Source of the DNA: Candidatus Latescibacterota bacterium
GTDB taxonomy: Bacteria; Latescibacterota; UBA2968; UBA8231
Direction of reading: 5' to 3'
Length of the DNA: 64,000 nt
NCBI GenBank assembly: GCA_965215195.1
Contig: CBDCDC010000002.1
Location: forward strand, 896,001 to 960,000
Shown: positions 1 to 64,000 of the stretch, in pieces
Layout of the letters: each line of letters starts with the position of its first letter
Position numbering within the stretch: position 1 is the first letter of the stretch
The notes under the pieces: generated by a model
Told to the model about the DNA's origin: nothing
Seen by the model: the letters and a program-made list of their open reading frames with translations, nothing else
Databases searched by the model: none
Made by a program: the position numbers and the translations under genes

Positions 1-3000
1 GGGGCGTTGTAATCGAACGACCCGTTAGCCCAAGACAGCGCTAAACCTGTTAGCATCTCGGCACCTGGCCGGGCGTCCAAACCAATCTGAGCACGGGTTA
101 GATTGCCGTCCCAATCCAGCGAACCGTCGTCGCTAGACATTCGGCCGTAGTCTCCCCGGCCCCAGAATGTAGGACTGCCGGGACAAACAATGCATCCCCT
201 ACCGAAACCGAACGGCACCGCGAAAGACGATCCATTCACAACCTGTGACAGATTGACTGGGCGATTCTCAAAGATCCGACCGGATTGAATCATGTCGTGG
301 AGGGTAGACTCGGCGGCGAAGCTAAAAGACTTATTCACATCGCCGACTCTGTCCATTTGCTCAAGGCGATTTTCGATGGAGCGATTCGTTCCATCGGCAA
401 TAGCCAATGCGTATTTGGACAAGATCTGTTCGTTGAGCTCCGCAAAACGGTCCGTCGCCGATTCTTCCACTCGGACCTCGAAGCTGAGGATAGCTGCGTC
501 CTCAGCAGTCATATTGTCGTCGGCGTCGTGGGCAGTATACGTCAACGTATACGTTCCGACCTCCGTCGGTGTGCCCGAAAGCATCGGCGACATAGGGTTG
601 GGATCAAACGTCAGACCCGGGGGCACGTTATCTAGGGTATACATCAACTCGCCGAACACGGCCTCGTCATCCGGATTTAGCGAGAGCAAGTTGCCACCCG
701 AAGCCAAGGGCAACACCAAGTCTTCAATCGCCTCGCCTTCTATGTACGTTTGGTTGGCCACGTCCCCGCTAAAGTTGGGCGCACCATCTACCGTTATGTG
801 AAAGGTCAACTCAGCCGAATCGCCATCGATATCCTCCACCTGGTAAACCAAGCGATACACGCCAGTGTGCGTCGGCGTACCCGAAAGCGTCCGAGACGCA
901 GCGTCGAAGTTCAGACCCGGCACATTCATATCTAAACTATATGTCAAGTCGCCGTTGCCGCCCGAAGCCGCAGGCAATTCCCACGAATCCATCGCCTCAT
1001 TCTGACGCAAGATTCGATCCTCAATGGTCGCGTCGAAAAAGGTAGGTGTACCGTCGACTGTCAGGAAGAAGCTCAACTCAGCCGAATCGCCATCCTCATC
1101 TTCCACCCGATACGTCAACTCATAGCCCTCGGCAGGATGCGACACATGAAGCTCCGGCGTACCCGAAAGCGTCCGAGCCTCGGCATCAAACACCAGACCT
1201 GGAGGCAAATTTTCCTCATTCAAGCTATACGTCAAGTCGCCGTTGCCGCCCAAAGCCGCAGGCAACTCCAACGGGGCCATCTCCTCCCCTTCAGGAACCC
1301 TCTGATTCGTAATAGTTCCCTCAAAGAAGGGCATACCATTCACCGCAATCGTGAAGGTCAACGGCTCAGGCTCTTCGCCATCCACATCCGCCACCCGATA
1401 CGTCAACGCATACCCCTCGGGAGAATACGACACATTAGGCGACAACTCACCCGAAAGCGTCCGAGACGTAGGATTAAACGCCAGCCCCGGAGGCAAATCC
1501 CCATCCAAGAAATACGTCAACGCCACATTACCACCCACCGCCGCCGGCAACTCCAAGCTCACCGCCTCACCCGCCGGATACTGCTGGTCTTCCACCTCCT
1601 GCACGAAGCTGGGTATGCCATTCACCGCAATCGTGAAATTCAACGTCACCGCATCCCCATCCACATCCGACACCCCATACGTCAACCCATACCCCTCGGC
1701 AACATACAAGTAATCGGCCGGCAGCGTACCCGAAAGCGTCCGAGACGCCGCATCAAACGCCAGCCCCGGCGGCAACTCCCCAACCAACGCATACGTCAAC
1801 GCGCCATTGCCACCGGCCGCCGCCGGCAACGACAGATCGACCGCCTCGCCAGCCTCGTAGCTCTGGTCGGCTACCACCTGAGTGCCGAAGCTGGGCATAC
1901 CATGCACCACTAGCGTGAAGGACAACGGAGCCGGCCCTTCCCCATCCTGATCCTGCACCGAGTACTCCAACACATAGCCCTCGCTCTCGGCAGCATACGT
2001 TGCATCCGCCGACAGCGTACCCGAAAGCGTCCGAGACGCCGCATCATAGGTCAGTCCTTCCGGCAACGGCCCGACCAACGCATACGTCAACTGGCCGTTG
2101 CCACCCGAAGCCGAGGGCAACACCCAAGGATCTATCGTTTGGCCTTCGGCAAAGGTGACTTGACGCGACACGGTTTCGTCGAAGCGGGGCATCCCATTCA
2201 CCCGAAGCGTGAACTCCAACGGAGCCGGCTCTTCGCCATCCACATCTGCCACCCGATACGTCAACCCATACCCCTCGGCAGCATACGACGCATATTCCGG
2301 CGGCGTACCCGAAAGCGTCCGCGTCGCCGGATCAAACGTCAGACCCGACGGCAACACTCCATCCAAGCGATACGTCAACGCCACATTGCCACCCACCGCC
2401 GCCGGCAACTCCAAGCTCACCGCCTCACCCGCCGGATACTGCTGGTCTTCCACCTCCTGCACGAAGCTGGGTATGCCATTCACCGCAATCGTGAAATTCA
2501 ACGTCACCGCATCCCCATCCACATCTGCCACCCCATACGTCAACCCATACCCCTCGGCATACGTTGCATCCGCCGGCAGCATACCCGAAAGCGTCGGAGG
2601 CGCGGAATCAGCATCAAACGTCAGCCCCGGCGGCAACACTCCGTCCAAGCGATACGTCAACGCGCCGTTGCCACCCACCGCCGCCGGCAACGGCAGATCG
2701 ACCGCCTCGCCAGCCTCGTAGCTCTGGTCGGCTACCACCTGAGTGCCGAAGCTGGGCATACCATGCACCACTAGCGTGAAGGACAACGGAGCCGGCCCTT
2801 CCCCATCCTGATCCTGCACCGAGTACTCCAACACATAGCCCTCGCTCTCGGCAGCATACGTTGCATCCGCCGACAGCGTACCCGAAAGCGTCCGAGACGC
2901 CGCATCATAGGTCAGTCCTTCCGGCAACGGCCCGACCAACGCATACGTCAACTGGCCGTTGCCACCCGAAGCCGAGGGCAACACCCAAGGATCTATCGTT

Positions 3001-6000
3001 TGGCCTTCGGCAAAGGTGACTTGACGCGACACGGTTTCGTCGAAGCGGGGCATCCCATTCACCCGAAGCGTGAACTCCAACGGAGCCGGCTCTTCGCCAT
3101 CCACATCTGCCACCCGATACGTCAACCCATACCCCTCGGCAGCATACGACGCATATTCCGGCGGCGTACCCGAAAGCGTCCGCGTCGCCGGATCAAACGT
3201 CAGACCCGACGGCAACACTCCATCCAAGCGATACGTCAACGCCACATTGCCACCCACCGCCGCCGGCAACTCCAAGCTCACCGCCTCACCCGCCGGATAT
3301 TGCTGGTCTTCCACCTCCTGCACGAAGCTGGGTATGCCATTCACCGCAATCGTGAAATTCAACGTCACCGCATCCCCATCCACATCTGCCACCCCATACG
3401 TCAACCCATACCCCTCGGCATACGTTGCATCCGCCGGCAGCATACCCGAAAGCGTCGGAGGCGCGGAATCAGCATCAAACGTCAGCCCCGGCGGCAACAC
3501 TCCGTCCAAGCGATACGTCAACGCGCCGTTGCCACCCACCGCCGCCGGCAACGGCAGATCGACCGCCTCGCCAGCCTCGTAGCTCTGGTCGGCTACCACC
3601 TGAGTGCCGAAGCTGGGCATACCATGCACCACTAGCGTGAAGGACAACGGAGCCGGCCCTTCCCCATCCTGATCCTGCACCGAGTACTCCAACACATAGC
3701 CCTCGCTCTCGGCAGCATACGTTGCATCCGCCGACAGCGTACCCGAAAGCGTCCGAGACGCCGCATCATAGGTCAGTCCTTCCGGCAACGGCCCGACCAA
3801 CGCATACGTCAACTGGCCGTTGCCACCCGAAGCCGAGGGCAACACCCAAGGATCTATCGTTTGGCCTTCGGCAAAGGTGACTTGACGCGACACGGTTTCG
3901 TCGAAGCGGGGCATCCCATTCACCCGAAGCGTGAACTCCAACGGAGCCGGCTCCTCGCCATCCACATCTGCCACCCGATACGTCAACCCATACCCCTCGG
4001 CAGCATACGACGCATATTCCGGCGGCGTACCCGAAAGCGTCCGCGTCGCCGGATCAAACACCAGCCCCGCCGGCAACACTCCGTCCAAGCGATACGTCCG
4101 CGCCACATTACCACCCACCGCCGCCGGCAACTCCAAGCTCACCGCCTCACCCGCCGGATACTGCTGGTCTTCCGCCTCCCGCACGAAGCTGGGTATGCCA
4201 TTCACCGCAATCGTGAAATTCAACGTCACCGCATCCCCATCCACATCCGACACCCCATACGTCAACCCATATGCCTTGGCAGCATATAACACATCTTGCG
4301 GCAGCATACCCGAAATTGTCCGAGTCGCGGCATCAAACTCCAGCTCCCCAGGCAACTCCCCATCCAAGGTATAGGTCAACTCCACATTCCCACCTGCCGC
4401 CTTCGGCAACTCTAAGGTCTCCACATTGCCTGTGCCTGCCGTGTACATCTGATTGGCTACCCGACCACTGAAGCTGGGCTTGCCATTCACTACTATCGTG
4501 AAGTCCAAAGTAGCCTCATCCTCGTCCGCATCCTTCACCACCAACGTCAACAGGTATTCAGCTTTATACAACCTGTAAGCCGATGGCGTACCCGATAGTG
4601 TTCGAGTCGCGGCATCAAACTTTAGAAAACTCAGCTCAGACGTCTGATTACCGGACAAGCTGTACGTCAACTCTACGTTGCCGCCATCCGCATCCGGCAA
4701 AGTCAAGCTCATTTCCTCGCCCGCCGGATACGACGGCTTGGCGTCCACGGTCTTGTCGTCGCCGAAGCTGGGCATGCCATCCACCACTATCGTGAAGGGC
4801 AACTCAGCAAAATCGCCATCGGCATCCCACACCTCCAACGTCAATGCATATGACTCGGCATACACCACCTCGGGCGGCGGCGTACCCGAAATCTCCCGCT
4901 TAGCGGGGTCGTCATCAAACTCCAGCCCCGGAGGCAGTTCCCCTTTCAGGCGATACTCCCATATCACATTCCCGCCTGTCGGCTCCGGCAAAGTCAAGCT
5001 CATCGCTACGTCCGTCTGATACGGCTCCTGCGGCACCTCCACGGTTTTGCCGTCGAAGCTGGGCTTGCCATCCACCACTATCGTGAAGGGCAACGGAGCA
5101 GACTCATCGCCATCGACATCCGTCACCCGATACGTGAACGCATATTTCTCGTCATACAAGAAATCAGCCGGCGGCATACCCGAAATCGTCCGAGCCTCGG
5201 CATCAAACATCAGACCCGGAGGCAACTCCCCGTCCAAACTATACGTCAACTTCACATTTCCGCCCGAAGCCTCTGGCAGACCTAAGCTCACCTCATCGCC
5301 CGCCGTGTACATCTGGTCTTCCACGACCTGGTCGCCGAAGCTGGGCATACCATTCACCACAATCGTGAAGCTCAACTCAGCCGAATCGCCATCGGAATCC
5401 ACCGCCCGATATGTGAACGGATATGACTCGGCATACAAGAAATTAGCTGGCGGCGTACCCGAAATCGTCCGAGACGACGGATCAAACACCAGACCCGGAG
5501 GCAACTCCCCGATCAAGGTATACGTTAGAGTGTCGGTAGACCGACCCACTGGCAACTCCCAAGGCTGTTTTATCTCTTCGCCTGCAGTAAAGGTTGTTTG
5601 ACGCGCAGTGACCGCCGCGAAGGTCAGCTCTACATAGACGATAAAGGTCAATTCCTCCGCGTCGCTCTCCTCCACATTGGTATCGGAATCCTCTACCCGG
5701 TAGATCATTTCATACGTCCCGGCTACGGTCGGCGTACCCGAAAGCGTAAGCGACGCAGCATCAAACGTCAGACCTGGCACCTCCGGTGACAAGCTGTATC
5801 TCGGAGGTTCCTCATACTCTCCCACCGAAGCCGAAGGCAATTCCAGAACTCCTATATCATCGCCTGTCCGGTACGACTGATCAGGAACCGTCGCCCCCTC
5901 AAAGCTCGGCATCGTATCGACTTCTATCTCGAATGTCAAGGTAGCCGTATCGCCATCGGCATCCGTCACTTCGTAGGTCATCAGGGAAATAGCCACTTCC

Positions 6001-6569
6001 GAAGGCGTACCCGAAAGCGTCCGAGACGCCGCATCGAATGCCAATCCCGGAGGCACAGGCCTTAAATCATACGTCAAATCGCCGTTACCACCCGAAGCCG
6101 CGGGCAACTCCAAAGCCTCTATCACCACCCCTGCCGAGTACATCTGATCGGAAACCGTCGCCCCGTCAAAGGTCGGCTCTACATCCTCCTCTTCCACTAA
6201 AATATTGAATGTCAAGGTAGCCGTATCGCCATCGGCATCCGCCACTTCGTAGGTCATCAGGGAAATAGCCACTTCCGAAGGCGTACCCGAAAGCGTCCGA
6301 GACGCCGCATCGAATGCCAATCCCGGAGGCACAGGCCTTAAATCATACGTCAAATCGCCGTTACCACCCGAAGCCGCGGGCAACTCCAAAGCCTCTATCA
6401 CCACCCCTGCCGAGTACATCTGATCGGAAACCGTCGCCCCGTCAAAGGTCGGTGTGTCCTGGGCCTCAGCTACCGGGGCCAACACCAAGGCGGCCGCCAG
6501 CAAGGGCATACTCAGGTAAAACAGCGATCTATTCCAAAAAAATCTGTTACTAACTGCACACCCGCTCAT
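1..6569 (-). CDS. Large putative-Ig-domain (He_PIG-like) repeat autotransporter/adhesin, 3'-partial
   Basis: Read manually: ATG at 6569 after a GGAGGG RBS; signal peptide MSGCAVSNRFFWNRSLFYLSMPLLAAALVLAPVAEA-QD; about 21 repeats of ~92-97 aa with LPxASGGNGxLTY...LPxGLxFDxxxRTLSGTP; C-terminal FWGRGDYGRMSSDDGSLDWDGNLTRAQIGLDAR resembles the start of an autotransporter beta-barrel. It runs off the window, so the ORF track omits it. Only parts of the frame were translated by hand. Confidence 0.85.
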   Translation of the reverse strand, partial: MSGCAVSNRFFWNRSLFYLSMPLLAAALVLAPVAEAQDTPTFDGATVSDQMYSAGVVIEALELPAASGGNGDLTYDLRPVPPGLAFDAASRTLSGTPSEVAISLMTYEVADADGDTATLTFNILVEEEDVEPTFDGATVSDQMYSAGVVIEALELPAASGGNGDLTYDLRPVPPGLAFDAASRTLSGTPSEVAISLMTYEVTDADGDTATLTFEIEVDTMPSFEGATVPDQSYRTGDDIGVLELPSASVGEYEEPPRYSLSPEVPGLTFDAASLTLSGTPTVAGTYEMIYRVEDSDTNVEESDAEELTFIVYVELTFAAVTARQTTFTAGEEIKQPWELPVGRSTDTLTYTLIGELPPGLVFDPSSRTISGTPPANFLYAESYPFTYRAVDSDGDSAELSFTIVVNGMPSFGDQVVEDQMYTAGDEVSLGLPEASGGNVKLTYSLDGELPPGLMFDAEARTISGMPPADFLYDEKYAFTYRVTDVDGDESAPLPFTIVVDGKPSFDGKTVEVPQEPYQTDVAMSLTLPEPTGGNVIWEYRLKGELPPGLEFDDDPAKREISGTPPPEVVYAESYALTLEVWDADGDFAELPFTIVVDGMPSFGDDKTVDAKPSYPAGEEMSLTLPDADGGNVELTYSLSGNQTSELSFLKFDAATRTLSGTPSAYRLYKAEYLLTLVVKDADEDEATLDFTIVVNGKPSFSGRVANQMYTAGTGNVETLELPKAAGGNVELTYTLDGELPGELEFDAATRTISGMLPQDVLYAAKAYGLTYGVSDVDGDAVTLNFTIAVNGIPSFVREAEDQQYPAGEAVSLELPAAVGGNVARTYRLDGVLPAGLVFDPATRTLSGTPPEYASYAAEGYGLTYRVADVDGEEPAPLEFTLRVNGMPRFDETVSRQVTFAEGQTIDPWVLPSASGGNGQLTYALVGPLPEGLTYDAASRTLSGTLSADATYAAESEGYVLEYSVQDQDGEGPAPLSFTLVVHGMPSFGTQVVADQSYEAGEAVDLPLPAAVGGNGALTYRLDGVLPPGLTFDADSAPPTLSGMLPADATYAEGYGLTYGVADVDGDAVTLNFTIAVNGIPSFVQEVEDQQYPAGEAVSLELPAAVGGNVALTYRLDGVLPSGLTFDPATRTLSGTPPEYASYAAEGYGLTYRVADVDGEEPAPLEFTLRVNGMPRFDETVSRQVTFAEGQTIDPWVLPSASGGNGQLTYALVGPLPEGLTYDAASRTLSGTLSADATYAAESEGYVLEYSVQDQDGEGPAPLSFTLVVHGMPSFGTQVVADQSYEAGEAVDLPLPAAVGGNGALTYRLDGVLPPGLTFDADSAPPTLSGMLPADATYAEGYGLTYGVADVDGDAVTLNFTIAVNGIPSFVQEVEDQQYPAGEAVSLELPAAVGGNVALTYRLDGVLPSGLTFDPATRTLSGTPPEYASYAAEGYGLTYRVADVDGEEPAPLEFTLRVNGMPRFDETVSRQVTFAEGQTIDPWVLPSASGGNGQLTYALVGPLPEGLTYDAASRTLSGTLSADATYAAESEGYVLEYSVQDQDGEGPAPLSFTLVVHGMPSFGTQVVADQSYEAGEAVDLSLPAAAGGNGALTYALVGELPPGLAFDAASRTLSGTLPADYLYVAEGYGLTYGVSDVDGDAVTLNFTIAVNGIPSFVQEVEDQQYPAGEAVSLELPAAVGGNVALTYFLDGDLPPGLAFNPTSRTLSGELSPNVSYSPEGYALTYRVADVDGEEPEPLTFTIAVNGMPFFEGTITNQRVPEGEEMAPLELPAALGGNGDLTYSLNEENLPPGLVFDAEARTLSGTPELHVSHPAEGYELTYRVEDEDGDSAELSFFLTVDGTPTFFDATIEDRILRQNEAMDSWELPAASGGNGDLTYSLDMNVPGLNFDAASRTLSGTPTHTGVYRLVYQVEDIDGDSAELTFHITVDGAPNFSGDVANQTYIEGEAIEDLVLPLASGGNLLSLNPDDEAVFGELMYTLDNVPPGLTFDPNPMSPMLSGTPTEVGTYTLTYTAHDADDNMTAEDAAILSFEVRVEESATDRFAELNEQILSKYALAIADGTNRSIENRLEQMDRVGDVNKSFSFAAESTLHDMIQSGRIFENRPVNLSQVVNGSSFAVPFGFGRGCIVCPGSPTFWGRGDYGRMSSDDGSLDWDGNLTRAQIGLDARPGAEMLTGLALSWANGSFDYNA
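1833..4058. repeat. Near-identical intragenic tandem repeat, 861-bp unit (287 aa, three Ig modules), ~2.6 copies
   Basis: Identical antisense ORFs recur at 2139/3000/3861 and 2209/3070/3931 (period 861). Only isolated differences were seen (e.g. 3300, 3954). Confidence 0.9.
5931..6452. repeat. 276-bp near-identical duplication of the N-terminal Ig modules
   Basis: gaatgtcaaggtagccgtatcgccatcggcatccg occurs at 5931 and 6207, and the downstream sequence matches almost exactly. Confidence 0.85.
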
Positions 6570-6863
6570 AATTGACCCTCCAATAGAGATTTAAGTTTTA
6601 AGTTTAGGTTGTAGCGCAACTTTGTGCGCTAGACCGCCGCCTCGCCGCTCTAAGGCCGCAACCACCTCAATCACCACCGCGCTCATTGTGCTCCTCTCCT
6701 TTAGCGACCCTTAAAAATAAATATAAATAATAGTTTAACTGAAGAGCGTGTAGAGAAGCCCGAGATCGTTTCGCGTACTCAATACAAAATACGCATCTAA
6801 TACCCAGGATGCAAGAGATAGTTTCTAAACCACATGGCCTATCAGCACCTAGTGTCAAAAAGA

Positions 6864-7337
6864 TCAAGGTTTGGCAAAAAGAGGAAGATTATGGCGCAAC
6901 TCGGCTTCCAACTTGCTGTGGCAAGAGGGGCAAACCGAAATCAGATGTTCCAGCTTATTGGCCTCTATATTGGAAGAGAAATTGCGATAGGGGATTTTGT
7001 GATGTACGTCGAGCTGACGCCCCAGTTCCTCTTCGCTGACCCCGCATACTTGGCAGATAAAGCCATCGCGCGTCCGCGCCTTTAGCGCTTGGAGCGCCCA
7101 ATTGGCCCCCCGCCGCTTGGATGTCGCCCCCAAGCAAACCTCTAACGAAGGCATAGACTCTGTCCAAGCTCGGCGGCAGGACGCATCACAAAAATGCAAC
7201 TGAGCTTGGCCCGCATACCAAGCCGGCACCTCAATCTCTAGCCGACAGTATGCACACTGCGCGGCAATCTGCTCATTGCCGCCAGCCGGGCACCGCTCGC
7301 CAAAATCAAACCCCATCTGATCGCTAGAGGAAGACAT
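6864..7337 (-). CDS. HNH endonuclease with N-terminal Zn-finger
   Basis: CAYC...FCDASC Zn motif, then RDGFICQVCG...LDVHHKIP...N...LISVCPSCH HNH signature. Confidence 0.85.
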   Translation of the reverse strand: MSSSSDQMGFDFGERCPAGGNEQIAAQCAYCRLEIEVPAWYAGQAQLHFCDASCRRAWTESMPSLEVCLGATSKRRGANWALQALKARTRDGFICQVCGVSEEELGRQLDVHHKIPYRNFSSNIEANKLEHLISVCPSCHSKLEAELRHNLPLFAKP

Positions 7338-7502
7338 GATAGACCGCAGGGCTAATTTTATGCGGGATTCCAGTCCGTTCTAGCCATCGCTCACCTCTTT
7401 TTGAAGATAAAAGAGGCCGAGTTAAATAGACCTCAGAAACCCCGCCTTGCCCCCTCTCCTCACTTCTTATATATTTAACTATTTTATTAAAGGAGCGCAA
7501 AA

Positions 7503-7757
7503 TTGCCCAAACTCAAGTCTGCCAAAAAGCACCAAGCCACTAGCGCCAAAGCCTACGGACGCAACCGTGCGCTCCGCTCGCGGATGCGCACGGCCCTTAA
7601 AAAAGTTCGCCAAGCTCCGAATAAAGCCTCGGCTGAAACCGCCCTGCAAGCGGCGATCTCGACTGTCGACAGGACCACCAGCAAAGGCATTATCCACAAA
7701 AATGCCGCCGCTCGTTACAAGTCGCGGTTGAGTCGCCTCGTGCAGGCGATGGCCTAG
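7503..7757 (+). CDS. rpsT: 30S ribosomal protein S20
   Basis: MPKLKSAKK...RNRALRSRMRTALKK...KGIIHKNAAARYKSRL; TTG start after AAAGGAG. Confidence 0.95.
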   Translation: MPKLKSAKKHQATSAKAYGRNRALRSRMRTALKKVRQAPNKASAETALQAAISTVDRTTSKGIIHKNAAARYKSRLSRLVQAMA

Positions 7758-7766
7758 TACTTCCCC

Positions 7767-8684
7767 TCATTCAAAGGCACGAGTGCTCAAATAGCGCAAT
7801 CCACTGTCGCAGAGGATCGTCGCGACTCGAGCACTCGCCCCCAGCTCGCGTGCGACTTGGGCGGCGATGTAGGCGTTGGCTCCGGCTGAAATCCCCACCA
7901 AAAGCCCTTCCTCTCGCGCCAAACGGCGGGCCATTTCATAAGCGTCGTCGTCGGTAATGACCCGCACCTCGTCGACAATCTCGAGGTTGAGGATCGGCGG
8001 CACAAAACCCGCGCCGATTCCCTCTATGTAACTGAACCCAGCTCCCCCGCCTGAAAGCACGGGCGACCCGGCAGGCTCAATGGCGATGACCCGCACCGCG
8101 GACAGAGCCTCCTTGAGCACCTCGCCGACTCCGGTCAATGACCCCCCAGTACCCACACCAGCCACAAAGGCATCGATTCGACCATCTAGTTGTTCCAAGA
8201 TCTCACGGCCCGTCGTACGGCGATGTACCTCAGGGTTCGCAGCGTTCATAAACTGCTGTGGCAAAAAGTAATCTGGATGCTCGCGCTTGAGTTCAAGCGC
8301 TTTATCGATAGCACCCCGCATGCCCTCGGCCGCTGGCGTCAGCACGACCTCAGCACCGTAAGCCTGCATCTGTAAGCGGCGCTCGCGGCTGGCTGTATCG
8401 AACATGGTGACGATGAGCTTGTAGCCTTTGTAGGCAGCCACCATGGCCAAGCCAATGCCGGTATTGCCGCTAGTCGGCTCAATGATCGTGCCGCCCTCGG
8501 CCAGCAGACCCTCCTCTTCGGCGGCTTGGATCATAGCCAGAGCGATGCGGTCCTTGACACTGCCACCGGGATTGGTCGCCTCCAGCTTGCCCCACACCTC
8601 GGCGGCATCCTCCCCCACGACTCGGCTGAGGCGGACCATAGGCGTAGCTCCAATTAACTCCAGCACATTGTGGGCGCGTTTCAT
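7767..8684 (-). CDS. cysK: Cysteine synthase A
   Basis: NPGGSVKDRIA PLP-lysine motif, EPTSGNTGIGLA, GVGTGG. Confidence 0.9.
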   Translation of the reverse strand: MKRAHNVLELIGATPMVRLSRVVGEDAAEVWGKLEATNPGGSVKDRIALAMIQAAEEEGLLAEGGTIIEPTSGNTGIGLAMVAAYKGYKLIVTMFDTASRERRLQMQAYGAEVVLTPAAEGMRGAIDKALELKREHPDYFLPQQFMNAANPEVHRRTTGREILEQLDGRIDAFVAGVGTGGSLTGVGEVLKEALSAVRVIAIEPAGSPVLSGGGAGFSYIEGIGAGFVPPILNLEIVDEVRVITDDDAYEMARRLAREEGLLVGISAGANAYIAAQVARELGASARVATILCDSGLRYLSTRAFE

Positions 8685-8725
8685 CCTGCACCAAACCTAA
8701 CGCCAGCCGCCTGTACGGTAGTCCT

Positions 8726-9016
8726 TCAACTGCCGCCGGCAATGGCCGGGACGATGGAGACGCTGTCTCCATCGTTGAGCGGTGTGTCCTTGCCGTCGAG
8801 GAAGCGGATATCTTCGTCGTTGACGAAGATATTGACGTAGCGGCGGATCTCGCCTCCCTCGTCAAGCAGTTTCTCGGCCAAGCCCTCGTAGGTGCCTTCG
8901 AGCCCATCTACCAACTGGCTAATAGTCGCCGCCTCCAGCGCGACCTCGGCCTGATTGTGAGTTAATTTTCGCAACGGCGTGGGAATGTGAACAGTAACCG
9001 GCATTTCATCCTCCAT
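8726..9016 (-). CDS. MoaD/ThiS/CysO-family sulfur carrier protein
   Basis: Ubiquitin-like VHIPTPLR...YVNIFVNDEDIRF...SIVPAIAGG-S; Gly-Gly followed by one extra residue. Confidence 0.9.
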   Translation of the reverse strand: MEDEMPVTVHIPTPLRKLTHNQAEVALEAATISQLVDGLEGTYEGLAEKLLDEGGEIRRYVNIFVNDEDIRFLDGKDTPLNDGDSVSIVPAIAGGS

Positions 9017-9090
9017 TTGGAATGTAGTTAGATATTTGCTACTCTGCTGTCCGCATTTTATCGGTCTCTAGGAAGTGGCTTTAGGCTTTA

Positions 9091-9585
9091 CTAAACTATT
9101 TCAACACCCATTTCGGCGTAGCGGCTACCGTCCCAAGCAAAGCACTTGTAGCCTTGTACTTTCCGTTGGCGGCACGCCTCCTCGCCGCACACTGAGAGCA
9201 CTAGATACATCGCGTCCGGGTCGTCTGGCTCGTCTCCCGCCTCTTGGCTATTGAAAATCCAAGTGCGCCTCTCGTCTTCAGCCGAGAAATAGGCCGCGCA
9301 ATCAATGTGGGAATGGTAGCAACCCGAGACCCGGTCACCGGCCTTTTCAGCCGCCGCCGCAATGCGTAGCTGTTCGCCTGCGTCGATTAGATAAGCCGTG
9401 CTTGCATCGCGGGGATAGTGCTTGGGATCCTCTTCGTGGCACTGCTGCTGTACATTAGTACAAGCATGGGCAGTAGCCACTCCACCCGGCACCTTTTCGA
9501 CCAACAGACCGCAACACTCATGCGGGTACTCGGCCAAGGCTTGGGCACAAATTCGTTCAAAGTCCCTGCGGGCGATGCGCAGCAT
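9091..9585 (-). CDS. JAB/MPN (Mec-like, M67) metallopeptidase
   Basis: YPHECCGLL...YHSH...FSAED JAMM motif; next to the sulfur carrier and cysteine synthases. Confidence 0.85.
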   Translation of the reverse strand: MLRIARRDFERICAQALAEYPHECCGLLVEKVPGGVATAHACTNVQQQCHEEDPKHYPRDASTAYLIDAGEQLRIAAAAEKAGDRVSGCYHSHIDCAAYFSAEDERRTWIFNSQEAGDEPDDPDAMYLVLSVCGEEACRQRKVQGYKCFAWDGSRYAEMGVEIV

Positions 9586-9609
9586 TCAGCCATCCTTTCG
9601 CTTAGTGAT

Positions 9610-10745
9610 TGACGTTACGCAGTTTTGAGGGTTTGCATTTCATCGAAGGCCCCTCGAATGGCCTTGAGATAGCGTCGGGCTGGGAGCGCAACGGGATTGC
9701 GTTGATGGTTGATCCGCAGACGCTCTAAGCGACAGGCGGCGTAAAGAGCCATAAATATAGTGGTTCCTTTGCGTGCGCACTCACTGGGTCGGCACCGGGA
9801 CTAAGGCGGCCTAAGACTTGAGCGTGGTATGAAAGCTCTCCACGTTGCCCCGTTGGCACACCTAAAGGTGCGGTGAATCTGGTCGATTGTTTCGAGGGGC
9901 CCCCCGCACAGGTTAGACCGCTGCCGGCCCGATAGAGGAGGCCGGTGCTACCAGCTTGGTGTGTAACGAGTTGGCGGAGCAACAGGACGGGGAAATCCAG
10001 TCCTTTGACCCAGCCTAGCACCGGCTGGTGTTCGGGCAATGCGCAGCCCTCTACGCGGGGGAAAGCCCCTTGGCGTTGGGCTGGAGTGCTCAAGGCCACC
10101 GTCCTATGGGATGTACGGGCGACGACGCAGGGTTGGGGGCGGGTCTTTCGGATGCCGGGTAAGGAATCTTGGGCGGAAAACCAGCGATCGGCCAGCCGAG
10201 AGCGATAGGGTATTGGCTTCGGGTGGCCCCCGCGCCCCATCGCCCACCTCTGTTCATGGTTCGTACCCCAACGGGTGCGCTTGACCCGCCGGGTCTTGAC
10301 CGCACGGAAGCGGATGGGGTTGTGGCTCAACTCATACGTCACCGGCACGCTCACCCCGTCAGCCGGATAGACCCAAGGCAGCCGATGGAAGCCCTTGACC
10401 GAACGGTTTGGACTGTGACCATAGGGCCAACAGATGACGTCATTTTCATTCGTATGCGGCTTTTCTTGGACCGTATCCTCTATACTGAGCACCCCATCGT
10501 CCTATGCGATCGCACGTACCAGCGGCTTGACCTGCTGCCAGAGGGGTGGCCATCAGAGTCGGCGCGAGACAGAAAACCCGTACCCTGACCGGGGCTGACG
10601 GCTCCTTCGACCCGCGCCGATAAGCCCGTCGCGCTGGGCGCACCCAATGAACGGAGCAGAGAATCGCTATATAAGGCTAACCGTTGTTTGTCCATACGAG
10701 GAATGTACGCAGATAACGGACGGTACGTACCTCTATGCGGCGTCT
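9610..10745 (-). mobile_element. Decayed IS701-family insertion sequence (transposase pseudogene ~9615-10695)
   Basis: Frameshifted fragments MDKQRLALYSDSLL..ATGLSA..VS, IEDTVQEKPHTNENDVICW..HS..RSVKG, LADRWFSA and a C-terminal FDEMQTLKTA* overlapping CTGCGTAACGTCA resemble DDE_5/IS701 transposases as I recall them. The right-hand boundary is approximate. Confidence 0.7.
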
Positions 10746-10917
10746 GCCGCTTGCGGCGGGTCGCCCCGTCGCCCGCGCTCCTTTTCGCGCTTCCCCGCGC
10801 CCCCGTTTTCACGGGTGCCGGCTTTTAGGCGCGACAGCCAGCCTAACGGGCGGCTGTGGAGGCCTGCGTGCGCAGGCCGGACCGCCGATAGACCAAACAA
10901 CCTTAAGGCGCGTACCA

Positions 10918-11838
10918 TCAGTTAGTGATGCCATCGAGTGCCAGCCGCCACATGGGCGTACTCATGTACTTGTCGCCGCCATCGCAAAATATCGTCACCA
11001 CCACCCCCGTATCTAGCTGGCGAGCAACTTCCAGCGCGGCCCAATAAGCCCCACCAGAAGACTGGCCGACGAGAATCCCCTGCTCGACCGGCAGACGCAG
11101 TGCAGTATCGTAAGCATCATCGGTATCTATCGGTGTTTTGTAGTCGAGGAGGGTCTCGTCGTAGATGCCCGGGACAATTGAACTCTCCATGTGCTTAAGC
11201 CCCTCAATGCCGTGAAACGGCTCGGCCGGCTCAGCGGCAATGATCTGGATGGCCGGATTGAACTCCCTAAGACCTCGGCCGGTGCCCATCAGCGTACCGC
11301 TAGTGCCGATAGTGGCCACAAAGTGAGTGACGCGGCCTTGGGTCTGCTCCCAGATTTCGGGCGCAGTGGTGTCGCGGTGGGCGTACCAATTCGCGGGATT
11401 GTTGTACTGGTCGGGCTTGAAGTAGCAATCGGGATCGGCTTCGTATATCCGCCGCGCTTCTCGTATGGCCCCGTCGGAAAGCTCCCCCGGGTCAGTGTAC
11501 ACCACTTCGGCACCATAGGCGGCGAGAATGGCCTTGCGCTCGCGGCTGACATTGGCCGGCATGGCCAATTTTACCCGATAGCCCTTGGCTGCACCGATCA
11601 TAGCGTAGGCAATGCCAGTATTTCCAGAAGTGGAATCCAAAATGACCTTGCCCGGCCTTAGCGCTCCGTCCTGCTCGCCATCCTCGAGCATTCTCCGCGC
11701 CGGCCGGTCCTTGACCGACCCCCCGGGGTTGAAGAACTCCAGCTTAGCATAGACTTCCACCCGCGGCGGAATCGCCGGGTCCCTCAACCGCAAAAGCGGC
11801 GTATCACCAATCTGCTCGACAACCGATAGGCCAGTCAC
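10918..11838 (-). CDS. cysM: Cysteine synthase B / CysM-like PLP enzyme
   Basis: KLEFFNPGGSVKDRPA, DSTSGNTGIAYA, IGTSGT, VPGIYD. Confidence 0.8.
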   Translation of the reverse strand: MTGLSVVEQIGDTPLLRLRDPAIPPRVEVYAKLEFFNPGGSVKDRPARRMLEDGEQDGALRPGKVILDSTSGNTGIAYAMIGAAKGYRVKLAMPANVSRERKAILAAYGAEVVYTDPGELSDGAIREARRIYEADPDCYFKPDQYNNPANWYAHRDTTAPEIWEQTQGRVTHFVATIGTSGTLMGTGRGLREFNPAIQIIAAEPAEPFHGIEGLKHMESSIVPGIYDETLLDYKTPIDTDDAYDTALRLPVEQGILVGQSSGGAYWAALEVARQLDTGVVVTIFCDGGDKYMSTPMWRLALDGITN

Positions 11839-11900
11839 AAAAATCTCCCCCTACGATTAAAAGAACCAAAATCCACTATGTCAACCAACCCTGTCTTTTC

Positions 11901-11929
11901 TTGACACCCTCCGAGCTACCTTCTACCTT
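11901..11929 (+). promoter_or_regulatory. Sigma70-type promoter for aspS
   Basis: TTGACA-17 bp-TACCTT upstream of ATG 11975. Confidence 0.55.
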
Positions 11930-11974
11930 ATCTTTTTTTCCGCTTGAAATCCAATTTTATCATTTAGGTAACTT

Positions 11975-13759
11975 ATGGAAGAACCGAGCGAAGGCTTGGG
12001 CCACTGGGAGCGTACGCACGACTGCGGTACTCTCACAGATAAAGATATCGGTCAGCGCGTACTGCTAATGGGCTGGGTCTGGCGCCGCCGCGACCACGGC
12101 GGCGTTATTTTTATAGATCTCCGCGACCGCTACGGCATTACCCAAATCGTCTTCAACCCGCAGCGCGATCCCACCGCCTACCAGCAGGCTAATCGCCTTC
12201 GCAACGAGTACGTCATAGCCGTACAAGGCGAAGTCGAGGCCCGCCCCGAAGGCATGGTCAACCCCCAGTTACCCACCGGGACCATTGAGGTCAACTGCGA
12301 TCAGCTACGCCTTCTCAACCGCTGTCTGACCCCGCCTTTTCTCATCGAAGACCAAACCGATGCCGGCGAGGAAATCCGGCTCAAATATCGCTATTTGGAC
12401 CTTCGGCGGCCCCGTATCCAAGGCAATTTGCTACTCAGGCACCGGGGGTATCAGATCGTGCGCCGCCTGCTCGACGAGTGCGGCTTTATCGAAGTTGAAA
12501 CGCCGTTTCTGACCAAGAGCACTCCCGAAGGCGCCCGAGACTTCCTCGTCCCCAGCCGAGTCCATCCCGGGCAGTTTTTCGCCCTGCCCCAATCGCCGCA
12601 AACCTACAAGCAGCTCTTGATGATCGCGGGCTACGACCGCTACTTCCAGATCGTTAAGTGCTTCCGCGACGAGGATTTGCGCACCGACCGCCAGCCCGAA
12701 TTCACCCAAATCGACATCGAGATGGCCTTCGTGCGCGAGGATCACGTCATGGCCATTGCCGAGGATCTAACCCGCGCCCTCTTCGCTCAGCTACGCCAAA
12801 TTGAGTTACCCAATCCCTTTCCGCGACTTACCTATCGCGAGGCCATGGAGCGCTTCGGCTCCGACAAACCCGACCTGCGCTTTGGTCTAGAACTCAAAGA
12901 TGCAGAGGCAGCAGCGCGCATTTCCCAATTCCAAGTCTTTCATTCCGCTCTGGACAGCGGTGGTCAGGTCAAAGGCATAAACGTCAAGGGCTGTAGTAGG
13001 TTCTCGCGCGGACAAATCGACGATTTAATTGCCTGCGCCCAAGGGCTGGGTGCCAAGGGACTTAGCTGGATCAAACACACCGGCACTGGCCTCGAATCCT
13101 CCATCGTCAAATTCTTTCCCCAAGCAGCCCAAGCCCTGTTGATCGAGGCCCTCGAATCCGCCCCTGGCGATCTGCTGCTCTTCGTCGCCGACCAGCCCAA
13201 GCTGGTTGCCCGAGTACTCGGAGCACTGCGCTTAGAACTCGCCCAGCGCCTCTCACTAGTGCCCGATGACTCTTGGCAGCCCCTCTGGGTCGGCCAATTC
13301 CCGCTTCTAGAGCGCGACGAGGAAGCCGGCCGCTTTACAGCCGTGCATCATCCCTTCACAGCTCCCCTAGAAGAGGATCTACCCTTGCTGGACAGCATCC
13401 CCGCCGACGTCAGGGCGCACGCCTATGACTTAGTCCTCAATGGCAATGAAATTGCCGGGGGCAGTATGCGAATTTTCCAGCGCTCAGTACAAGCCCGCCT
13501 TTTTCAACTCTTAGAACTCAGTGCCGAAGAAGCCGCGGCCAAATTCGGTTTCCTCCTCGAAGCCCTCGATTACGGTGCCCCACCACACGGTGGGATAGCC
13601 TTTGGCTTTGACCGGCTGATCGCCCTGCTCGCCAACGAAGATTCAATCCGCGAAGTCATCGCCTTCCCCAAGACCAATAAGGCCGTGGGCTTGATGGAAA
13701 ACGCCCCTTCTTCCGTCGATTTGGGCCAGTTGCGCGAATTGGGCATTCGCTCTGTCTGA
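11975..13759 (+). CDS. aspS: Aspartate--tRNA ligase
   Basis: RTHDCG, RDHGGVIFIDLRDRYG, PQSPQTYKQLLM, FRDEDLRTDRQPEFTQIDIE, GAPPHGGIAFGFDR. Confidence 0.97.
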   Translation: MEEPSEGLGHWERTHDCGTLTDKDIGQRVLLMGWVWRRRDHGGVIFIDLRDRYGITQIVFNPQRDPTAYQQANRLRNEYVIAVQGEVEARPEGMVNPQLPTGTIEVNCDQLRLLNRCLTPPFLIEDQTDAGEEIRLKYRYLDLRRPRIQGNLLLRHRGYQIVRRLLDECGFIEVETPFLTKSTPEGARDFLVPSRVHPGQFFALPQSPQTYKQLLMIAGYDRYFQIVKCFRDEDLRTDRQPEFTQIDIEMAFVREDHVMAIAEDLTRALFAQLRQIELPNPFPRLTYREAMERFGSDKPDLRFGLELKDAEAAARISQFQVFHSALDSGGQVKGINVKGCSRFSRGQIDDLIACAQGLGAKGLSWIKHTGTGLESSIVKFFPQAAQALLIEALESAPGDLLLFVADQPKLVARVLGALRLELAQRLSLVPDDSWQPLWVGQFPLLERDEEAGRFTAVHHPFTAPLEEDLPLLDSIPADVRAHAYDLVLNGNEIAGGSMRIFQRSVQARLFQLLELSAEEAAAKFGFLLEALDYGAPPHGGIAFGFDRLIALLANEDSIREVIAFPKTNKAVGLMENAPSSVDLGQLRELGIRSV

Positions 13760-13795
13760 AAACTTACAGGCAGGGTAGATTTTCACTTGTTCCGC

Positions 13796-13823
13796 TTGAC
13801 ATCCACTCTAGGTCGCCTATATT
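13796..13823 (+). promoter_or_regulatory. Sigma70-type promoter for the lipoprotein-LysM pair
   Basis: TTGACA-16 bp-TATATT. Confidence 0.5.
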
Positions 13824-13882
13824 TGTGCCCATATCCCGTATATTAATGTAAAATCACTAAAGCTAGGTGGAGGAACTACTTA

Positions 13883-14170
13883 ATGAGCTGTCTTTCCACT
13901 TTGTCCAGTTTGAGATACTTAGGCGTTGCCTTGTCGGTAGTGGCTTTGTCTCTCGTCGCTAGCTGTTCGCGTGTTCCGTCGCAGGAGGACATGGAATACC
14001 TAGAACAACAGCGGCAAGCTACTCTGGCCGCCGAAGTGCAAGTAACCGAGCTACAGGCCGAAAAAGCACAGCTTGAGCGCGAACTCGCCGAGCGGCAAGT
14101 TACCAAAAAAGCATTAGAAGACAAACTAGCCGCTACCAAGAACAACCTCGCCAACCAAACTGGTAAATGA
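13883..14170 (+). CDS. Coiled-coil lipoprotein
   Basis: Hydrophobic signal with lipobox LVASC, followed by a heptad-rich helix. Confidence 0.7.
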   Translation: MSCLSTLSSLRYLGVALSVVALSLVASCSRVPSQEDMEYLEQQRQATLAAEVQVTELQAEKAQLERELAERQVTKKALEDKLAATKNNLANQTGK

Positions 14171-14184
14171 GAAAGGGTTCGACC

Positions 14185-15012
14185 ATGAAGAAGTTGTCCG
14201 TTGGTGGGTTGGCTTTAGCACTGCTAGTCCTAGCGAGCAAAAACACCTCTGCTCAAGAGCAGATGACCTGTGAGGAGTACATGGCTCTGGGGAACGAGCT
14301 CGTCAACCGCGAGGCTGCGGCCAACACCCAGATCGAAGAGCTAAACGCCCAGATTGAAGCGCTTAAGATGCAGATTGCCCAGCTTGACCGGGCCAATGTC
14401 GACCTCAATACCCAGATCCTTACGACAGTGGGCCACTCCGAATCCGAAATTGCGGCCTTTGGGCGCGAGCTCGACGCTATTACCGCCCAACTCGAAGGCC
14501 TGATGGCACTAGCTCCAGAAGTACTCATTATGCGGCGCGGTGAAGTCGCGGCCATCGACTCCCGAGTCGCCGAGCTCAAGCAGAGTAACATGGCCGCCTT
14601 GCCCGAAATGGTGGACAAGCTATCTACCATCGACCAGATGCTCGCCGATCTCAAAGCGCGCATAGCCCAACCCGTGGTCATTGACTATAAGGTCGTGCGG
14701 GGCGACAACTTGTGGAACATCTCCAAAAAAGAACAAATCTACGACGATCCCTATATGTGGCCCCGCATCTACCGGAAGAACAAGGATCAAATCAAAGACC
14801 CGGATTTAATCTACCCCAAACAAATCTTGGCCGTGCCATTCGGGGTAGCTGAAAATCAGTATTTGGTCACCCGAGGAGACTTCCTCTTCAAAATTGCCGC
14901 CGAGCTTTACAACAATGCCGGCAAATGGCATAAAATCTACGAGGCCAACAAGCAGCAAATCGTCGCGCCAGATTTGATTTTTCCTGCTCAAGTCCTCGAA
15001 ATTCCCCAGTAA
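14185..15012 (+). CDS. Secreted coiled-coil protein with two LysM peptidoglycan-binding domains
   Basis: Signal peptide; YKVVRGDNLWNISK...IYRKN..PDLIYPKQIL and YLVTRGDFLFKIA...IYEAN...PDLIFPAQVLEIP. Confidence 0.88.
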   Translation: MKKLSVGGLALALLVLASKNTSAQEQMTCEEYMALGNELVNREAAANTQIEELNAQIEALKMQIAQLDRANVDLNTQILTTVGHSESEIAAFGRELDAITAQLEGLMALAPEVLIMRRGEVAAIDSRVAELKQSNMAALPEMVDKLSTIDQMLADLKARIAQPVVIDYKVVRGDNLWNISKKEQIYDDPYMWPRIYRKNKDQIKDPDLIYPKQILAVPFGVAENQYLVTRGDFLFKIAAELYNNAGKWHKIYEANKQQIVAPDLIFPAQVLEIPQ

Positions 15013-15049
15013 TTAACAACTACTTGATTTAAGTAAATTTCAAGACATA

Positions 15050-15100
15050 AAGGGGTTTGATCCTTCCCGGGCGTAGGGGAGGGATTTCAAACCCCTTTTT
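15050..15100 (+). terminator. Long hairpin / Rho-independent terminator
   Basis: AAGGGGTTTGA...TCAAACCCCTT followed by a T-run. Confidence 0.6.
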
Positions 15101-15125
15101 GTATTTTTGTCCAGCTACCAAGGCT

Positions 15126-16082
15126 ATGAAGGACATTTCCATCGCCGGCGTTGATCGCCGCTCCCTCTTCGGGCGCAACGATCAAAACTTGGCTCACCTC
15201 GAAAAGAGATACGGCATTCGCCTAGTCGCCCGCGGCGACAAGCTCACGCTTAAGGGGTCCGATGCCTCGGTGCGCGAGGCCGATGGCTTCCTCAGTCCCC
15301 TCATAAAACGCATGCGCCACGGCCCGCCCCTCGAAGCAGCCGAGTTAGAGAACTTGATTCACTGTAGTCTGACCCCACCCAAGGGAGACCGCAGCACCCT
15401 TCCAAATCCCGTAGCCCATACCTATAAGACGGCCATCTACGCCCGCACCGAGGGCCAAGCGAAATATCTTGCAGCCATCGACAACAACGACGTGGTCTTC
15501 GGCATCGGCCCAGCGGGCACCGGCAAGACGTACCTAGCGGTGGCCATGGCCGTTGCCGCGCTGCGGCAGAAGCAAATCTCGCGTATCCTGCTCGCCCGGC
15601 CCGCGGTCGAAGCCGGGGAGAAACTCGGGTTCTTGCCTGGCTCTTTTGAAGACAAGGTTGACCCCTACTTGCGCCCGCTCTACGACGCGCTACAAGATCT
15701 CATGGAGCCCGAGCGACTGCGGCGGATGCAGGACATGAAAATTGTCGAAGTCGTGCCGCTGGCCTACATGCGCGGCCGCACCCTCAACGATTCGTTTATT
15801 ATTCTCGACGAAGCCCAAAATACTACGCCACAGCAGATGAAGATGTTTCTCACCCGGCTGGGCAGCCACTCAAAAGCCGTAGTTACCGGCGATGTTACTC
15901 AGACCGACCTCAGTGATGACCAGCCCTCGGGCTTGGTTGTCGCGCCCAAAATTCTGACCGGGATCGCCGGTTTGGCCTTTGTTCGGCTCAACGAACGGGA
16001 TGTGGTGCGCAACCCACTCGTGCAGAAGATCATCAAAGCCTACGACAGCTATGAGGAAGCCCACGCCTCAGCCGATCCATGA
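15126..16082 (+). CDS. phoH: PhoH-family ATPase
   Basis: [54 protein letters not shown]. Confidence 0.93.
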
Positions 16083-18319
16083 ACGCGCTTAAATTAAAGT
16101 GGTTTGGCTCCAAACGCCGCAGCAATCAGCCCAAACCTTGGCACCCGCATAGTTCGTGGGTGTTCCGCATCGCTTTGGCGGGCCTAGTCATCGGCTTGCT
16201 CACCTACCTATCGCCCTACCAGCGTCCCTACAATGTCGCCCAGCTACGAGTCGGCAGCATCGCCCAAGAGCGCATCGAGGCTCCTTTTCTCTTTCACGTG
16301 CCCAAGAGCGATGCCGAATTGGAGCGCCAACGCCAAGCAGCGACCACCGAGATACCCACTATTTTACACCGCGATCCCTTAATTCAAGAGCGGCAGCTAG
16401 CGCAGCTAGACTCGGTCTTTGCGGTGATGATCCCAAATATCCGGGTTCAGCTAGCCGACTCGCTCAAGCAACGCGCCCTCCAACGCGCCCTCCCTCAAGT
16501 TGTTGGTTCGCTCTCGCTTGATGCCCTTTCGACCCTCATCGCCATCCTCTCCGCGGCCAGCGAACCTTATGTGCATGACTTCCAAGCCATCTGTCGGCAG
16601 ATTCTGGCCAATTACTATACCGCGGGCATCATTGTCTCCAAACAACCGATCCTCCTAAGCCCCTCAGACCAAGTCCGCCTCGGAGACCGGGAACAGCACA
16701 TAGAAACCCTCTATAGCGAAGAAAAGCTCAAACAAGGCGAATTGATCTCGCGCATCCAAACGTATCACACGATCGCCGACCGCGACGCCGTCCAAGCGGT
16801 ACACGAACTCCTAAGCCTCTTTGTGGTCCCCAATCTGACTATTGACGAGCCGGAAACCGCCCGCCTCAGGAACGCGGCGCGGCGCGGCGTGGCCAGTATC
16901 AAGCGGATCTATGCCCAAGATGACCTCATCGTCGACAAACACGCCACAGTCACCGAAGAGCACATCGACGCACTTGACGCACTAGCCGCCCGCATCGCCC
17001 AAGAGCAATCCCAACATCCGATCAAACGCCTGATCCAAGTGGCTGCGGCCGCGACGATCTCCGGCCTCCTGATCTTCGTCTTCGGCTACTTCCTCGCCAC
17101 GCACGAACGCGCTGTTTTTGACCAGCTCGGCCAGCTCGGTCTCTTAGCCATCCTGATCGTTGCCATAGCCGCCGCGGCCTCCTATATCAAAACGCACGAC
17201 CTCCCCCCCTACTGGGTGCCGATCCCCCTCGCTGCTATGTTGGCGACAATCCTGTTGACGCCACAAATTGGCTTGGTGCTCTCGTTTGTGCTCGCGCTCT
17301 TTGTCGGCAACCTCTTCGCCGACTTCTACGTGGCCATAATCTGCGCCCTAACAGCGGCTATAGCCGTCTATGCGGTGCGGCACGTGCGCCACCGCAATCA
17401 GTTCTACCGCCCCATGATCTTTCTGCCGATCTCTTATGCGCTGCTCATCGCGGCGGCAGACCTGTTGCGCTTCTTTCCGGTCGAACAGATATACGCTCAC
17501 ATCCTACCCGGCATCGTCATCGGCGCAGCCGCCCCCATTCTCACGATTGGCCTGCTACCGATCTTTGAAAGCCTCTTTCACATTACCACGGACATCACCC
17601 TGCTGGAGTTGTCGGATCCCAACCGGACCTTGCTCCGCCAATTGGCCATCCGAGCCCCGGGGACCTATACCCACAGTCTAATTATGGCCAATCTCTCCGA
17701 GAGCGCCGCCGAGGCCATTGCCGCCAACCCGCTCTTGGCCCGCGTTGGCTGTTATTACCACGACATCGGCAAGGTGAGCAAACCAGAATACTTCAGCGAA
17801 AATCAGGGATTGCAAGGCGGGCGCAACCCCCACGATCATCTGATGCCCTACTTGAGTATGCTCATCATCGCCTCGCACATCCGCGAGGGGCTCGAGCTGG
17901 CCGAGGAACACGGTCTCCCCCAATCTATCTGCGACCTGATCGCCCAGCACCACGGCACCACCGTCATCGAGTACTTTTACGAACGCGCTGTGGAATTGGG
18001 CGACCAGAGTGTGCGCGAGGAAGATTTCAGGTACAACGGTCCCAAGCCCCAGACCCAAGAAGCCGGCATCCTGATGTTGGCCGACTCGGTCGAAGCGGCG
18101 GCCCGCACCCTCGCCGAGCGCACGCCCAGCCGGATGCGCCAGTTAGTACACAAAATTATCCAGCAGAAATTCACCGCTGGCGAACTCGACGAGTGCGCTC
18201 TGACCCTGCGGGATTTGCTCAAAATAGAGGACAGCTTCATCCGCGTGCTGATGGGCGTCCTACACAGCCGGATGGAGTACCCTTGGCAGAAGGCCAATCG
18301 CAAATGGAGCACTGTCTAG
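16079..18319 (+). CDS. 7TM-HD (HDIG) membrane phosphohydrolase, PgpH-like
   Basis: Extracellular domain, about 7 TM helices, APGTYTHS..YYHDIGK..QHHGT..LADSVEAA; phoH-HD-ybeY context. Confidence 0.9.
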   Translation: MNALKLKWFGSKRRSNQPKPWHPHSSWVFRIALAGLVIGLLTYLSPYQRPYNVAQLRVGSIAQERIEAPFLFHVPKSDAELERQRQAATTEIPTILHRDPLIQERQLAQLDSVFAVMIPNIRVQLADSLKQRALQRALPQVVGSLSLDALSTLIAILSAASEPYVHDFQAICRQILANYYTAGIIVSKQPILLSPSDQVRLGDREQHIETLYSEEKLKQGELISRIQTYHTIADRDAVQAVHELLSLFVVPNLTIDEPETARLRNAARRGVASIKRIYAQDDLIVDKHATVTEEHIDALDALAARIAQEQSQHPIKRLIQVAAAATISGLLIFVFGYFLATHERAVFDQLGQLGLLAILIVAIAAAASYIKTHDLPPYWVPIPLAAMLATILLTPQIGLVLSFVLALFVGNLFADFYVAIICALTAAIAVYAVRHVRHRNQFYRPMIFLPISYALLIAAADLLRFFPVEQIYAHILPGIVIGAAAPILTIGLLPIFESLFHITTDITLLELSDPNRTLLRQLAIRAPGTYTHSLIMANLSESAAEAIAANPLLARVGCYYHDIGKVSKPEYFSENQGLQGGRNPHDHLMPYLSMLIIASHIREGLELAEEHGLPQSICDLIAQHHGTTVIEYFYERAVELGDQSVREEDFRYNGPKPQTQEAGILMLADSVEAAARTLAERTPSRMRQLVHKIIQQKFTAGELDECALTLRDLLKIEDSFIRVLMGVLHSRMEYPWQKANRKWSTV

Positions 18320-18750
18320 ATAGGCCCCTTCACATAGTCCAAGACGCAGGCCTCGCCCCCCTGCCGGCAGACGCGCTCGCAGCTCTGCACCTCATCGCCG
18401 CGCAGGTCGCCTGCGTCCACGCGCTGCCGGGCGCAGTCCAGCTAGTCCTCATCGACGATGGCTACATGAGCGACCTCAACACCACCTATCGCAGCAAGGA
18501 GGGCACGACGGACGTCTTGTCTTTCGACTTGGGGACCATACCTGGTCAGGACCGCAGCGGCGAAGTGTACATTTCTCTACCTCAAGCACAGCGGCAAGCC
18601 GCCGCGCTCAGCGTCCCTCCCCTAGTAGAGCTAGCCCGCCTGTTGGTACACGGCCTACTTCACCTAGCGGGCTGGGTACACGACACACCAGAGCAACTAG
18701 CCGCTATGGAACGCGAAACAGACCATTTTCTTACCACAGCCTCCCTCTAA
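18304..18750 (+). CDS. ybeY: rRNA maturation endoribonuclease YbeY
   Basis: LNTTYRSKEGTTDVLSF...HGLLHLAGWVH zinc motif; probable ATG at 18304. Confidence 0.88.
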   Translation: MEHCLDRPLHIVQDAGLAPLPADALAALHLIAAQVACVHALPGAVQLVLIDDGYMSDLNTTYRSKEGTTDVLSFDLGTIPGQDRSGEVYISLPQAQRQAAALSVPPLVELARLLVHGLLHLAGWVHDTPEQLAAMERETDHFLTTASL

Positions 18751-18788
18751 GTGGCCTTGGCCGGCCGCATCACCTGAAAGGAGCCTTT

Positions 18789-20117
18789 TTGGAACCCCCG
18801 CCCGTTGACTTATCCTCGGCCGCGTACGCTGCACTGGTCAGCGCGATCAGCCTCCTCTGGCTCTTCTTGGTAGCCAGCTATGAGACTACCTTCGCCATTC
18901 TCTCCAAATCCGTGCTGGAGAAAATGGCCGAAAGCGGCGTATCGCATGCGCGCGCCATGCTTCGCATCTATGAGTCGCGCCTGCGCCTGCGCTTGATGAC
19001 TCGCCTCGGCGAGACCATCGGCGTCACAGTCCTTGCTTTCTCCCTGTTCTTTTTCGCGAATGCCCTTCTATTACCGTACGCCCTTCCGAGCTATATCCCT
19101 GCGGCCGTAGCCTTGTTGGGTGCGCTAGGGCTTTTCATGGTCGTGGCGACGCCCCGCCGCATTCGCTTTGACGAAGAGGGCGACGAAGCGCGCATACCCG
19201 TCGTCGCCTTGGCCTATGCGCCGGTACACGCACTGCTCCTCCCCTTGACCAATCTCCTCGAACTCCTCAGCAGCTTTGATTACAGCGACGAGGACTTTCG
19301 CGCCGAAAAGGAAGAGGAACTGCGCAGTATCGTCGAGTCAGAAGGCGAGTCTGGCGTCCTAGAAGAAGGTGAGCGCGAGATGATCGAGAGCGTCTTTGGC
19401 TTCCACGACCGAATTGTCCGCGAAGTCATGGTCCCTCGCGTCGACATGGTCGCCATCGACCAATCGGCCTCCCTGCAAGACCTGCTCGATCTTATTAGGG
19501 ACAAGGGCCACTCGCGCCTACCCATCTACCGTGAAAGCCTCGACCACATTCAAGGGCTAGTGTACGCCAAAGATCTGCTGCAGATCTTGGTGTCCCGGCC
19601 CGAAGTTGATCTAGCGACGCCCATAGACCAACTACTGACCAGCCAGCAAGAGGGCGATCTGCGTTTTACCCACGAGCCTTACTACATCCCCGAGACCAAG
19701 AAAATCGACGTCCTGCTCAACGACCTGAGAGCCAACAAAATTCGCCTCGCCATCGTCCTCGACGAATACGGCGGCACGGCTGGCTTGGTCACCACCGAGG
19801 ACCTCGTCGAGGAAATCGTCGGGGAGATCCAAGACGAGTACGACGAGGAAGAGGCATTGCATCACTGGCAGGTCCCCGGCGAGGTCCTCATCGCCAATGC
19901 CCGCATCGACATAGACGATCTCAACGAGTTGCTTTCCACCGACTTGCCGAGGGCGGGCTTTGAAACCCTCGGGGGATTTATCTACGACCACTTGGGAAGC
20001 ATCCCCGCGGAGGGCTTAGTTTTCACGGTCAATCATCTAGAGCTCGACATCCTCAAGGTGGAGGGCCAGCGCATCGCCCAAGTCAAACTCCGGCGCTTGA
20101 CACCCGTCGCCGATTGA
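18789..20117 (+). CDS. Hemolysin/CorC family protein (DUF21-CBS-CorC)
   Basis: N-terminal TMs, VREVMVPRVDM, HSRLPIY, LDEYGGTAGLVTTEDLVEEIVGEIQDEYD. Confidence 0.9.
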   Translation: MEPPPVDLSSAAYAALVSAISLLWLFLVASYETTFAILSKSVLEKMAESGVSHARAMLRIYESRLRLRLMTRLGETIGVTVLAFSLFFFANALLLPYALPSYIPAAVALLGALGLFMVVATPRRIRFDEEGDEARIPVVALAYAPVHALLLPLTNLLELLSSFDYSDEDFRAEKEEELRSIVESEGESGVLEEGEREMIESVFGFHDRIVREVMVPRVDMVAIDQSASLQDLLDLIRDKGHSRLPIYRESLDHIQGLVYAKDLLQILVSRPEVDLATPIDQLLTSQQEGDLRFTHEPYYIPETKKIDVLLNDLRANKIRLAIVLDEYGGTAGLVTTEDLVEEIVGEIQDEYDEEEALHHWQVPGEVLIANARIDIDDLNELLSTDLPRAGFETLGGFIYDHLGSIPAEGLVFTVNHLELDILKVEGQRIAQVKLRRLTPVAD

Positions 20118-20168
20118 GAGGGTTGCGCCCGCCTGCCCCATCCTTTACATTAATTATAAATAGCTTGT

Positions 20169-20245
<77 letters not shown>

Positions 20246-20249
20246 CCTT

Positions 20250-20282
20250 TCAGGGAGTCGCTCGCGGCTCCCTGATTTTTTT
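20250..20282 (+). terminator. Rho-independent terminator after the tRNA
   Basis: TCAGGGAG..CTCCCTGA followed by a T-run. Confidence 0.75.
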
Positions 20283-20284
20283 CT

Positions 20285-20611
20285 ATGCCTATCTACAACA
20301 AGGTTCCCGACAATCCCACCGCTGCTCCGGCCGAGCGCATTCGCCTCGACGAGCGCTTCGTATCCTTGCTCGTCGCTGAAGATGCCCAAGTCCGCCTCGA
20401 AGCCCAAGAGCTGCGCCAGCTCGTCCACCGCGCCCTCCAAGCCCTTTCCGACGACGAGATGCGCGTTATTCAGCTCCGCTATCAGCACAAGAAATCGCCC
20501 GGCCAAGCCGCGTCGCGCATGGGCCTTTCGCGCAGCGCGATGGCTGCGCTCGAACAAAGCGGGTTAGAAAAATTGCGCCAAGGGCTCGAGGACTGGCACC
20601 GAGGCGTCTGA
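20285..20611 (+). CDS. Small sigma-70 region-4-like HTH protein
   Basis: ALQALSDDEMRVIQLRY...QAASRMGLSRS..LEQSGLEKLR. Confidence 0.7.
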   Translation: MPIYNKVPDNPTAAPAERIRLDERFVSLLVAEDAQVRLEAQELRQLVHRALQALSDDEMRVIQLRYQHKKSPGQAASRMGLSRSAMAALEQSGLEKLRQGLEDWHRGV

Positions 20612-20612
20612 A

Positions 20613-22133
20613 TTGCAGCAGCGGCTCCTTCCCCTGCTGGCCCCGGCCCTACTCTCGGGCCTGCTCTTCGTAGTTAGCATCCCCAAATTCGATCAGTACT
20701 ACTTCGCTTGGATTTGCTTGCTGCCGCTTTTTTTAGCTCGGCACTGGCTGCCCGCTCAAAGCCACTTCGCCCTCGGGCTAGTCGCCGGCCTCGCCTGGGC
20801 CTCCGGGCGCACCTACTGGATCACCGAGACCCTACAACTGTACGGTGCCCTCTCCTTGGCGACCGCCGTAGCGACGAATGCGCTGCTCATCTTATACATG
20901 GCCCTGTATCTGGCCTGTTTTGTCGCGGTATGCCGCCGCCTAGACTTTTCCTCCCCGCTCTTTGCTTGGTCGGCGGCCGGCGTCTGGGTCCTTTTAGAGT
21001 GGGTGCAAAACTGGATGTTGAGCGGCTTTCCTTGGCAGCTTTTGGGCTACTCCCAGTACCTCAACCTGCCCTTCCTGCAATGGGCTGCCACAACCGGCGT
21101 CTATGGGCTGAGTTTTCTCATCGTCCTGTTCAACGCTGCGTTGGCCCAAGCCCTCTCGCACCGCGCCTTCGTCGCCTATCTGAGCCTGCCTCTTTTTCTG
21201 CTGATCGCCGTTCATCTATGGGGCCTCTATCGGCTGCACGACGTGCGGGATCCGCCCTCCACCCTGAGAGTCGGCGTCGTCCAAGGCAATATCCCCCAAG
21301 ACCGCAAGTGGAAGGAGAACCGGCTGGCCTGGACAACTCGGCACTACGCCGCACTCACCCGGGACTTGGCGGCCACGGAAAAACCAGCACTGATCATCTA
21401 TCCCGAGACAGCCCTACCCCTCTATTTTGGCGACCCCTTGTACGCGGCCTATGTCGATTCAATAACAGCCTTAGCACCGGAGCTAAATACGCCCATGTTG
21501 GTGGGCAGCCTCAAGGGCGATTCGCAAAATCGCGCTGCTCCGGTCTATAACCGGGCCTTCCTGCTCAATGCTCAAGGAGAAGTAGTGGATTACGCCGACA
21601 AGGTACACTTAGTGCCTTTTGGCGAGTTTCTGCCCTTTCCATCCATCTTCCAGTATTTGGGAGGGCTTACGGCAGAAAGCGGCATCTTCGCCCGCGGAGC
21701 AAGGCACAAAGCACTGCGGCTTCCGCGCAGCGACATCTCATTCGGGGTCTTTATTTGCTACGAGTCCATCTTTCCGGAAATCACCCGCGCGCTGATGGCC
21801 CAAGACCCGGACTTTCTGGTCAACACCACCAACGACGCTTGGTTTGGCACCACCGCGGCCCCGCACCAGCACTTTGCGCAGGCTGTCTTGCGGGCCGTAG
21901 AAAGCGGACGGGCCGTAGTCCGCGCCGCCAATACCGGCATTTCCGGCTTAATCGAACCGAGCGGGCGCATTGCCTACCGCACACCGCTTTTTGCCACCGT
22001 AGGCTTTGCAATAGACGTGCCCTTGCACCAAGGACAGACGATCTACACGCGCTGCGGGGATTGGCCGCTCATGCTCTGCGCCCTCGCGCTAACGCTGGCC
22101 GCCATCCGCAAAAGTCATCACCGTCCCTCCTAA
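20613..22133 (+). CDS. lnt: Apolipoprotein N-acyltransferase
   Basis: SGFPWQLLGYSQ, VQGNIPQ, YPETA, KVHLVPFGEF, ICYESIF, TNDAWFG, RAANTGIS. Confidence 0.95.
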   Translation: MQQRLLPLLAPALLSGLLFVVSIPKFDQYYFAWICLLPLFLARHWLPAQSHFALGLVAGLAWASGRTYWITETLQLYGALSLATAVATNALLILYMALYLACFVAVCRRLDFSSPLFAWSAAGVWVLLEWVQNWMLSGFPWQLLGYSQYLNLPFLQWAATTGVYGLSFLIVLFNAALAQALSHRAFVAYLSLPLFLLIAVHLWGLYRLHDVRDPPSTLRVGVVQGNIPQDRKWKENRLAWTTRHYAALTRDLAATEKPALIIYPETALPLYFGDPLYAAYVDSITALAPELNTPMLVGSLKGDSQNRAAPVYNRAFLLNAQGEVVDYADKVHLVPFGEFLPFPSIFQYLGGLTAESGIFARGARHKALRLPRSDISFGVFICYESIFPEITRALMAQDPDFLVNTTNDAWFGTTAAPHQHFAQAVLRAVESGRAVVRAANTGISGLIEPSGRIAYRTPLFATVGFAIDVPLHQGQTIYTRCGDWPLMLCALALTLAAIRKSHHRPS

Positions 22134-23236
22134 ACCGGACAATCGGGAATATCGACCCACCGCCGCTCGGCCGCGGCCTCGAGAATGGAGTCGGCAACGG
22201 CCTGCGCCCGCATCCCGTGATAAAACGAGGGTACGCAATCGCGCCCCTCGCGGATGGCACTGACGAATTCCCACGCTTGGTCGTAGCGGAAGGTCTGCAC
22301 CGGATCGCCGACCAACGGATCGCGCGGCGCATTGGGACGCTTGAGGAACTCGGCGGGCACGGGCCGGCTCTGATAGGGCGCGCCGCGGGGCGCAAAGAGC
22401 ACCTCGTGTGGCGCGTGCAGGCGATAGACGACCGAGGCCTCCTCCCCGTTGAGCTCGGCTAAGTCGTGGTCGCCCTTCGGGCCGTAGCCCTTGCTCAACT
22501 TGCCCATCTCAAAGACGCCCGTGGTGCCGCTTGCAAACTCGGCGATCCACGCGATCCAATCTTCCACGTCCTGCGGTGGACACGGCTGGCCTTCGCGGGT
22601 CTGATCCCGCGGCACCAACTGCTTGGCCGCGCTGCACACGGCCTCTATCGGTCCCAGCAGATCCTCGGCAAAATCAATGCGGTGAATGCCCATATCGCCC
22701 AGCTCGCCCGACCCAGCGTAGTGCTTGTATTGCCGCCAGCCAATGGCGCACTCCCCCCAGTCTTGTAGACGCTGGAAACGGGCGTGGCGAATCGGCCCGA
22801 GGGCCCCGGTCTGCACCAAGTGGCGGATGTAGTTCATGGCCGGCACAAAGCGATAGGTAAAAGCCGTCATGTGGCGACGCCCCGACGCCTTGCCCCGGGC
22901 GTATATTTCCCGAGTTTGGGCGAAGTCCATGCCAAGGGGCTTCTCGCACAGCACGTGGCAGCCAGCGTCTAAGGCTTGGACGATCAGCTCGCAGTGATAG
23001 ACGTTGGGCACGGCGATGCAGACCGCATCCAAGGCCACCGCATCTAAGAGCGCGTCCAGCCGCTCAAAAGCGGCCGCAATGCCCCATTCTGCTTGCCGCT
23101 GTTGCCGCAGCGCGTCGTCTGGCTCGCAGATCCCAGCGATTTCGACTCCGGGAATCAGCCGCAGTCCTGGATAGTGTACCCCCGCACAGACGCCACCCGT
23201 GCCCACCAGCCCTACGCGCAGTGCTTGTTGGTTCAT
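22130..23236 (-). CDS. Gfo/Idh/MocA oxidoreductase
   Basis: VGLVGTGG, HVLCEKP, GELGDMGIH. Confidence 0.9.
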   Translation of the reverse strand: MNQQALRVGLVGTGGVCAGVHYPGLRLIPGVEIAGICEPDDALRQQRQAEWGIAAAFERLDALLDAVALDAVCIAVPNVYHCELIVQALDAGCHVLCEKPLGMDFAQTREIYARGKASGRRHMTAFTYRFVPAMNYIRHLVQTGALGPIRHARFQRLQDWGECAIGWRQYKHYAGSGELGDMGIHRIDFAEDLLGPIEAVCSAAKQLVPRDQTREGQPCPPQDVEDWIAWIAEFASGTTGVFEMGKLSKGYGPKGDHDLAELNGEEASVVYRLHAPHEVLFAPRGAPYQSRPVPAEFLKRPNAPRDPLVGDPVQTFRYDQAWEFVSAIREGRDCVPSFYHGMRAQAVADSILEAAAERRWVDIPDCPV

Positions 23237-24177
23237 ACGACCTCTTTCATTCGCATTTGCATTTGTCTCTCCGCCTCGGCCAGCTTATCGACGAGTGCGT
23301 GCAACCGCGGCAGATCCTCAGCGGCCACGTCCTCGGCAAAAGGCACCACCGGCCCCCCGGCCAGCCCGACCCGCTCCATAGCCGCGTGCAGTGCCGAGCC
23401 ACTGTAGCGCGCCGCCCGCTCACCGCGCAGATCTTCAAACGGCACCATCTGCCGGCGAATTTCCTCGGCCCCGGCGCGATCTCCGGCCGCAAAGCCTTGC
23501 AGGAGCATCAGGCTCATGCCGGGGACGAAATTGGCCATCCCCGAGCTAAACCCAACCGCGCCAGCGGCCATATAGTCGATACAGGGATCCTCGGCCATGC
23601 CGCAGACCATGGCCGCGTCCTCCCCAGCACCGGCGACGATCCGCCGGAACGCCTCCAAGTCGTCAACGGCGTATTTAAGCCCCACCACCTCGTCTAACTG
23701 ACACAGCGCCACTACTTGCTCGACCGGCATGATATCCAACCGGCGCTGATACAGTATGGTGGGCAACTGGGTCTTCTCGGCAATGCCGCGCAGGCCGACG
23801 GCAACGCCCCCGGCTGAGGCCGGCCCGACGATGGGCATAATCATCACCCCGGCGACGCCCAACGAGTGCGCAATCCGCCCCATTTCCAGCGCCCGGCCAT
23901 ACCCCGGCCCGATCCCCGGCACCACCAAGGCCTCTCCGGCTGCGGCTTCCACAAAGGCCCCAACAACGGCCTCGTATTCGTCTAAGGTCATATCGTACAC
24001 CAGCCCGGTGCCGCACGCTGGCATAATAAAATCGACGCCCCGCTCGCAGAGAAAGCGCACATTGCGATCAATCCCCGCTAAGTCAAGGCCCCGTGCCGCG
24101 TCGCGGGGCGTGATCGCCACGACCAACACGTTGTGACACTGCTCCTTTTGCAACATCCGCATAGTATGCTCCTTCAT
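23233..24177 (-). CDS. DHDPS-family aldolase/dehydratase (KdgD-like)
   Basis: ITP..CGTG, ILYQR, VVGLKYAVDD, GFSSGMANF. Confidence 0.8.
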   Translation of the reverse strand: MKEHTMRMLQKEQCHNVLVVAITPRDAARGLDLAGIDRNVRFLCERGVDFIMPACGTGLVYDMTLDEYEAVVGAFVEAAAGEALVVPGIGPGYGRALEMGRIAHSLGVAGVMIMPIVGPASAGGVAVGLRGIAEKTQLPTILYQRRLDIMPVEQVVALCQLDEVVGLKYAVDDLEAFRRIVAGAGEDAAMVCGMAEDPCIDYMAAGAVGFSSGMANFVPGMSLMLLQGFAAGDRAGAEEIRRQMVPFEDLRGERAARYSGSALHAAMERVGLAGGPVVPFAEDVAAEDLPRLHALVDKLAEAERQMQMRMKEVV

Positions 24178-24180
24178 CCG

Positions 24181-24552
24181 CTAGGCCCAAACGGTCTCGG
24201 TAGAAGTTGTGGCGTGTTTATTGTATTGCTCTATGTAATCCTCGCGCGGCGGGCTAAAAATGTCGAGAATTCGGGCCGGCCCTTCTTCGACGATACCCCA
24301 GTGGACCACGTGCGGCGGAATCAAGAAGGCGTCGCCCGGGCCGGTGACGCGCTCCTCTGACCCAATGCGAAAGCGGAAGCGCCCGGCCAGCACCAACCCG
24401 GCCTGCTCGTGTGGGTGGCTGTGCTCGGGCACTTCGCAGCCTTCTTCCATGTCCAAAAACGAAAGCATCAGCCGCTCGCCGGCCACCAAGCCGCTGTTGA
24501 TCTGGGGAAAAAGCTCCACGGCCGCAAGCTCTGCGGGGTTGATAAAGGGCAT
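24181..24552 (-). CDS. Cupin domain protein
   Basis: PEHSHPHEQ...IPPHVVH...DIFSPPREDY. Confidence 0.88.
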   Translation of the reverse strand: MPFINPAELAAVELFPQINSGLVAGERLMLSFLDMEEGCEVPEHSHPHEQAGLVLAGRFRFRIGSEERVTGPGDAFLIPPHVVHWGIVEEGPARILDIFSPPREDYIEQYNKHATTSTETVWA

Positions 24553-24564
24553 AGTCTCCTCCTA

Positions 24565-24840
24565 TTAACTAATGCTTAGTTCTTGGGCAATCGCGGTCGC
24601 AACGGCTAGCGGCTGGCTTTCCAGATAGAGCGTATCATAGCTCATATCTAGCTCGCCGGGCCATTCCACTGAACCAGCCACCACGCGTACGGCTCGAAAG
24701 GCAGCGCGATTTTGCAGACGGACAAAGACGCCCTTCTGGAGATAGGGTTTCATATTGAATAGCCGCTGCTCGCCGTTCTCAAATACCACTTCCAGTCGGT
24801 AATCTTCTAGTGGATGTACCTGTTTAACTTGGGGATTCAC
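24565..24840 (-). CDS. DUF2442-family protein
   Basis: VKQVHPLEDYRLEVVFENGE...VEWPGELDMSYDTLY; GTG start after GGAG. Confidence 0.8.
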   Translation of the reverse strand: MNPQVKQVHPLEDYRLEVVFENGEQRLFNMKPYLQKGVFVRLQNRAAFRAVRVVAGSVEWPGELDMSYDTLYLESQPLAVATAIAQELSIS

Positions 24841-24851
24841 ATTCGACTCTC

Positions 24852-25037
24852 CTACTTTAATGGCTCGATCTTGAACACATCTTCGCCGTTTACAGCTAGT
24901 TGCCAATTGGCCAATAGTTCCTCGCGATGTATTTCAATCCACGCCTGCACCAATCGAACTTTCCCAGATGGCAGGCTGCCAGCTAACATCTCCCCATCGT
25001 CTATACCGAACACCGCCGGCTGGCTTTCCAGCTTTGT
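24852..25037 (-). pseudogene. 5'-truncated DUF4160-family gene
   Basis: AVFGIDDGEMLAGSLPSGKVRLVQAWIEIHREELLANWQLAVNGEDVFKIEPLK* matches the DUF4160 C-terminal half; the N-terminal His-containing part is absent. Confidence 0.7.
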
Positions 25038-26369
25038 CTATTCGACAAAGCTCCGCAACCAAGCATCGCCGCGATAGCGCGGCCACAGCGTGGCGAAGCG
25101 GCCGACCATCAGGCCGCTATAGGCCATCCAAGCACCGGCTAATTCCCAATCCAACCAGTATATAAAAACCAACGCCGCCGGCACAAACACCCCCAAAGTG
25201 GCCAGCGCCATAGCCTTGAACAGATACCCCATATCGCTAGCGCCGATAAAAATTCCGTCAAAAACGAAGACCACGGCGTTCAACGGTTGCATCAGAGCGA
25301 TGAGTACGTAGAGCGCACCGACCTGTTCTACGACTTCCCGATGCGGAGTAAACAGCGCGGCAATAGGCTCCAAGGCCGCAAAGTACGCCAAGCCCAACCC
25401 CACTCCCAAACCCAAACCCCAGCAGATGATCCGCCAAGCGATCTGCCGGGCCTCGGCAAAGAGGCGTCCTCCTAGACAGCGGCCAACCAAGGTCTCGGCG
25501 GCGTGGGCAAAGCCGTCAACGGCAAAGCTGGTCAGCCCCCAGACCTGCAAAATCACGGCGTTGGCCGCCAAGGGTGCTTCGCCCATCCGCGAGACCGTGC
25601 CGAGCGTAAAAAAACCGGCAAATTGCAGACAGAGGGTGCGGCCGAAGAGGAAGGCATTGGTCTGTATCAGGCGCTGCATTGTGCGCAGGTCCCACAGCCT
25701 TGTAGGCCACTCCCGCAGATAGGAGCGGTAGCCGTTGAGCAATAAAAAAACCCCGGTGGCCAGCGCCGCTGCATTGCCCAGCACAGAAGCCCAAGCCGCC
25801 CCTTCGACGCCTAACTTGGGAGCGCCCAACTTGCCGTATATAAGCGCGTAGTCCGCGCCGATGTTGACCAAATTGGCAACGGTCGTAACCCAGAGCGGCG
25901 CGATGGCATTGGCGGTCCCAAGGAAAAAGCCGTTGAGCGTCATAACGCTCAGCGCCAAGGGCGCTTCCCACACCCGGATGGCGAAGTAGCGCATGCCCCA
26001 GTGCTGGACTTGCGGCGACCCGCCGGCCAACTCAAACCCAATCCGGCTGATCCAGCCGCCGGCCGCCGCGATCCCCATGCCGAGGAAGGCGGCCACAATA
26101 AGCGAGCGGTAGAGCACCCCCGCGCTCTGGCGTCGATCCCCGGCCCCGCAGTATTGGGCCACCAAGGCCGTGGTCCCCATCCGCAGAAAGGCCAAGCACC
26201 AGAATAGGGCGTTGAAGATCAAACTCGCCGTAGAGACCGCGCCCATAAAGGCCACTTCCGGCAAATGGCCGATCATCGCGGTGTCGGCAATGCCGATCAT
26301 CGGCGCAGACAGGGCGGTGAGGATATTGGGAACGGCGAGGCCGAGGATCTGGCGGTCGCGTAGGTTCAA
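25038..26369 (-). CDS. MATE/DinF family efflux transporter
   Basis: LAVPNIL..P..GIADTAMIGHL, FLRMGTT, DGFAHAAE, FVFDGIFIG; TTG start at 26369. Confidence 0.9.
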   Translation of the reverse strand: MNLRDRQILGLAVPNILTALSAPMIGIADTAMIGHLPEVAFMGAVSTASLIFNALFWCLAFLRMGTTALVAQYCGAGDRRQSAGVLYRSLIVAAFLGMGIAAAGGWISRIGFELAGGSPQVQHWGMRYFAIRVWEAPLALSVMTLNGFFLGTANAIAPLWVTTVANLVNIGADYALIYGKLGAPKLGVEGAAWASVLGNAAALATGVFLLLNGYRSYLREWPTRLWDLRTMQRLIQTNAFLFGRTLCLQFAGFFTLGTVSRMGEAPLAANAVILQVWGLTSFAVDGFAHAAETLVGRCLGGRLFAEARQIAWRIICWGLGLGVGLGLAYFAALEPIAALFTPHREVVEQVGALYVLIALMQPLNAVVFVFDGIFIGASDMGYLFKAMALATLGVFVPAALVFIYWLDWELAGAWMAYSGLMVGRFATLWPRYRGDAWLRSFVE

Positions 26370-26677
26370 TCCTCCGCTTCCTCGGGCCGCCAGCGGAACT
26401 TTTGCAGATCGATGCGCCGCGCTGTAAAGACAACGCCCTCGCTGGCCAAAAGCTCGTATTGCAACAGATGAAATTTGCTGCCGCTGCGCGGCGAGACCTT
26501 GCCTTGGGCATTGATGATGCGGTGCCAAGGCAGGTCCCATTCTTCGGGCATACCCGCCAAGGCAAAGCCCACTTGCCGCGCCCGCCCCGGATAGCCGGCC
26601 AAGGTCGCGATCTGCCCGTAGGTAGCCACCTTGCCGTAGGGTACGCGAGCGATGGTCTCGTAGAACGCCCGGCGCAT
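26366..26677 (-). CDS. MGMT-like alkyltransferase-like (ATL) protein
   Basis: VPYGKVATYGQIA...ARQVG...LPWHRIIN, with Trp replacing the catalytic Cys. Confidence 0.88.
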   Translation of the reverse strand: MRRAFYETIARVPYGKVATYGQIATLAGYPGRARQVGFALAGMPEEWDLPWHRIINAQGKVSPRSGSKFHLLQYELLASEGVVFTARRIDLQKFRWRPEEAED

Positions 26678-26684
26678 GGTGCTC

Positions 26685-26924
26685 TCAGCAGTTGGGGGTC
26701 GCGGCCTCATCGCCCCCTTCCAAAAAATCTAGGGCCTTAGCGTAGCTGCGCTTCTCCAAGTAGTGGCGCAACTGTGCGGGCGCATCGTTCCAATCCCGGC
26801 CGATCTGGTCAATCCGCCGCACGTGAGCCGCCACCGAGTCGGCTTGGCCAGCCCCGATGGCTCCAAACATTTCCTTCAAGGTCGCGTGCAATTCGTCTCG
26901 TAGTGCCAATGCCATATCCTCCAT
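26685..26924 (-). CDS. Hypothetical protein
   Basis: In-operon ORF ending LRHYLEKRSYAKALDFL. Confidence 0.65.
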   Translation of the reverse strand: MEDMALALRDELHATLKEMFGAIGAGQADSVAAHVRRIDQIGRDWNDAPAQLRHYLEKRSYAKALDFLEGGDEAATPNC

Positions 26925-27647
26925 TCAGGCCGCCATGATGAGGTAGGAAAGCCACTCGGCGTACGGGTTGCGGATCGCGTAGCGCGTACCCGGGGGCAGG
27001 TGGATCATATCTCCTTCCCGGATCTCCTGTGCGCCGTCCTCGGCTTCCAAGACGCCGCTGTTTTCCAGCACGTAATAGACCTGCTCCAGCTCGGCGCAGC
27101 ACCGCTCAACCGTCTGTCCGCACGGCTGTACGGCCTCGCGGTCGATGCAGCGCAGCCCCTGCGTAAAACCCACCCCCGCCTCGCCGACCAGGCCTAACTG
27201 GTGCCAGCGCACCGCGCCCGCGCCGTCGCCCATGGCCGGCACGTCGCACCAGTTGCGGATGGCAAACTCGCCGCCATTGGCCGCGATCTTCTGGCTGATC
27301 ACGTGGTGTTCGAGCCAGTCCTCACTGGTGTCGTTAAACATCTGGTGGTGGACGCCCGACGGCAGGTACACTGCGTCGCCCTCCTGCACGGGGAAGCGCT
27401 CCTGGTCAAAGAGCACGTGGCCGCGGCCCGAGAGCACGTAGTACACCTGCTCGAGGTTTTCGTGCTTGTGGTAATCCGAATTCTTGCGGCCCTGGAGCGC
27501 GTGCCGGGCAAAGCCCTGTAGGCGCTCTAGGCAATGGCGCGGATCCGGATCGTCGTCGCCATCGCGGTCGCGCAACCCGCCCCAATGCACGGCGCTCAAA
27601 TGGGCTATGTTGGGTTGGATGTCGCGCCAATTGACGATGTACACCAT
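26925..27647 (-). CDS. Bicupin domain protein
   Basis: HKHENLEQVYYVLSG..LPSGVHH and a second EQVYYVLE..LPPGT repeat. Confidence 0.85.
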   Translation of the reverse strand: MVYIVNWRDIQPNIAHLSAVHWGGLRDRDGDDDPDPRHCLERLQGFARHALQGRKNSDYHKHENLEQVYYVLSGRGHVLFDQERFPVQEGDAVYLPSGVHHQMFNDTSEDWLEHHVISQKIAANGGEFAIRNWCDVPAMGDGAGAVRWHQLGLVGEAGVGFTQGLRCIDREAVQPCGQTVERCCAELEQVYYVLENSGVLEAEDGAQEIREGDMIHLPPGTRYAIRNPYAEWLSYLIMAA

Positions 27648-27665
27648 GTCTCCTTCCTCCTATGT

Positions 27666-28457
27666 TTACAGGGCGGCGATTTGGCGCATGCGCGCACCGA
27701 GATCAACGAGTTCATCGCGGCTGCCGCCCACTTCGTGAATCAGGGTGGAATCGTATCCCACCGCCCGCAGGGCGGCCATGACCGCCGGCCAGTCTGTGTC
27801 CCCTTCGAGCAGGTTGACGAAGCAGTGCTCACTGCGGCGAAAATCCTTAAAATGGACCTTCTTGATGCGCGGCCCCAACTCGCGGATCCAGTGCTCTGGG
27901 TAGCCGTAGGCCATCATATTGGCCGTGTCGAGATAGATGCCCACCCACTCGCTGCCGATTTCATCGACGAAAAGCCTAGCTTCGCGCGGGCTGAGCAGGA
28001 ACTTGTTCCAGACGTTTTCCAAGCCAATGGCCGCCCCCATGTCCTCGGCGAGGGGGACCGTATCGATCAGCGCGTCCCGCAACCCATCCCAAGCCTGCTG
28101 ATAGGTCCCCTCAACCGCTAGCTGGCCCGGGTGCAAAAGCACCCCATCAACCGCCAGCGCACCAGCGATCTCGAGCGAGCGCCGCAAGCACTTGAGACAT
28201 CGCTCGCGCTCGCCGGCATCGCGGCTGAGCAGATTGCCGCGCTCTTGGTACCAGACGATGACGCTGCCGATTTCAACGCCAGCGTCCGCGCACTGCTGCC
28301 CGACCTGCGCGATCTCGCTGGCACTCATGTTTGGATCCAAGTCCTTGCCCTCGGCAAAGACCAACTCCACGGCTTGGTAGCCAGCGTCCGCGCACAACCG
28401 CAGCGTGTCCGCCAGCGACACGTCTCCTAAGACGATTTGGGTAATCCCTATTTTCAT
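27666..28457 (-). CDS. Sugar phosphate isomerase/epimerase (TIM barrel)
   Basis: LENVWNKFLLSP, YLDTAN, VHFKDF, GDTDWP. Confidence 0.88.
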   Translation of the reverse strand: MKIGITQIVLGDVSLADTLRLCADAGYQAVELVFAEGKDLDPNMSASEIAQVGQQCADAGVEIGSVIVWYQERGNLLSRDAGERERCLKCLRRSLEIAGALAVDGVLLHPGQLAVEGTYQQAWDGLRDALIDTVPLAEDMGAAIGLENVWNKFLLSPREARLFVDEIGSEWVGIYLDTANMMAYGYPEHWIRELGPRIKKVHFKDFRRSEHCFVNLLEGDTDWPAVMAALRAVGYDSTLIHEVGGSRDELVDLGARMRQIAAL

Positions 28458-28462
28458 AAAAA

Positions 28463-28900
28463 CCTCCTGGGATACTGACGTTTTGAAACGTCAGAGGGAT
28501 AAGGATTCAACGGACGACGGGCGGGCAACGCACCCGGCGTTGTTCGTCCCGGAGTCGGTTGAAAAAGGTTGCCGGTGTGAATACTTGTTCGTACTTCTTT
28601 TTTTAGGTTGAGCACCCAACCTTCAGATCCCAGAGCGTTCCACCGACTCCGGGCCGGGTCCACGCAACCGTACCGTTGCCTCTGTTCCTGCTGGCGTTCG
28701 CGTTCTGGTAGGTATCCGCACACCGGACGGTGCTGCGGCCGGATACCGAGGAGGCGTTTGGAAACGGCGACGGTTTTCAAGCCCAGCAGCCAGTACGGTG
28801 GTAATGCGTCTCGTATACTCCTCTCACTCGCTGAATACCGAGTCGCGGCGGAAGAGCGGGAGAGGGTAAAGCCGACTTCTTTAGAGGTCGGTGGCATTAC
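28463..28900. mobile_element. ORF-less IS200/IS605-like (PATE/MITE-like) structured element
   Basis: Terminal hairpins CTGACGTTT-TG-AAACGTCAG (28475-28494) and GCCGACTTC-TTTA-GAGGTCGGT followed by ..TTAC (28871-28900); internal inverted repeats; no credible protein. Confidence 0.55.
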
Positions 28901-29022
28901 TATAGTACCTCCCCTTGGACAGAAAGTTACGACCCAGCCCGCTGGCCTTCCACACCCGTTTGAAGCCCGGACGCAAAATCGCTACGTTTGTCCTCCTAAC
29001 TTCAACTTAATAGGAGGCCATC

Positions 29023-29916
29023 ATGGCAGAAACAATCGGGTTTGTCGGCGTCGGGCGCATGGGTTCCAACATGGCCCGCAACCTCGCGGACAAAGGCTTC
29101 AACATCTCGGCCGTATTCGACGCTAGTGCCGACGCCGCCCAAGTTCTAGCCGCAGAGCTCAGCTGCGCCGCCCCCCAAACCTTAGCCGCGGTTACGGCCC
29201 AATCGGACGTGGTCATCACCGTGGTGACCGACGACGACGCAATGCGCTCAATCTTCGCCACTTCCGGCGACTCACTGCTCACCGATGCCAAAGGCACGAC
29301 CTTTATCAACTGCGCCACCATCTCGCCGGCCGTCCACGTAGAGGTCGAAGAGCGCACCGCCGCAGTCGGTGCCTCCTCGCTCGAAGGCTGCATGGCCTCT
29401 AGTATCACCCAAGCCCGCGAGGGCACCCTGTACCTAATGTGTGGCGGCAAGCGCAGCGTCTTTGACCAAGTGCATCCCATCCTCGACGCCCTGAGCGTTG
29501 ATTTGCGGTACATTGGCCCGGCCGGCCAAGCGGCCCAAGTCAAGGCCCTCGTCAACATGGTCATGAACATCAACACAGCCGGGCTAGCCGAGGGGTTGGG
29601 GCTAGGGCAAGCCCTCGGACTGAACCTAGAAATGCTGATGAAGGTCTTTTCTCAGACTGGCGCGAACTCACGGGTACTGGAAACCGACGGCGAGGACATG
29701 ACCATCCGCGACCACGAGTGCTATTTCTCCGCCGACCACGCGGCTAAAGATTCCGGCATCGCCCTTGAACTGGCGCAACAGGCCGGACTCAGCCTGCCGC
29801 TGGCGCAAGCGACCAAGGATCAATACGAAAAAATGAAAACGCTGGGCCTCGGCGATCTCGACAAGTCGGGCATTGCCGAGTTGACCTTTCCCGGCCGCAA
29901 AGGCTCCACGCAGTAG
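29023..29916 (+). CDS. NAD(P)-dependent 3-hydroxyisobutyrate dehydrogenase family protein
   Basis: IGFVGVGRMGSNMA, KALVNMV, AAKDSGIA. Confidence 0.88.
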   Translation: MAETIGFVGVGRMGSNMARNLADKGFNISAVFDASADAAQVLAAELSCAAPQTLAAVTAQSDVVITVVTDDDAMRSIFATSGDSLLTDAKGTTFINCATISPAVHVEVEERTAAVGASSLEGCMASSITQAREGTLYLMCGGKRSVFDQVHPILDALSVDLRYIGPAGQAAQVKALVNMVMNINTAGLAEGLGLGQALGLNLEMLMKVFSQTGANSRVLETDGEDMTIRDHECYFSADHAAKDSGIALELAQQAGLSLPLAQATKDQYEKMKTLGLGDLDKSGIAELTFPGRKGSTQ

Positions 29917-29926
29917 CTACTTTCCG

Positions 29927-29958
29927 AGGGGGCGGGTCGCCGCAGACCTGCCCCTTTC
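29927..29958. terminator. Hairpin terminator between convergent genes
   Basis: GGGGCGGGTC...GACCTGCCCC followed by TTTT. Confidence 0.6.
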
Positions 29959-29962
29959 CTCG

Positions 29963-30480
29963 CTAGATTCGCCCGTGCCGGATGTCCACCATCCGCCGCG
30001 TCAGTTCAAACCGCAGCGCTTCCCCGCGGAAAAACCGCACGAACTCATCGACCATCACCGAGAAATAGCGGCCAAAGGTCTCGGGCGCATACCAAGCTAT
30101 ATGGGGGCTGACAAAGACGTTGGGCAGGTGGCGCAGGAGGCTGTCTTTGGGCAGCGGCTCTGGGTCGAAGACATCGAGTCCGGCGATTAGCTCGCCCCGC
30201 GCCAGCCGCTGCGTCAGTTCCCCGTAATCCACGACCGGCCCGCGACAGCAATTGATCAGGATGCGACCGCAGCCCAGCAAATCGAGCTCCCGCGCCCCGA
30301 TCATTTTTTCGGTCTTAGGCGTGTGTGGGACTTGAACGACGAGGATGTCGGCGTGTTGCAATACCTCGTCGAGCGAGCCGCGCACAATGCCCAGCTCAGC
30401 GGCCACTTCCTCGGGCAAATACGGGTCGGCGACGCGCAGGTCCACCCGAAAGGGGCTCGGCCTCTCCCACCGAATGAGGT
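29963..30480 (-). pseudogene. N-terminally truncated D-2-hydroxyacid dehydrogenase
   Basis: VPHTPKTEKMIG, INCCRGPVVD, AGLDVFDPEP and SPHIA are present; the substrate-binding N-terminus and GxGxxG are missing. Confidence 0.7.
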
Positions 30481-31496
30481 CACTCATGCATCGCCAACCA
30501 ATCAACTGCGGCTTGCCGCCGCGCCTGCGGCGTCTCTGCGTCCGCTGGCAAGCGGTGCAATTCCCAAGCGATCTCGTGCGTCAAGGTCTCGCCCACCTGC
30601 AAATAGACCCAAGGGCTTAACAATTCTAGTTCGGTGTAATCCGGGCAGGTATAGACCTCGGCACTCAGGCCCCCGTCCGGGTAGCGCTGGGTCGCATCGC
30701 GGCGAAAGAACTCGGCCATGACCACGTCGCCGACAATGCCGGCCAGCCAGCGATCCGAGTCCGCTCCGGTCTTCTGCGCCTCCACCGGGTCGGGCACGAA
30801 AATGCCAATGTCGCCCTCGATGGTGAAGTTGCGCATGGCCGCGCCCTCGGCAAAGCCAAAGGGATGGTAGCGCAGATCGAAGTGGCTGTGCGGGTTGAGC
30901 GGATAGAGGGTCTGCTCGGGCGGCCGGATTTGGGTGACGTTCCATATTGTGTAGCGCAACGGCTCAACCTTGGCGGCCACCAGCTTTTCGATCCGCTGGT
31001 GAATCTCCACGCGCGTACCCCGTTCCGCCAAGCGAATTTCGCGTACGCTGCGCGCCCCATTGTACTCGCTCACCGGGCTGGTGATCACCACTCCCCCGGG
31101 CAGCAACTCAACCTCGTGTACCGCGCCATCGAAAGCGTGGTCGGGCGGCCAAGAGTGGCCGTTGATTTTGACAAAATCGCTCTGCTGGTTGGGCCAGACC
31201 TTGTCGCCGCCAAAATTGGTCCACGCGTACTGGCCTTCCTCATCGACATTGGGCTGGCCGCCGGGCAGCACCTGACCGTGAAGCTCGGGATCGGACCAGA
31301 GAATGTTTTCGCCCCCGACAAACCCGTAGTGCATGATGCGACCAATGGCCGGCACCACGACTACGCGCACATCGGGATTGGCAATTTCAATCGAGTTTGC
31401 CCAACCCTCGTATTCGATTTTCTCGACTGTGACCTCGGCCATAGCGGGCGCGACCAGCGCCAGTACCCACCCAACAGTCCATTGTAACCTGCACAT
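30480..31496 (-). CDS. Secreted hypothetical protein (DUF4380/galactose-mutarotase-like)
   Basis: Signal peptide; YEGW..VVPAIGRIM..GENILW..NFGGDKVWP..YTELELLSP. Confidence 0.65.
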   Translation of the reverse strand: MCRLQWTVGWVLALVAPAMAEVTVEKIEYEGWANSIEIANPDVRVVVVPAIGRIMHYGFVGGENILWSDPELHGQVLPGGQPNVDEEGQYAWTNFGGDKVWPNQQSDFVKINGHSWPPDHAFDGAVHEVELLPGGVVITSPVSEYNGARSVREIRLAERGTRVEIHQRIEKLVAAKVEPLRYTIWNVTQIRPPEQTLYPLNPHSHFDLRYHPFGFAEGAAMRNFTIEGDIGIFVPDPVEAQKTGADSDRWLAGIVGDVVMAEFFRRDATQRYPDGGLSAEVYTCPDYTELELLSPWVYLQVGETLTHEIAWELHRLPADAETPQARRQAAVDWLAMHE

Positions 31497-31538
31497 ATTC
31501 GCTCTCCACTGATTGTGATTAATAGTCAGTCCACAACC

Positions 31539-32669
31539 TCATCTAAGCGCCGAAACGCCGCCGCCCTTGAGGGCGCGGGCGACTTCCTTTTCGACCTCGT
31601 CTCGCGTGACCATGGTGGTGTCGCCGATGCACTCCTGCACCAAGATGCCGTGGGCAGCCCCCCACTGCACCGCGTCGGCGGCCCCCCGACCGTCGAGCAG
31701 GGCCGCGATCACGCCCGAGGCAAAGGAATCGCCGCCGCCGGTGCGATCGGCGATTTCGATGTTTTCGCGCACGGCCGCCTCGTAGATTGCGTCCTCCTCC
31801 ACGTCGAAGAGCACGGCCCCCCAGTTGATGCGGTCGGCCGTCAGCGCACCGCGCAACTGCGTGCCGATGTACTTGAGGTTCGGATAGTCCTCGGCGACTT
31901 GGCGCAGCGTCTTGGTGTAGATGGTCAACCACTGATCAAAGCTGGCGTCCTTGGCCACCTTTTCGGTCTCGTAGCCCAGCGCGTCGTCAAAGTCGTCTTG
32001 GTTGCCGACGAGGAACTCAACGTGCGGCACAATAGCGCGATTGATCTGGCGGGCGCGCTCCCTGTCCGGCTCAACCTTGGAGCGGTAGTTGAGGTCAAAG
32101 GAGCGGCCCGCGCCGTGCTCGCCGGCCTTCTGCATGGCCTCTAGCGCCAGCGCGGCCGTCTTCTCCGCGAGTAAGGTGTAAATCCCGCCGGTGCTAAACC
32201 ACCGCGTACCCAACGCGCCGAAGAGGTGATCCCAGTCCACGTCGCCCGGCCCTATCTCGCGCACCGGGGTATGGGCGCGATAGTATTCGGTCACCGAAGG
32301 CAACAGGCCCTTGCCGGCCCAAGTGAAGTTGATTCCGTTGTGCAAAGTCCCCTTGGCGTCGGTGCTGAATTGGCCCTTGCCACCGTTGTCAAACCAGATG
32401 ATGTGCCCGGTGTCCAGCCCGGCTTCGCGCAGTTGGTTTTCGATGTTGCGGCCGACCCCGTCGTCCACGAGGGCCGTGATGACAGCGGCGCGCAAGCCGA
32501 AGCAATAGCTCAAGCCCTCGACGACATTGGTCTCGCCGCCCCCGTGCCATATCCGGGCGGTGCGCGCCCGAGCCGTGGGCACTTGGCCGGGATCGAGGCG
32601 CATGAGCACTTCGCCCAAGGCGATGGCGTCGTAGTGGGTTTGGTCTGCTGATTTGAGTTGGATGGTCAT
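31539..32669 (-). CDS. PfkB-family sugar kinase (2-keto-3-deoxygluconate kinase-like)
   Basis: LGEVLMRLDP, GGGETNV, SFDLNYR, DRTGGGDSFASG. Confidence 0.88.
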   Translation of the reverse strand: MTIQLKSADQTHYDAIALGEVLMRLDPGQVPTARARTARIWHGGGETNVVEGLSYCFGLRAAVITALVDDGVGRNIENQLREAGLDTGHIIWFDNGGKGQFSTDAKGTLHNGINFTWAGKGLLPSVTEYYRAHTPVREIGPGDVDWDHLFGALGTRWFSTGGIYTLLAEKTAALALEAMQKAGEHGAGRSFDLNYRSKVEPDRERARQINRAIVPHVEFLVGNQDDFDDALGYETEKVAKDASFDQWLTIYTKTLRQVAEDYPNLKYIGTQLRGALTADRINWGAVLFDVEEDAIYEAAVRENIEIADRTGGGDSFASGVIAALLDGRGAADAVQWGAAHGILVQECIGDTTMVTRDEVEKEVARALKGGGVSALR

Positions 32670-32699
32670 GTTGCTTGCTTTCTCCTTGTGTTGTTGAAG

Positions 32700-33290
32700 T
32701 TATCGCAGGTTGCCCAACGCACAGAGCCGTTCGACAAAATAACGGGCACTAGGGCAATTGGCGTGTCGGGCGGCTCGTCTGACATCAAACCCGTGCTGGC
32801 GAATGAACTTTCTCGAAAAACGAACTTTTGTTCCCGGCCCACTACCCCTTTTGCGGCCGAGTTCCTTCAGCCGATCCCAAGGCATTCCAGCCAACGTTTC
32901 CGGGGCAGCCTCATAGAAAGTGTCGTCGCCCAACCAGCGGCGCATCGCCTCCGTATCGGCGAGGAACCAAGATTCCATCGCCTTCCTTGCAATTGCGATC
33001 AAATCAATGCCTTGGGAACCAATGATTTTCTTGCGCTTTTGCACACACGGAGCACAGGTCTCGGGATCGAGGTCAGCCAGTACAACCACCTTGTTTGGAT
33101 TGGCCCTCGTCCTGAGATTCTTGATGAAAGCTCCGATATTACGGCTGCACATATTACCGCCCCCAGCGGCATCAACCACTAGGTCAATCACTTCCAAGTT
33201 GCAATCCTCGCGTAGCCATTTCCGCAACAATTCGCTTTCGACTAGCCGCTTTTCTGAAGCCCCTTCCACCACGAACCTCACAGTCACCAT
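32700..33290 (-). CDS. TOPRIM-like (DUF4276-like) partner of the AAA ATPase
   Basis: FVVEGASE, VLADLD, MESWFLAD, CPSARYF. Confidence 0.65.
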   Translation of the reverse strand: MVTVRFVVEGASEKRLVESELLRKWLREDCNLEVIDLVVDAAGGGNMCSRNIGAFIKNLRTRANPNKVVVLADLDPETCAPCVQKRKKIIGSQGIDLIAIARKAMESWFLADTEAMRRWLGDDTFYEAAPETLAGMPWDRLKELGRKRGSGPGTKVRFSRKFIRQHGFDVRRAARHANCPSARYFVERLCALGNLR

Positions 33291-34396
33291 GGCAATCCCC
33301 CAGCTAAAAGGTTCGAAAGCCACGCTTCGTCGAGACCCAACGGAGCAAGGTCCTCTTGGGAGATGTTCCCGGCATCGGCTGGCTTCATTATAGTGCGGCC
33401 TTCAACCTTATCTACGAGAATGAATTCGCCGAGATTAAGTGCCCGAACAACGGACTCGCTATGCGTGGTCAACCAGATGGGACTTTCAGGCGCAGCCTGC
33501 TGCCGCATCAAATCTATCAGTTCGTAGATGGCCTTGGGATGCAGCCCTCTTTCCGGCTCCTCAATCAATGTCATTCCGCAACCTGAAGGCGCGTCGAGTG
33601 CGGCGACCAGTAAACAGAGCGCGTACATCGTCCCGTCTGAAACTAGATGGGCTGGGAACGGTTTCTCAATCCCTTCCTCCTTGAATCGCAGAGCAGTTCT
33701 GCCGTCTAGCCTCTGCTGTTCAGTCTGGATCTTCTCGATCCCTGGGACAATCATTTCCATCCAGTCCTGAATTTCTTCGCGTATCGCTTCATCGCCCTCT
33801 AAACGATGCAAGACACTCGCCAGATTGTTTCCCTTGCTTCTTAATTGCGTTGAATCAAAGTCAGATTTATCCGGCTCCTTTGCGCCCGTAGGATCAATCC
33901 TATACACATGCAAATTTCTCAGGAGTTTAGTAAGCGGATGATTTCGATGCTCAAGCGATAGATTCGAATAGATGCGGTCCTCGCTTACAACGGGCCGTTC
34001 TTCGGCGTAGATCGCTCCCTTGCCCCCAGTTTGCTCCTCATTGAGCTCCAAGCATTCTCTGATGCCGGGTTCGCTGTCGAGGTGGTCAATGCTCAACGAA
34101 TAGCAGATTTCCCGTTGTTCCAAAAGATCGCATTCGATCTCAAAGCTAAACTTCTTGGAATCTGCTCCCGCGCGTTTTTTTGAATAGATATTTGCAAAAC
34201 CCCCGTGCTCGCGCAGCGCGATTTCAAGCCCGCCACGCACAAAGAGGCCGACAAAATCCAGCGCATCAAAGAAATTGCTCTTGCCCGAGCCATTCGCTCC
34301 CGCGAATACCGAAAAAGGAGCAAGTCCCTTTACTTCCAAAGAGTCAATGCTCTTGAAGTTTTCGATCTTCAATCTGCGAATGGTTTTCTCGCTCAT
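33284..34396 (-). CDS. ABC/AAA_21-type ATPase
   Basis: IENFKSI, GANGSGKSN Walker A, VSDGT signature, LIEEPERGLHP Walker B, TTHS. Confidence 0.88.
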   Translation of the reverse strand: MSEKTIRRLKIENFKSIDSLEVKGLAPFSVFAGANGSGKSNFFDALDFVGLFVRGGLEIALREHGGFANIYSKKRAGADSKKFSFEIECDLLEQREICYSLSIDHLDSEPGIRECLELNEEQTGGKGAIYAEERPVVSEDRIYSNLSLEHRNHPLTKLLRNLHVYRIDPTGAKEPDKSDFDSTQLRSKGNNLASVLHRLEGDEAIREEIQDWMEMIVPGIEKIQTEQQRLDGRTALRFKEEGIEKPFPAHLVSDGTMYALCLLVAALDAPSGCGMTLIEEPERGLHPKAIYELIDLMRQQAAPESPIWLTTHSESVVRALNLGEFILVDKVEGRTIMKPADAGNISQEDLAPLGLDEAWLSNLLAGGLPW

Positions 34397-35274
34397 GGCT
34401 GCACCCGCACTCGGCTCTCTTTTACGAGGGACTTCTCCAGCGCCTCCAGCACCGCCACCGGCCCCAGCATGGTCTGCGCGGTCTCGTCGGTTTTGCCCGT
34501 GCGGAACATGGCGCAAAAATCGCGAATGCCGCTCAGATACGGGCTCTCGTCAAATGAGATCGGCGCGTCAATGCGGCCCTTTGCGCCGATGGCACTCAAG
34601 TGGAAGCCTAAGGCCGCGCCCCCCACCAAATTCAGGGTGGCTACGCAGCCGTCGCGGTACGTGAGAGTAGCCGTGTGGTTGGCACCTGCCCCGCGATGGA
34701 CCTCGGCCCAGCATATATCCGGGCCGAGCAGGCGCAGCACCATATCCACTTGGTGAATGCCATAAAAAAAGACCCCGCCCCACTTCGCCTTGATGTCGCA
34801 GGGGCCAGTGGAGACCAACGCCTGAATGGGGCCGAGCTGGCCCATCTTTTGGGCAAAGGCCCGGTAAGCAGCCTGTTTGGGCAGCGTGGAAAAGGAGCAG
34901 ACCGGCACACCTAACTCCTCAGCCCGCGCCAAAAAGCACTTCCCCTCGGCCAAGCGGTAGCAAAACGGCTTGTCGATAAAAAGCGGGATCTTGGCCTCCA
35001 GCAGCGGCCGGGCCGCCGGCAGGTGCTCCTTGCCGTGGCGGTGATCCACTACCGCTGCATCGACTTGGCCGATCAACGCTTCGGGTGCTCGGACCATGTG
35101 CGGGATTTGACCGGCCGCGGCCGCGGCTTGCGCGTATTGGGCAGTCTCGCCCCACACATGGGTCACCCGCACTCCCTGCACCCTTTTTTCGACGTTGAGT
35201 ACCTTGGCGATGGCTGCTGTGTGGCTGTTTTCCGCCCCGACGATGCCGATGGTCAGCACCTTATGCCTCCCCAA
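34393..35274 (-). CDS. Gfo/Idh/MocA oxidoreductase
   Basis: IGIVGAENSH, PLFIDKP, FYGIH. Confidence 0.85.
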   Translation of the reverse strand: MGRHKVLTIGIVGAENSHTAAIAKVLNVEKRVQGVRVTHVWGETAQYAQAAAAAGQIPHMVRAPEALIGQVDAAVVDHRHGKEHLPAARPLLEAKIPLFIDKPFCYRLAEGKCFLARAEELGVPVCSFSTLPKQAAYRAFAQKMGQLGPIQALVSTGPCDIKAKWGGVFFYGIHQVDMVLRLLGPDICWAEVHRGAGANHTATLTYRDGCVATLNLVGGAALGFHLSAIGAKGRIDAPISFDESPYLSGIRDFCAMFRTGKTDETAQTMLGPVAVLEALEKSLVKESRVRVQP

Positions 35275-36085
35275 ACGGCCACAGCTTCAACACCGTCTTG
35301 CCCAGCACCCACTCCAGATCCTCCGGCGCGATGAACTTCATCTCGTCGCGCACCACCGTCAGGGGTTGGGCGTATTCGGCCCTCGACAGACACACTGGCC
35401 AATCCGTGCCCCACATGATGCGCTGCGGCCCAAAGGTCTGATACACTTCCTCGACCATCTCGTGCGTATCGGCCCAAGGGTAGCCCTGCTTGGACAGCGA
35501 CCATGTGTGGCTGATCTTGACGTACACGCGGGGGTAACGGGCCATATCCATTAGCAATTGCCGCTCCTGCGGGTTGTCGGGATGGGCACTGGCCATGTGG
35601 TCGATGCAGCAATCCACCTCCGGGTAGCGGTCGAGAATCCGCGCCAAATCCGGCAGCCGGCTCGTCCCGGTCAAGATCAACATCGGGATCCCCAAATCCT
35701 GAGCGCGCCCGAAAATCGGGTCCATCCCCGGCCCCTTAAACCAATCGCCGCTCGCATCCCGCGACGGCGAGAGCCGCATCCCGTGCAGGCCGTGCTCTTC
35801 CGTCCACATGGACATGTGATCGGCCGCGGCCGGGTCTTGGGGATTGATGCGCCCCACGGCCATGAAGCGGTCAGGATATTGCTCGATGACGTGGGCGACA
35901 TAGCTATTGTCCCAGCGGTAGTGAATCACCTGCACCAGCACGGTCTTTTCCACCCCGTTGGCGTCCATCAGCGCCAGTAGGTCTTCGGCCGTGTGGTCTT
36001 CGGCGGGCGGATTGGGGTTTTCCGCTGGCCAGGGAAAGGCCGGATCGTTGATCCATACGTGTACATGAGGGTCGATGATGCGCAT
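35261..36085 (-). CDS. Amidohydrolase_2 family protein
   Basis: IIDPHVHVW, IDHMA, IMWGTDWP. Confidence 0.88.
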   Translation of the reverse strand: MRIIDPHVHVWINDPAFPWPAENPNPPAEDHTAEDLLALMDANGVEKTVLVQVIHYRWDNSYVAHVIEQYPDRFMAVGRINPQDPAAADHMSMWTEEHGLHGMRLSPSRDASGDWFKGPGMDPIFGRAQDLGIPMLILTGTSRLPDLARILDRYPEVDCCIDHMASAHPDNPQERQLLMDMARYPRVYVKISHTWSLSKQGYPWADTHEMVEEVYQTFGPQRIMWGTDWPVCLSRAEYAQPLTVVRDEMKFIAPEDLEWVLGKTVLKLWPFGEA

Positions 36086-36229
36086 GAAGGGTTCCTTTCT
36101 GCGAAATGGTTGGCGATAAAATGCTAAAAAGGGCCGGGGGCGTCCAGCACGGCACTGCTTGCGAGTCCGCGTCCAGCCGCCTAGATTGACCGGCACCTTT
36201 CTTCACCTGCGGCCCACAGGAGACCTGTC

Positions 36230-37798
36230 TTGTTCGACTTGATCATTTGCAACGGCACCATCATCAACGGCACCCGCGCCAACCGCTATCCCGCGGATGT
36301 CGGCCTGCGCGGCGACCGCATCGCGGCCATCGGCGACCTCGGCAACAGCGAATCCCAGCACAGCATTGACGCCCAAGGCAAAATCGTCGCCCCGGGCTTT
36401 GTCGACGTTCACAACCACTCCGACGGCTGGCTCTTGCAGCAGCCCAACTTCCTCCCCAAGACCCTCCAAGGCTTTACCACCGAAGTCCTCATGGCCGACG
36501 GCATTTCCTACGCCCCGCTCGACGCGCCCACCCGCGCCCACTGGCTCTACTACATGCGCGCCCTCAACGGCCTGATGCAAAGCCACTACTCAGGCTGGGA
36601 GAGCCTCGCCGATTACATGCAGGTACTCGACAGCCGCACCGCGCAAAACACCATCACCCACCTCCCCTACGCCCACCTGCGGGCCATGGCCTGCGGCTGG
36701 GATCGCCGCGTCCCCGACGACGTGCAAATGGAAGAGATTCTCGCCGGGGTCGAGCGCGGCATGGCCGAAGGCGCGGTCGGCCTTTCGACCGGCCTCGACT
36801 ACATTGCCGAATGCTTTGCCACCACCGACGAACTCGTCGAAGCCTGCACCGCCATGGCGGCCCAACAGGGCCTTTATGCCACCCATGTGCGCTACAAAAA
36901 GGGCACCCTCGCCGGGGTGCAGGAGGCCGTCGAAATCGGCCGGCGTGCCGGCGTCCCGGTTCACATTTCCCACTTCAAGGGCACCTCGCCCGAGCAGATC
37001 GACGAGCTGCTGTCGTACGTGGATCAAGTCGCCGTTCACGAGGTCGATTTCAGTTTTGACGTCTATCCCTACCTGCCCGGCTCGACCATGCTCAACTTCA
37101 TGTTGCCCTATGAGGTGTGGGAGGACGGTCCGTTGGGTGCCTTGCCCAAACTCAACGATCCCGCGCTGCGCCGCCGCTTCGCCCGCGTCCTCGACCGCTA
37201 CCCCAACCCCCTCGACCGGATGACCATTGCTTGGCTGCCCGGGCGGGACAACGCCGGCTTTATCGGCCGCACCTTAGACGAATACGTGCAACAGGCCGGC
37301 GCATCCCCGGCCGACGCGCTCTGCGACCTGTTGATCGAGGAAAACTTGGCGGTCCTCCTCGTCTTCCACCACGGCGACGACGCCTTGGTGCATCCCTTCC
37401 TGTCGCACGACAAATACATGATGGGCAGCGATGGGATTTACTTCCCCGACGGCGCGGTTCACCCGCGTTTATACGGATCGGCCGCGCGCCTGTTGGGCCC
37501 TTGCGTACGCGACCACCAGCTCTTCTCGCTCGAAGACGCGGTGTACAAGCTGAGCGCTCACCCGGCATCGCGGTTTGGCCTGACGCAACGGGGGCAAATC
37601 GCCGAGGGCTTCTACGCGGACTTGGTCGTCTTTGACGCGGCGACTGTTGCGGATCGCGCTACGTACGCCGACCCCCATCAGTATTCGGTCGGGGTCGAGC
37701 ACGTCCTCGTCAACGGGGTTCCCATCGTCCGCAATGGAGGCGCGGTCGAGGGCTTGGGGCCGCGCTGGCCGGGCCGCTATCTCAAGTTCAGGGCCTGA
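36230..37798 (+). CDS. D-aminoacylase (N-acyl-D-amino-acid deacylase) family
   Basis: APGFVDVHNHSD, GAVGLSTGLDY, VHISHFK, GSDG, HPRLYG. Confidence 0.88.
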   Translation: MFDLIICNGTIINGTRANRYPADVGLRGDRIAAIGDLGNSESQHSIDAQGKIVAPGFVDVHNHSDGWLLQQPNFLPKTLQGFTTEVLMADGISYAPLDAPTRAHWLYYMRALNGLMQSHYSGWESLADYMQVLDSRTAQNTITHLPYAHLRAMACGWDRRVPDDVQMEEILAGVERGMAEGAVGLSTGLDYIAECFATTDELVEACTAMAAQQGLYATHVRYKKGTLAGVQEAVEIGRRAGVPVHISHFKGTSPEQIDELLSYVDQVAVHEVDFSFDVYPYLPGSTMLNFMLPYEVWEDGPLGALPKLNDPALRRRFARVLDRYPNPLDRMTIAWLPGRDNAGFIGRTLDEYVQQAGASPADALCDLLIEENLAVLLVFHHGDDALVHPFLSHDKYMMGSDGIYFPDGAVHPRLYGSAARLLGPCVRDHQLFSLEDAVYKLSAHPASRFGLTQRGQIAEGFYADLVVFDAATVADRATYADPHQYSVGVEHVLVNGVPIVRNGGAVEGLGPRWPGRYLKFRA

Positions 37799-38152
37799 TT
37801 AGTACTTGCTCATCGGCCCGCCGTTCCAACACTCGGCCGTCTCGCCCTTGGAGTTGAGGAGCGTGGCCGAGTGCTTGCCCAGCGCGACCCATACCGTCTT
37901 ACCAACGTAGAGCCAGCACCAAGAACAATGCTCTTTGGGGTCGAGCAACCAGACGCTCCCGTCCGGCAACCGCACCAACAGGTGCCCTTCGGCAAAGCGG
38001 CGCATCAGGTGCGCCTCCACATAGCCACCCTCAGCCAAAAGCTGCGCGGCTTTGGGCGAAGGTTGCGGGGTGGCGATCAGCGCACATCCTCCGATTAACA
38101 CGGCGCAGACGACCGCTCCACGAATCTTATGTATTGTGGCGAGCGCTGACAT
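37799..38152 (-). CDS. Hypothetical lipoprotein
   Basis: Lipobox-like LIGGC after a hydrophobic stretch. Confidence 0.55.
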   Translation of the reverse strand: MSALATIHKIRGAVVCAVLIGGCALIATPQPSPKAAQLLAEGGYVEAHLMRRFAEGHLLVRLPDGSVWLLDPKEHCSWCWLYVGKTVWVALGKHSATLLNSKGETAECWNGGPMSKY

Positions 38153-38207
38153 TTTCTTCTCTTGCTTTGGCTTGACGCTGTTTTATTCGCTTCGTTAGGT
38201 ATTTAGA

Positions 38208-40286
38208 ATGAATAGACAACAAGCGGAGAGGCTTCTACAGATAGCTGTAGGCAACCCTGATGCGCGGTTCAGGGCTGGGCAGTGGGAGGCTATTGATGCC
38301 GTGTCGAATTGGAGAGCCAAGCTGCTCCTAGTGCAACGGACGGGTTGGGGTAAGAGTGCCGTGTACTTCGTCGCCACGAGAATCTTCCGCAACGCAGGTC
38401 GCGGCCCAACCATCATCGTATCGCCGCTGCTAGCCCTGATGCGAAATCAGGTTGAGGCGGCGCAGCGACTCGGGATACGCGCTGCATCGATCGACTCGTC
38501 CAATCGCGCTGACTGGGACGACATCATCACGGACGTGCTTAACGATCAGATCGACGCCTTGCTGATAACGCCCGAACGGCTCGCCAACGAAGACTTTCGC
38601 CAGAGCGTACTGATGAAAATTGCAGATCGTATCGGTCTGCTCGTTGTGGACGAGGCACATTGCATCTCCGACTGGGGCCATGACTTCCGGCCCGACTACC
38701 GGCGCTTGACCAACGTGCTGAGAATGCTTCCGCGCAACATGCCGGTCCTCGGCACGACCGCAACTGCCAATGACCGGGTGATTGGCGATATTAAGACGCA
38801 GCTAGCTGATTTCCAAATCCAGCGTGGTCCCCTCTCGCGTCACTCGCTTTCGCTCCAAACCATAAGGCTTGACAGTCAAGCCTCGCGCTTGGCTTGGCTT
38901 GCCCAATCAATTCCGCAGATCCCTAGCAGTGGCATAGTGTACGTACTGACCAAACGCGACGCCGAACAGGTTGCCGCTTGGCTGTCTCGGCAGGGCATTT
39001 CAGCTCGGTCCTACCACGCAGCCGTCTACCACAATAAACGCCGGCGGCTGGAAAACATGCTGCTGAACAACAAGATCAAGGTCTTGGTCGCCACCACAGC
39101 CTTAGGTATGGGATACGACAAGCCGGACCTCAGCTTCGTCATCCACTATCAGGCTCCTAGTTCCGTCGTCGCCTACTATCAGCAGGTGGGCAGAGCCGGC
39201 CGGGCCATCCCTAGTGCCGTTGGGATCCTGCTCGCGGGAAAGGAAGACGAGCAGATTCACGAGTACTTCCGGCGGACGGCCTTTCCACCAGAACATGCGG
39301 TTGCGGCGGTACTCGATGCATTGGAAGAATCTGACGGTAAGTCCATCAATGAACTACAGAACCAGCTAAACATGCGCCAGAGCCAGATTGAGCAGGTCCT
39401 GAAGGTCCTCAGCGTCGAAGTCCCTTCACCTTTCATAAAGGTCGGTTCAAAATGGCACCGCACCGCGGCCGAATTCGAGTTGGACAGGGAGCGCATTCAT
39501 CGACTTTCTGGCCAGAGAGAACGCGAGTGGCAAGAGTTTCAGGAGTACGTCGATACCGACGACTGCTTCATGGAATACCTCGGACGCATGCTGGACGATC
39601 CCGCAGGCGAGAGATGCGGCAAGTGCGCGAACTGCATGGAAAAGCCCGTGATCGCAACCACAGTTGAGCACCCACTGGAGGTAGAAGCGGTCCGCTTTCT
39701 GCGCCGATCGGAACTGCCGTTCGAGCCGAGAGCGAGAATTTCCAAAGGGACACTGCCGACTTACGGGTTCCCAAATGACCGCTTAGTACCGGAGCTGCAG
39801 GCGTCGGAGGGGCGAATTCTGTCGCAGTGGGGAGATGCTGGCTGGGGTGCGGTCGTCGCCGAAGACAAGGAATCTGGGCACTTCCGAGACGAGCTCGTCC
39901 GCGCAGTGGCTGAAATGATCCGAGAGCGATGGCAGCCAGACCCGCCTGCAAAATGGGTTACTTGCGTTCCATCGCTTCGGTGCCCGGCCTTGGTTCCTGA
40001 TTTTGCACGACGCTTGGCATCTACGCTCCAGCTTCCATTCTGCGATGTGATCCAGAAAGTACGAGACTGCCCGCCGCAGAAACAGCAGGAGAACACCTTC
40101 CATCAGTGCCGAAATCTCGACGGCGCATTCAAAGTCGTCGACAGCGTTTCGGCTTCGCCCGTCCTACTCATCGACGATGTAATCGATTCACGCTGGACGA
40201 TGACTGTTCTGGCCGCCCTCCTACAGCACTCTGGAAGCGGCTTGGTTTATCCCGTAGGGCTGGCATCAGCGAGCTCAGGAGGTTGA
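38208..40286 (+). CDS. RecQ-family DNA helicase with C-terminal PRTase-like domain
   Basis: QRTGWGKS, VDEAHCISDWGHDFRPDY, TATA, ALGMGYDKPD, YYQQVGRAGR, Zn motif CGKCANC; C-terminal VLLIDDVIDSRWT PRPP-binding-like motif. Confidence 0.9.
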   Translation: MNRQQAERLLQIAVGNPDARFRAGQWEAIDAVSNWRAKLLLVQRTGWGKSAVYFVATRIFRNAGRGPTIIVSPLLALMRNQVEAAQRLGIRAASIDSSNRADWDDIITDVLNDQIDALLITPERLANEDFRQSVLMKIADRIGLLVVDEAHCISDWGHDFRPDYRRLTNVLRMLPRNMPVLGTTATANDRVIGDIKTQLADFQIQRGPLSRHSLSLQTIRLDSQASRLAWLAQSIPQIPSSGIVYVLTKRDAEQVAAWLSRQGISARSYHAAVYHNKRRRLENMLLNNKIKVLVATTALGMGYDKPDLSFVIHYQAPSSVVAYYQQVGRAGRAIPSAVGILLAGKEDEQIHEYFRRTAFPPEHAVAAVLDALEESDGKSINELQNQLNMRQSQIEQVLKVLSVEVPSPFIKVGSKWHRTAAEFELDRERIHRLSGQREREWQEFQEYVDTDDCFMEYLGRMLDDPAGERCGKCANCMEKPVIATTVEHPLEVEAVRFLRRSELPFEPRARISKGTLPTYGFPNDRLVPELQASEGRILSQWGDAGWGAVVAEDKESGHFRDELVRAVAEMIRERWQPDPPAKWVTCVPSLRCPALVPDFARRLASTLQLPFCDVIQKVRDCPPQKQQENTFHQCRNLDGAFKVVDSVSASPVLLIDDVIDSRWTMTVLAALLQHSGSGLVYPVGLASASSGG

Positions 40287-40287
40287 A

Positions 40288-41949
40288 ATGGCTACATCTG
40301 GCAACAGCGATGCGGTGCTGCTCCTGACGGCGCACCTTTCCGGCTCTGATGACAATGGAGCGAAACCTTTAACGACGAAAGAATGGTGGACATTTGATAA
40401 TTGGCTCAAGGAGCGGAATGTAACCCTAGAATACCTCTTAGAGAATGTGGATGAAGTCTTGGGAGGCAGGTCCGACCCTAGGGGAACTATGGAGAGGATT
40501 AAAAGGCTTTTAGACCGCGGAAGTGCCTTGGGGCTTGCTAAGGATAGGTGGAAGCAAGCGGGCTTATGGTGGTTGACGAGGGCCGACGAGGATTATCCGG
40601 CTCGCCTGAAGAAGCGCCTCGGCCAAGCATCCCCTGCGGTGCTGTACGGCTGTGGTCGCCAAACGCTGCTGCGCTCTAAAGGAATCGCGGTCGTCGGCTC
40701 TCGCGCAGCCTCGGATCGCGATCTTTCTTGGACTCGATTGTTCGGCGAAGCTGTGGCTGATGCCGGTTACTCCGTCGTATCGGGCGGAGCGCGGGGGGTT
40801 GATCAAGCCGCAATGTTCGGGGCACTGGACAAGGGAGGCACTGTTATCGGCATTCTTGCGGACAGCCTGTTGCGCGCGTCGTCAAGCAAGATGTACCGCT
40901 CCCATCTGCGGTCTCAGGAGCTGGTGCTGATCTCGCCGTTCCATCCCGAAGCAGCTTTCACCGTCGGCAGGGCCATGCAAAGGAACAAGTACATCTACTG
41001 CCTGTCCGACAAAGCGTTAGTTGTTCATTCCGGTATAAAGGGTGGTACTTGGGAAGGTGCCATTGAGAACATGAAGAGACAATGGGTGGTCCCTATCTGG
41101 GTTCGCCAAGATAGCGATAATTCTCCTGGCAATGCGGCCCTCTCAAGCGTCCAGCAGACACAAGGTCCTCCGCAGGAAGTAATCCGGCAGATTATAGAAG
41201 GCGACTCCTTACACACTGAAGTAGAGACCGCTTCTTCTGGTGCAGGAAACGTCTCGGAACAACCCGAGTACACCAAGCCGCAGGAGCAAAGTTCTGACCT
41301 ATACGAGCACTTCATTCAGTCGCTCCGCGAACGACTTGCCAACGGGGCTAGCAAAAAATCGCAGTTGGAAAGCCACTATGGCCTAGTGAAGAAGCAGTTC
41401 GACGCTTGGATGAAGAGAGCTGTCGAGGAAAAAGCCGTCACCAAGGACTCGAAGCCGGGGGTCCTTTATAGTTTGAACCAACAGTTTGATCGTATTAGCC
41501 CGCAGGAGCCATCTGGCAACGCTGACCTATACGAGCACTTCATTCAGTCGCTCCGCGAACGACTTGCCAACGGGGCCATCAAAGAATCACAGTTGAAGAA
41601 ACACTATGGCCTAGTGAAGTCGCAGTTCGACGCTTGGATGAAGAAGGCTATTGAGGAAAAAGCCGTCACCAAGGACTCGAAGCCGGGGGTCCTTTATAGT
41701 TTGAACCAACAGACCGAGCACGCCAGTTCGCAGGAGCAAAGTTCTGACCTATACGAGCACTTCATTCAGTCGCTCCGCGAACGACTTGCTAACGAGTTTC
41801 TTAAAAAATCAGAACTGGAAAGCCACTATGGCCTTGTGAAGTCGCAGTTCGACGCTTGGATAAAGAGGGCTATTGAGGAAAAAGTGATCATTAAGAAGAA
41901 GTCGAATCCAGCAGTGCTTAGTTTGAACCAACAGACCGAATTGATTTAG
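40288..41949 (+). CDS. DprA/Smf (SLOG) protein with three C-terminal winged-helix repeats
   Basis: DYPARL..P.VLYGCG, IAVVGSR, VVSGGARGVD, AMQRNKYIY, KGGTWEGA; C-terminal triplicate DLYEHFIQSLRERLAN...QFDAW. Confidence 0.88.
   Translation: MATSGNSDAVLLLTAHLSGSDDNGAKPLTTKEWWTFDNWLKERNVTLEYLLENVDEVLGGRSDPRGTMERIKRLLDRGSALGLAKDRWKQAGLWWLTRADEDYPARLKKRLGQASPAVLYGCGRQTLLRSKGIAVVGSRAASDRDLSWTRLFGEAVADAGYSVVSGGARGVDQAAMFGALDKGGTVIGILADSLLRASSSKMYRSHLRSQELVLISPFHPEAAFTVGRAMQRNKYIYCLSDKALVVHSGIKGGTWEGAIENMKRQWVVPIWVRQDSDNSPGNAALSSVQQTQGPPQEVIRQIIEGDSLHTEVETASSGAGNVSEQPEYTKPQEQSSDLYEHFIQSLRERLANGASKKSQLESHYGLVKKQFDAWMKRAVEEKAVTKDSKPGVLYSLNQQFDRISPQEPSGNADLYEHFIQSLRERLANGAIKESQLKKHYGLVKSQFDAWMKKAIEEKAVTKDSKPGVLYSLNQQTEHASSQEQSSDLYEHFIQSLRERLANEFLKKSELESHYGLVKSQFDAWIKRAIEEKVIIKKKSNPAVLSLNQQTELI
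41280..41940. repeat. Three ~222-228-bp intragenic repeats in dprA
   Basis: ctgacctatacgagcacttcattcagtcgctccgcgaacgacttgc at 41294, 41522 and 41744. Confidence 0.92.
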
Positions 41950-42110
41950 AAGGCAAATATCGTCGGGTGTGCGGTACACCGCTGCGGTGCGTTGGTGGGG
42001 TCACGTTCCCGCCCGCAGCCAGTTGTAGCGATCATTGGGCGCAGCTTGACGCTATTTGTAATCTCGTCAACCTTTAGTAAGCTAAAGATAACCACGCCCG
42101 AGATAATAGT

Positions 42111-44702
42111 ATGACCCAAGCAGATGCACACACCGACTACGAGCGATTGTTGCTGGTCTATCTCCACGACCCGGTCGACAAGGCTCTCGACATCCGCGGA
42201 CACGAGGCCCGCGCCACCCGCTACGCTTCGCACGCCCGCGGCTGGGACGCGACCCGCCGAGAAATCAAGCATTCAGCTCAGCTAGCAGACCAACTCGCCG
42301 CCATCGCCGAGCGCATCCCCATGCCGACCGCAGGACCCAAGGGAGCGCGCGCCGTCGGCCCGGAAGACGGGCGGATCGAAGTGCGGCATCCGGTCAGCGC
42401 ACAAACAGACATGCTGGAGGGGCTGGCCCTCGACGAGAACCGCGTGGCAGAGGTGATTGACCGCATCGTCGCCGGTCTGCCCGACGACCCGCGGACGCGC
42501 TTTCTCGCGCTCTGGCGGCTGCTGCCCGAACGGCTTGCCCCACAGATCGCTCGGCTGCCGGCCGACACCCGCGTACCCGACCACACGCTGATTCAACACG
42601 CAGACATCACAAGCGGCATCTGGGCCAGTACAGAGACACGCGGCCATGCGTACCTATCGCTCTCGCTCGGCCCGGTGCAGACGTTTATCGAAGCGGCCCG
42701 CAGCGTGCGCGATTTGTGGTCGGGCAGCGCCATTCTGTCGTGGCTGACGTTCCAAGGCATCGGCCCGGTGCTCAACGCACTCGGGCCGACTGCGCTCGTC
42801 TATCCAGCCCTGCGCGGCAATCCGCTGATGGACCTGTGGCTGCGCGAGCAGGACGGGCTAGAGGACCGAGTACCAGTACCGTCGAAAACATTGCGCCGGG
42901 CCCCGTCCATCCCCAACCGCTTTGTCGCTCTCGTACCCTATGGGCCGGACGGTTCCCATGCCAAAGCCATGGCGCAAGCCTGTGCCAAAGCGGTCCGTGC
43001 GGCTTGGCAATGCCTTGCAGACGAGGTGCATCGCTCCCTCGATGGGAAATTCTCGGCAATCAACCCTGATTGGGCACGGCACTGGCAAGAGCAAGTGAAT
43101 GGCTTCTTCGACGTCAAAACCTCCATTCTACACGAGCGAGACCTGCGCGATGAACAGCTAGCCCGTCTGATCGGCGGCAAGGACTCATTCGACGAAGTGT
43201 GGTGTGAGGCCGCCAAGGTGCGTAGACTGGCCGACGCGATTCCACGCAACGAGCGTCCGGGCTACGACCAGCATTCAGCCGGCCGCTGGCAAGCCCAACT
43301 CGAAGCATCGGCGCGGCTGATGGAAGCCCAGCGTTCTATCCGCCACGTGCCGACTATTGAGGTCGAGACACCCACTCCGCCCAAGTGCAGCCTGCTCGGC
43401 TCCTACGAGCAGATGGGGCCGGCCGCTCTCAGTGATTCCCGAGACTTCTGGGACGAGGCTGCCAAGGCAGTCTCGGTAGCCGGCGTCCGCCTGCGAAAAC
43501 GCGAGCGTTTTTCCGCGGTCGCCTTGTGCAAGCGGTTTGCCGCACCGGCGTTCTTCGTCCGCCAATTAAAGCTCAATCAGCGTGCCTTGCGCTTCCCGGA
43601 TACGGCGACAGTAGCAGCGGCCGCATGGCTGGCCGCGGAGGGAATCAACCCGGACGATATCCGGTGTGAACACAACGACTGGAACGGCCGCTGGCTTCAC
43701 CAAAAACACCAAAACGATGTGGAGGATGGCGACCAACCTCCGCCGGAGGGAGTTTGGCAGAAAATCAAGGCCGCACGTAAGGAGAATCCACCGCCCGCTT
43801 ACTACGCGATTCTGGCGATGGACGCGGACGACATGGGCCAGTGGCTCAAGGGCGATCATGCGCCCAAGGTGCGCGAGGTCCTGCACCCGAAAATGGTCCG
43901 TTACTACGAGCAGCTTGGCGACGAGGCCACGGCCGGCCTTGAGGCCCGGCGGCCCGTTGGCCCGGCCCTGCACGCCTCAATCAGCGAAGCTCTCAACAAT
44001 TTCGCCAGCCACATCGCCCCCGGCATTGTAGAGAACGACAAGGGCACGATGATCTACTCAGGCGGCGACGATGTCTTGGCCCTGCTGCCGGCGCGCCGGG
44101 CGGTCGCTTGTGCGGCAGAGTTGTGCCGCGCCTTCCGCGGCGAGGACAAAGGCCCGCCCGGCTATATAGAGCGAGACGGGCACCAACTGCTGACCATGGG
44201 CGCGAAGGCCACCCTATCGGCCGGCATTGCCTTTGTACACTACAAGGAGGATTTGCGCTTGGCACTCCAAGCGGCCCGCGACGCGGAAAAAACCGCTAAG
44301 AAAAACGGCAAGAATCAGCTTGCACTTTGCTTTATGCGCCGTTCCGGCGAGCACTCCAAGGCTGGTCTGTCGTGGGAACATGGGCCGTGGTTCCAAAAGA
44401 TGATTGCCATCTTCGCCGATGGGGCCACCGCCCGCTGGACCTATCGCCTGCGCCAAGAACTGCCGACCTTGCAGGGCAGCAACATTTCCGCCGGAGCTGT
44501 TGCTGCCGAGATACGACGGCTCGTGGATCGGACCAAAGACGACAAGGCCTCCGGTTCAACTGGTCCTACAGGCGAAGACGCGGAGCGCTGGTGGCAGGCT
44601 TTTTCTCAAGCAGGGCGACAACGTGGAGATCTTCTCAAGGACTTCACCCTACTGTGCCAAGGGGCGTCGTTCGTAGCGCGAGGTCGCGATGAAGGACGGT
44701 AA
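42111..44702 (+). CDS. cas10: Type III-B CRISPR Cas10/Cmr2
   Basis: N-terminal LHDPVDKA, GPVQTFIEAARSVRDLWSGS, YYAILAMDADDMG, IYSGGDDVLA (intact GGDD). Confidence 0.93.
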   Translation: MTQADAHTDYERLLLVYLHDPVDKALDIRGHEARATRYASHARGWDATRREIKHSAQLADQLAAIAERIPMPTAGPKGARAVGPEDGRIEVRHPVSAQTDMLEGLALDENRVAEVIDRIVAGLPDDPRTRFLALWRLLPERLAPQIARLPADTRVPDHTLIQHADITSGIWASTETRGHAYLSLSLGPVQTFIEAARSVRDLWSGSAILSWLTFQGIGPVLNALGPTALVYPALRGNPLMDLWLREQDGLEDRVPVPSKTLRRAPSIPNRFVALVPYGPDGSHAKAMAQACAKAVRAAWQCLADEVHRSLDGKFSAINPDWARHWQEQVNGFFDVKTSILHERDLRDEQLARLIGGKDSFDEVWCEAAKVRRLADAIPRNERPGYDQHSAGRWQAQLEASARLMEAQRSIRHVPTIEVETPTPPKCSLLGSYEQMGPAALSDSRDFWDEAAKAVSVAGVRLRKRERFSAVALCKRFAAPAFFVRQLKLNQRALRFPDTATVAAAAWLAAEGINPDDIRCEHNDWNGRWLHQKHQNDVEDGDQPPPEGVWQKIKAARKENPPPAYYAILAMDADDMGQWLKGDHAPKVREVLHPKMVRYYEQLGDEATAGLEARRPVGPALHASISEALNNFASHIAPGIVENDKGTMIYSGGDDVLALLPARRAVACAAELCRAFRGEDKGPPGYIERDGHQLLTMGAKATLSAGIAFVHYKEDLRLALQAARDAEKTAKKNGKNQLALCFMRRSGEHSKAGLSWEHGPWFQKMIAIFADGATARWTYRLRQELPTLQGSNISAGAVAAEIRRLVDRTKDDKASGSTGPTGEDAERWWQAFSQAGRQRGDLLKDFTLLCQGASFVARGRDEGR

Positions 44703-45765
44703 TACCCTACTCCAGCTATCGCTTGAGCCGGTTGACGGCCTCTTCTTCCGCGATGCGCGGCCATTTGAGCAGGCCAGCCGGGCACAGTCCGGCCTGCCCA
44801 TGCCGCAGACCCTCGCCGGTGCCGTGCGTAGCCTGCTGCTGGAGCGGCACGGGGTGGATTTCGTCCGGCTGGGAGAACGGATGCAAACCGGCGCTTCCTT
44901 TGCCGAAGCTCTGACCGAGCTTGGCCCGGAGGTTGCAGCCGTGGCCTCGGTGCAGGTACGCGGCCCTTGGTTCACCTTGAATGGCGAGGTACTGATGCCG
45001 ACGCCGGCCACCCTCAAACGAAAAAAGAAAACCGCAAAGCTCGTGCGGCTTGACCCGCTCAAAGTGCCGCTGCCGGGTTGGCGGCCCGAAGTGCCGGGGA
45101 TGCTGCCGTTGTGGCGGCGCGGCCGGGAAACCGCAGAGCCCGCCGATGATTTCCTCAAACTGTCCGGTTTGCATCGCTTCCTCAACGGCGGTACGCCAAA
45201 ACCGGACGAATTGGTGCCGACAAACGACTTGTACGATTTCGACGACCGCACCGGCATTGGCATCGATCCGAGCCGCAACGCCGCGGCCGAAGGTTTCATT
45301 TATGGCATCAGGATGCTGGTCCTGAAATCTGAGGCTGGCTTGTACGCTGAACTGAGCGGTCCTGAGGCCGCGCTAGTGCCGATCGCGGCCGAACCCGGGC
45401 TGATGCGTTTGGGCGGCGAAGGCCGGCACGTCGCGGTCCGCACGGTTGAGCGGCCGGTCAACTGGCCGCAGATACCGCCCGCAGCGGACAAAGGCCGGCT
45501 GGTGCTGCTGGCCACGCCGGCTTGGTTCAATGGCTGGAAGCCGCCGGCCCTCGATCCGGTAGCAGCGGCCGTTGGTAACGGGCAGCCGGTTTCCGGCTGG
45601 GACTTAGCCAAAGGCGCTCCCAAGCCCAACCGCTTCATGGTCCCGGCCGGGTCCGTCTATTTTTTGCCACCAAACGCCCAAGTCCCAGACAAATTAGTCG
45701 CTGACGACGAAGACGCGAGCGTCGGGTGGGGTAGCTTTCTGGAGGGAAACTGGAACTATGTCTGA
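44689..45765 (+). CDS. cmr3: Type III-B Cmr3 (Cas5-like)
   Basis: LEPVDGLFFRDARPF, PQTLAGA, RLGGEGR, SGWDLA..PKP...VPAGSVY, GWG. Confidence 0.92.
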   Translation: MKDGNTLLQLSLEPVDGLFFRDARPFEQASRAQSGLPMPQTLAGAVRSLLLERHGVDFVRLGERMQTGASFAEALTELGPEVAAVASVQVRGPWFTLNGEVLMPTPATLKRKKKTAKLVRLDPLKVPLPGWRPEVPGMLPLWRRGRETAEPADDFLKLSGLHRFLNGGTPKPDELVPTNDLYDFDDRTGIGIDPSRNAAAEGFIYGIRMLVLKSEAGLYAELSGPEAALVPIAAEPGLMRLGGEGRHVAVRTVERPVNWPQIPPAADKGRLVLLATPAWFNGWKPPALDPVAAAVGNGQPVSGWDLAKGAPKPNRFMVPAGSVYFLPPNAQVPDKLVADDEDASVGWGSFLEGNWNYV

Positions 45766-46651
45766 CAAAACCTTGCTGTTCATTCACGCCCTGACCGGAC
45801 TCCATCCCGGCAGCGGCACGGCCTTGGGCGCGGTCGATTTGCCGGTGCAACGCGAGCGTCATACCGACTGGCCGCTGATACCCGGCTCGTCGCTCAAGGG
45901 CGTCATGCGGGCCGAATACGCGCAGGACAACCGGAAGGATGAAGACGTTCTGGCTGCGTTCGGGCCAGAGACTGAGGCTGCGTCTGACCACGCCGGCGCG
46001 GTCGCCTTTTCGGACGCGCGCATCCTCGCCTTCCCGGTGCGCTCGCTGACCGGCGTGTTCGCTTGGGTGACCTGCCGTGACGTACTGGCCCGGCTTTCGC
46101 GTGATCTCGGGCTCGTTGGCGGCGATAGCTTCCCGGCTGTTCCCACAGTCGCTAAAGACAAAGCCGCTTGCGTCGCGGACAGTCGGCTGCTGGCGCACGG
46201 CGAACAACTCATGCTGGAAGAGTTCGAATTCTCACGCGACGGCGACGCACAGGAAATTGCCAACTGGATCGCTGAGCGGGCCGTGGCAGACGCGGCCACG
46301 AAAATTCGGCTGCGCTCGCATCTGGCCGTTCTGCACGATGACGATTTTACCCACTTCGTCCGCAACGCCACCGAGGTCGTAGCTCGGGTCGGGCTCGACG
46401 AACAGAAGACCGTGCGCAAGGGTGCCCTCTTCTACGAGGAATACCTGCCACCGGAGACCCTCTTCTACTCGCTGGTGCTGTGCAGCAAAAGCCGCCGCAA
46501 GGCACGCGACAAAAGCGCTGCGGAGATTCTCACGTGGCTGCGCGAAAAAGCACCTGAGACGCTCCAAATCGGCGGCGGCGAGACGGTCGGCAAGGGCTTC
46601 TGCGCGGTGCGCTTTGACGACGCGGCCAAGGAGGAAAACAATGAGCGATAG
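45758..46651 (+). CDS. cmr4: Type III-B Cmr4 (Cas7 RAMP)
   Basis: LHPGSG..VDLPVQRERHT, PGSSLKGVMR, LFYEEYLP, LQIGGGETVGKG. Confidence 0.95.
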   Translation: MSDKTLLFIHALTGLHPGSGTALGAVDLPVQRERHTDWPLIPGSSLKGVMRAEYAQDNRKDEDVLAAFGPETEAASDHAGAVAFSDARILAFPVRSLTGVFAWVTCRDVLARLSRDLGLVGGDSFPAVPTVAKDKAACVADSRLLAHGEQLMLEEFEFSRDGDAQEIANWIAERAVADAATKIRLRSHLAVLHDDDFTHFVRNATEVVARVGLDEQKTVRKGALFYEEYLPPETLFYSLVLCSKSRRKARDKSAAEILTWLREKAPETLQIGGGETVGKGFCAVRFDDAAKEENNER

Positions 46652-47069
46652 CCGGCCCACCCTCGACCAACGTCGGGCCCAACACGCTTGGAAGACTGTA
46701 GAGCAAGCCAAAGCCTCACTCAACGCGAAAAAAGACAAGGAGGATTTTGCCCGCGAAGCCAAGCGGCTGCCGGTGCGCATCAAGACCGCCGGCTTGGGGC
46801 AGGCACTCGCTTTTCTCCTCGCAAAGGCCAAGCAGGACAAAAACAAAGGAGAAGACGCCCGTGGCCGACTGCTGGTTGCGCTAGGCGACTGGCTCCTAAA
46901 AGAGCGCGAATTGGCGACCCGTCCTAACGCCGCCGCCGACCGCGTACTAATCCAAACCCTCATCAACGGCGACGCCAACCTGCTGCGCCGCGCCACTGAA
47001 GAGGCGCTCCTGTACCTGCAATGGCTGACCCGGTTCAGCGAGGCCGAACTCGGAACGGGAGAGGAGTAA
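46641..47069 (+). CDS. cmr5: Type III-B Cmr5 (Cas11)
   Basis: TLDQRRAQHAW, KRLPVRIKTAGLGQALAFL, ATEEAL..LQWLTRFSEA; ATG 46641 after GGAGG. Confidence 0.92.
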   Translation: MSDSRPTLDQRRAQHAWKTVEQAKASLNAKKDKEDFAREAKRLPVRIKTAGLGQALAFLLAKAKQDKNKGEDARGRLLVALGDWLLKERELATRPNAAADRVLIQTLINGDANLLRRATEEALLYLQWLTRFSEAELGTGEE

Positions 47070-47072
47070 GCG

Positions 47073-49457
47073 ATGGCTCGCAGCCCTAGCCGTTCCCAAC
47101 GCCGGGACCGGACGCATACTATGCCAGCCTCCAACGCCGACCAACTCCCCAACGGGCCAATCCTTCCCCGCTCTACGTGTAACCTCGTAGATAAGGTCGT
47201 GCTCAATCACCGCCATGCCGGCCTGCAACTCGACAAGCTGTCGTCAGCCGGGGAGATGGAAAAGCAAAAACTTGCGCTGGTCGATGTCGCGCACACCTGC
47301 GGCGACGCGAAGTTGCTGGAGATGCTGATCAACCGCCGCTGCGCTGCACTGAACGCTCTCCGTGCTGAACGTCTCCTGATGACCACCCGCGGCTCGCTGA
47401 CCCTGCACCTGTCGCGGTCGGGCGCGCTGGAAAACGCCGGCATCGCCCTGCATCCGGTGTACGGCTTCGTCTATTTACCCGGCAGCGGCATCAAGGGCTT
47501 GGTCCGCTCTTGGGCTGAGACAGTGTGGGCTCCGGCGCAGTCTGACAAAAAGGAGGCGTGGCGGACGATTGAAAAAGCCTTCGGCTGGAGTCCTCAGTCG
47601 GAAAACCACAAGTTCCCGCAGCCGAAAAAGGGATTGCCGGGTTGGCGTCCCAGCGAAATAGAAGCACCGAAAGGGGCCGCGAGCGGACGGCTGGTGTTCC
47701 ACGACGCTTGGCCGCTTAGCTGGCCCAGACTAATAGTCGATGTCGTCAACAATCATCACCCCGACTATTACGACGGCAAAGACGATCCCGGCGACTGGGA
47801 GGACCCGAGGCCCGTGTATTTCCTCGCCATCGGCGCAGGCAACCAGTTCGACTTTGCCATCTCCGACCGCAAGCCCGACGACGGCCTGCTCAGCTTGGCA
47901 AGAGGCTGGCTAACAGACGCGCTGACCTCCGAGGGGGCCGGTGCCAAGACTGCGGCTGGCTACGGACGCTTTGAGCCGGTCGAGATGCTCTCGCCCGATT
48001 TCGCCAAGGCCGGCTTTGCCAGCGCGAGTTTTGACTTGAAACTGGTCACCCCCGCCTTTCTCGCCGGAGCCTCCCAACAGAAAGACGACTGCGACCTGCG
48101 TCCGGCCACCCTGCGCGGCCTGTTGCGCTGGTGGTGGCGCACCATGCACGCGGCCCACCTCGACCGGGCTTCGCTCAAGCGGCTGGAAACCGCGGTCTGG
48201 GGCGACGCGGAATCGGGCAGTCCGGTTCGCATTGCTGTGAATTTGGTGGAAGGTGGAGAGCCACGGCAGCACCCGGACAAGCAAGATCGACAGTTCCAGC
48301 AAGAACACGGTCTGCGGCGGCCCCAATCCAGTCAAAGAACAATCCAAGGATTGTTCTACGCTTCCTACGGCATGGCAGAAAAGGACCGTCGTTGGTTTCG
48401 CCCTGCTGGGTCGCTCTGGCGCGTCACCTTGACGGCCCGACGCGGTTATTTCGACAAAAATAAAAAAGCCCCTGCCATCCCCCTCTCGCCGGACCTGCTC
48501 ATAGAACAAGCCAACGCAGCCCTGTGGCTACTGACGCGGTTTGGCGGGGCCGGCTCGCGGTCGCGCAAGGGCTTCGGTTCTTTTGACGATATTGAGGTGC
48601 AGGGCATCGGCTCAATGGAAGATTGCATCAAGGCCGCAACGCGGTTCCGGGACGCCTGCGGCCTTGGAGGGAGGCGGGGACATCCGGTTGACGCGCCGGC
48701 CCTAGAGGATGTGCTGACGATGGACGATGTGGCGACACGTTGGGAGGATCCTTGGTATGCGCTTGACCGGACCGGCATGGCACTGCAACTGTTCGCCAAG
48801 AGTCTTGATTCCGAGAAGCGTATTGCGCTCGGCCTGCCGCGCCGTGTAGGTAGGGGCCGCAATGCACAGTCTCTCAGAGCTGGACAGATTGATCGTCACG
48901 CCTCCCCAGCACTTTGGAGCCTCGCAAAAAGCCGAAACGGAACCCTGCTGGTTCGCCTCATCGCATTCCCGGCCGCACGGCTGCCTGAGAAAGCCGCTAG
49001 CAGGACAATTCTGCAAAACCTTATCGACTTTGCACGTCAGCAATTGGAACAGCAGGCCGGGCAGTCCCCGCGCCCAAGCGGGCGAGGAGGTCGCGGACCG
49101 TCGGGCACCGGACGCCCGGACAGGCGAAGAAGTAACAGGTCGGCACCCTCGCGTCCCCCGCAGGGAAGCCCCAAGGCCGACCTCCCCAAAGCGCATGATC
49201 GCGTCAAGGCCGAACTTTTGGAGGAGAAGACGAAGAAAGGCGGATGGAAGGCCAAGCACATAGATAGCGGTTTATCAGGCCCGATACAAGACGCTGGGAA
49301 CGTCCCCGCCGACGCCAAGCCGGGCCAGCCCGTCGAACTGACGGTCGCCTCGGTTGGCTCGAAAGAGATGCAATTCAAATGGGCCGAACCCCGGCCGCCT
49401 AAGAAAACATCCGGCCGGCATAGCAAGCAGGAGCCTCGCAGAGGAAGCCGCCGATGA
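47073..49457 (+). CDS. Fused Cmr6-Cmr1 RAMP protein with an extra C-terminal domain
   Basis: Cmr6 motifs (LHPVYGFVYLPGSGIKG, VFHDAWP, DVVNNHHPDYY, GAGAKTAAGYG), then Cmr1 motifs (LVTPAFLAGA, LRGLLRWWWR, FGGAGSRSRKGFGS), an R/G/P-rich linker and a ~70-aa beta-rich tail. Confidence 0.85.
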   Translation: MARSPSRSQRRDRTHTMPASNADQLPNGPILPRSTCNLVDKVVLNHRHAGLQLDKLSSAGEMEKQKLALVDVAHTCGDAKLLEMLINRRCAALNALRAERLLMTTRGSLTLHLSRSGALENAGIALHPVYGFVYLPGSGIKGLVRSWAETVWAPAQSDKKEAWRTIEKAFGWSPQSENHKFPQPKKGLPGWRPSEIEAPKGAASGRLVFHDAWPLSWPRLIVDVVNNHHPDYYDGKDDPGDWEDPRPVYFLAIGAGNQFDFAISDRKPDDGLLSLARGWLTDALTSEGAGAKTAAGYGRFEPVEMLSPDFAKAGFASASFDLKLVTPAFLAGASQQKDDCDLRPATLRGLLRWWWRTMHAAHLDRASLKRLETAVWGDAESGSPVRIAVNLVEGGEPRQHPDKQDRQFQQEHGLRRPQSSQRTIQGLFYASYGMAEKDRRWFRPAGSLWRVTLTARRGYFDKNKKAPAIPLSPDLLIEQANAALWLLTRFGGAGSRSRKGFGSFDDIEVQGIGSMEDCIKAATRFRDACGLGGRRGHPVDAPALEDVLTMDDVATRWEDPWYALDRTGMALQLFAKSLDSEKRIALGLPRRVGRGRNAQSLRAGQIDRHASPALWSLAKSRNGTLLVRLIAFPAARLPEKAASRTILQNLIDFARQQLEQQAGQSPRPSGRGGRGPSGTGRPDRRRSNRSAPSRPPQGSPKADLPKAHDRVKAELLEEKTKKGGWKAKHIDSGLSGPIQDAGNVPADAKPGQPVELTVASVGSKEMQFKWAEPRPPKKTSGRHSKQEPRRGSRR

Positions 49458-49503
49458 CCGATTCGCAAATCGCCCCTATTACCTCGCAGAGGCGAACGCA
49501 ACT

Positions 49504-50265
49504 ATGAGGATTTCGCACACATTCGCCGATAAACAAAAAAGCATCTGCAACGATCCAGCCGGCGAGAAACACCCATCCGCTGCGGCCATCCCGACGCCCC
49601 CATTGGAAAACGGCGATCGGCTCACGCGGGAGGAGTTTGAGCGACGCTATAAGGCCATGCCAGACGTAACGAAGGCGGAACTGATCAATGGAGTGGTATA
49701 TATGAGCTCACCTGTTCGCTTTCGCGCTCATGGCAGACCGCACGTATTGCTGCTCACTTGGCTGGGGACATATAGTGCGTTCACGCGAGGGGTCCTTTGT
49801 GCGGATAACACCACAGTTCGCCTCGGGGCAGAGAGCGAGCCGCAGCCAGATGCCTTGCTGCGCCTAGAGCCAGAGGCGGGTGGAAATTCGCGGATTAGCG
49901 CCGACGATTATGTAGAAGGCGCACCAGAGTTGTTAGCCGAAATCGCGGCCAGTAGTGCCTCGTACGATATGCACGATAAAATGGATACCTATCGCCGCAG
50001 CGGCGTGCAGGAGTATCTTGTCTGGCGCGTGTACGACGAGCAACTCGACTGGTTTGCTCTCCGCGACGGTGAGTATATCCGTCTGACGCCTGATGAGTCT
50101 GGCGTGATTTCCAGTCAGGTGTTTCCGGGGCTGCGGTTGTCCTTGTCCGCATTATTGGCGGCTAATGCGGCTCAGGTCGTGGCCGAATTGCAGAAAGGAC
50201 TAGGGACGGCCGAGCACGCCGCGTTTGTCGCCCGACTAGGAGATGCCCACGACCCGTACCAATAG
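49504..50265 (+). CDS. Uma2 (DUF820) PD-(D/E)xK endonuclease
   Basis: LENGDRLTREEFERRY, AELINGVVYM, EPQPD, APELLAEIA, K..YRRSGVQEYLVW. Confidence 0.9.
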   Translation: MRISHTFADKQKSICNDPAGEKHPSAAAIPTPPLENGDRLTREEFERRYKAMPDVTKAELINGVVYMSSPVRFRAHGRPHVLLLTWLGTYSAFTRGVLCADNTTVRLGAESEPQPDALLRLEPEAGGNSRISADDYVEGAPELLAEIAASSASYDMHDKMDTYRRSGVQEYLVWRVYDEQLDWFALRDGEYIRLTPDESGVISSQVFPGLRLSLSALLAANAAQVVAELQKGLGTAEHAAFVARLGDAHDPYQ

Positions 50266-50321
50266 CAGCAAAGTCGGCACCAACGACATTGAAAATCCAC
50301 TTAAACACCGGGAGATATCCT

Positions 50322-51452
50322 ATGCCTAGACACACCCTTCTCTGCACTGTTGGGACGAGCTTGTTCTATCCCAATTTGTCTGGTCTCACTCACGAACCGC
50401 AGGATGACCCCATCCGTGCTGCCTTGGCTAGCGCTTATAACGAACAGAAATGGTCGAAGGTGGCGACTCAGCTATATTTAAATGTCGAACCAACGGAACG
50501 GCTCTGTGGGGCGGAGATCAATTCGGTGACTGATCTCGTCGAGCATGAACCCGTCGAGAAAGGTGCCCTTCACCTGCTATATTCCGATACGGAGGATGGA
50601 AAAGCTATCGCTGCCGTTCTGGAGCACTACTTTAGCCTTGACTGGCAGCAGGTACACACCCATCGCGTGGAGGACTTAAGTGATGAATACCCGAGAGCAT
50701 TTCGGACTCGAGGCTTGCGCAACTTGGCGAAACTCTTCGGTGAACGAGTGCGTGAAGCAGGGGCCGATTTTTGTGCCATAAACGCCACCGGTGGCTATAA
50801 AGCCCAAATCGCCATTGCCGTGCTCATGGGTCAAGCACTCAACATTCCAGTGTATTACAAGCATGAACGCTTTGATGCTATTATCCCCTTTCCCCCTATG
50901 CCGGTGGCCCTCGATTTTGAGCTATGGGAACGGGCCAGCGGCATGTTTATGGTGCTCGGTAAGCCCAACGCGTGTGAGCCGTATGAGAATTTTAGCGAGG
51001 ATTGGGATGAGCGCTTTGAACCGCTGGTCATCCGGGTACGGATTGACGACGAGGATTATCTGGAACTCTCGGCAACCGGCCAGATTTTTCACGACACCTT
51101 CCGATCCCGTTTTCAGCAGCATCAGAGCACTAGGCTTCCGCGTGCCGCACGCGAGGACGAGAAGAGGCCGCCCGCTCTGGGAGCTCACGGCTACAACGAG
51201 GCACGAGACAACATTGAGCGCCATTTGCAAAGAATCACCGATGAACGGCCTTATGTCCGCTCCTGCCATTCGACATACTGGAATCCAGATTTGCCTGAAA
51301 GCAATCGGTTTCGGATGGCAAAAGGGGAAGTCCAAGGCATATACTCGAACGGGACTTGGTGCGTGAAATTTACAGTACGCACGACAGCGGAGGATGAGGA
51401 CCAATTACGGATCGTCGTAGCCGATCTCAATGAGTGGCTAGAGACCGCCTAA
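50322..51452 (+). CDS. CRISPR-associated CARF protein (APE2256/Crn1-like) with unassigned C-terminal domain
   Basis: LCTVGTS, CGAEINS, YSDTEDG, INATGGYKA, YYKHERF; 376 aa, longer than a bare CARF. Confidence 0.8.
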   Translation: MPRHTLLCTVGTSLFYPNLSGLTHEPQDDPIRAALASAYNEQKWSKVATQLYLNVEPTERLCGAEINSVTDLVEHEPVEKGALHLLYSDTEDGKAIAAVLEHYFSLDWQQVHTHRVEDLSDEYPRAFRTRGLRNLAKLFGERVREAGADFCAINATGGYKAQIAIAVLMGQALNIPVYYKHERFDAIIPFPPMPVALDFELWERASGMFMVLGKPNACEPYENFSEDWDERFEPLVIRVRIDDEDYLELSATGQIFHDTFRSRFQQHQSTRLPRAAREDEKRPPALGAHGYNEARDNIERHLQRITDERPYVRSCHSTYWNPDLPESNRFRMAKGEVQGIYSNGTWCVKFTVRTTAEDEDQLRIVVADLNEWLETA

Positions 51453-51474
51453 AAGACGCGCCCGGAGCACCCCC

Positions 51475-52512
51475 ATGCTCACCCTCTACGTCACCGAACC
51501 CTCGGCTGTCGTCCGCCGCACGGCCGGCTCCATCACCGTCACGCTCGATGAAGACCCCGACGGCACGGGTCCCCTGCCCGAACGACGGCGACGCTTGCTT
51601 GAAGTTGAGCCGCATCGCTTGGAGCTGATTGCATTGGTGGGCCGCGCCCACATCACCTTAGACGCGACGCGGCTCTGCTTAGAGCAAGGCATTGCAGTCG
51701 CTTGGTTTCGCAGGAACGGCGACTTTGTGGGCCGCCTCGTCCCCGAACTGTCGCGCACGGCCGATCTGCGCTTGGCGCAGTTTCGCCTCGCGGACGACGA
51801 GCACCAAGCACTGCCGCTGGCCCAAACCTTTGTCGCAGCTAAACTCCACAATGCAGCCGGGGTACTCGCGGCCCTGCGCTCCAACCGCCGCAATGAGCCG
51901 ACCCTCGGCCGCGCCATAACCAAACTCAAAGCCATGGCCGCGACCGTAGCCCAAGCACCCACGCGCGAGGCTCTGCTGGGCTTTGAAGGCGATGCGGCCC
52001 GCCGCTACTTTGCGGGCTTCAAGCTCGGGTTCACCAGCGACATTCGCTTTGTTAGCCGCGCCCGCCGGCCGCCGCCGGACCCGGCCAATGCCCTGCTCTC
52101 GTTTGGCTATGTGCTGTTGGCCAATGCCTTGGCCAGCCTTTTGGAGGCCCGTGGTTTTGACCCGTATCTCGGGTTTATGCACACGGTCCGGTCCGGTCGG
52201 CCCAGCTTGGCCCTCGACTTGCTCGAAGAACTGCGGCACCCGGTAGTCGATCGCTTTGTCTTGCGCGTTTGCAATTTGCGCCAACTGCGGCCGGCGCATT
52301 TTGAGGCCGATTCTGCGCGAGGGGGTGTGCGTCTTACACGCGATGGGATGCACATCTTTTTTCGCGCTTGGGAAGCGTTTATGGATGCTCCCCTGCCCGG
52401 AATCGCCGAGAACATCGCACCAGAAAATTTGATTCGCCGTCAAGCCGATCGCTTAGCCGCTCACGTGCGCCAACGCGATCCCTATAAACCCTTGCTTTTG
52501 CGTCGCTTATAA
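51475..52512 (+). CDS. cas1: CRISPR integrase Cas1
   Basis: LGFEGDAARRYF, RRPPPDPANALLSFGY, GFDPYLGFMH, SLALDLLEELR. Confidence 0.95.
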   Translation: MLTLYVTEPSAVVRRTAGSITVTLDEDPDGTGPLPERRRRLLEVEPHRLELIALVGRAHITLDATRLCLEQGIAVAWFRRNGDFVGRLVPELSRTADLRLAQFRLADDEHQALPLAQTFVAAKLHNAAGVLAALRSNRRNEPTLGRAITKLKAMAATVAQAPTREALLGFEGDAARRYFAGFKLGFTSDIRFVSRARRPPPDPANALLSFGYVLLANALASLLEARGFDPYLGFMHTVRSGRPSLALDLLEELRHPVVDRFVLRVCNLRQLRPAHFEADSARGGVRLTRDGMHIFFRAWEAFMDAPLPGIAENIAPENLIRRQADRLAAHVRQRDPYKPLLLRRL

Positions 52513-52525
52513 AGGAGGACGGCCT

Positions 52526-52813
52526 ATGTCTCACTATGTCGTATGCTACGATGTGGTCGATAACAAACGCCGCTACAAGGTGGCCGCTTGTTTGGATGCT
52601 TATGGCGATCGCGTACAGAACAGCGTGTTTGAACTGCCCATGGATAGCACACTTTTGGACAAGTGCATCGCCGAGGTCGCTGGTCTGATCGACGCGGCCA
52701 AAGACAATGTAGCCATCTATCGCCTCTGCTCGGCCTGTGCGACCGAGCGTTTCTATTTGGGCGTGGGGGAAAAGGCCGAACGCATCGGCGATGAGCAGGT
52801 CTTCATCGCGTGA
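52526..52813 (+). CDS. cas2: CRISPR Cas2
   Basis: YVVCYDV.DNKRR, YGDRVQNSVFE, IYRLCSAC. Confidence 0.95.
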   Translation: MSHYVVCYDVVDNKRRYKVAACLDAYGDRVQNSVFELPMDSTLLDKCIAEVAGLIDAAKDNVAIYRLCSACATERFYLGVGEKAERIGDEQVFIA

Positions 52814-53009
52814 GCGTCTGTCGTAACCACCGATGCCGCCGCAGAAGCCCCTTGGTTACGAATTTGACTAACCTTTTGAAAACCTTATATTTACGTCCAA
52901 GAGCCGAACTGGTAGCCGCGATATTGGGCGGCATGTGCAAGCCTCAGTCGTTAGGTTACGAAAAGCGTTCAGGTAACTGCTTGTCAGACAAGCAGAAATC
53001 TAGGACGCC
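52814..53009 (+). promoter_or_regulatory. CRISPR leader
   Basis: Non-coding, lower GC; CGTAACC/GGTTACG(AA) motifs at ~52831, 52854 and 52954; palindrome CTGCTTGTC-A-GACAAGCAG at 52977-52995. Confidence 0.75.
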
Positions 53010-56000
53010 ATGTGAAGTTCTGCCCCGCTTATCAGGGGATTGAAACCTTTCTCTTGGTTGGGGCGCGGCGGCAGGCGCAGCTGGGATGTGAAGTTCTGCC
53101 CCGCTTATCAGGGGATTGAAACTAGAGAACACCCAGCTCATCTTCGGGGCGCCCCCCTTCCATGTGAAGTTCTGCCCCGCTTATCAGGGGATTGAAACCA
53201 TTGACATCGCCATTCATGCGATCAAGCGCGTGGCGGCGGTCCATGTGAAGTTCTGCCCCGCTTATCAGGGGATTGAAACCCCTCGTGGAAGCCCTCGCCC
53301 CGGTGCGCCAGCAAGACGCGCTGGATGTGAAGTTCTGCCCCGCTTATCAGGGGATTGAAACCGTCCCCCGCGCTGCCGATGAGGGGCCAGACATGGGCGG
53401 TGGATGTGAAGTTCTGCCCCGCTTATCAGGGGATTGAAACTCCTGATCTTGGCAGAACAGGGCGTCGTCCCCCGTCATATGTGAAGTTCTGCCCCGCTTA
53501 TCAGGGGATTGAAACACTACCCCACCCTCGGCTTCGACGACATCGTGGGCTTATGTGAAGTTCTGCCCCGCTTATCAGGGGATTGAAACGGGTGTCGGGG
53601 GGAGCCGCGCCCGCTACCGGGCGGACCTGTATGTGAAGTTCTGCCCCGCTTATCAGGGGATTGAAACGATGGCTTCTATGAGGGAGTTGATACCACCCCC
53701 AACTATGTGAAGTTCTGCCCCGCTTATCAGGGGATTGAAACTAACTCGAGAGATTGACAGTTAGATTCTAACAATTAAAATGTGAAGTTCTGCCCCGCTT
53801 ATCAGGGGATTGAAACTCGGTCGCTGTTCTCTGGTGTATCCGCGCCTCCGGTCAAAATGTGAAGTTCTGCCCCGCTTATCAGGGGATTGAAACCCGGTGA
53901 ACCCACTGCTCTAGATGGGTCACCCGCGTCGAAATAATGTGAAGTTCTGCCCCGCTTATCAGGGGATTGAAACCCTCGCTATCCGCACTATTGCGGATTT
54001 TGTCGTGTAGTTATGTGAAGTTCTGCCCCGCTTATCAGGGGATTGAAACCCGATTGACCTCGCGAAACTGGGTAGGGATCATCACTCCATCATGTGAAGT
54101 TCTGCCCCGCTTATCAGGGGATTGAAACTCTTCTCCATTGAGAAGTTCGTTTGCTACATGGGCCATATGTGAAGTTCTGCCCCGCTTATCAGGGGATTGA
54201 AACGAGCAGAGCCGCGCTCTCCGCCGCTTCGGCGATACTGAAAAAATGTGAAGTTCTGCCCCGCTTATCAGGGGATTGAAACACGTGGTGCCTGTGCGAC
54301 GCCTGCGCCTTGGAGGCGTGGCATGTGAAGTTCTGCCCCGCTTATCAGGGGATTGAAACAAAGCGTCCGCCGCCGCCCACGCATCGAGGCCCCGGCAGCA
54401 AATGTGAAGTTCTGCCCCGCTTATCAGGGGATTGAAACCTGACCTCATTGGGGGGCACCCTCTATATGAGCGACGCGATGTGAAGTTCTGCCCCGCTTAT
54501 CAGTGCGGCAGCGCCGGATGCACGCAGTACACGGCCCCTAAGTGAGCGACGCGATGTGAAGTTCTGCCCCGCTTATCAGGGGATTGAAACCGGGTACCAG
54601 CCTGACCCATGCTCAGACGGCCCATGAGCAAGATGTGAAGTTCTGCCCCGCTTATCAGGGGATTGAAACGGCCTTGGGGCCGACGGGGGGCGGCTTTACA
54701 CGTTCAGCGATGTGAAGTTCTGCCCCGCTTATCAGGGGATTGAAACCTCGGCCTCAGTTGCCAGCGACGCACCGTTATACGCAGCCATGTGAAGTTCTGC
54801 CCCGCTTATCAGGGGATTGAAACTGGAGCACCGCGCCCTCCCAGATGTACCGCCGCCCCATGTGAAGTTCTGCCCCGCTTATCAGGGGATTGAAACGAGC
54901 AGAGCCGCGCTCTCCGCCGCTTCGGCGATACTGAAAAAATGTGAAGTTCTGCCCCGCTTATCAGGGGATTGAAACACGTGGTGCCTGTGCGACGCCTGCG
55001 CCTTGGAGGCGTGGCATGTGAAGTTCTGCCCCGCTTATCAGGGGATTGAAACGACAACTATAATACGTACCATGGGATTTCTCCTTTTTATATGTGAAGT
55101 TCTGCCCCGCTTATCAGGGGATTGAAACATGCCCGTGGCGTAGGTGAGGCCCAGCTCCTGCGTGTCGTCATGTGAAGTTCTGCCCCGCTTATCAGGGGAT
55201 TGAAACGTGGGGTCCTCCCCTGTCGTCAGCACAGCCGTCGGAAGGATGTGAAGTTCTGCCCCGCTTATCAGGGGATTGAAACGTAGCCAGCCGCCACCGT
55301 GTAAACTTCGGTGGAGGCGACCTTATGTGAAGTTCTGCCCCGCTTATCAGGGGATTGAAACTCCACGTACGACGCTATCTCGTCGCGGAAGGCCTCGATC
55401 CCATGTGAAGTTCTGCCCCGCTTATCAGGGGATTGAAACTTTGGTAGTGCCATAGTGTTTCCGTATTGCGAGTTTCACATGTGAAGTTCTGCCCCGCTTA
55501 TCAGGGGATTGAAACATGGTTCTCTCACTCTCTTGAAACAATTCTTCTGTTTTTTCCATGTGAAGTTCTGCCCCGCTTATCAGGGGATTGAAACGTAGCC
55601 AATTCGCGTTGCGTTGCGTAACTCGGCGCCCTCGCTATGTGAAGTTCTGCCCCGCTTATCAGGGGATTGAAACCAAGGCCACTCAAGGTTGCAACGCGGG
55701 CCTGCGGGTCCATGTGAAGTTCTGCCCCGCTTATCAGGGGATTGAAACGATGATTCCGAACGGACCCTGATCGATCGTCAAGCCGATATGTGAAGTTCTG
55801 CCCCGCTTATCAGGGGATTGAAACCGCCGCCTAGCGCAGCACCTGGCGGCATTGTCCCCGGCGATGTGAAGTTCTGCCCCGCTTATCAGGGGATTGAAAC
55901 GACGGCCTGAGCGTCTAGTCGGGCTTGCTTTTCTTTCTCATGTGAAGTTCTGCCCCGCTTATCAGGGGATTGAAACGGCCCTTGGCGAGGTAATACATCC

Positions 56001-58510
56001 CCGTGCATACAGCCCCATGTGAAGTTCTGCCCCGCTTATCAGGGGATTGAAACTTGGGGGACCTGGGCTTCATACGGCTGGGGCGCGGCCGTATGTGAAG
56101 TTCTGCCCCGCTTATCAGGGGATTGAAACATCCGCTTCATGGTATTCTCCATGTTTCGGGTCATCCCCCCATGTGAAGTTCTGCCCCGCTTATCAGGGGA
56201 TTGAAACCTATCAACGTGTGCGCCAGATCAGTCCCCCTCGTCGAAGAGCCATGTGAAGTTCTGCCCCGCTTATCAGGGGATTGAAACGCGATGACTCGGA
56301 TGGGGGGCACTCGCGGGTACGCGACTATGTGAAGTTCTGCCCCGCTTATCAGGGGATTGAAACCCAGCCGGCCACGCAGCAGGGCGTGTTACACAGGAGG
56401 GATGTGAAGTTCTGCCCCGCTTATCAGGGGATTGAAACCTGCGACGCCGGGCGAGTCCAGATCCGCGGCCAGCAGGCATGTGAAGTTCTGCCCCGCTTAT
56501 CAGGGGATTGAAACGACACCATCCCCTTTGGAGGAGGCCGAGTGCCTTTTCATGTGAAGTTCTGCCCCGCTTATCAGGGGATTGAAACCCCCACAGGGGC
56601 AGCCCTTGGCAGACGCCGGCGAGGATACGATGTGAAGTTCTGCCCCGCTTATCAGGGGATTGAAACCCCCACAGGTCGCGGGGCGTGGTGTGCTCCTCGT
56701 CGAGATGTGAAGTTCTGCCCCGCTTATCAGGGGATTGAAACCCTTTAATCAGCTTTCGCTGACCCCTCAGGAATCACCCCCCATGTGAAGTTCTGCCCCG
56801 CTTATCAGGGGATTGAAACATTTGCTTGGCCATGCTTAGCGAACATTCCAGCTGGATAACCAATGTGAAGTTCTGCCCCGCTTATCAGGGGATTGAAACT
56901 CCTGCTTCTTAAATTTGCCACCACTCTCAGTGATGGCGTTATGTGAAGTTCTGCCCCGCTTATCAGGGGATTGAAACTCTACTGGTGCTATCAACTCCTG
57001 CACACCGACACGAACCTTGATGTGAAGTTCTGCCCCGCTTATCAGGGGATTGAAACCGGGCCTTTTGTGTAGTACAGAATCGTGTCGTGTCCCATGTGAA
57101 GTTCTGCCCCGCTTATCAGGGGATTGAAACACCGTGCGGCTTGCTCCTCGGTCAAGGCGATGTCGAAGTATATGTGAAGTTCTGCCCCGCTTATCAGGGG
57201 ATTGAAACGTAGACGACAAGGCCACGCGGGAGGATTTGTCGGCGGCGGGATGTGAAGTTCTGCCCCGCTTATCAGGGGATTGAAACGCGCGGCCGGCGGC
57301 TCTGTGCAGCGGCCTTTTTCCTTGATGTGAAGTTCTGCCCCGCTTATCAGGGGATTGAAACCCGCAGCCCCCGGCCGAGACGGCTGCGGGGGGCCTCGGC
57401 GAGATGTGAAGTTCTGCCCCGCTTATCAGGGGATTGAAACGGAACGCCATGAAGTACATTATCGAGGAGTTCTCACCGTCGGATGTGAAGTTCTGCCCCG
57501 CTTATCAGGGGATTGAAACCTCTACTTCGGCCTCCTCTTCGTTCTCATCGAGGAGAAGATGTGAAGTTCTGCCCCGCTTATCAGGGGATTGAAACTGAAT
57601 GGGCGAGAGGGACCGGCAGCCGTTGAAGCCGACATGTGAAGTTCTGCCCCGCTTATCAGGGGATTGAAACTGACCCGACGCTGCCCCCGTCTCCTAGTGG
57701 GCTGACCCTATGTGAAGTTCTGCCCCGCTTATCAGGGGATTGAAACGCGGCCATGAGCTGTTTGTCCGCCTCTTTTTCCGCCGAATGTGAAGTTCTGCCC
57801 CGCTTATCAGGGGATTGAAACCAAGGCCTGCTGGCCCCGTAGAGCCACGACCGGGAGAGGCACATGTGAAGTTCTGCCCCGCTTATCAGGGGATTGAAAC
57901 CGTAGACCTCGGGCTGGACGCTGGGCACCCAGAAGTCGAGATGTGAAGTTCTGCCCCGCTTATCAGGGGATTGAAACCCGCCGCCAACGCCAACCCCTTC
58001 ACGGAGTCGGTCGGGGCATGTGAAGTTCTGCCCCGCTTATCAGGGGATTGAAACTGGCGTCGCTCGTCGCGCGGGCAATTGCCGTTGTCTTGGCATGTGA
58101 AGTTCTGCCCCGCTTATCAGGGGATTGAAACTCGCTTTGCGCCATTTCAGTGTAGGCCAACCAAGCATACCCATGTGAAGTTCTGCCCCGCTTATCAGGG
58201 GATTGAAACCGCAAGGACTCCATATTTCCCTCCTTGTTTTATGGCGTATGTGAAGTTCTGCCCCGCTTATCAGGGGATTGAAACCTCGCCGCCGGTCAGC
58301 CCCAGCGCATCCAGGTCCAGATGTGAAGTTCTGCCCCGCTTATCAGGGGATTGAAATTGAACTGATCGCCGTCGAGCTCGTACGGCTTCTCCATGTATGT
58401 GAAGTTCTGCCCCGCTTATCAGGGGATTGAAACCGCTTAGCCCGGTCCTCGGCGGATAGGCCCAGCTCATCGGATGTGAAGTTCTGTCCTGCTTATCAGG
58501 GGATTGACGA
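53010..58510 (+). CRISPR. CRISPR array, 37-bp repeat ATGTGAAGTTCTGCCCCGCTTATCAGGGGATTGAAAC, ~72 repeats / ~71 spacers of roughly 35-45 bp
   Basis: Counted by eye. 3' ATTGAAAC tag, leader at left, degenerate terminal repeat at 58474, one truncated repeat at 54478. Confidence 0.98.
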
Positions 58511-58564
58511 CCCTGCCAGTACATTTGTTGTTTGTCGCCTATAAATAGATCGGCACAAGCCGCT

Positions 58565-59380
58565 ATGCACTGGCACAAACACCTCGAAGTGCTGCTTTCT
58601 CGCGTTCAGATACAGGCGTGGCAACTTCTGCTCGACACGCCCGAGGTGCGGGCGACCGCGCCCATGTTGCGCGGCGTCTGGGGACGCGCACTGCGACATT
58701 TGGATGAGGAAGTTTATCAGCAGGTTTTTGCAGGCAAAGCATTGGGACATCGCCGCATCCCCCGCTACATCCTGCGACCTGCCCCCCCCGACCCGGCGAT
58801 TGCACCGGCTATCGAGTGGATCCTGCTCGGGGTGGATGAGGAACTGGAGGAAGTGCTGTGGCGGGCATGGGATGTGGCCAGCGGCATGGGGCTGGGGCCG
58901 GAGCGCGTACCGTTTCGCATCCGCGAGCGGCGGCCCCTCAGCGCGGGCCAATCCGACTGGCCCCTGACCGGCGATCCAGCCACAACGCCGTGCAGCCTAC
59001 AGTTTGGTACGCCGCTGCGCCTACTCCGCCGCGGCACCCTCCTTGCGGCACCCGACTTAGCGGCCATCGCCACAGCCGCTATGCGCCGCTATGCTGGCCT
59101 AGCCGGTATAACCGGCGGAGAATCCTACCGCGACTTGATGCGAGCCGTCAAGCAGCAAGCCGCCGCAACGCCGGCCGCCCCTTGGCGCGGTGGTCGGCTC
59201 GATTTTTTGCGCTGGTCCAGCACCCAACAGCGCGAGCTAAACCTGCGCGGCGTAGTCGGCGCGTTGGACTTGCCCGCTGGTCCCGGCCCGCTCTGGCCCC
59301 TGTTGGCCGCATCCTGTTGGACCCACATTGGCAAAGGCGCGGTATTTGGCTTAGGCCAATTGTGCATCGAAAAATCCTGA
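58565..59380 (+). CDS. cas6: CRISPR endoribonuclease Cas6
   Basis: LRGVWGRAL, FGTPLRL, RWSSTQ and C-terminal G-rich loop HIGKGAVFGLGQ. Confidence 0.88.
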   Translation: MHWHKHLEVLLSRVQIQAWQLLLDTPEVRATAPMLRGVWGRALRHLDEEVYQQVFAGKALGHRRIPRYILRPAPPDPAIAPAIEWILLGVDEELEEVLWRAWDVASGMGLGPERVPFRIRERRPLSAGQSDWPLTGDPATTPCSLQFGTPLRLLRRGTLLAAPDLAAIATAAMRRYAGLAGITGGESYRDLMRAVKQQAAATPAAPWRGGRLDFLRWSSTQQRELNLRGVVGALDLPAGPGPLWPLLAASCWTHIGKGAVFGLGQLCIEKS

Positions 59381-59480
59381 GCTATACCACCTCCCGCTCC
59401 CTTCTCCGCGTATGCGCTGCGCTCCGTTGCCCCTTCCGCTCGGACAATTGCATGGTTCGGCTCCGCTTCAGAGCATTAAA

Positions 59481-59517
59481 AAGGGCGGCCATCTCAATGT
59501 GCTAAGATGACCACCCT
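59481..59517. terminator. Hairpin between convergent cas6 and Uma2
   Basis: AGGGCGGCCATCT...AGATGACCACCCT imperfect stem preceded by an A-run (a T-run on the minus strand). Confidence 0.5.
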
Positions 59518-59555
59518 CGCGTCGTACAGCGCCCAATCCTGAGCTACCCGGGCCG

Positions 59556-60107
59556 TTAGAACAGGTCTGCAAGCGGCATTTTCCACTTAGGCACCACAGC
59601 ACCGCCATCGAGCACATCGCCTGCGGTGAGAAGGCAAATATCGTCGGGGGCGCGGTACACCATTGCAGTGCGTTGGTCGGGGTCGATCACAACGACCATC
59701 TGCGTACCGGCCCGCAGCCAGTCGGACACTTTTTCTCGTAGCTCGCGGTCGCGGTCATTGGGCGAAACGACTTCAACGGCGAGGTCGGGGGCACCAGGGA
59801 AAAAACCTCGTTCTTCTGCGATAGCCTCAGCGCGTTCCCGCGACACAAAGCTGACGTCGGGCGCCCGGACCGTATCGGGTGCGGTGTCAAGGATGAAGCC
59901 GGTCTCGGCTGCATAGGTTTCGCCCAAGCCATTGGTTGCAACAAATGCTTCGAGATGGCTACCGATTTTTGCGGCAATGCGTCCGTGTCGTCTGCCGGCG
60001 GGTGACATCTGGCGCAATTCTCCTTGTACGAGTTCGTAGCAATAGCCATTGTGCGGCATCACCAGCAGCTCGTCGGCGGTCATCTGGGCAATCGTTTGTG
60101 ACGCCAT
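59556..60107 (-). CDS. Uma2 (DUF820) endonuclease
   Basis: YELVQGEL..MSP..RHG, VRAPDVSFV, APDLAVEVVSPND, K..WLRAG. Confidence 0.9.
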   Translation of the reverse strand: MASQTIAQMTADELLVMPHNGYCYELVQGELRQMSPAGRRHGRIAAKIGSHLEAFVATNGLGETYAAETGFILDTAPDTVRAPDVSFVSRERAEAIAEERGFFPGAPDLAVEVVSPNDRDRELREKVSDWLRAGTQMVVVIDPDQRTAMVYRAPDDICLLTAGDVLDGGAVVPKWKMPLADLF

Positions 60108-60206
60108 AATAGAACCTTTGCTATTGGGATTGGATCTGATACTAGCTGAACGCCCAACCCAAGTCAACTTTTTCCTCTAAGTACGCGACAGTAGGGCCTT
60201 AACCTC

Positions 60207-60233
60207 GGATCGAGGGCATCTTGCCCTCGATCC
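60207..60233. repeat. REP-like perfect palindrome
   Basis: GGATCGAGGGCA-TCT-TGCCCTCGATCC (12-bp stem). Confidence 0.6.
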
Positions 60234-60315
60234 CGGACTCATCGCCCATCAACGACAAGTTATTGGTGTCGTGTGCTTAGCTTTTTCCTTAGGTCGCAGC
60301 GGAACGCCCCGCCCC

Positions 60316-61503
60316 TCATATTACGCCCTCGTCCCGCAACGCCCGCATATCCTCCTCGCGCAACCCCAACATCTCCCCCAAGACCTCCTCGGTGTGCTGC
60401 CCCAACAAGGGGGCTGGCCCGCGCAGCTCGACCGGCGTGGTGGAAAATCGCAGCGGCGAGTTAGCCACGGTCTGACGCCCCGCGACTGGGTGCTCCAGCT
60501 CGACGATCATCTCCCGCGCCGCCACCTGCTCGTCGCCAAAGACCTGCCTCACATCGCACAACGGCCCGCTCGGTACGCCGGCCGCAGCTAGTATGGCGCA
60601 CCATGCTGCAACGCTTTTCTCGGCCAGCACCCCCTCTAACATCGGCTCCAAGGCCGCGTGGTTTTCGGTGCGGAGCGCGTTGTTGGCAAAGCGCGGATCG
60701 TCAGCCAACGCGCCGAGGCCCAAGGCCGCGCAGAGCTGACGCCAGAGCCGGTCGTTGCCGGCGGCAATGACGATGTACCCGTCGCGGGCGGCAAAGAACT
60801 GGAAAGGGGTAATGGCCGGATGCCGCGACCCAAGCGGCCTAGGCACTTCGCCGGATACGGCATAGCGGGCGAGGGCGTTTTCCAGCAAGGCCACCTGACA
60901 GTCGAGCATGGAAATATCGACTTGCTGCCCCGCGCCCGTGCGCCGCGCCCGCGCTAAGGCCGCGAGGATGCCAATGGCCCCAAACAGAGCGGCACTCAAG
61001 TCGGCAATGGACGAGCCGACCCGCACCGGCGGACCGTGGGGCTGCCCGGTGATGCTGGCTAGCCCCCCCATCGCCTGAATGAGTACGTCGTATGCCGGCC
61101 GCTGTGCGTACGGGCCGGTCTGGCCAAAACCCGAAATCGACGCGTACACCAAGCGCGGATACAGCGTGTGCAAGGCCGCGTACCCCAACCCAAAGCGGTC
61201 CATGCTGCCGGGGCGAAAATTCTCAAGCAACACGTCGCACTCGCCGGCCAAACGCCGCGCCAAGTCTTGGCCCCGCGCCTGTCGCAAGTCGATCGTGGCG
61301 CTTTTCTTGCCGCGATTGACGCTGGCAAAGTACGCGCTCTCGCCGTTTTGGAACGGTCCAAACCCCCGCGCTTCGTCGCCCGTGCCCGGCAGCTCAACCT
61401 TGATCACTTCCGCGCCTAAATCGGCCAACACCATGGACGCGTACGGCCCGGCCAAAACCCGCGTCAAGTCGAGCACCCGCACGCCGGCCAGCAAGTGTTC
61501 CAT
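60316..61503 (-). CDS. CaiB/BaiF class III CoA-transferase
   Basis: LAGVRVLDLTRVLAGP, LADLGAEVIKVE, NRGKKS, ENFRPG, SISGFGQTGP, APLLGQHT. Confidence 0.93.
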   Translation of the reverse strand: MEHLLAGVRVLDLTRVLAGPYASMVLADLGAEVIKVELPGTGDEARGFGPFQNGESAYFASVNRGKKSATIDLRQARGQDLARRLAGECDVLLENFRPGSMDRFGLGYAALHTLYPRLVYASISGFGQTGPYAQRPAYDVLIQAMGGLASITGQPHGPPVRVGSSIADLSAALFGAIGILAALARARRTGAGQQVDISMLDCQVALLENALARYAVSGEVPRPLGSRHPAITPFQFFAARDGYIVIAAGNDRLWRQLCAALGLGALADDPRFANNALRTENHAALEPMLEGVLAEKSVAAWCAILAAAGVPSGPLCDVRQVFGDEQVAAREMIVELEHPVAGRQTVANSPLRFSTTPVELRGPAPLLGQHTEEVLGEMLGLREEDMRALRDEGVI

Positions 61504-61504
61504 C

Positions 61505-63217
61505 TCAACCTCCTTGGGGCGCGGCGAGCAAACCGGCCCCTTCGCCGGGCACGGCCACCGCTAGCGCCGGCTCATGGCCCAACTCGGCTCGCAATACATC
61601 GGCAAATGCGCCGCAGCGTTCCCCATCGACAAATGCACGGTGGACCAGCCCGCCGATATTGCCGCCCCAGCCAGCACCCAACCGCTGCACCGCCCCGGCC
61701 GTTGGTCCCTCAGCAGTGAGAAATTGATTGACCACCCGCACGATCCTATTGTAGGCCGGCGTCATCCGGCCGTAGCCCCCCGGCAAAAAGCGCAGTTGCG
61801 CGCGCGCTTCCCCGCGCTCGGCTCGCTCTACAAGCTGCGCCAAGACCTCGTCGGAAACCTCCCGATCCCAGTCGCCCTCGTGCGAGATGCGGATCAATTC
61901 CAAGGCCGTGGCCATATCGCCTACATTGAGGCAGGCGAGCATCCCGGCCACCCGGTCCTGCTCGGCTAACCCATACACACAGCGCCGGCGAATAAACAAG
62001 GGCGTGTCCTCGGTTAGGTGCTGAAATTTACCGGCGATCTCCCGCTGGTACATTTTCTCAAAGTGCGCTCCGACCCCGGCCGCCTGTGCTTGGGCCGCAA
62101 CCTGCGCCAAACTGGTCTTTTTGGGCATATAGCCCAAGACCCGGTACAGCCTCACAAGCGATAGCCCCAGCGGCCTTGGAACAATATCCCGGAGATAGCG
62201 GACGCGCTCGCGCACGGCGCGGCTTTTGCCCATTAGCCCCAGCAAAATAAATTCGCGGGCGATAAACGCCCCGAGCGGATAGGCAATGACCGTCTCTTCC
62301 TTGACGGCCTCGTCGTACGTGCGAGCAACGCCGCTGTCGAGCACGATGGCCGCGTACTCCTCGGGCAACGCGGCCTCGCCCTGCACCCGGGCCGGAAAGA
62401 CGCCGACGCCGACTAGCTTGCCCGCCCGGCCCAAAATCATCCCTCCGTGGTCGGCGGTGCCGCCGCGGGTGCCGCGCATCCACTCGGAAGTGCCCAGCCC
62501 ATCAACTAGGTCCGCTTGGGGCATATCGCGGTGCGGCACCAGCCCGTGAACCGCCAGCGCCGCCAGCGCCGTCGCCACGACCAGCGCCGAGGACGAGCTC
62601 ATGCCCCCGCTGGGCGAGACATTGCTCCACACCAGCCCGTCGAAGCCGCCCAAGGCCACGCGACCGCGGAAATAACTCTCCAAGTAAATGAGCTGCCCGG
62701 CGACCAGCACCGACCAATCGCCAGTCAAGGCCCGGCCCGTGCGCACTAGCCGCTGGCGGCAGACCCGACCGGCGTAGTCCATCAGGGCCTGCCGCTCGGC
62801 CACGCGGGCCTTCGGCAGGATTGCCTCCAAGTCGAGCTCAATCGGCGCGAAGCGATCGACCGGCGCGCCCGGACTGCGCAAGAAGCTGGCCAGCCGCACC
62901 CGCCGGCGCCCGGCCATCGCCCGCGCCACCACCAACGTATCCGCGCCGCGCACGGCCATCCGCACCGAGGGCATGCCTCCGTAGTCAATGTGCATACCCA
63001 TGACGTTCATCTGCCCAGGGCAGCGGGCCACGACCAAGCGGCCCTCACTGCCGTAGCGAGCGGCAAAGTGCCGCAGGGCCTCCAAGTAGTTGGCCCGCCA
63101 AGCCGCCACCTGCTCCGACCCGTAGAGCCGCCCGAACTCGCAGTCGAAGCCGCCCTGCTCAATCGCGGCCTGCCACTGGATTAGACTAGCTGTATAGGGA
63201 TTGTTAGAGCGCACCAT
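61505..63217 (-). CDS. GHMP kinase (galactokinase-like)
   Basis: PGQMNVMGMHIDY, VSPSGGMSSSSAL, RLGAGWGG. Confidence 0.75.
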   Translation of the reverse strand: MVRSNNPYTASLIQWQAAIEQGGFDCEFGRLYGSEQVAAWRANYLEALRHFAARYGSEGRLVVARCPGQMNVMGMHIDYGGMPSVRMAVRGADTLVVARAMAGRRRVRLASFLRSPGAPVDRFAPIELDLEAILPKARVAERQALMDYAGRVCRQRLVRTGRALTGDWSVLVAGQLIYLESYFRGRVALGGFDGLVWSNVSPSGGMSSSSALVVATALAALAVHGLVPHRDMPQADLVDGLGTSEWMRGTRGGTADHGGMILGRAGKLVGVGVFPARVQGEAALPEEYAAIVLDSGVARTYDEAVKEETVIAYPLGAFIAREFILLGLMGKSRAVRERVRYLRDIVPRPLGLSLVRLYRVLGYMPKKTSLAQVAAQAQAAGVGAHFEKMYQREIAGKFQHLTEDTPLFIRRRCVYGLAEQDRVAGMLACLNVGDMATALELIRISHEGDWDREVSDEVLAQLVERAERGEARAQLRFLPGGYGRMTPAYNRIVRVVNQFLTAEGPTAGAVQRLGAGWGGNIGGLVHRAFVDGERCGAFADVLRAELGHEPALAVAVPGEGAGLLAAPQGG

Positions 63218-64000
63218 CCACGCTCAGGGAAATGCGACGCAAGGGGCGTAAGGTGCGCTCGATCGTCGCATGGTAATACTGCAGCGCGTTGTCCATCCGC
63301 AGATTGAGCCGCAAAGGACCTAGCTGTTGGCTCAATTGCACGTCGAGCAAGTAAATGGGCACATAGTCGCGCCCGCACTCGGCAAAGAGGCCGGATACTC
63401 GTTCAAAACGGCTGAGATATTGGAAGTTTACCCGTCCGCTGGTGGGACCGCGCTCCCCCCAGAGGCCCAGATTGAGGACGTGGCGCGCCCGGTAGGGAAG
63501 CGGCGCTTGGTCCCCGTAGTCGCCGTGGCAATAAGGCGGCAGCACTTGGTGCGCATCGAGAAACTCTACCCCATCGACCAAGGTATAAGCCGCCCTAGCC
63601 CCCAAGCCCAGCGGCAGGGCGGCTTGGACCTCGCTCTCAAACCCGGCGACCCGCGCCCGCGCCAAGTTCAGGAAGCGCGCCACAGGCACAGATCCTCCGG
63701 CTTGGGGGTCTGGGCGGGCCTCAATCAGGCCGCGGTACTCGTTCCAAAACAGAGCCATATCCAAGGCCAACCACTTTGCCAACTCCTGTTTGACCCCTAC
63801 CTCGCCAGACCAAGCCCGCTCGGGATTCAAGGCCGGGTTGGGGCAGACTCGGAGCCCAGAGGCCTCGGCTTGGGAAAAGACCTCAAACACCGAAGGGACG
63901 CGAAAGCCCCGGCCGAGCGAAGCCCGCAGCGCGGTCGCCGCGGACCGCCGAAAGGAAAAGCCGACCTGAGGGCTAAATTCCCCGGTGCTTTTACTCCTGA
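63204..64000 (-). CDS. TonB-dependent receptor, C-terminal part (5'-partial)
   Basis: LRASLGRGFRVPS, NPALNPERAWSGEVG, ARVAGFE, NLRMDNAL. Confidence 0.85.
   Translation of the reverse strand, partial: RSKSTGEFSPQVGFSFRRSAATALRASLGRGFRVPSVFEVFSQAEASGLRVCPNPALNPERAWSGEVGVKQELAKWLALDMALFWNEYRGLIEARPDPQAGGSVPVARFLNLARARVAGFESEVQAALPLGLGARAAYTLVDGVEFLDAHQVLPPYCHGDYGDQAPLPYRARHVLNLGLWGERGPTSGRVNFQYLSRFERVSGLFAECGRDYVPIYLLDVQLSQQLGPLRLNLRMDNALQYYHATIERTLRPLRRISLSVDGAL

Follow-up and report, generated by a model that had tools for sequence, protein, structure and literature searches.

The stretch of Candidatus Latescibacterota bacterium DNA that we analysed (the window; 64,000 nucleotides) holds a RecQ-like helicase gene and a dprA-like gene, psyrT and psyrA, directly followed by a type III-B CRISPR-Cas locus, with an amidohydrolase gene on the left and a CoA-transferase gene on the right (Table 1). 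A sequence-only reading had raised the possibility that the gene pair and the CRISPR genes form a composite system. Its open reading frames and coordinates proved correct, as did the 1-nt spacing between psyrT and the downstream psyrA on the same strand, the co-orientation of the pair with cas10, and the 161-bp gap between psyrA and cas10.

Table 1. Features of the window between the two hot-spot anchors; positions are counted from the first letter of the window.
Feature	Position	Strand	Description and matches	Length
Amidohydrolase gene	36230..37798	+	left anchor; Amidohydro_3 4.2e-27 (Pfam)	
orf117	37799..38152	-	small conserved protein, left hot-spot border	
Element P, copy 1	38170..38207	+	GCTTGACGCTGTTT...TTTAG; left-flank element directly 5' of psyrT	
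psyrT (rqlH)	38208..40286	+	RecQ-like helicase, Cys4 cluster, C-terminal PRTase-like toxin domain (predicted)	692 aa
psyrA (rqlI)	40288..41949	+	DprA/SLOG-fold antitoxin, three tandem winged-helix repeats (predicted)	553 aa
uma2 internal fragment	41948..42003	-	read as scar; abuts psyrA stop codon	
Element P, copy 2, and cas10 leader	42044..42110	+		
cas10/cmr2	42111..44702	+	TIGR02577 1.6e-65 (NCBIfam); Cmr2_N, Cas10 palm2 (Pfam)	
cmr3	44689..45765	+	Cas_Cmr3 7.5e-59 (Pfam)	
cmr4	45758..46651	+	TIGR02580 3.8e-76 (NCBIfam)	
cmr5	46422..47069	+	Cas_Cmr5 6.9e-26 over aa 82-208 (Pfam)	
cmr6-cmr1 fusion	47073..49457	+	Cmr6 aa 94-303, Cmr1 aa 317-505 (PADLOC)	794 aa
uma2a	49600..50265 (ORF listed from 49354)	+	Uma2-family PD-(D/E)xK; Uma2 3.7e-31 (Pfam); PDC-S03 (PADLOC)	
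CARF7-DUF2103 gene	50289..51452	+	between cmr genes and cas1; Cas_APE2256 4.9e-31 (Pfam)	
cas1	51475..52512	+	Cas_Cas1 3.3e-84 (Pfam)	
cas2	52526..52813	+	CRISPR_Cas2 2.3e-19 (Pfam)	
CRISPR array	53010..58449	+	71 copies of a 37-nt repeat ending ATTGAAAC	
cas6	58532..59380	+	Cas6 3.8e-49 (PADLOC); CRISPR_Cas6 3.2e-11 (Pfam)	
Hairpin then T-run	59478..59515	-	read by eye as uma2b terminator	
uma2b	59556..60167	-	full-length; Uma2 5.4e-37 (Pfam); PDC-S03 9.8e-24 (PADLOC)	
CoA-transferase gene	60316..61503	-	right anchor; CoA_transf_3 1.4e-136 (Pfam)	

The product of psyrT matches the PADLOC PsyrT profile with residues 1-690 on positions 1-686 of 689 (1.6e-294). Pfam recognised its helicase core (DEAD, 1.9e-23; Helicase_C, 5.3e-18), and with 258.6 bits it exceeds the NCBIfam recQ_fam cut-off of 219.8. 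The C-terminal phosphoribosyltransferase (PRTase)-like domain is sub-threshold with Pfam Pribosyltran alone (0.0019; 17.9 bits versus a cut-off of 26.3) but is covered by the PsyrT profile, and PF00156 is present on many PsyrT homologues; the earlier description of the protein as a RecQ-PRTase therefore holds. The helicase motifs GWGKS (K49) and VVDEAH/DEAH (D148), the cysteines C453, C470, C473 and C476, and the PRPP-loop motif LLIDDVIDS (652-660) are all present and are invariant across 12 homologues, including D656, D657 and D660 of the acidic PRPP-binding loop. The best plasmid homologue is 58.9% identical, and the closest relatives of the protein of this genome (G000) are those of G001 and G022 (90%), both without III-B.

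The PsyrA profile matched the second protein over aa 1-390 (1.6e-145; the ShosA profile gave 7.8e-25), and Pfam detected DNA_processg_A (6.9e-39) and SLOG cluster4 (LDcluster4, 2.7e-10). The C-terminal part consists of three repeats (aa 332-405, 406-481 and 482-553; nt 41281-41946), seen in the DNA as 2.8 copies with a period of 228 nt and 81% matches. In an AlphaFold2 model (mean pLDDT 82.6), each repeat runs helix, short strand, helix, helix, beta-hairpin, a modelled topology that is that of a winged helix, in agreement with the earlier view of a DprA protein with three winged helix-turn-helix domains. The model matches DprA 3uqz (E 3.6e-15) and ShosA 8zva (E 2.4e-14) and also LOG and Moco-carrier structures; for the repeat itself, Pfam returned sub-threshold matches only, inflated by the repetition. 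In a wider sample, a repeat HMM matched 31 of 110 candidate partner ORFs, each time as a single copy (31/31). Three repeats were present in half of the ten PsyrA ORFs that the HMM detected in the hot spots of the genus, where it missed two divergent ~50%-type PsyrA (G009, G012). Because the same form of PsyrA occurs in four relatives without III-B, G001, G002, G010 and G025, we rejected the idea that the triplication arose as an adaptation to neighbouring CRISPR genes. The triplication is specific to the genus and may be of interest to specialists.

Judged by these matches, the pair is a full-length PsyrT/PsyrA (RqlH/RqlI) toxin-antitoxin (TA) defence system. As in the reference systems (E. 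coli F11 RqlH-RqlI, Pseudomonas syringae psyrTA and the PADLOC models PDLC03928 and PDLC03927), a two-gene operon with the toxin first encodes a RecQ-like helicase of ~690 aa with a C-terminal PRTase-like domain and a DprA-like antitoxin with a C-terminal HTH; the profile matches are full-length, and conservation extends to K49 and D148 of the helicase and to the acidic PRPP loop. The difference lies in PsyrA, which has 553 aa and three repeats here, against a single one in RqlI (400 aa) and in the profile of 398 positions. To our knowledge, ShosT, the toxin of the ShosTA family to which the sequence-only reading had likened the pair, has no RecQ helicase. ShosTA is likewise an anti-phage TA system with a DprA-like antitoxin and a PRTase-domain toxin, and the PsyrA model has ShosA among its top structural matches, but the PRTase-like domain here is fused to a RecQ-like helicase. 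Because the ShosA profile score is far below that of PsyrA, ShosTA serves as a sister label only: the module is of the TA kind, as had been proposed, and its own family is PsyrTA/RqlHI.

PsyrTA, alias RqlHI, is described as an anti-phage TA system that combines a DprA-like antitoxin with a PRTase toxin (10.1101/2022.05.11.491447), and RqlI as a DprA-like region followed by a C-terminal HTH (PMC4670107). Toxicity, neutralisation and phage protection are reported for E. coli RqlHI and one tested PsyrTA (10.1101/2022.05.11.491447, PMC4670107). By homology and with its motifs intact, the copy in the window would share these three properties. Following the steps shown for those two systems, PsyrT would work as a 3'-5' helicase of the RecQ type, with genotoxicity residing in its C-terminal PRTase-like domain, and PsyrA, a DprA/SLOG-fold protein with winged-helix domains, would restrain it; phage infection would free or activate PsyrT, and the resulting DNA damage and growth arrest would stop the phage.

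On the other side of the gap, the family matches indicate a complete type III-B system with cas1, cas2, cas6 and a 71-repeat array and, because a CARF protein lies between the cmr genes and cas1, with a putative cyclic oligoadenylate (cOA) sensor as well. The GGDD of Cas10, previously noted as intact, is at aa 651, and an HD dipeptide is at aa 19. The locus resembles type III-B systems with a CARF7-family protein in having cmr2-6, cmr1, the Cas10 GGDD, cas6, an array and cas1-cas2, and differs from known type III-B in having a cmr6-cmr1 fusion and, inside the locus, a uma2 gene. The fusion matches both NCBIfam cmr6 and cmr1, with a single reading frame also matching in four relatives, and uma2a holds the same position within the III-B locus in G005, G027 and G007. 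As listed, the cmr5 ORF overlaps cmr4; its family match begins at aa 80-82, and the real start is probably later.

The locus had been thought to have no classical effector. Indeed, HEPN, NucC, Cas4 and RT gave no family match among the locus ORFs submitted to Pfam, PADLOC and NCBIfam, but the CARF7-DUF2103 protein (start likely at Met12, giving 376 aa) is a predicted cOA-sensing ancillary effector. It matches the PADLOC profile CARF7--CARF_DUF2103 over its full length (3.7e-117), and its best structural match in Foldseek is Cami1 8phb (E 6.2e-13), with 404 columns aligned but an rmsd of 19.4. With VIA-align, whose alignment was confined to model residues 4-195, or 1-192 on a second look, the CARF domain gave Z 19.6 and rmsd 3.0 over 175 residues with Cami1, and Z 18.2 with Sis0811, a Crn1-type ring nuclease (7pq2). 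The CARF domain is like that of Cami1 (CARF-RelE, 8phb/8phj); the PADLOC CARF_RelE profiles align only over positions 2-209 of 294, their CARF and linker part, and their RelE part did not match the C-terminal domain. For this C-terminal part, Pfam gave sub-threshold matches only, the PDB sequence and profile search with the protein matched the CARF part alone, and residues 225-387 gave no usable match in the ESM Atlas. The predicted effector domain spans aa ~215-376; in G005, the same slot is occupied by a Csx1 CARF-HEPN protein. The Cas10 cyclase (GGDD) would make cyclic oligoadenylate upon binding target RNA and the CARF7-DUF2103 protein would sense it, with cA4 as the likely ligand by analogy with the CARF domains of Cami1 and Crn1-type proteins.

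Both modules lie in a hot spot that is shared across the genus. The amidohydrolase gene is single copy in 31/31 genus genomes (79-95% identity), and the CoA-transferase gene is found in 24/24 of the relatives' hot-spot stretches (78-94% identity). Next to the amidohydrolase gene, orf117, which has no Pfam, PADLOC or NCBIfam match, is present in 23 of the relatives' 24 contiguous hot spots and was not detected in that of G026. At the right border, uma2b is the gene that relatives usually have to the right of psyrA; its terminator hairpin is single copy in this genome but flanks psyrTA on both sides in G002 and G010, and G022 has the upstream copy only. As in other defence-island hot spots, fixed core flanks (amidohydrolase and orf117; CoA-transferase) enclose alternative cargo, which across 25 genomes is PsyrTA, III-B, an MkoA-like helicase module, Uma2, or nothing. 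In contrast to other defence hot spots, stacked alleles here keep scars, with duplicated flank fragments in G000, G007, G009 and G012.

A whole-genome search of the 31 genus genomes found PsyrT together with this Cas10 in two, PsyrT only in eight, this Cas10 only in three, and neither in 18. Among the 25 contiguous hot spots plus those of G006 and G007, which are on split contigs, PsyrTA occurs without III-B in G001, G002, G010, G022, G025, G009 and G012, plus G006, and III-B without PsyrTA in G005, G018 and G027; the hot spots of G008, G014, G015 and G023 are empty. Both modules are present in G000, with PsyrTA to the left of cas10, and in G007, with PsyrTA to the right of cas6. The Cas10 closest to that of G000 (81%) is from G018, which is without PsyrTA, and this Cas10 clade occurs in 5 of 168 phylum genomes, all five within the genus. 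The G+C content of psyrTA (0.54-0.58) is below that of the cas genes (0.61-0.63).

The 161-bp gap itself reads as a recombination scar, containing a fragment of uma2 as well as the left-flank element for a second time. The fragment corresponds to aa 135-186 of Uma2b (50%, tblastn) and is 82-92% identical in blastn to the uma2 found after psyrA or at the border of the hot spot in ten relatives (G001, G002, G004, G005, G009, G010, G020, G025, G028 and G029); with G012 and G013 the match is longer, at 76%. The 14-nt core of element P occurs twice in the 6.13-Mb genome, at 38170 and 42044 of the window. Over 82 nt, the region of copy 2 shares 88% identity with the spacer between orf117 and cas10 in G018, a genome that lacks psyrTA, and P is also found in G001, G009, G010, G022, G025 and G029, which have PsyrTA without III-B or neither system. 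Because P is the left flank of the hot spot and is present in relatives without III-B, recombination explains its duplication. By eye, the cas10-side copy contains an inverted repeat, TTGACG-N13-CGTCAA. A promoter and terminator scan of 37700-42400 found nothing in either intergenic region, its two plus-strand 'terminators' falling within the psyrA repeats, and nothing stands out in the RNA folding of the gap (z -1.4, no U-tract). As the genes share one orientation and the gap showed no terminator-like site, transcription could conceivably read through from psyrA into cas10.

Outside the genus, ten Cas and ancillary queries from the window, representing one set of III-B proteins, matched 0/80 genome and 0/80 metagenome PsyrT loci (tblastn, E<=1e-3); the 160 loci had at least 5 kb of downstream sequence in 81 cases and at least 5 kb of upstream sequence in 81. 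A CRISPR-like array was seen at one of the 160 (L030), ~8 kb away. PADLOC (E<=1e-12 or 1e-15) was run on 351 flanking ORFs. Downstream of psyrT, 239 of the 272 ORFs within 7.5 kb (40 of 47 representative loci and part of one) yielded no Cas; upstream, at 26 loci, no core Cas was seen in the 112 ORFs within 6 kb. Recurrent psyrT-cas10 linkage across lineages was thus not found. A DprA-like partner accompanies psyrT at 83/160 of these loci (tblastn), and neighbours include type I restriction-modification (RM), Hma, Septu, PglX, AbiE and HEC-01. In L049, PsyrTA separates hsdS from hsdR, and in L020 and L062 it separates hmaB from hmaC; such nesting within type I RM and Hma operons may be of specialist interest.

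Because a known TA pair and a complete III-B locus share one hot spot, we regard them as two ordinary stacked systems: PsyrTA and type III-B are very probably independent of each other, each a known system carried as cargo of the same integration hot spot. They would have become neighbours via recombination between alternative hot-spot alleles, an event that would leave the uma2 fragment and the duplicated left-flank element in the gap. A functional dependence between the two is neither needed nor indicated. The PsyrTA/RqlHI identity and the unconserved linkage to cas10 support one of the two options of the sequence-only reading, namely that a self-contained TA or defence module is stacked in the island.

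It is unlikely that the two systems, though of separate origin, are coupled here via read-through, via binding of PsyrA to the duplicated P, or via a guard role like that of PrrC towards its restriction system, with PsyrTA firing once the system next to it is blocked. Such coupling could draw on the lack of a terminator-like site in the gap, on the occurrence of the same ~40-nt element before psyrT and cas10, with the inverted repeat in the cas10 copy, and on the position of PsyrTA inside other defence operons (L049; L020, L062); a PrrC-like mode of PsyrTA is also suggested in a preprint (10.1101/2022.08.21.504612). However, element P belongs to the hot spot itself and is shared with relatives that have no III-B. 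A related proposal, that PsyrTA is a 'lodger' or guard that habitually settles in or next to other defence operons (RM, Hma, III-B), here with PsyrA binding the duplicated P, seems to us very unlikely; if it were true, the status of the adjacent system would be linked to Cmr expression or to the release of the toxin.

We give hardly any credence to the other option of the sequence-only reading, in which PsyrTA is ancillary to III-B, with PsyrA sensing Cas10 nucleotides or the pair supplying prespacers in place of Cas4. PsyrTA does directly adjoin cas10 in the same orientation, the III-B locus is without Cas4 or RT, and PsyrA has a SLOG-type fold by its LDcluster4, LOG and Moco-carrier matches, a kind of fold that in other systems binds nucleotide signals. 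However, the neighbourhood check, set beforehand as one that could count against a CRISPR role, found homologues rarely near cas genes (0/160 loci), and within the genus the modules are apart more often than together: three orthologous III-B loci are without PsyrTA, seven contiguous hot spots and G006 have PsyrTA without III-B, and the order is reversed in G007. Moreover, the III-B locus already has its own CARF sensor, the psyrA-cas10 junction reads as a scar, and the triple winged-helix PsyrA is found in four hot spots with no CRISPR. PsyrTA stands beside 2/5 III-B loci of this Cas10 clade, as one shared hot spot predicts, and this leaves room for some benefit of the pairing. The literature search, which extended to papers other than their supplementary tables, returned none tying PsyrTA to CRISPR, and none by title or abstract on a link between type III CRISPR and a DprA accessory.

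Finally, we find it scarcely credible that psyrTA is inactive here and survives as a relic of turnover in the hot spot: PsyrTA has decayed in relatives (a C-terminal piece of PsyrT with pieces of the PsyrA repeats in G012, a PsyrT fragment in G026, psyrA without psyrT in G013, G021 and G028), but here psyrT and psyrA are full length, match their profiles from one end to the other and retain all the invariant motifs.

We conclude that the locus is a case of ordinary defence-island stacking, without a new composite system. The main value of the analysis is a correction: what looked composite from adjacency and co-orientation turns out to be a stack of two systems already catalogued, both within a single hot spot, and the CRISPR locus does have its 'missing' effector, as a predicted CARF protein. 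The locus also offers a sequence-level view of how defence islands may grow, with alternative cargo alleles recombining into tandem arrays that leave duplicated flank fragments behind as scars.

The two genes directly upstream of cas10 encode a PsyrTA (RqlHI) pair. Residues 1-690 of the first protein cover positions 1-686 of the 689 in the PADLOC PsyrT profile (E 1.6e-294), an end-to-end match, and the second matches PsyrA over residues 1-390 (E 1.6e-145), compared with only 7.8e-25 for ShosA, the profile of the sister family ShosTA. PsyrTA is described as an anti-phage toxin-antitoxin pair with a DprA-like antitoxin and a PRTase-domain toxin (10.1101/2022.05.11.491447). For E. coli F11, it is reported that the PRTase domain of RqlH causes filamentation and induces the SOS response when RqlI is absent, and that RqlI, a 400-aa protein, combines a DprA-like region with a C-terminal HTH (PMC4670107). 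ShosT, related to the PsyrTA toxin, is reported to disturb purine metabolism (PMC11961720). The positions and spacings given for this region in the sequence-only reading were correct, and the Cas10 GGDD that it called intact was located at residue 651, with an HD at residue 19.

Features of the window, in window coordinates
Feature	Position	Strand
Seven consecutive ORFs (113-258 aa)	292-5601	+
AAA_21 ATPase (410 aa) and DUF4276 protein (207 aa)	32700-34516	-
Element P core, copy before psyrT	38170	
psyrT-like ORF (692 aa)	38208-40286	+
psyrA-like ORF (553 aa), 1 nt after psyrT	40288-41949	+
uma2 fragment, right after the psyrA stop	41948-42003	
161-bp gap between psyrA and cas10	41950-42110	
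Element P core, copy before cas10	42044	
cas10/cmr2	42111-44702	+
cmr3, cmr4, cmr5, downstream of cas10		+
cmr6-cmr1 fusion	47073-49457	+
Uma2-family gene	~49600-50265	+
CARF protein gene	50289-51452	+
cas1, cas2, after the CARF gene		+
CRISPR array, 71 copies of a 37-nt repeat	53010-58449	+
Array duplication, first copy	54162-54359	
Degenerate repeat copy	54478-54514	
Array duplication, second copy	54855-55052	
cas6	58532-59380	+
Second Uma2-family gene, full copy	59556-60167	
CoA-transferase and GHMP-type kinase	60316-63217	

PsyrT has a RecQ-family helicase core with Walker A lysine K49 and DEAH aspartate D148, a four-cysteine cluster (C453, C470, C473, C476) and a C-terminal PRTase-like domain with the acidic loop LLIDDVIDS (residues 652-660). 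The helicase core and all of these motifs are invariant across 12 aligned homologues that are 63-85% identical to PsyrT. PsyrT belongs to a large family whose sequence is strongly conserved between phyla: a homologue search returned 8000 scored matches at E ≤ 1e-20, many of them 62-68% identical.

In PsyrA, Pfam detects a DprA domain (6.9e-39), and the AlphaFold2 model (mean pLDDT 82.6) has structural matches in DprA of S. pneumoniae (3uqz, E 3.6e-15) and ShosA of E. coli (8zva, E 2.4e-14). Its C-terminus is built of three tandem repeats, each about 75 residues long (aa 332-405, 406-481 and 482-553), seen in the DNA as a period of 228 nt with 2.8 copies and 81% matches; the Pfam search gave the repeat no name. 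The three winged helices proposed earlier were borne out as a fold prediction, because in the model every repeat runs through helix, short strand, helix, helix and beta-hairpin, with pLDDT mostly 83-94. PsyrA has three repeats in the window's own genome (G000) and in its relatives G001, G002, G010 and G025, and one repeat in G013, G021, G022, G026 and G028. From this distribution over the hot spots of the genus, we conclude that the triplication is unrelated to the CRISPR neighbor.

The pair had been read either as a stand-alone toxin-antitoxin or defense module stacked in the island or as an ancillary CRISPR module. A cas linkage, as the second alternative would have it, was not seen in the wider family. 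We sampled 80 PsyrT-homologue loci from one-genome-per-species contigs and 80 metagenome loci (41-67% identity), in which tblastn (E ≤ 1e-3) with ten Cas and ancillary proteins of the window as queries gave no match in any of the 160. A simple repeat scan found a CRISPR-like array in one of the 160 loci, about 8 kb downstream (L030). At least 5 kb of sequence was present downstream in 81 of the 160 loci and upstream in 81; 81 loci form 47 clusters at 70% PsyrT identity. On the downstream side, up to 7.5 kb away, PADLOC (E ≤ 1e-12) found no Cas protein among 239 of 272 ORFs, a set that covers 40 loci in full and L136 in part, with the rest of L136 and L139, L142, L161, L162, L165 and L174 outside it. 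Likewise, at E ≤ 1e-15 there was no core Cas protein among 112 upstream ORFs (150 aa or longer, up to 6 kb away) in 26 of these loci, the sole Cas-labelled match being a WYL-domain protein (L048).

The neighbors of PsyrTA in these loci are other defense systems: type I restriction-modification (L048, L049, L131), Hma (L020, L062), PglX with Septu (L102), AbiE (L013, L046) and HEC-01 (L014, L020). In some of them PsyrTA is nested within another defense operon, about 10-60 nt from its flanking ORFs wherever these were resolved: in Providencia heimbachae (L049:6695-16683) its neighbors on the two sides are hsdS and hsdR of a type I restriction-modification system, and in L062:1532-16291 and L020:1476-16757 they are hmaB and hmaC. 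This layout resembles that of PrrC within prrI.

Within the genus, whole-genome searches of 31 genomes (PsyrT at E ≤ 1e-100, this Cas10 clade at E ≤ 1e-20) found both proteins in two (G000 and G007), PsyrT only in eight, this Cas10 only in three and neither in 18. About 1.6 genomes with both would be expected under independence versus the 2 observed, a figure that is descriptive only, since the genomes are related and do not count as independent.

The amidohydrolase left of the pair is single-copy in all 31 genomes. We compared the 20 kb beyond it with the window in 24 relatives, leaving out the fragmentary G016, G017, G019 and G024, and the right-hand CoA-transferase and GHMP-type kinase genes reappear in every compared relative. 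The hot spot between orf117 and these genes is empty in G008, G014, G015 and G023. It holds PsyrTA of the 86-90% type and no III-B locus in G001, G002, G010, G022 and G025, a 50% identical PsyrTA variant in G009 and G012, psyrA without psyrT in G013, G021, G026 and G028, III-B without PsyrTA in G005, G018 and G027, and other or small cargo in G003, G004, G011, G020, G029 and G030. In G006, PsyrTA adjoins the right-hand anchors on a separate contig. In G007, the III-B locus directly follows orf117 on one contig, and another contig carries CARF7, cas1, cas2, array, cas6, an orf117 fragment, psyrT and psyrA in that order, so that PsyrTA is at the opposite end of the CRISPR locus from that in G000. 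The hot spots of G001 and G022, which have the PsyrT proteins closest to that of the window (90%), lack III-B; that of G018, which has the closest Cas10 (81%), lacks PsyrTA; and the G007 PsyrT and Cas10 diverge most within their groups. Thus, with full-length PsyrTA matches and separate occurrence in the hot spot, the stand-alone module was the right alternative; the ancillary CRISPR module is not supported, given no window Cas homologue in 160 loci and genus modules that are mostly apart.

The hot spots held other cargo as well. In eight, a 515-540-aa ORF precedes the gene for a MkoA-like helicase of 860-1126 aa (E 1e-69 to 1e-73; L207:1991-7590, with equivalents in G009, G010, G013, G020, G021, G022 and G028). 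The ORF has no PADLOC match and belongs to no known family; by sequence, the two genes may be a variant Mokosh-like system. Among the psyrA-only hot spots (L202 in G013, L211 in G021, L209 in G028, L216 in G026), the psyrT leader element directly precedes psyrA in G013 and G028, a PsyrT C-terminal fragment takes its place in G026, and the MkoA-like gene lies upstream of psyrA in all except G026. These look like toxin loss with the antitoxin retained. In G012 (L203), the 50% variant, also present in G009 (L200), adjoins what is left of an 85%-type PsyrT C-terminus and of PsyrA repeats, a sign that one PsyrTA allele may have replaced another.

How the pair came to adjoin cas10 is suggested by the junction itself. 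The core GCTTGACGCTnTTT of element P, a left-flank element of about 40 nt, occurs exactly twice in the 6.13-Mb genome, before psyrT and before cas10. The copy before psyrT is nearly identical to that before psyrT in G007, and the orf117-cas10 spacer of G018 consists of one copy of P plus the cas10 leader (88% identity over 82 nt to window 42044-42124). The stretch right after the psyrA stop corresponds, at 82-92% identity, to part of the interior of the uma2 gene in ten relatives (G001, G002, G004, G005, G009, G010, G020, G025, G028 and G029), and in G012 and G013 the match is longer, at 76%; in relatives, uma2 follows psyrA, as its usual right neighbor, or borders the hot spot. The order in the window is orf117, P, psyrTA, uma2 fragment, P, III-B, uma2, CoA-transferase. 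Such stacking would result if two alleles of the hot spot, one with PsyrTA and one with III-B, had undergone unequal or illegitimate exchange, and from these homologies we infer that the junction is a recombination scar. G007, G009 and G012 are stacked in a like manner and contain duplicated fragments of orf117. No terminator-like site was found in the 161-bp gap, so read-through from psyrA into cas10 is possible, and the shared element P could in principle allow common regulation of psyrT and cas10. The G+C content of psyrTA (0.54-0.58) is lower than that of the cas genes (0.61-0.63).

Although the earlier observations were largely right, the claim that the III-B locus lacks a classical effector was wrong: it encodes a CARF protein, recognized by Pfam (Cas_APE2256, 4.9e-31), PADLOC (CARF7--CARF_DUF2103, 3.7e-117, whole length) and model superposition. 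Because an identical database entry has 376 aa, the protein very probably has this length and starts at Met12; it has 1701 homologues at E ≤ 1e-10. In the model (mean pLDDT 82.3), residues 4-195 superpose on the Cami1 CARF domain (8phb; Z 19.6, rmsd 3.0, 175 residues, 27% identity) and on the ring nuclease Sis0811 (Z 18.2). The C-terminal part is modelled as helix, four strands and helix (pLDDT about 90), and database searches found no relative of it. Orthologous III-B loci carry a Csx1 CARF-HEPN protein in the same slot in G005 (E 1.2e-61; L201:9403-10734), the CARF7 protein in G007 and G027 as in G000, and no ancillary effector in G018, which is also without cas1; the slot is therefore an exchangeable effector position.

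The cmr6-cmr1 fusion encodes one 794-aa protein (Cmr6 aa 94-303, Cmr1 aa 317-505, about 290 further residues without match), and the single frame is also matched in G005, G007, G018 and G027. Between it and the CARF gene is embedded a Uma2-family gene (PADLOC PDC-S03), in the same place in G005, G007 and G027; a second PDC-S03 gene follows cas6. In the array, a 198-nt stretch of two spacers and repeats is duplicated at 99% identity, and the 3' half of one repeat copy is degenerate.

Elsewhere in the window, PADLOC assigns the ATPase and DUF4276 genes to its candidate system HEC-01A/B (E 3.1e-132 and 1.9e-70); they are surrounded by metabolic genes, 3.7 kb to the left of the hot spot. The seven consecutive ORFs near the window's start have no Pfam match at E ≤ 1e-5, and GC skew there is strongly negative.

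We conclude that the pair adds a member to the known PsyrTA family, one whose antitoxin has a genus-specific triple winged helix, and that recombination probably placed it beside a type III-B locus that is complete and ordinary.

Follow-up and report, generated by a model that had tools for sequence, protein, structure and literature searches.

The window analysed here, a stretch of 64,000 nt (G000:C2:896001-960000), carries a type III-B (Cmr) CRISPR-Cas locus on the plus strand, in which cmr2/cas10, cmr3, cmr4, cmr5, cmr6 and cmr1 are all present. The effector module (42111..49457) consists of cmr2/cas10 (42111-44702), cmr3 (44689-45765), cmr4 (45758-46651), cmr5 (46422-47069) and a single open reading frame matching both Cmr6 and Cmr1 (47073-49457). 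Cmr2, Cmr3, Cmr4, Cmr6 and Cmr1 were called by NCBIfam equivalog matches over the cut-off, and Cmr5 by the Pfam family Cas_Cmr5. A gene of the Uma2 family separates the module from a CARF-type accessory gene (Cas_APE2256; 50289..51452; Pfam 4.9e-31, TIGR02619), which is followed by a full-length cas1 (51475..52512; TIGR00287, 5.8e-71, model positions 2-327 of 327) and by cas2 (52526..52813; TIGR01573, 3.8e-15). The cas1-cas2 pair is intact and adjoins the leader, a region of about 200 bp (52814..53009) that ends in ...CTAGGACGCC ahead of the first repeat, so that the pair lies about 200 bp upstream of the array. The array itself (53010..58511) comprises 71 full 37-nt repeats (ATGTGAAGTTCTGCCCCGCTTATCAGGGGATTGAAAC) and one truncated repeat, and cas6 (58532..59380; Pfam CRISPR_Cas6, 3.2e-11) is located downstream of it. 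All but two of the 71 full repeats are identical, and both variants are found at the far end, which fixes the leader side of the array. The repeat is unique to this array in the genome: its first 26 nt gave 72 matches, all of them here. The last bases of the repeat, ATTGAAAC, directly follow a 4-bp CCCC/GGGG hairpin in the computed fold, and cas6 stands 3' of the array; by the handle rule ATTGAAAC is predicted to be the 8-nt 5' handle from a Cas6-processed repeat.

The array contains one irregular unit. Full repeat 19 (54402-54438) is followed by spacer S19 of 39 nt (54439-54477) and then by the truncated repeat (54478-54503), which holds the first 26 of the 37 nt and lacks GGGATTGAAAC. After this come an insert of 39 nt, called X here (54504-54542), the terminal 11 nt of S19 once more, TGAGCGACGCG (54543-54553), and again a full repeat (54554-54590). 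The coordinates of the truncated repeat, the insert and the 11-nt copy in the original prediction were exact on re-checking. The 11 nt of the S19 end together with repeat bases 1-26 form a block of 37 bp (54467..54503) that recurs at 54543..54579, where it continues into the full repeat; a script comparison found the two copies identical at 37/37 positions, and the match cannot be extended on the left (A versus G) or on the right (T versus G). That a copy of a spacer end abuts a repeat exactly in this way by chance is excluded. A repeat without its GGGG arm and tag had been described; the 8-nt crRNA handle is indeed absent, but the 3' hairpin arm has lost three of its four G and keeps one. The other 69 spacers measure 36-45 nt, most often 39 nt (15 of 69), and the insert, described earlier as spacer-sized, thus has the modal length. 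At another place in the array a block of two spacers has been duplicated (54204-54322 = 54897-55015).

Read support for the structure was sought in Logan contigs of four sequencing runs (X1-X4), all from a single study and possibly among the data from which the assembly was made. In runs X2 and X3 a contig of 95 nt spans 54478-54572, and with it both junctions, with 0 differences; its depth was 993 in X2 and 494 in X3, compared with about 935 and about 484 for the S19 contig. Two contigs of run X1 (depth 585-588) cover both junctions, in line with neighbouring spacers at a depth of about 480-530, and the 40-mer common to X and the chromosome reached 1295 versus 585, about double, as expected of two genomic copies. 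A contig of 96 nt in run X4 fits in part, and a length of this size (29 + 37 + 30 nt) would result if the duplicated 37-mer were traversed wrongly. In individual runs certain spacers are uncovered, and the one that follows the full repeat is almost so in all four; such gaps prove nothing. Arrays are hard to assemble and the four runs are perhaps the source of the assembly, yet junctions without differences at the depth of the neighbouring spacers, together with the doubled depth of the shared 40-mer, leave an assembly or sequencing artefact with hardly any probability. A mis-join is excluded by the runs, though these are not independent of the assembly. Attempts to find the pre-integration allele gave no match to S19 in the metagenome contigs, among which the 24-nt repeat core was found 0 times as well, and contigs built from 31-mers are unable to separate the alleles before and after integration.

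The source of X is on the host chromosome. A blastn search placed all 39 nt (39/39) on the minus strand of G000:C2:353742-353780, about 597 kb away on the same replicon, and the match extends to 40/40 with the next T. Because this T is common to the source of X and to the duplicated block, the event comprised either a duplication of 37 bp with a spacer of 39 nt or a duplication of 36 bp with a spacer of 40 nt; the original figure of 37 bp therefore stands as an identity of 37/37 but could be 36 as the size of the duplication. Beyond the shared T the source reads AATTTACC... and the array GAGCGACGCG, and on the other flank the source has ...TTTTAGA and the array ...TTATCAG, so that homology between source and target is nil (0 nt) at the left junction and limited to 1 nt at the right. 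A protospacer in which X runs on into TGAGCGACGCG had been proposed as a sign of simple deletion or recombination; in the source X does not continue into TGAGCGACGCG, and apart from the one T the flanks differ from those in the array. The source lies within a short-chain dehydrogenase gene (Pfam adh_short, 4.8e-48) whose neighbours, an FAD-linked oxidase gene and peptidyl-prolyl isomerase genes, are ordinary chromosomal genes. With up to 3 mismatches the segment was found, in one copy each, in 10 of 30 other species of the genus, and the source gene is therefore conserved; only G018 of these ten is free of mismatches, the other nine differing at 2-3 positions. A foreign source was looked for in viral contigs (exact match), phages and plasmids, and no match was obtained, so the viral origin considered earlier gives way to the host chromosome. 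X thus has the perfect match outside the array that marks a self-targeting spacer. It is the reverse complement of the dehydrogenase coding strand, and an array transcript of X, being complementary to the mRNA, could pair with it.

The unit has the form A-[B R1]-X-[B R1]-R2. A staggered, transposition-like integration yields precisely this product when A|B and R1|R2 are the points of attack. A single Cas1-Cas2 event is by a wide margin the simplest explanation, since the duplicated block is as long as a repeat, the insert has the modal length and comes from one contiguous source, the junctions share at most 1 nt and an intact cas1-cas2 pair adjoins the leader. We therefore favour, at a probability of roughly 0.8, one off-register full-site Cas1-Cas2 integration with a stagger of repeat length, as had been predicted for a target shifted by 11 bp at a repeat other than the first. 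In this reaction Cas1-Cas2, most likely the pair beside the leader, would have captured a fragment of 39 nt (or 40 nt) from the host dehydrogenase gene and, in an otherwise normal two-step, staggered, full-site reaction, inserted it at a wrong site. The attack on one strand would have fallen 11 nt inside spacer S19 and that on the other between repeat bases 26 and 27, and gap repair would then have duplicated the 37 bp (or 36 bp) lying between both cuts. The two cuts are not at the borders of the leader-proximal repeat; one lies 11 nt before a repeat that is not the first, the other after its base 26. The stagger thus retained its length although the register was lost, which indicates that the distance between the cuts is fixed by the integrase complex rather than by the borders of the repeat. 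Since S19 was already upstream, the site was at least the second repeat when hit. A position in mid-array had been stated; that the repeat was not the first holds, but the distance of the site from the leader at the time of integration cannot be dated. The evidence comes from a single event, and the duplication may be 36 bp.

Two accounts would dispense with a misplaced integration. Fork stalling and template switching during replication could in principle have produced a tandem duplication together with a copied stretch of about 39 nt from the dehydrogenase gene, without Cas1-Cas2. Formally the structure is that of a tandem duplication with a templated insert, and the source is on the same replicon, if about 597 kb off; junction homology, however, does not exceed 1 nt, and neither the repeat length of the duplication nor the modal length of the insert would be explained, so we consider this very unlikely. 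Alternatively, X could have entered in register and the unit been reshaped later, by loss of GGGATTGAAAC before X and gain of the 11-nt copy of the S19 end after it. The array is known to rearrange, as its two-spacer duplication demonstrates, but here two independent events of 11 nt would have to restore by chance the geometry of a single staggered integration, and counter-selection would be expected to act on an in-register X, given its antisense orientation to a host mRNA (PMC8860593). Such a sequence of events appears even less probable than template switching.

The identity of the integrase behind the favoured off-register integration is not certain, as the genome has two other cas1 genes. 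Altogether there are three cas1 genes and three arrays, and in every array the repeat is 37 nt long with ATTGAAAC at its end. A second Cmr locus accompanies one of the other two arrays, and the third locus has a weak cas3-like match. Two apparent arrays on contig C1 have fixed gaps of 50 nt and 78 nt and were rejected as not CRISPR. The same mechanism could have operated with other details, either through Cas1-Cas2 of another CRISPR locus acting in trans or with a prespacer from the DNA of a close relative. G018 carries the 39 nt free of mismatches, the three cas1 genes serve arrays with like repeat ends, and spacers of array 2 reach 40 nt. Against this, a perfect source is present on the same chromosome while nine of the ten other matching species differ at 2-3 positions, a length of 39-40 nt is modal here (range 36-45) but at the upper edge in array 2 (34-40) and outside the range in array 3 (32-37), and the duplicated block is unlike the other repeats (9-12/37). 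We judge these variants unlikely, though less so than the two accounts above.

What set the register of the off-target reaction was examined from both cut sites. As a mimic of the canonical junction the top-strand site was rejected, matching it at 1/16 positions, and so was the duplicated block as a pseudo-repeat, which agrees with its own repeat in register at 8/37 positions and with the other repeats at 9-12/37. With such values the second cut looks measured rather than read from the sequence, in agreement with the ruler-defined second sites of types I-B and II-A. For type I-B a ruler anchored in mid-repeat has been described (PMC4872114), and for type II-A a second site chosen by a ruler, with repeat mutants that give partial duplication of a spacer (PMC6895254). 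Anchor motifs in mid-repeat, shifted accordingly, were looked for by eye and none was found. The bottom-strand cut, ...TCCC|CTGATAAG, resembles the canonical leader-repeat junction, ...CGCC|ATGTGAAG: the comparison of TCAATCCC|CTGATAAG with AGGACGCC|ATGTGAAG gave 8/16 identities, and 7/11 in the window from -3 to +8. When about 360 positions of the two strands were ranked post hoc, the site shared rank 3, tied with 7-13 others, and the two positions that outrank it are true repeat starts. Off-target sites of a type II-A integrase likewise resemble a leader-repeat junction (PMC6895254). A complex docked in reverse at this cryptic bottom-strand site would, with a ruler of 37 bp, reach exactly 11 nt inside S19. 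The resemblance, chosen post hoc and with ties, hints weakly that the cryptic site caused the register. The end of S19 had been put forward as a decoy anchor resembling the leader end. Of the 70 contexts none other comes as close to the last six leader bases (5/6; next best 4/6 in five contexts; window chosen post hoc), which lends the idea partial support, but a decoy of this kind leaves the shift of 11 bp unexplained, and the final leader bases differ in G005, the one relative with this repeat.

The consequences of the misplacement for crRNA production can be predicted from the sequence. Lacking an upstream Cas6 site and the ATTGAAAC handle, X would be transcribed only within a predicted intermediate of 152 nt, the distance from one Cas6 site to the next, compared with about 77 nt for a normal unit; this intermediate begins with S19. 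Type III crRNAs are trimmed from the 3' end, and such trimming should leave a normal S19 crRNA and discard X. A long double-spacer crRNA had been anticipated, and the intermediate of 152 nt is indeed to be expected, but the product after trimming should be the S19 crRNA without X. Since it has neither handle nor upstream Cas6 site, X is predicted to be silent and should be non-functional as a crRNA. Had X been placed correctly, autoimmunity would probably have led to its loss, while the mis-registered silent copy could persist. A hairpin formed by the truncated repeat and the start of X was rejected as not notable (-13.2 kcal/mol, z -0.75).

Other self-matching spacers of the genome were compared with X. 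The second III-B array holds three perfect self spacers, all in register and all sense, derived from the 16S rRNA gene, a transketolase gene and a gene of 661 aa with FlgD_ig and CHU_C matches. In the X array, spacer sp44 matches the chromosome at 37/39 positions, 12 nt past the stop of a peptidyl-prolyl isomerase gene and in + sense. The target of sp44 is overlapped by a minus-strand open reading frame of 145 aa without family matches, which is a possible target. All in-register self spacers are thus of the harmless kind and the sole mRNA-complementary one is the handle-less X, a pattern that, with 3-4 spacers, is not statistically significant but is consistent with, and the very one predicted by, counter-selection in a type III system (PMC8860593). 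In that study, type III-A takes host spacers in both orientations and those matching the template strand are counter-selected.

The rarity of such units was assessed by scanning further arrays. No second off-register unit was found in the two other arrays of the genome (31 and 42 spacers), and none, setting aside two over-long gaps in L025, among 92 repeats of six loci that share the repeat core. These six loci belong to MAGs labelled Latescibacteria, Rhodothermales and Pseudohongiella. A scan of arrays with this repeat for further truncated repeats obeying the same length rule had been suggested; the two sister arrays and the six related loci showed none. A full-text literature search, in which the sources were available in part, returned no report of a natural, off-register duplication of repeat length inside an array. 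Laboratory work has already produced off-target integration in which the duplication is as long as the repeat, and the present unit is a natural variant of it.

In the type I-E system of E. coli, off-target ('non-canonical') Cas1-Cas2 integration reportedly seeds neo-CRISPR loci, as Nivala et al. are said to have described in 2018 with over-expressed Cas1-Cas2, at sites outside arrays and with a target duplication of about repeat length. The X unit resembles these in being a full-site integration away from the leader-repeat junction, but it arose in a natural genome, at a spacer-repeat border inside an array, and is associated with type III-B. Ectopic events in type II-A arrays are reported to be in register and to give full functional repeats. 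Here too an internal repeat was used, and the upstream spacer end is the best leader-end match of the 70 contexts, but the event is shifted by 11 bp, out of register, and leaves a truncated repeat. Ectopic acquisition inside the array is reported for the type II-A arrays of S. thermophilus, S. pyogenes and S. mutans in PMC7999890, and in S. pyogenes a sequence within the array serves as a substitute leader anchor (McGinn and Marraffini, as cited in 10.1101/2022.05.19.492656). For type III-A, PMC13769266 describes promiscuous integration by Cas1-Cas2 in vitro.

The closest mechanistic parallels concern the second cut. According to PMC4872114 and PMC6895254, a sequence-independent second cut at a measured distance is a property of H. 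hispanica I-B and S. thermophilus II-A, respectively, and in repeat mutants mis-positioning duplicates part of a spacer, as with X. In those engineered repeats, however, the size of the duplication shifts by 1-3 bp, whereas here the repeat is wild-type, the length is kept and the register is off by 11 bp. With respect to the fragment captured, X agrees with type III-A adaptation, in which spacers are taken from host DNA, rRNA genes included, in either orientation and transcript-pairing ones are lost (PMC8860593); a template-strand host spacer kept through mis-registration, as in the present array, is not mentioned in the accessible portion of that paper.

Nearly all mapping of spacer integration comes from a handful of model systems, in many cases with over-expressed proteins or mutated repeats. 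With the X unit a type III-B-associated integrase has left, unforced and in nature, a rare record of a missed target, which displays both cut positions, the captured fragment and the exact source of the fragment. A stagger length that outlives the loss of register bears on how the length of the repeat is measured. We also raise, as a doubtful extension, that mis-registered integration might be a general route by which otherwise autoimmune spacers are kept in type III arrays; broken repeats in which repeat prefix and spacer suffix add up to the repeat length might then be fossils of self-sampling, and the stagger might be purely geometric, nucleated at any junction-like sequence in either orientation, here CC|NTGNNAAG on the opposite strand. 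The signature is simple and searchable, so that array databases can be screened for similar events. In the case of X, it illustrates how a spacer against a host mRNA may stay in an array harmlessly.

Several genes lie around the type III-B (Cmr) module in the window. Directly upstream of cmr2 are a DEAD-box helicase gene and a gene for a DprA/SLOG-domain protein (38208-41949), and a Uma2-family endonuclease gene (49354-50265) is flanked by cmr genes and a CARF gene. An ORF of 794 aa (47073-49457) matches Cmr6 over residues 121-301 and Cmr1 over residues 322-505, and may encode a fusion protein.

The source genome carries a third CRISPR locus on the same contig (C2:4546216-4552924), with cas1, a 43-repeat array having spacers of 32-37 nt, and a cas3-like helicase match that was below the cut-off. 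The repeat end ATTGAAAC is common to all three arrays of this genome.

Spacers matching the host itself were found in two arrays. Spacer sp44 of the main array (window 56439-56477) agrees at 37 of 39 positions with the host chromosome at C2:3249573-3249611, 12 nt past the stop codon of a SurA-like isomerase gene, and is in the sense orientation. The second type III-B array (C2:198005-200354) has three perfect host matches among its 31 spacers, all sense: one to the 16S rRNA gene (L032 1669-1706), one to a transketolase gene (L030) and one to a gene for a 661-aa FlgD_ig/CHU_C protein (L031).

At the end of the Pseudohongiella array (L025 2662-3333), one of the loci sharing the repeat core, two gaps of 267 and 368 nt were over-long; both are AT-rich and bounded by weak repeat matches.

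Duplicated blocks were observed in two arrays. In the main array, two spacers and the intervening repeat are present twice, at window positions 54204-54322 and 54897-55015, 693 bp apart, which points to recombination between parts of this array. The off-register unit is located between both copies. In the related 14-repeat array of G005, a relative sharing the main array's repeat, the final two spacers, next to the trailer, are identical (L009 2395-2510) and represent a tandem duplication.
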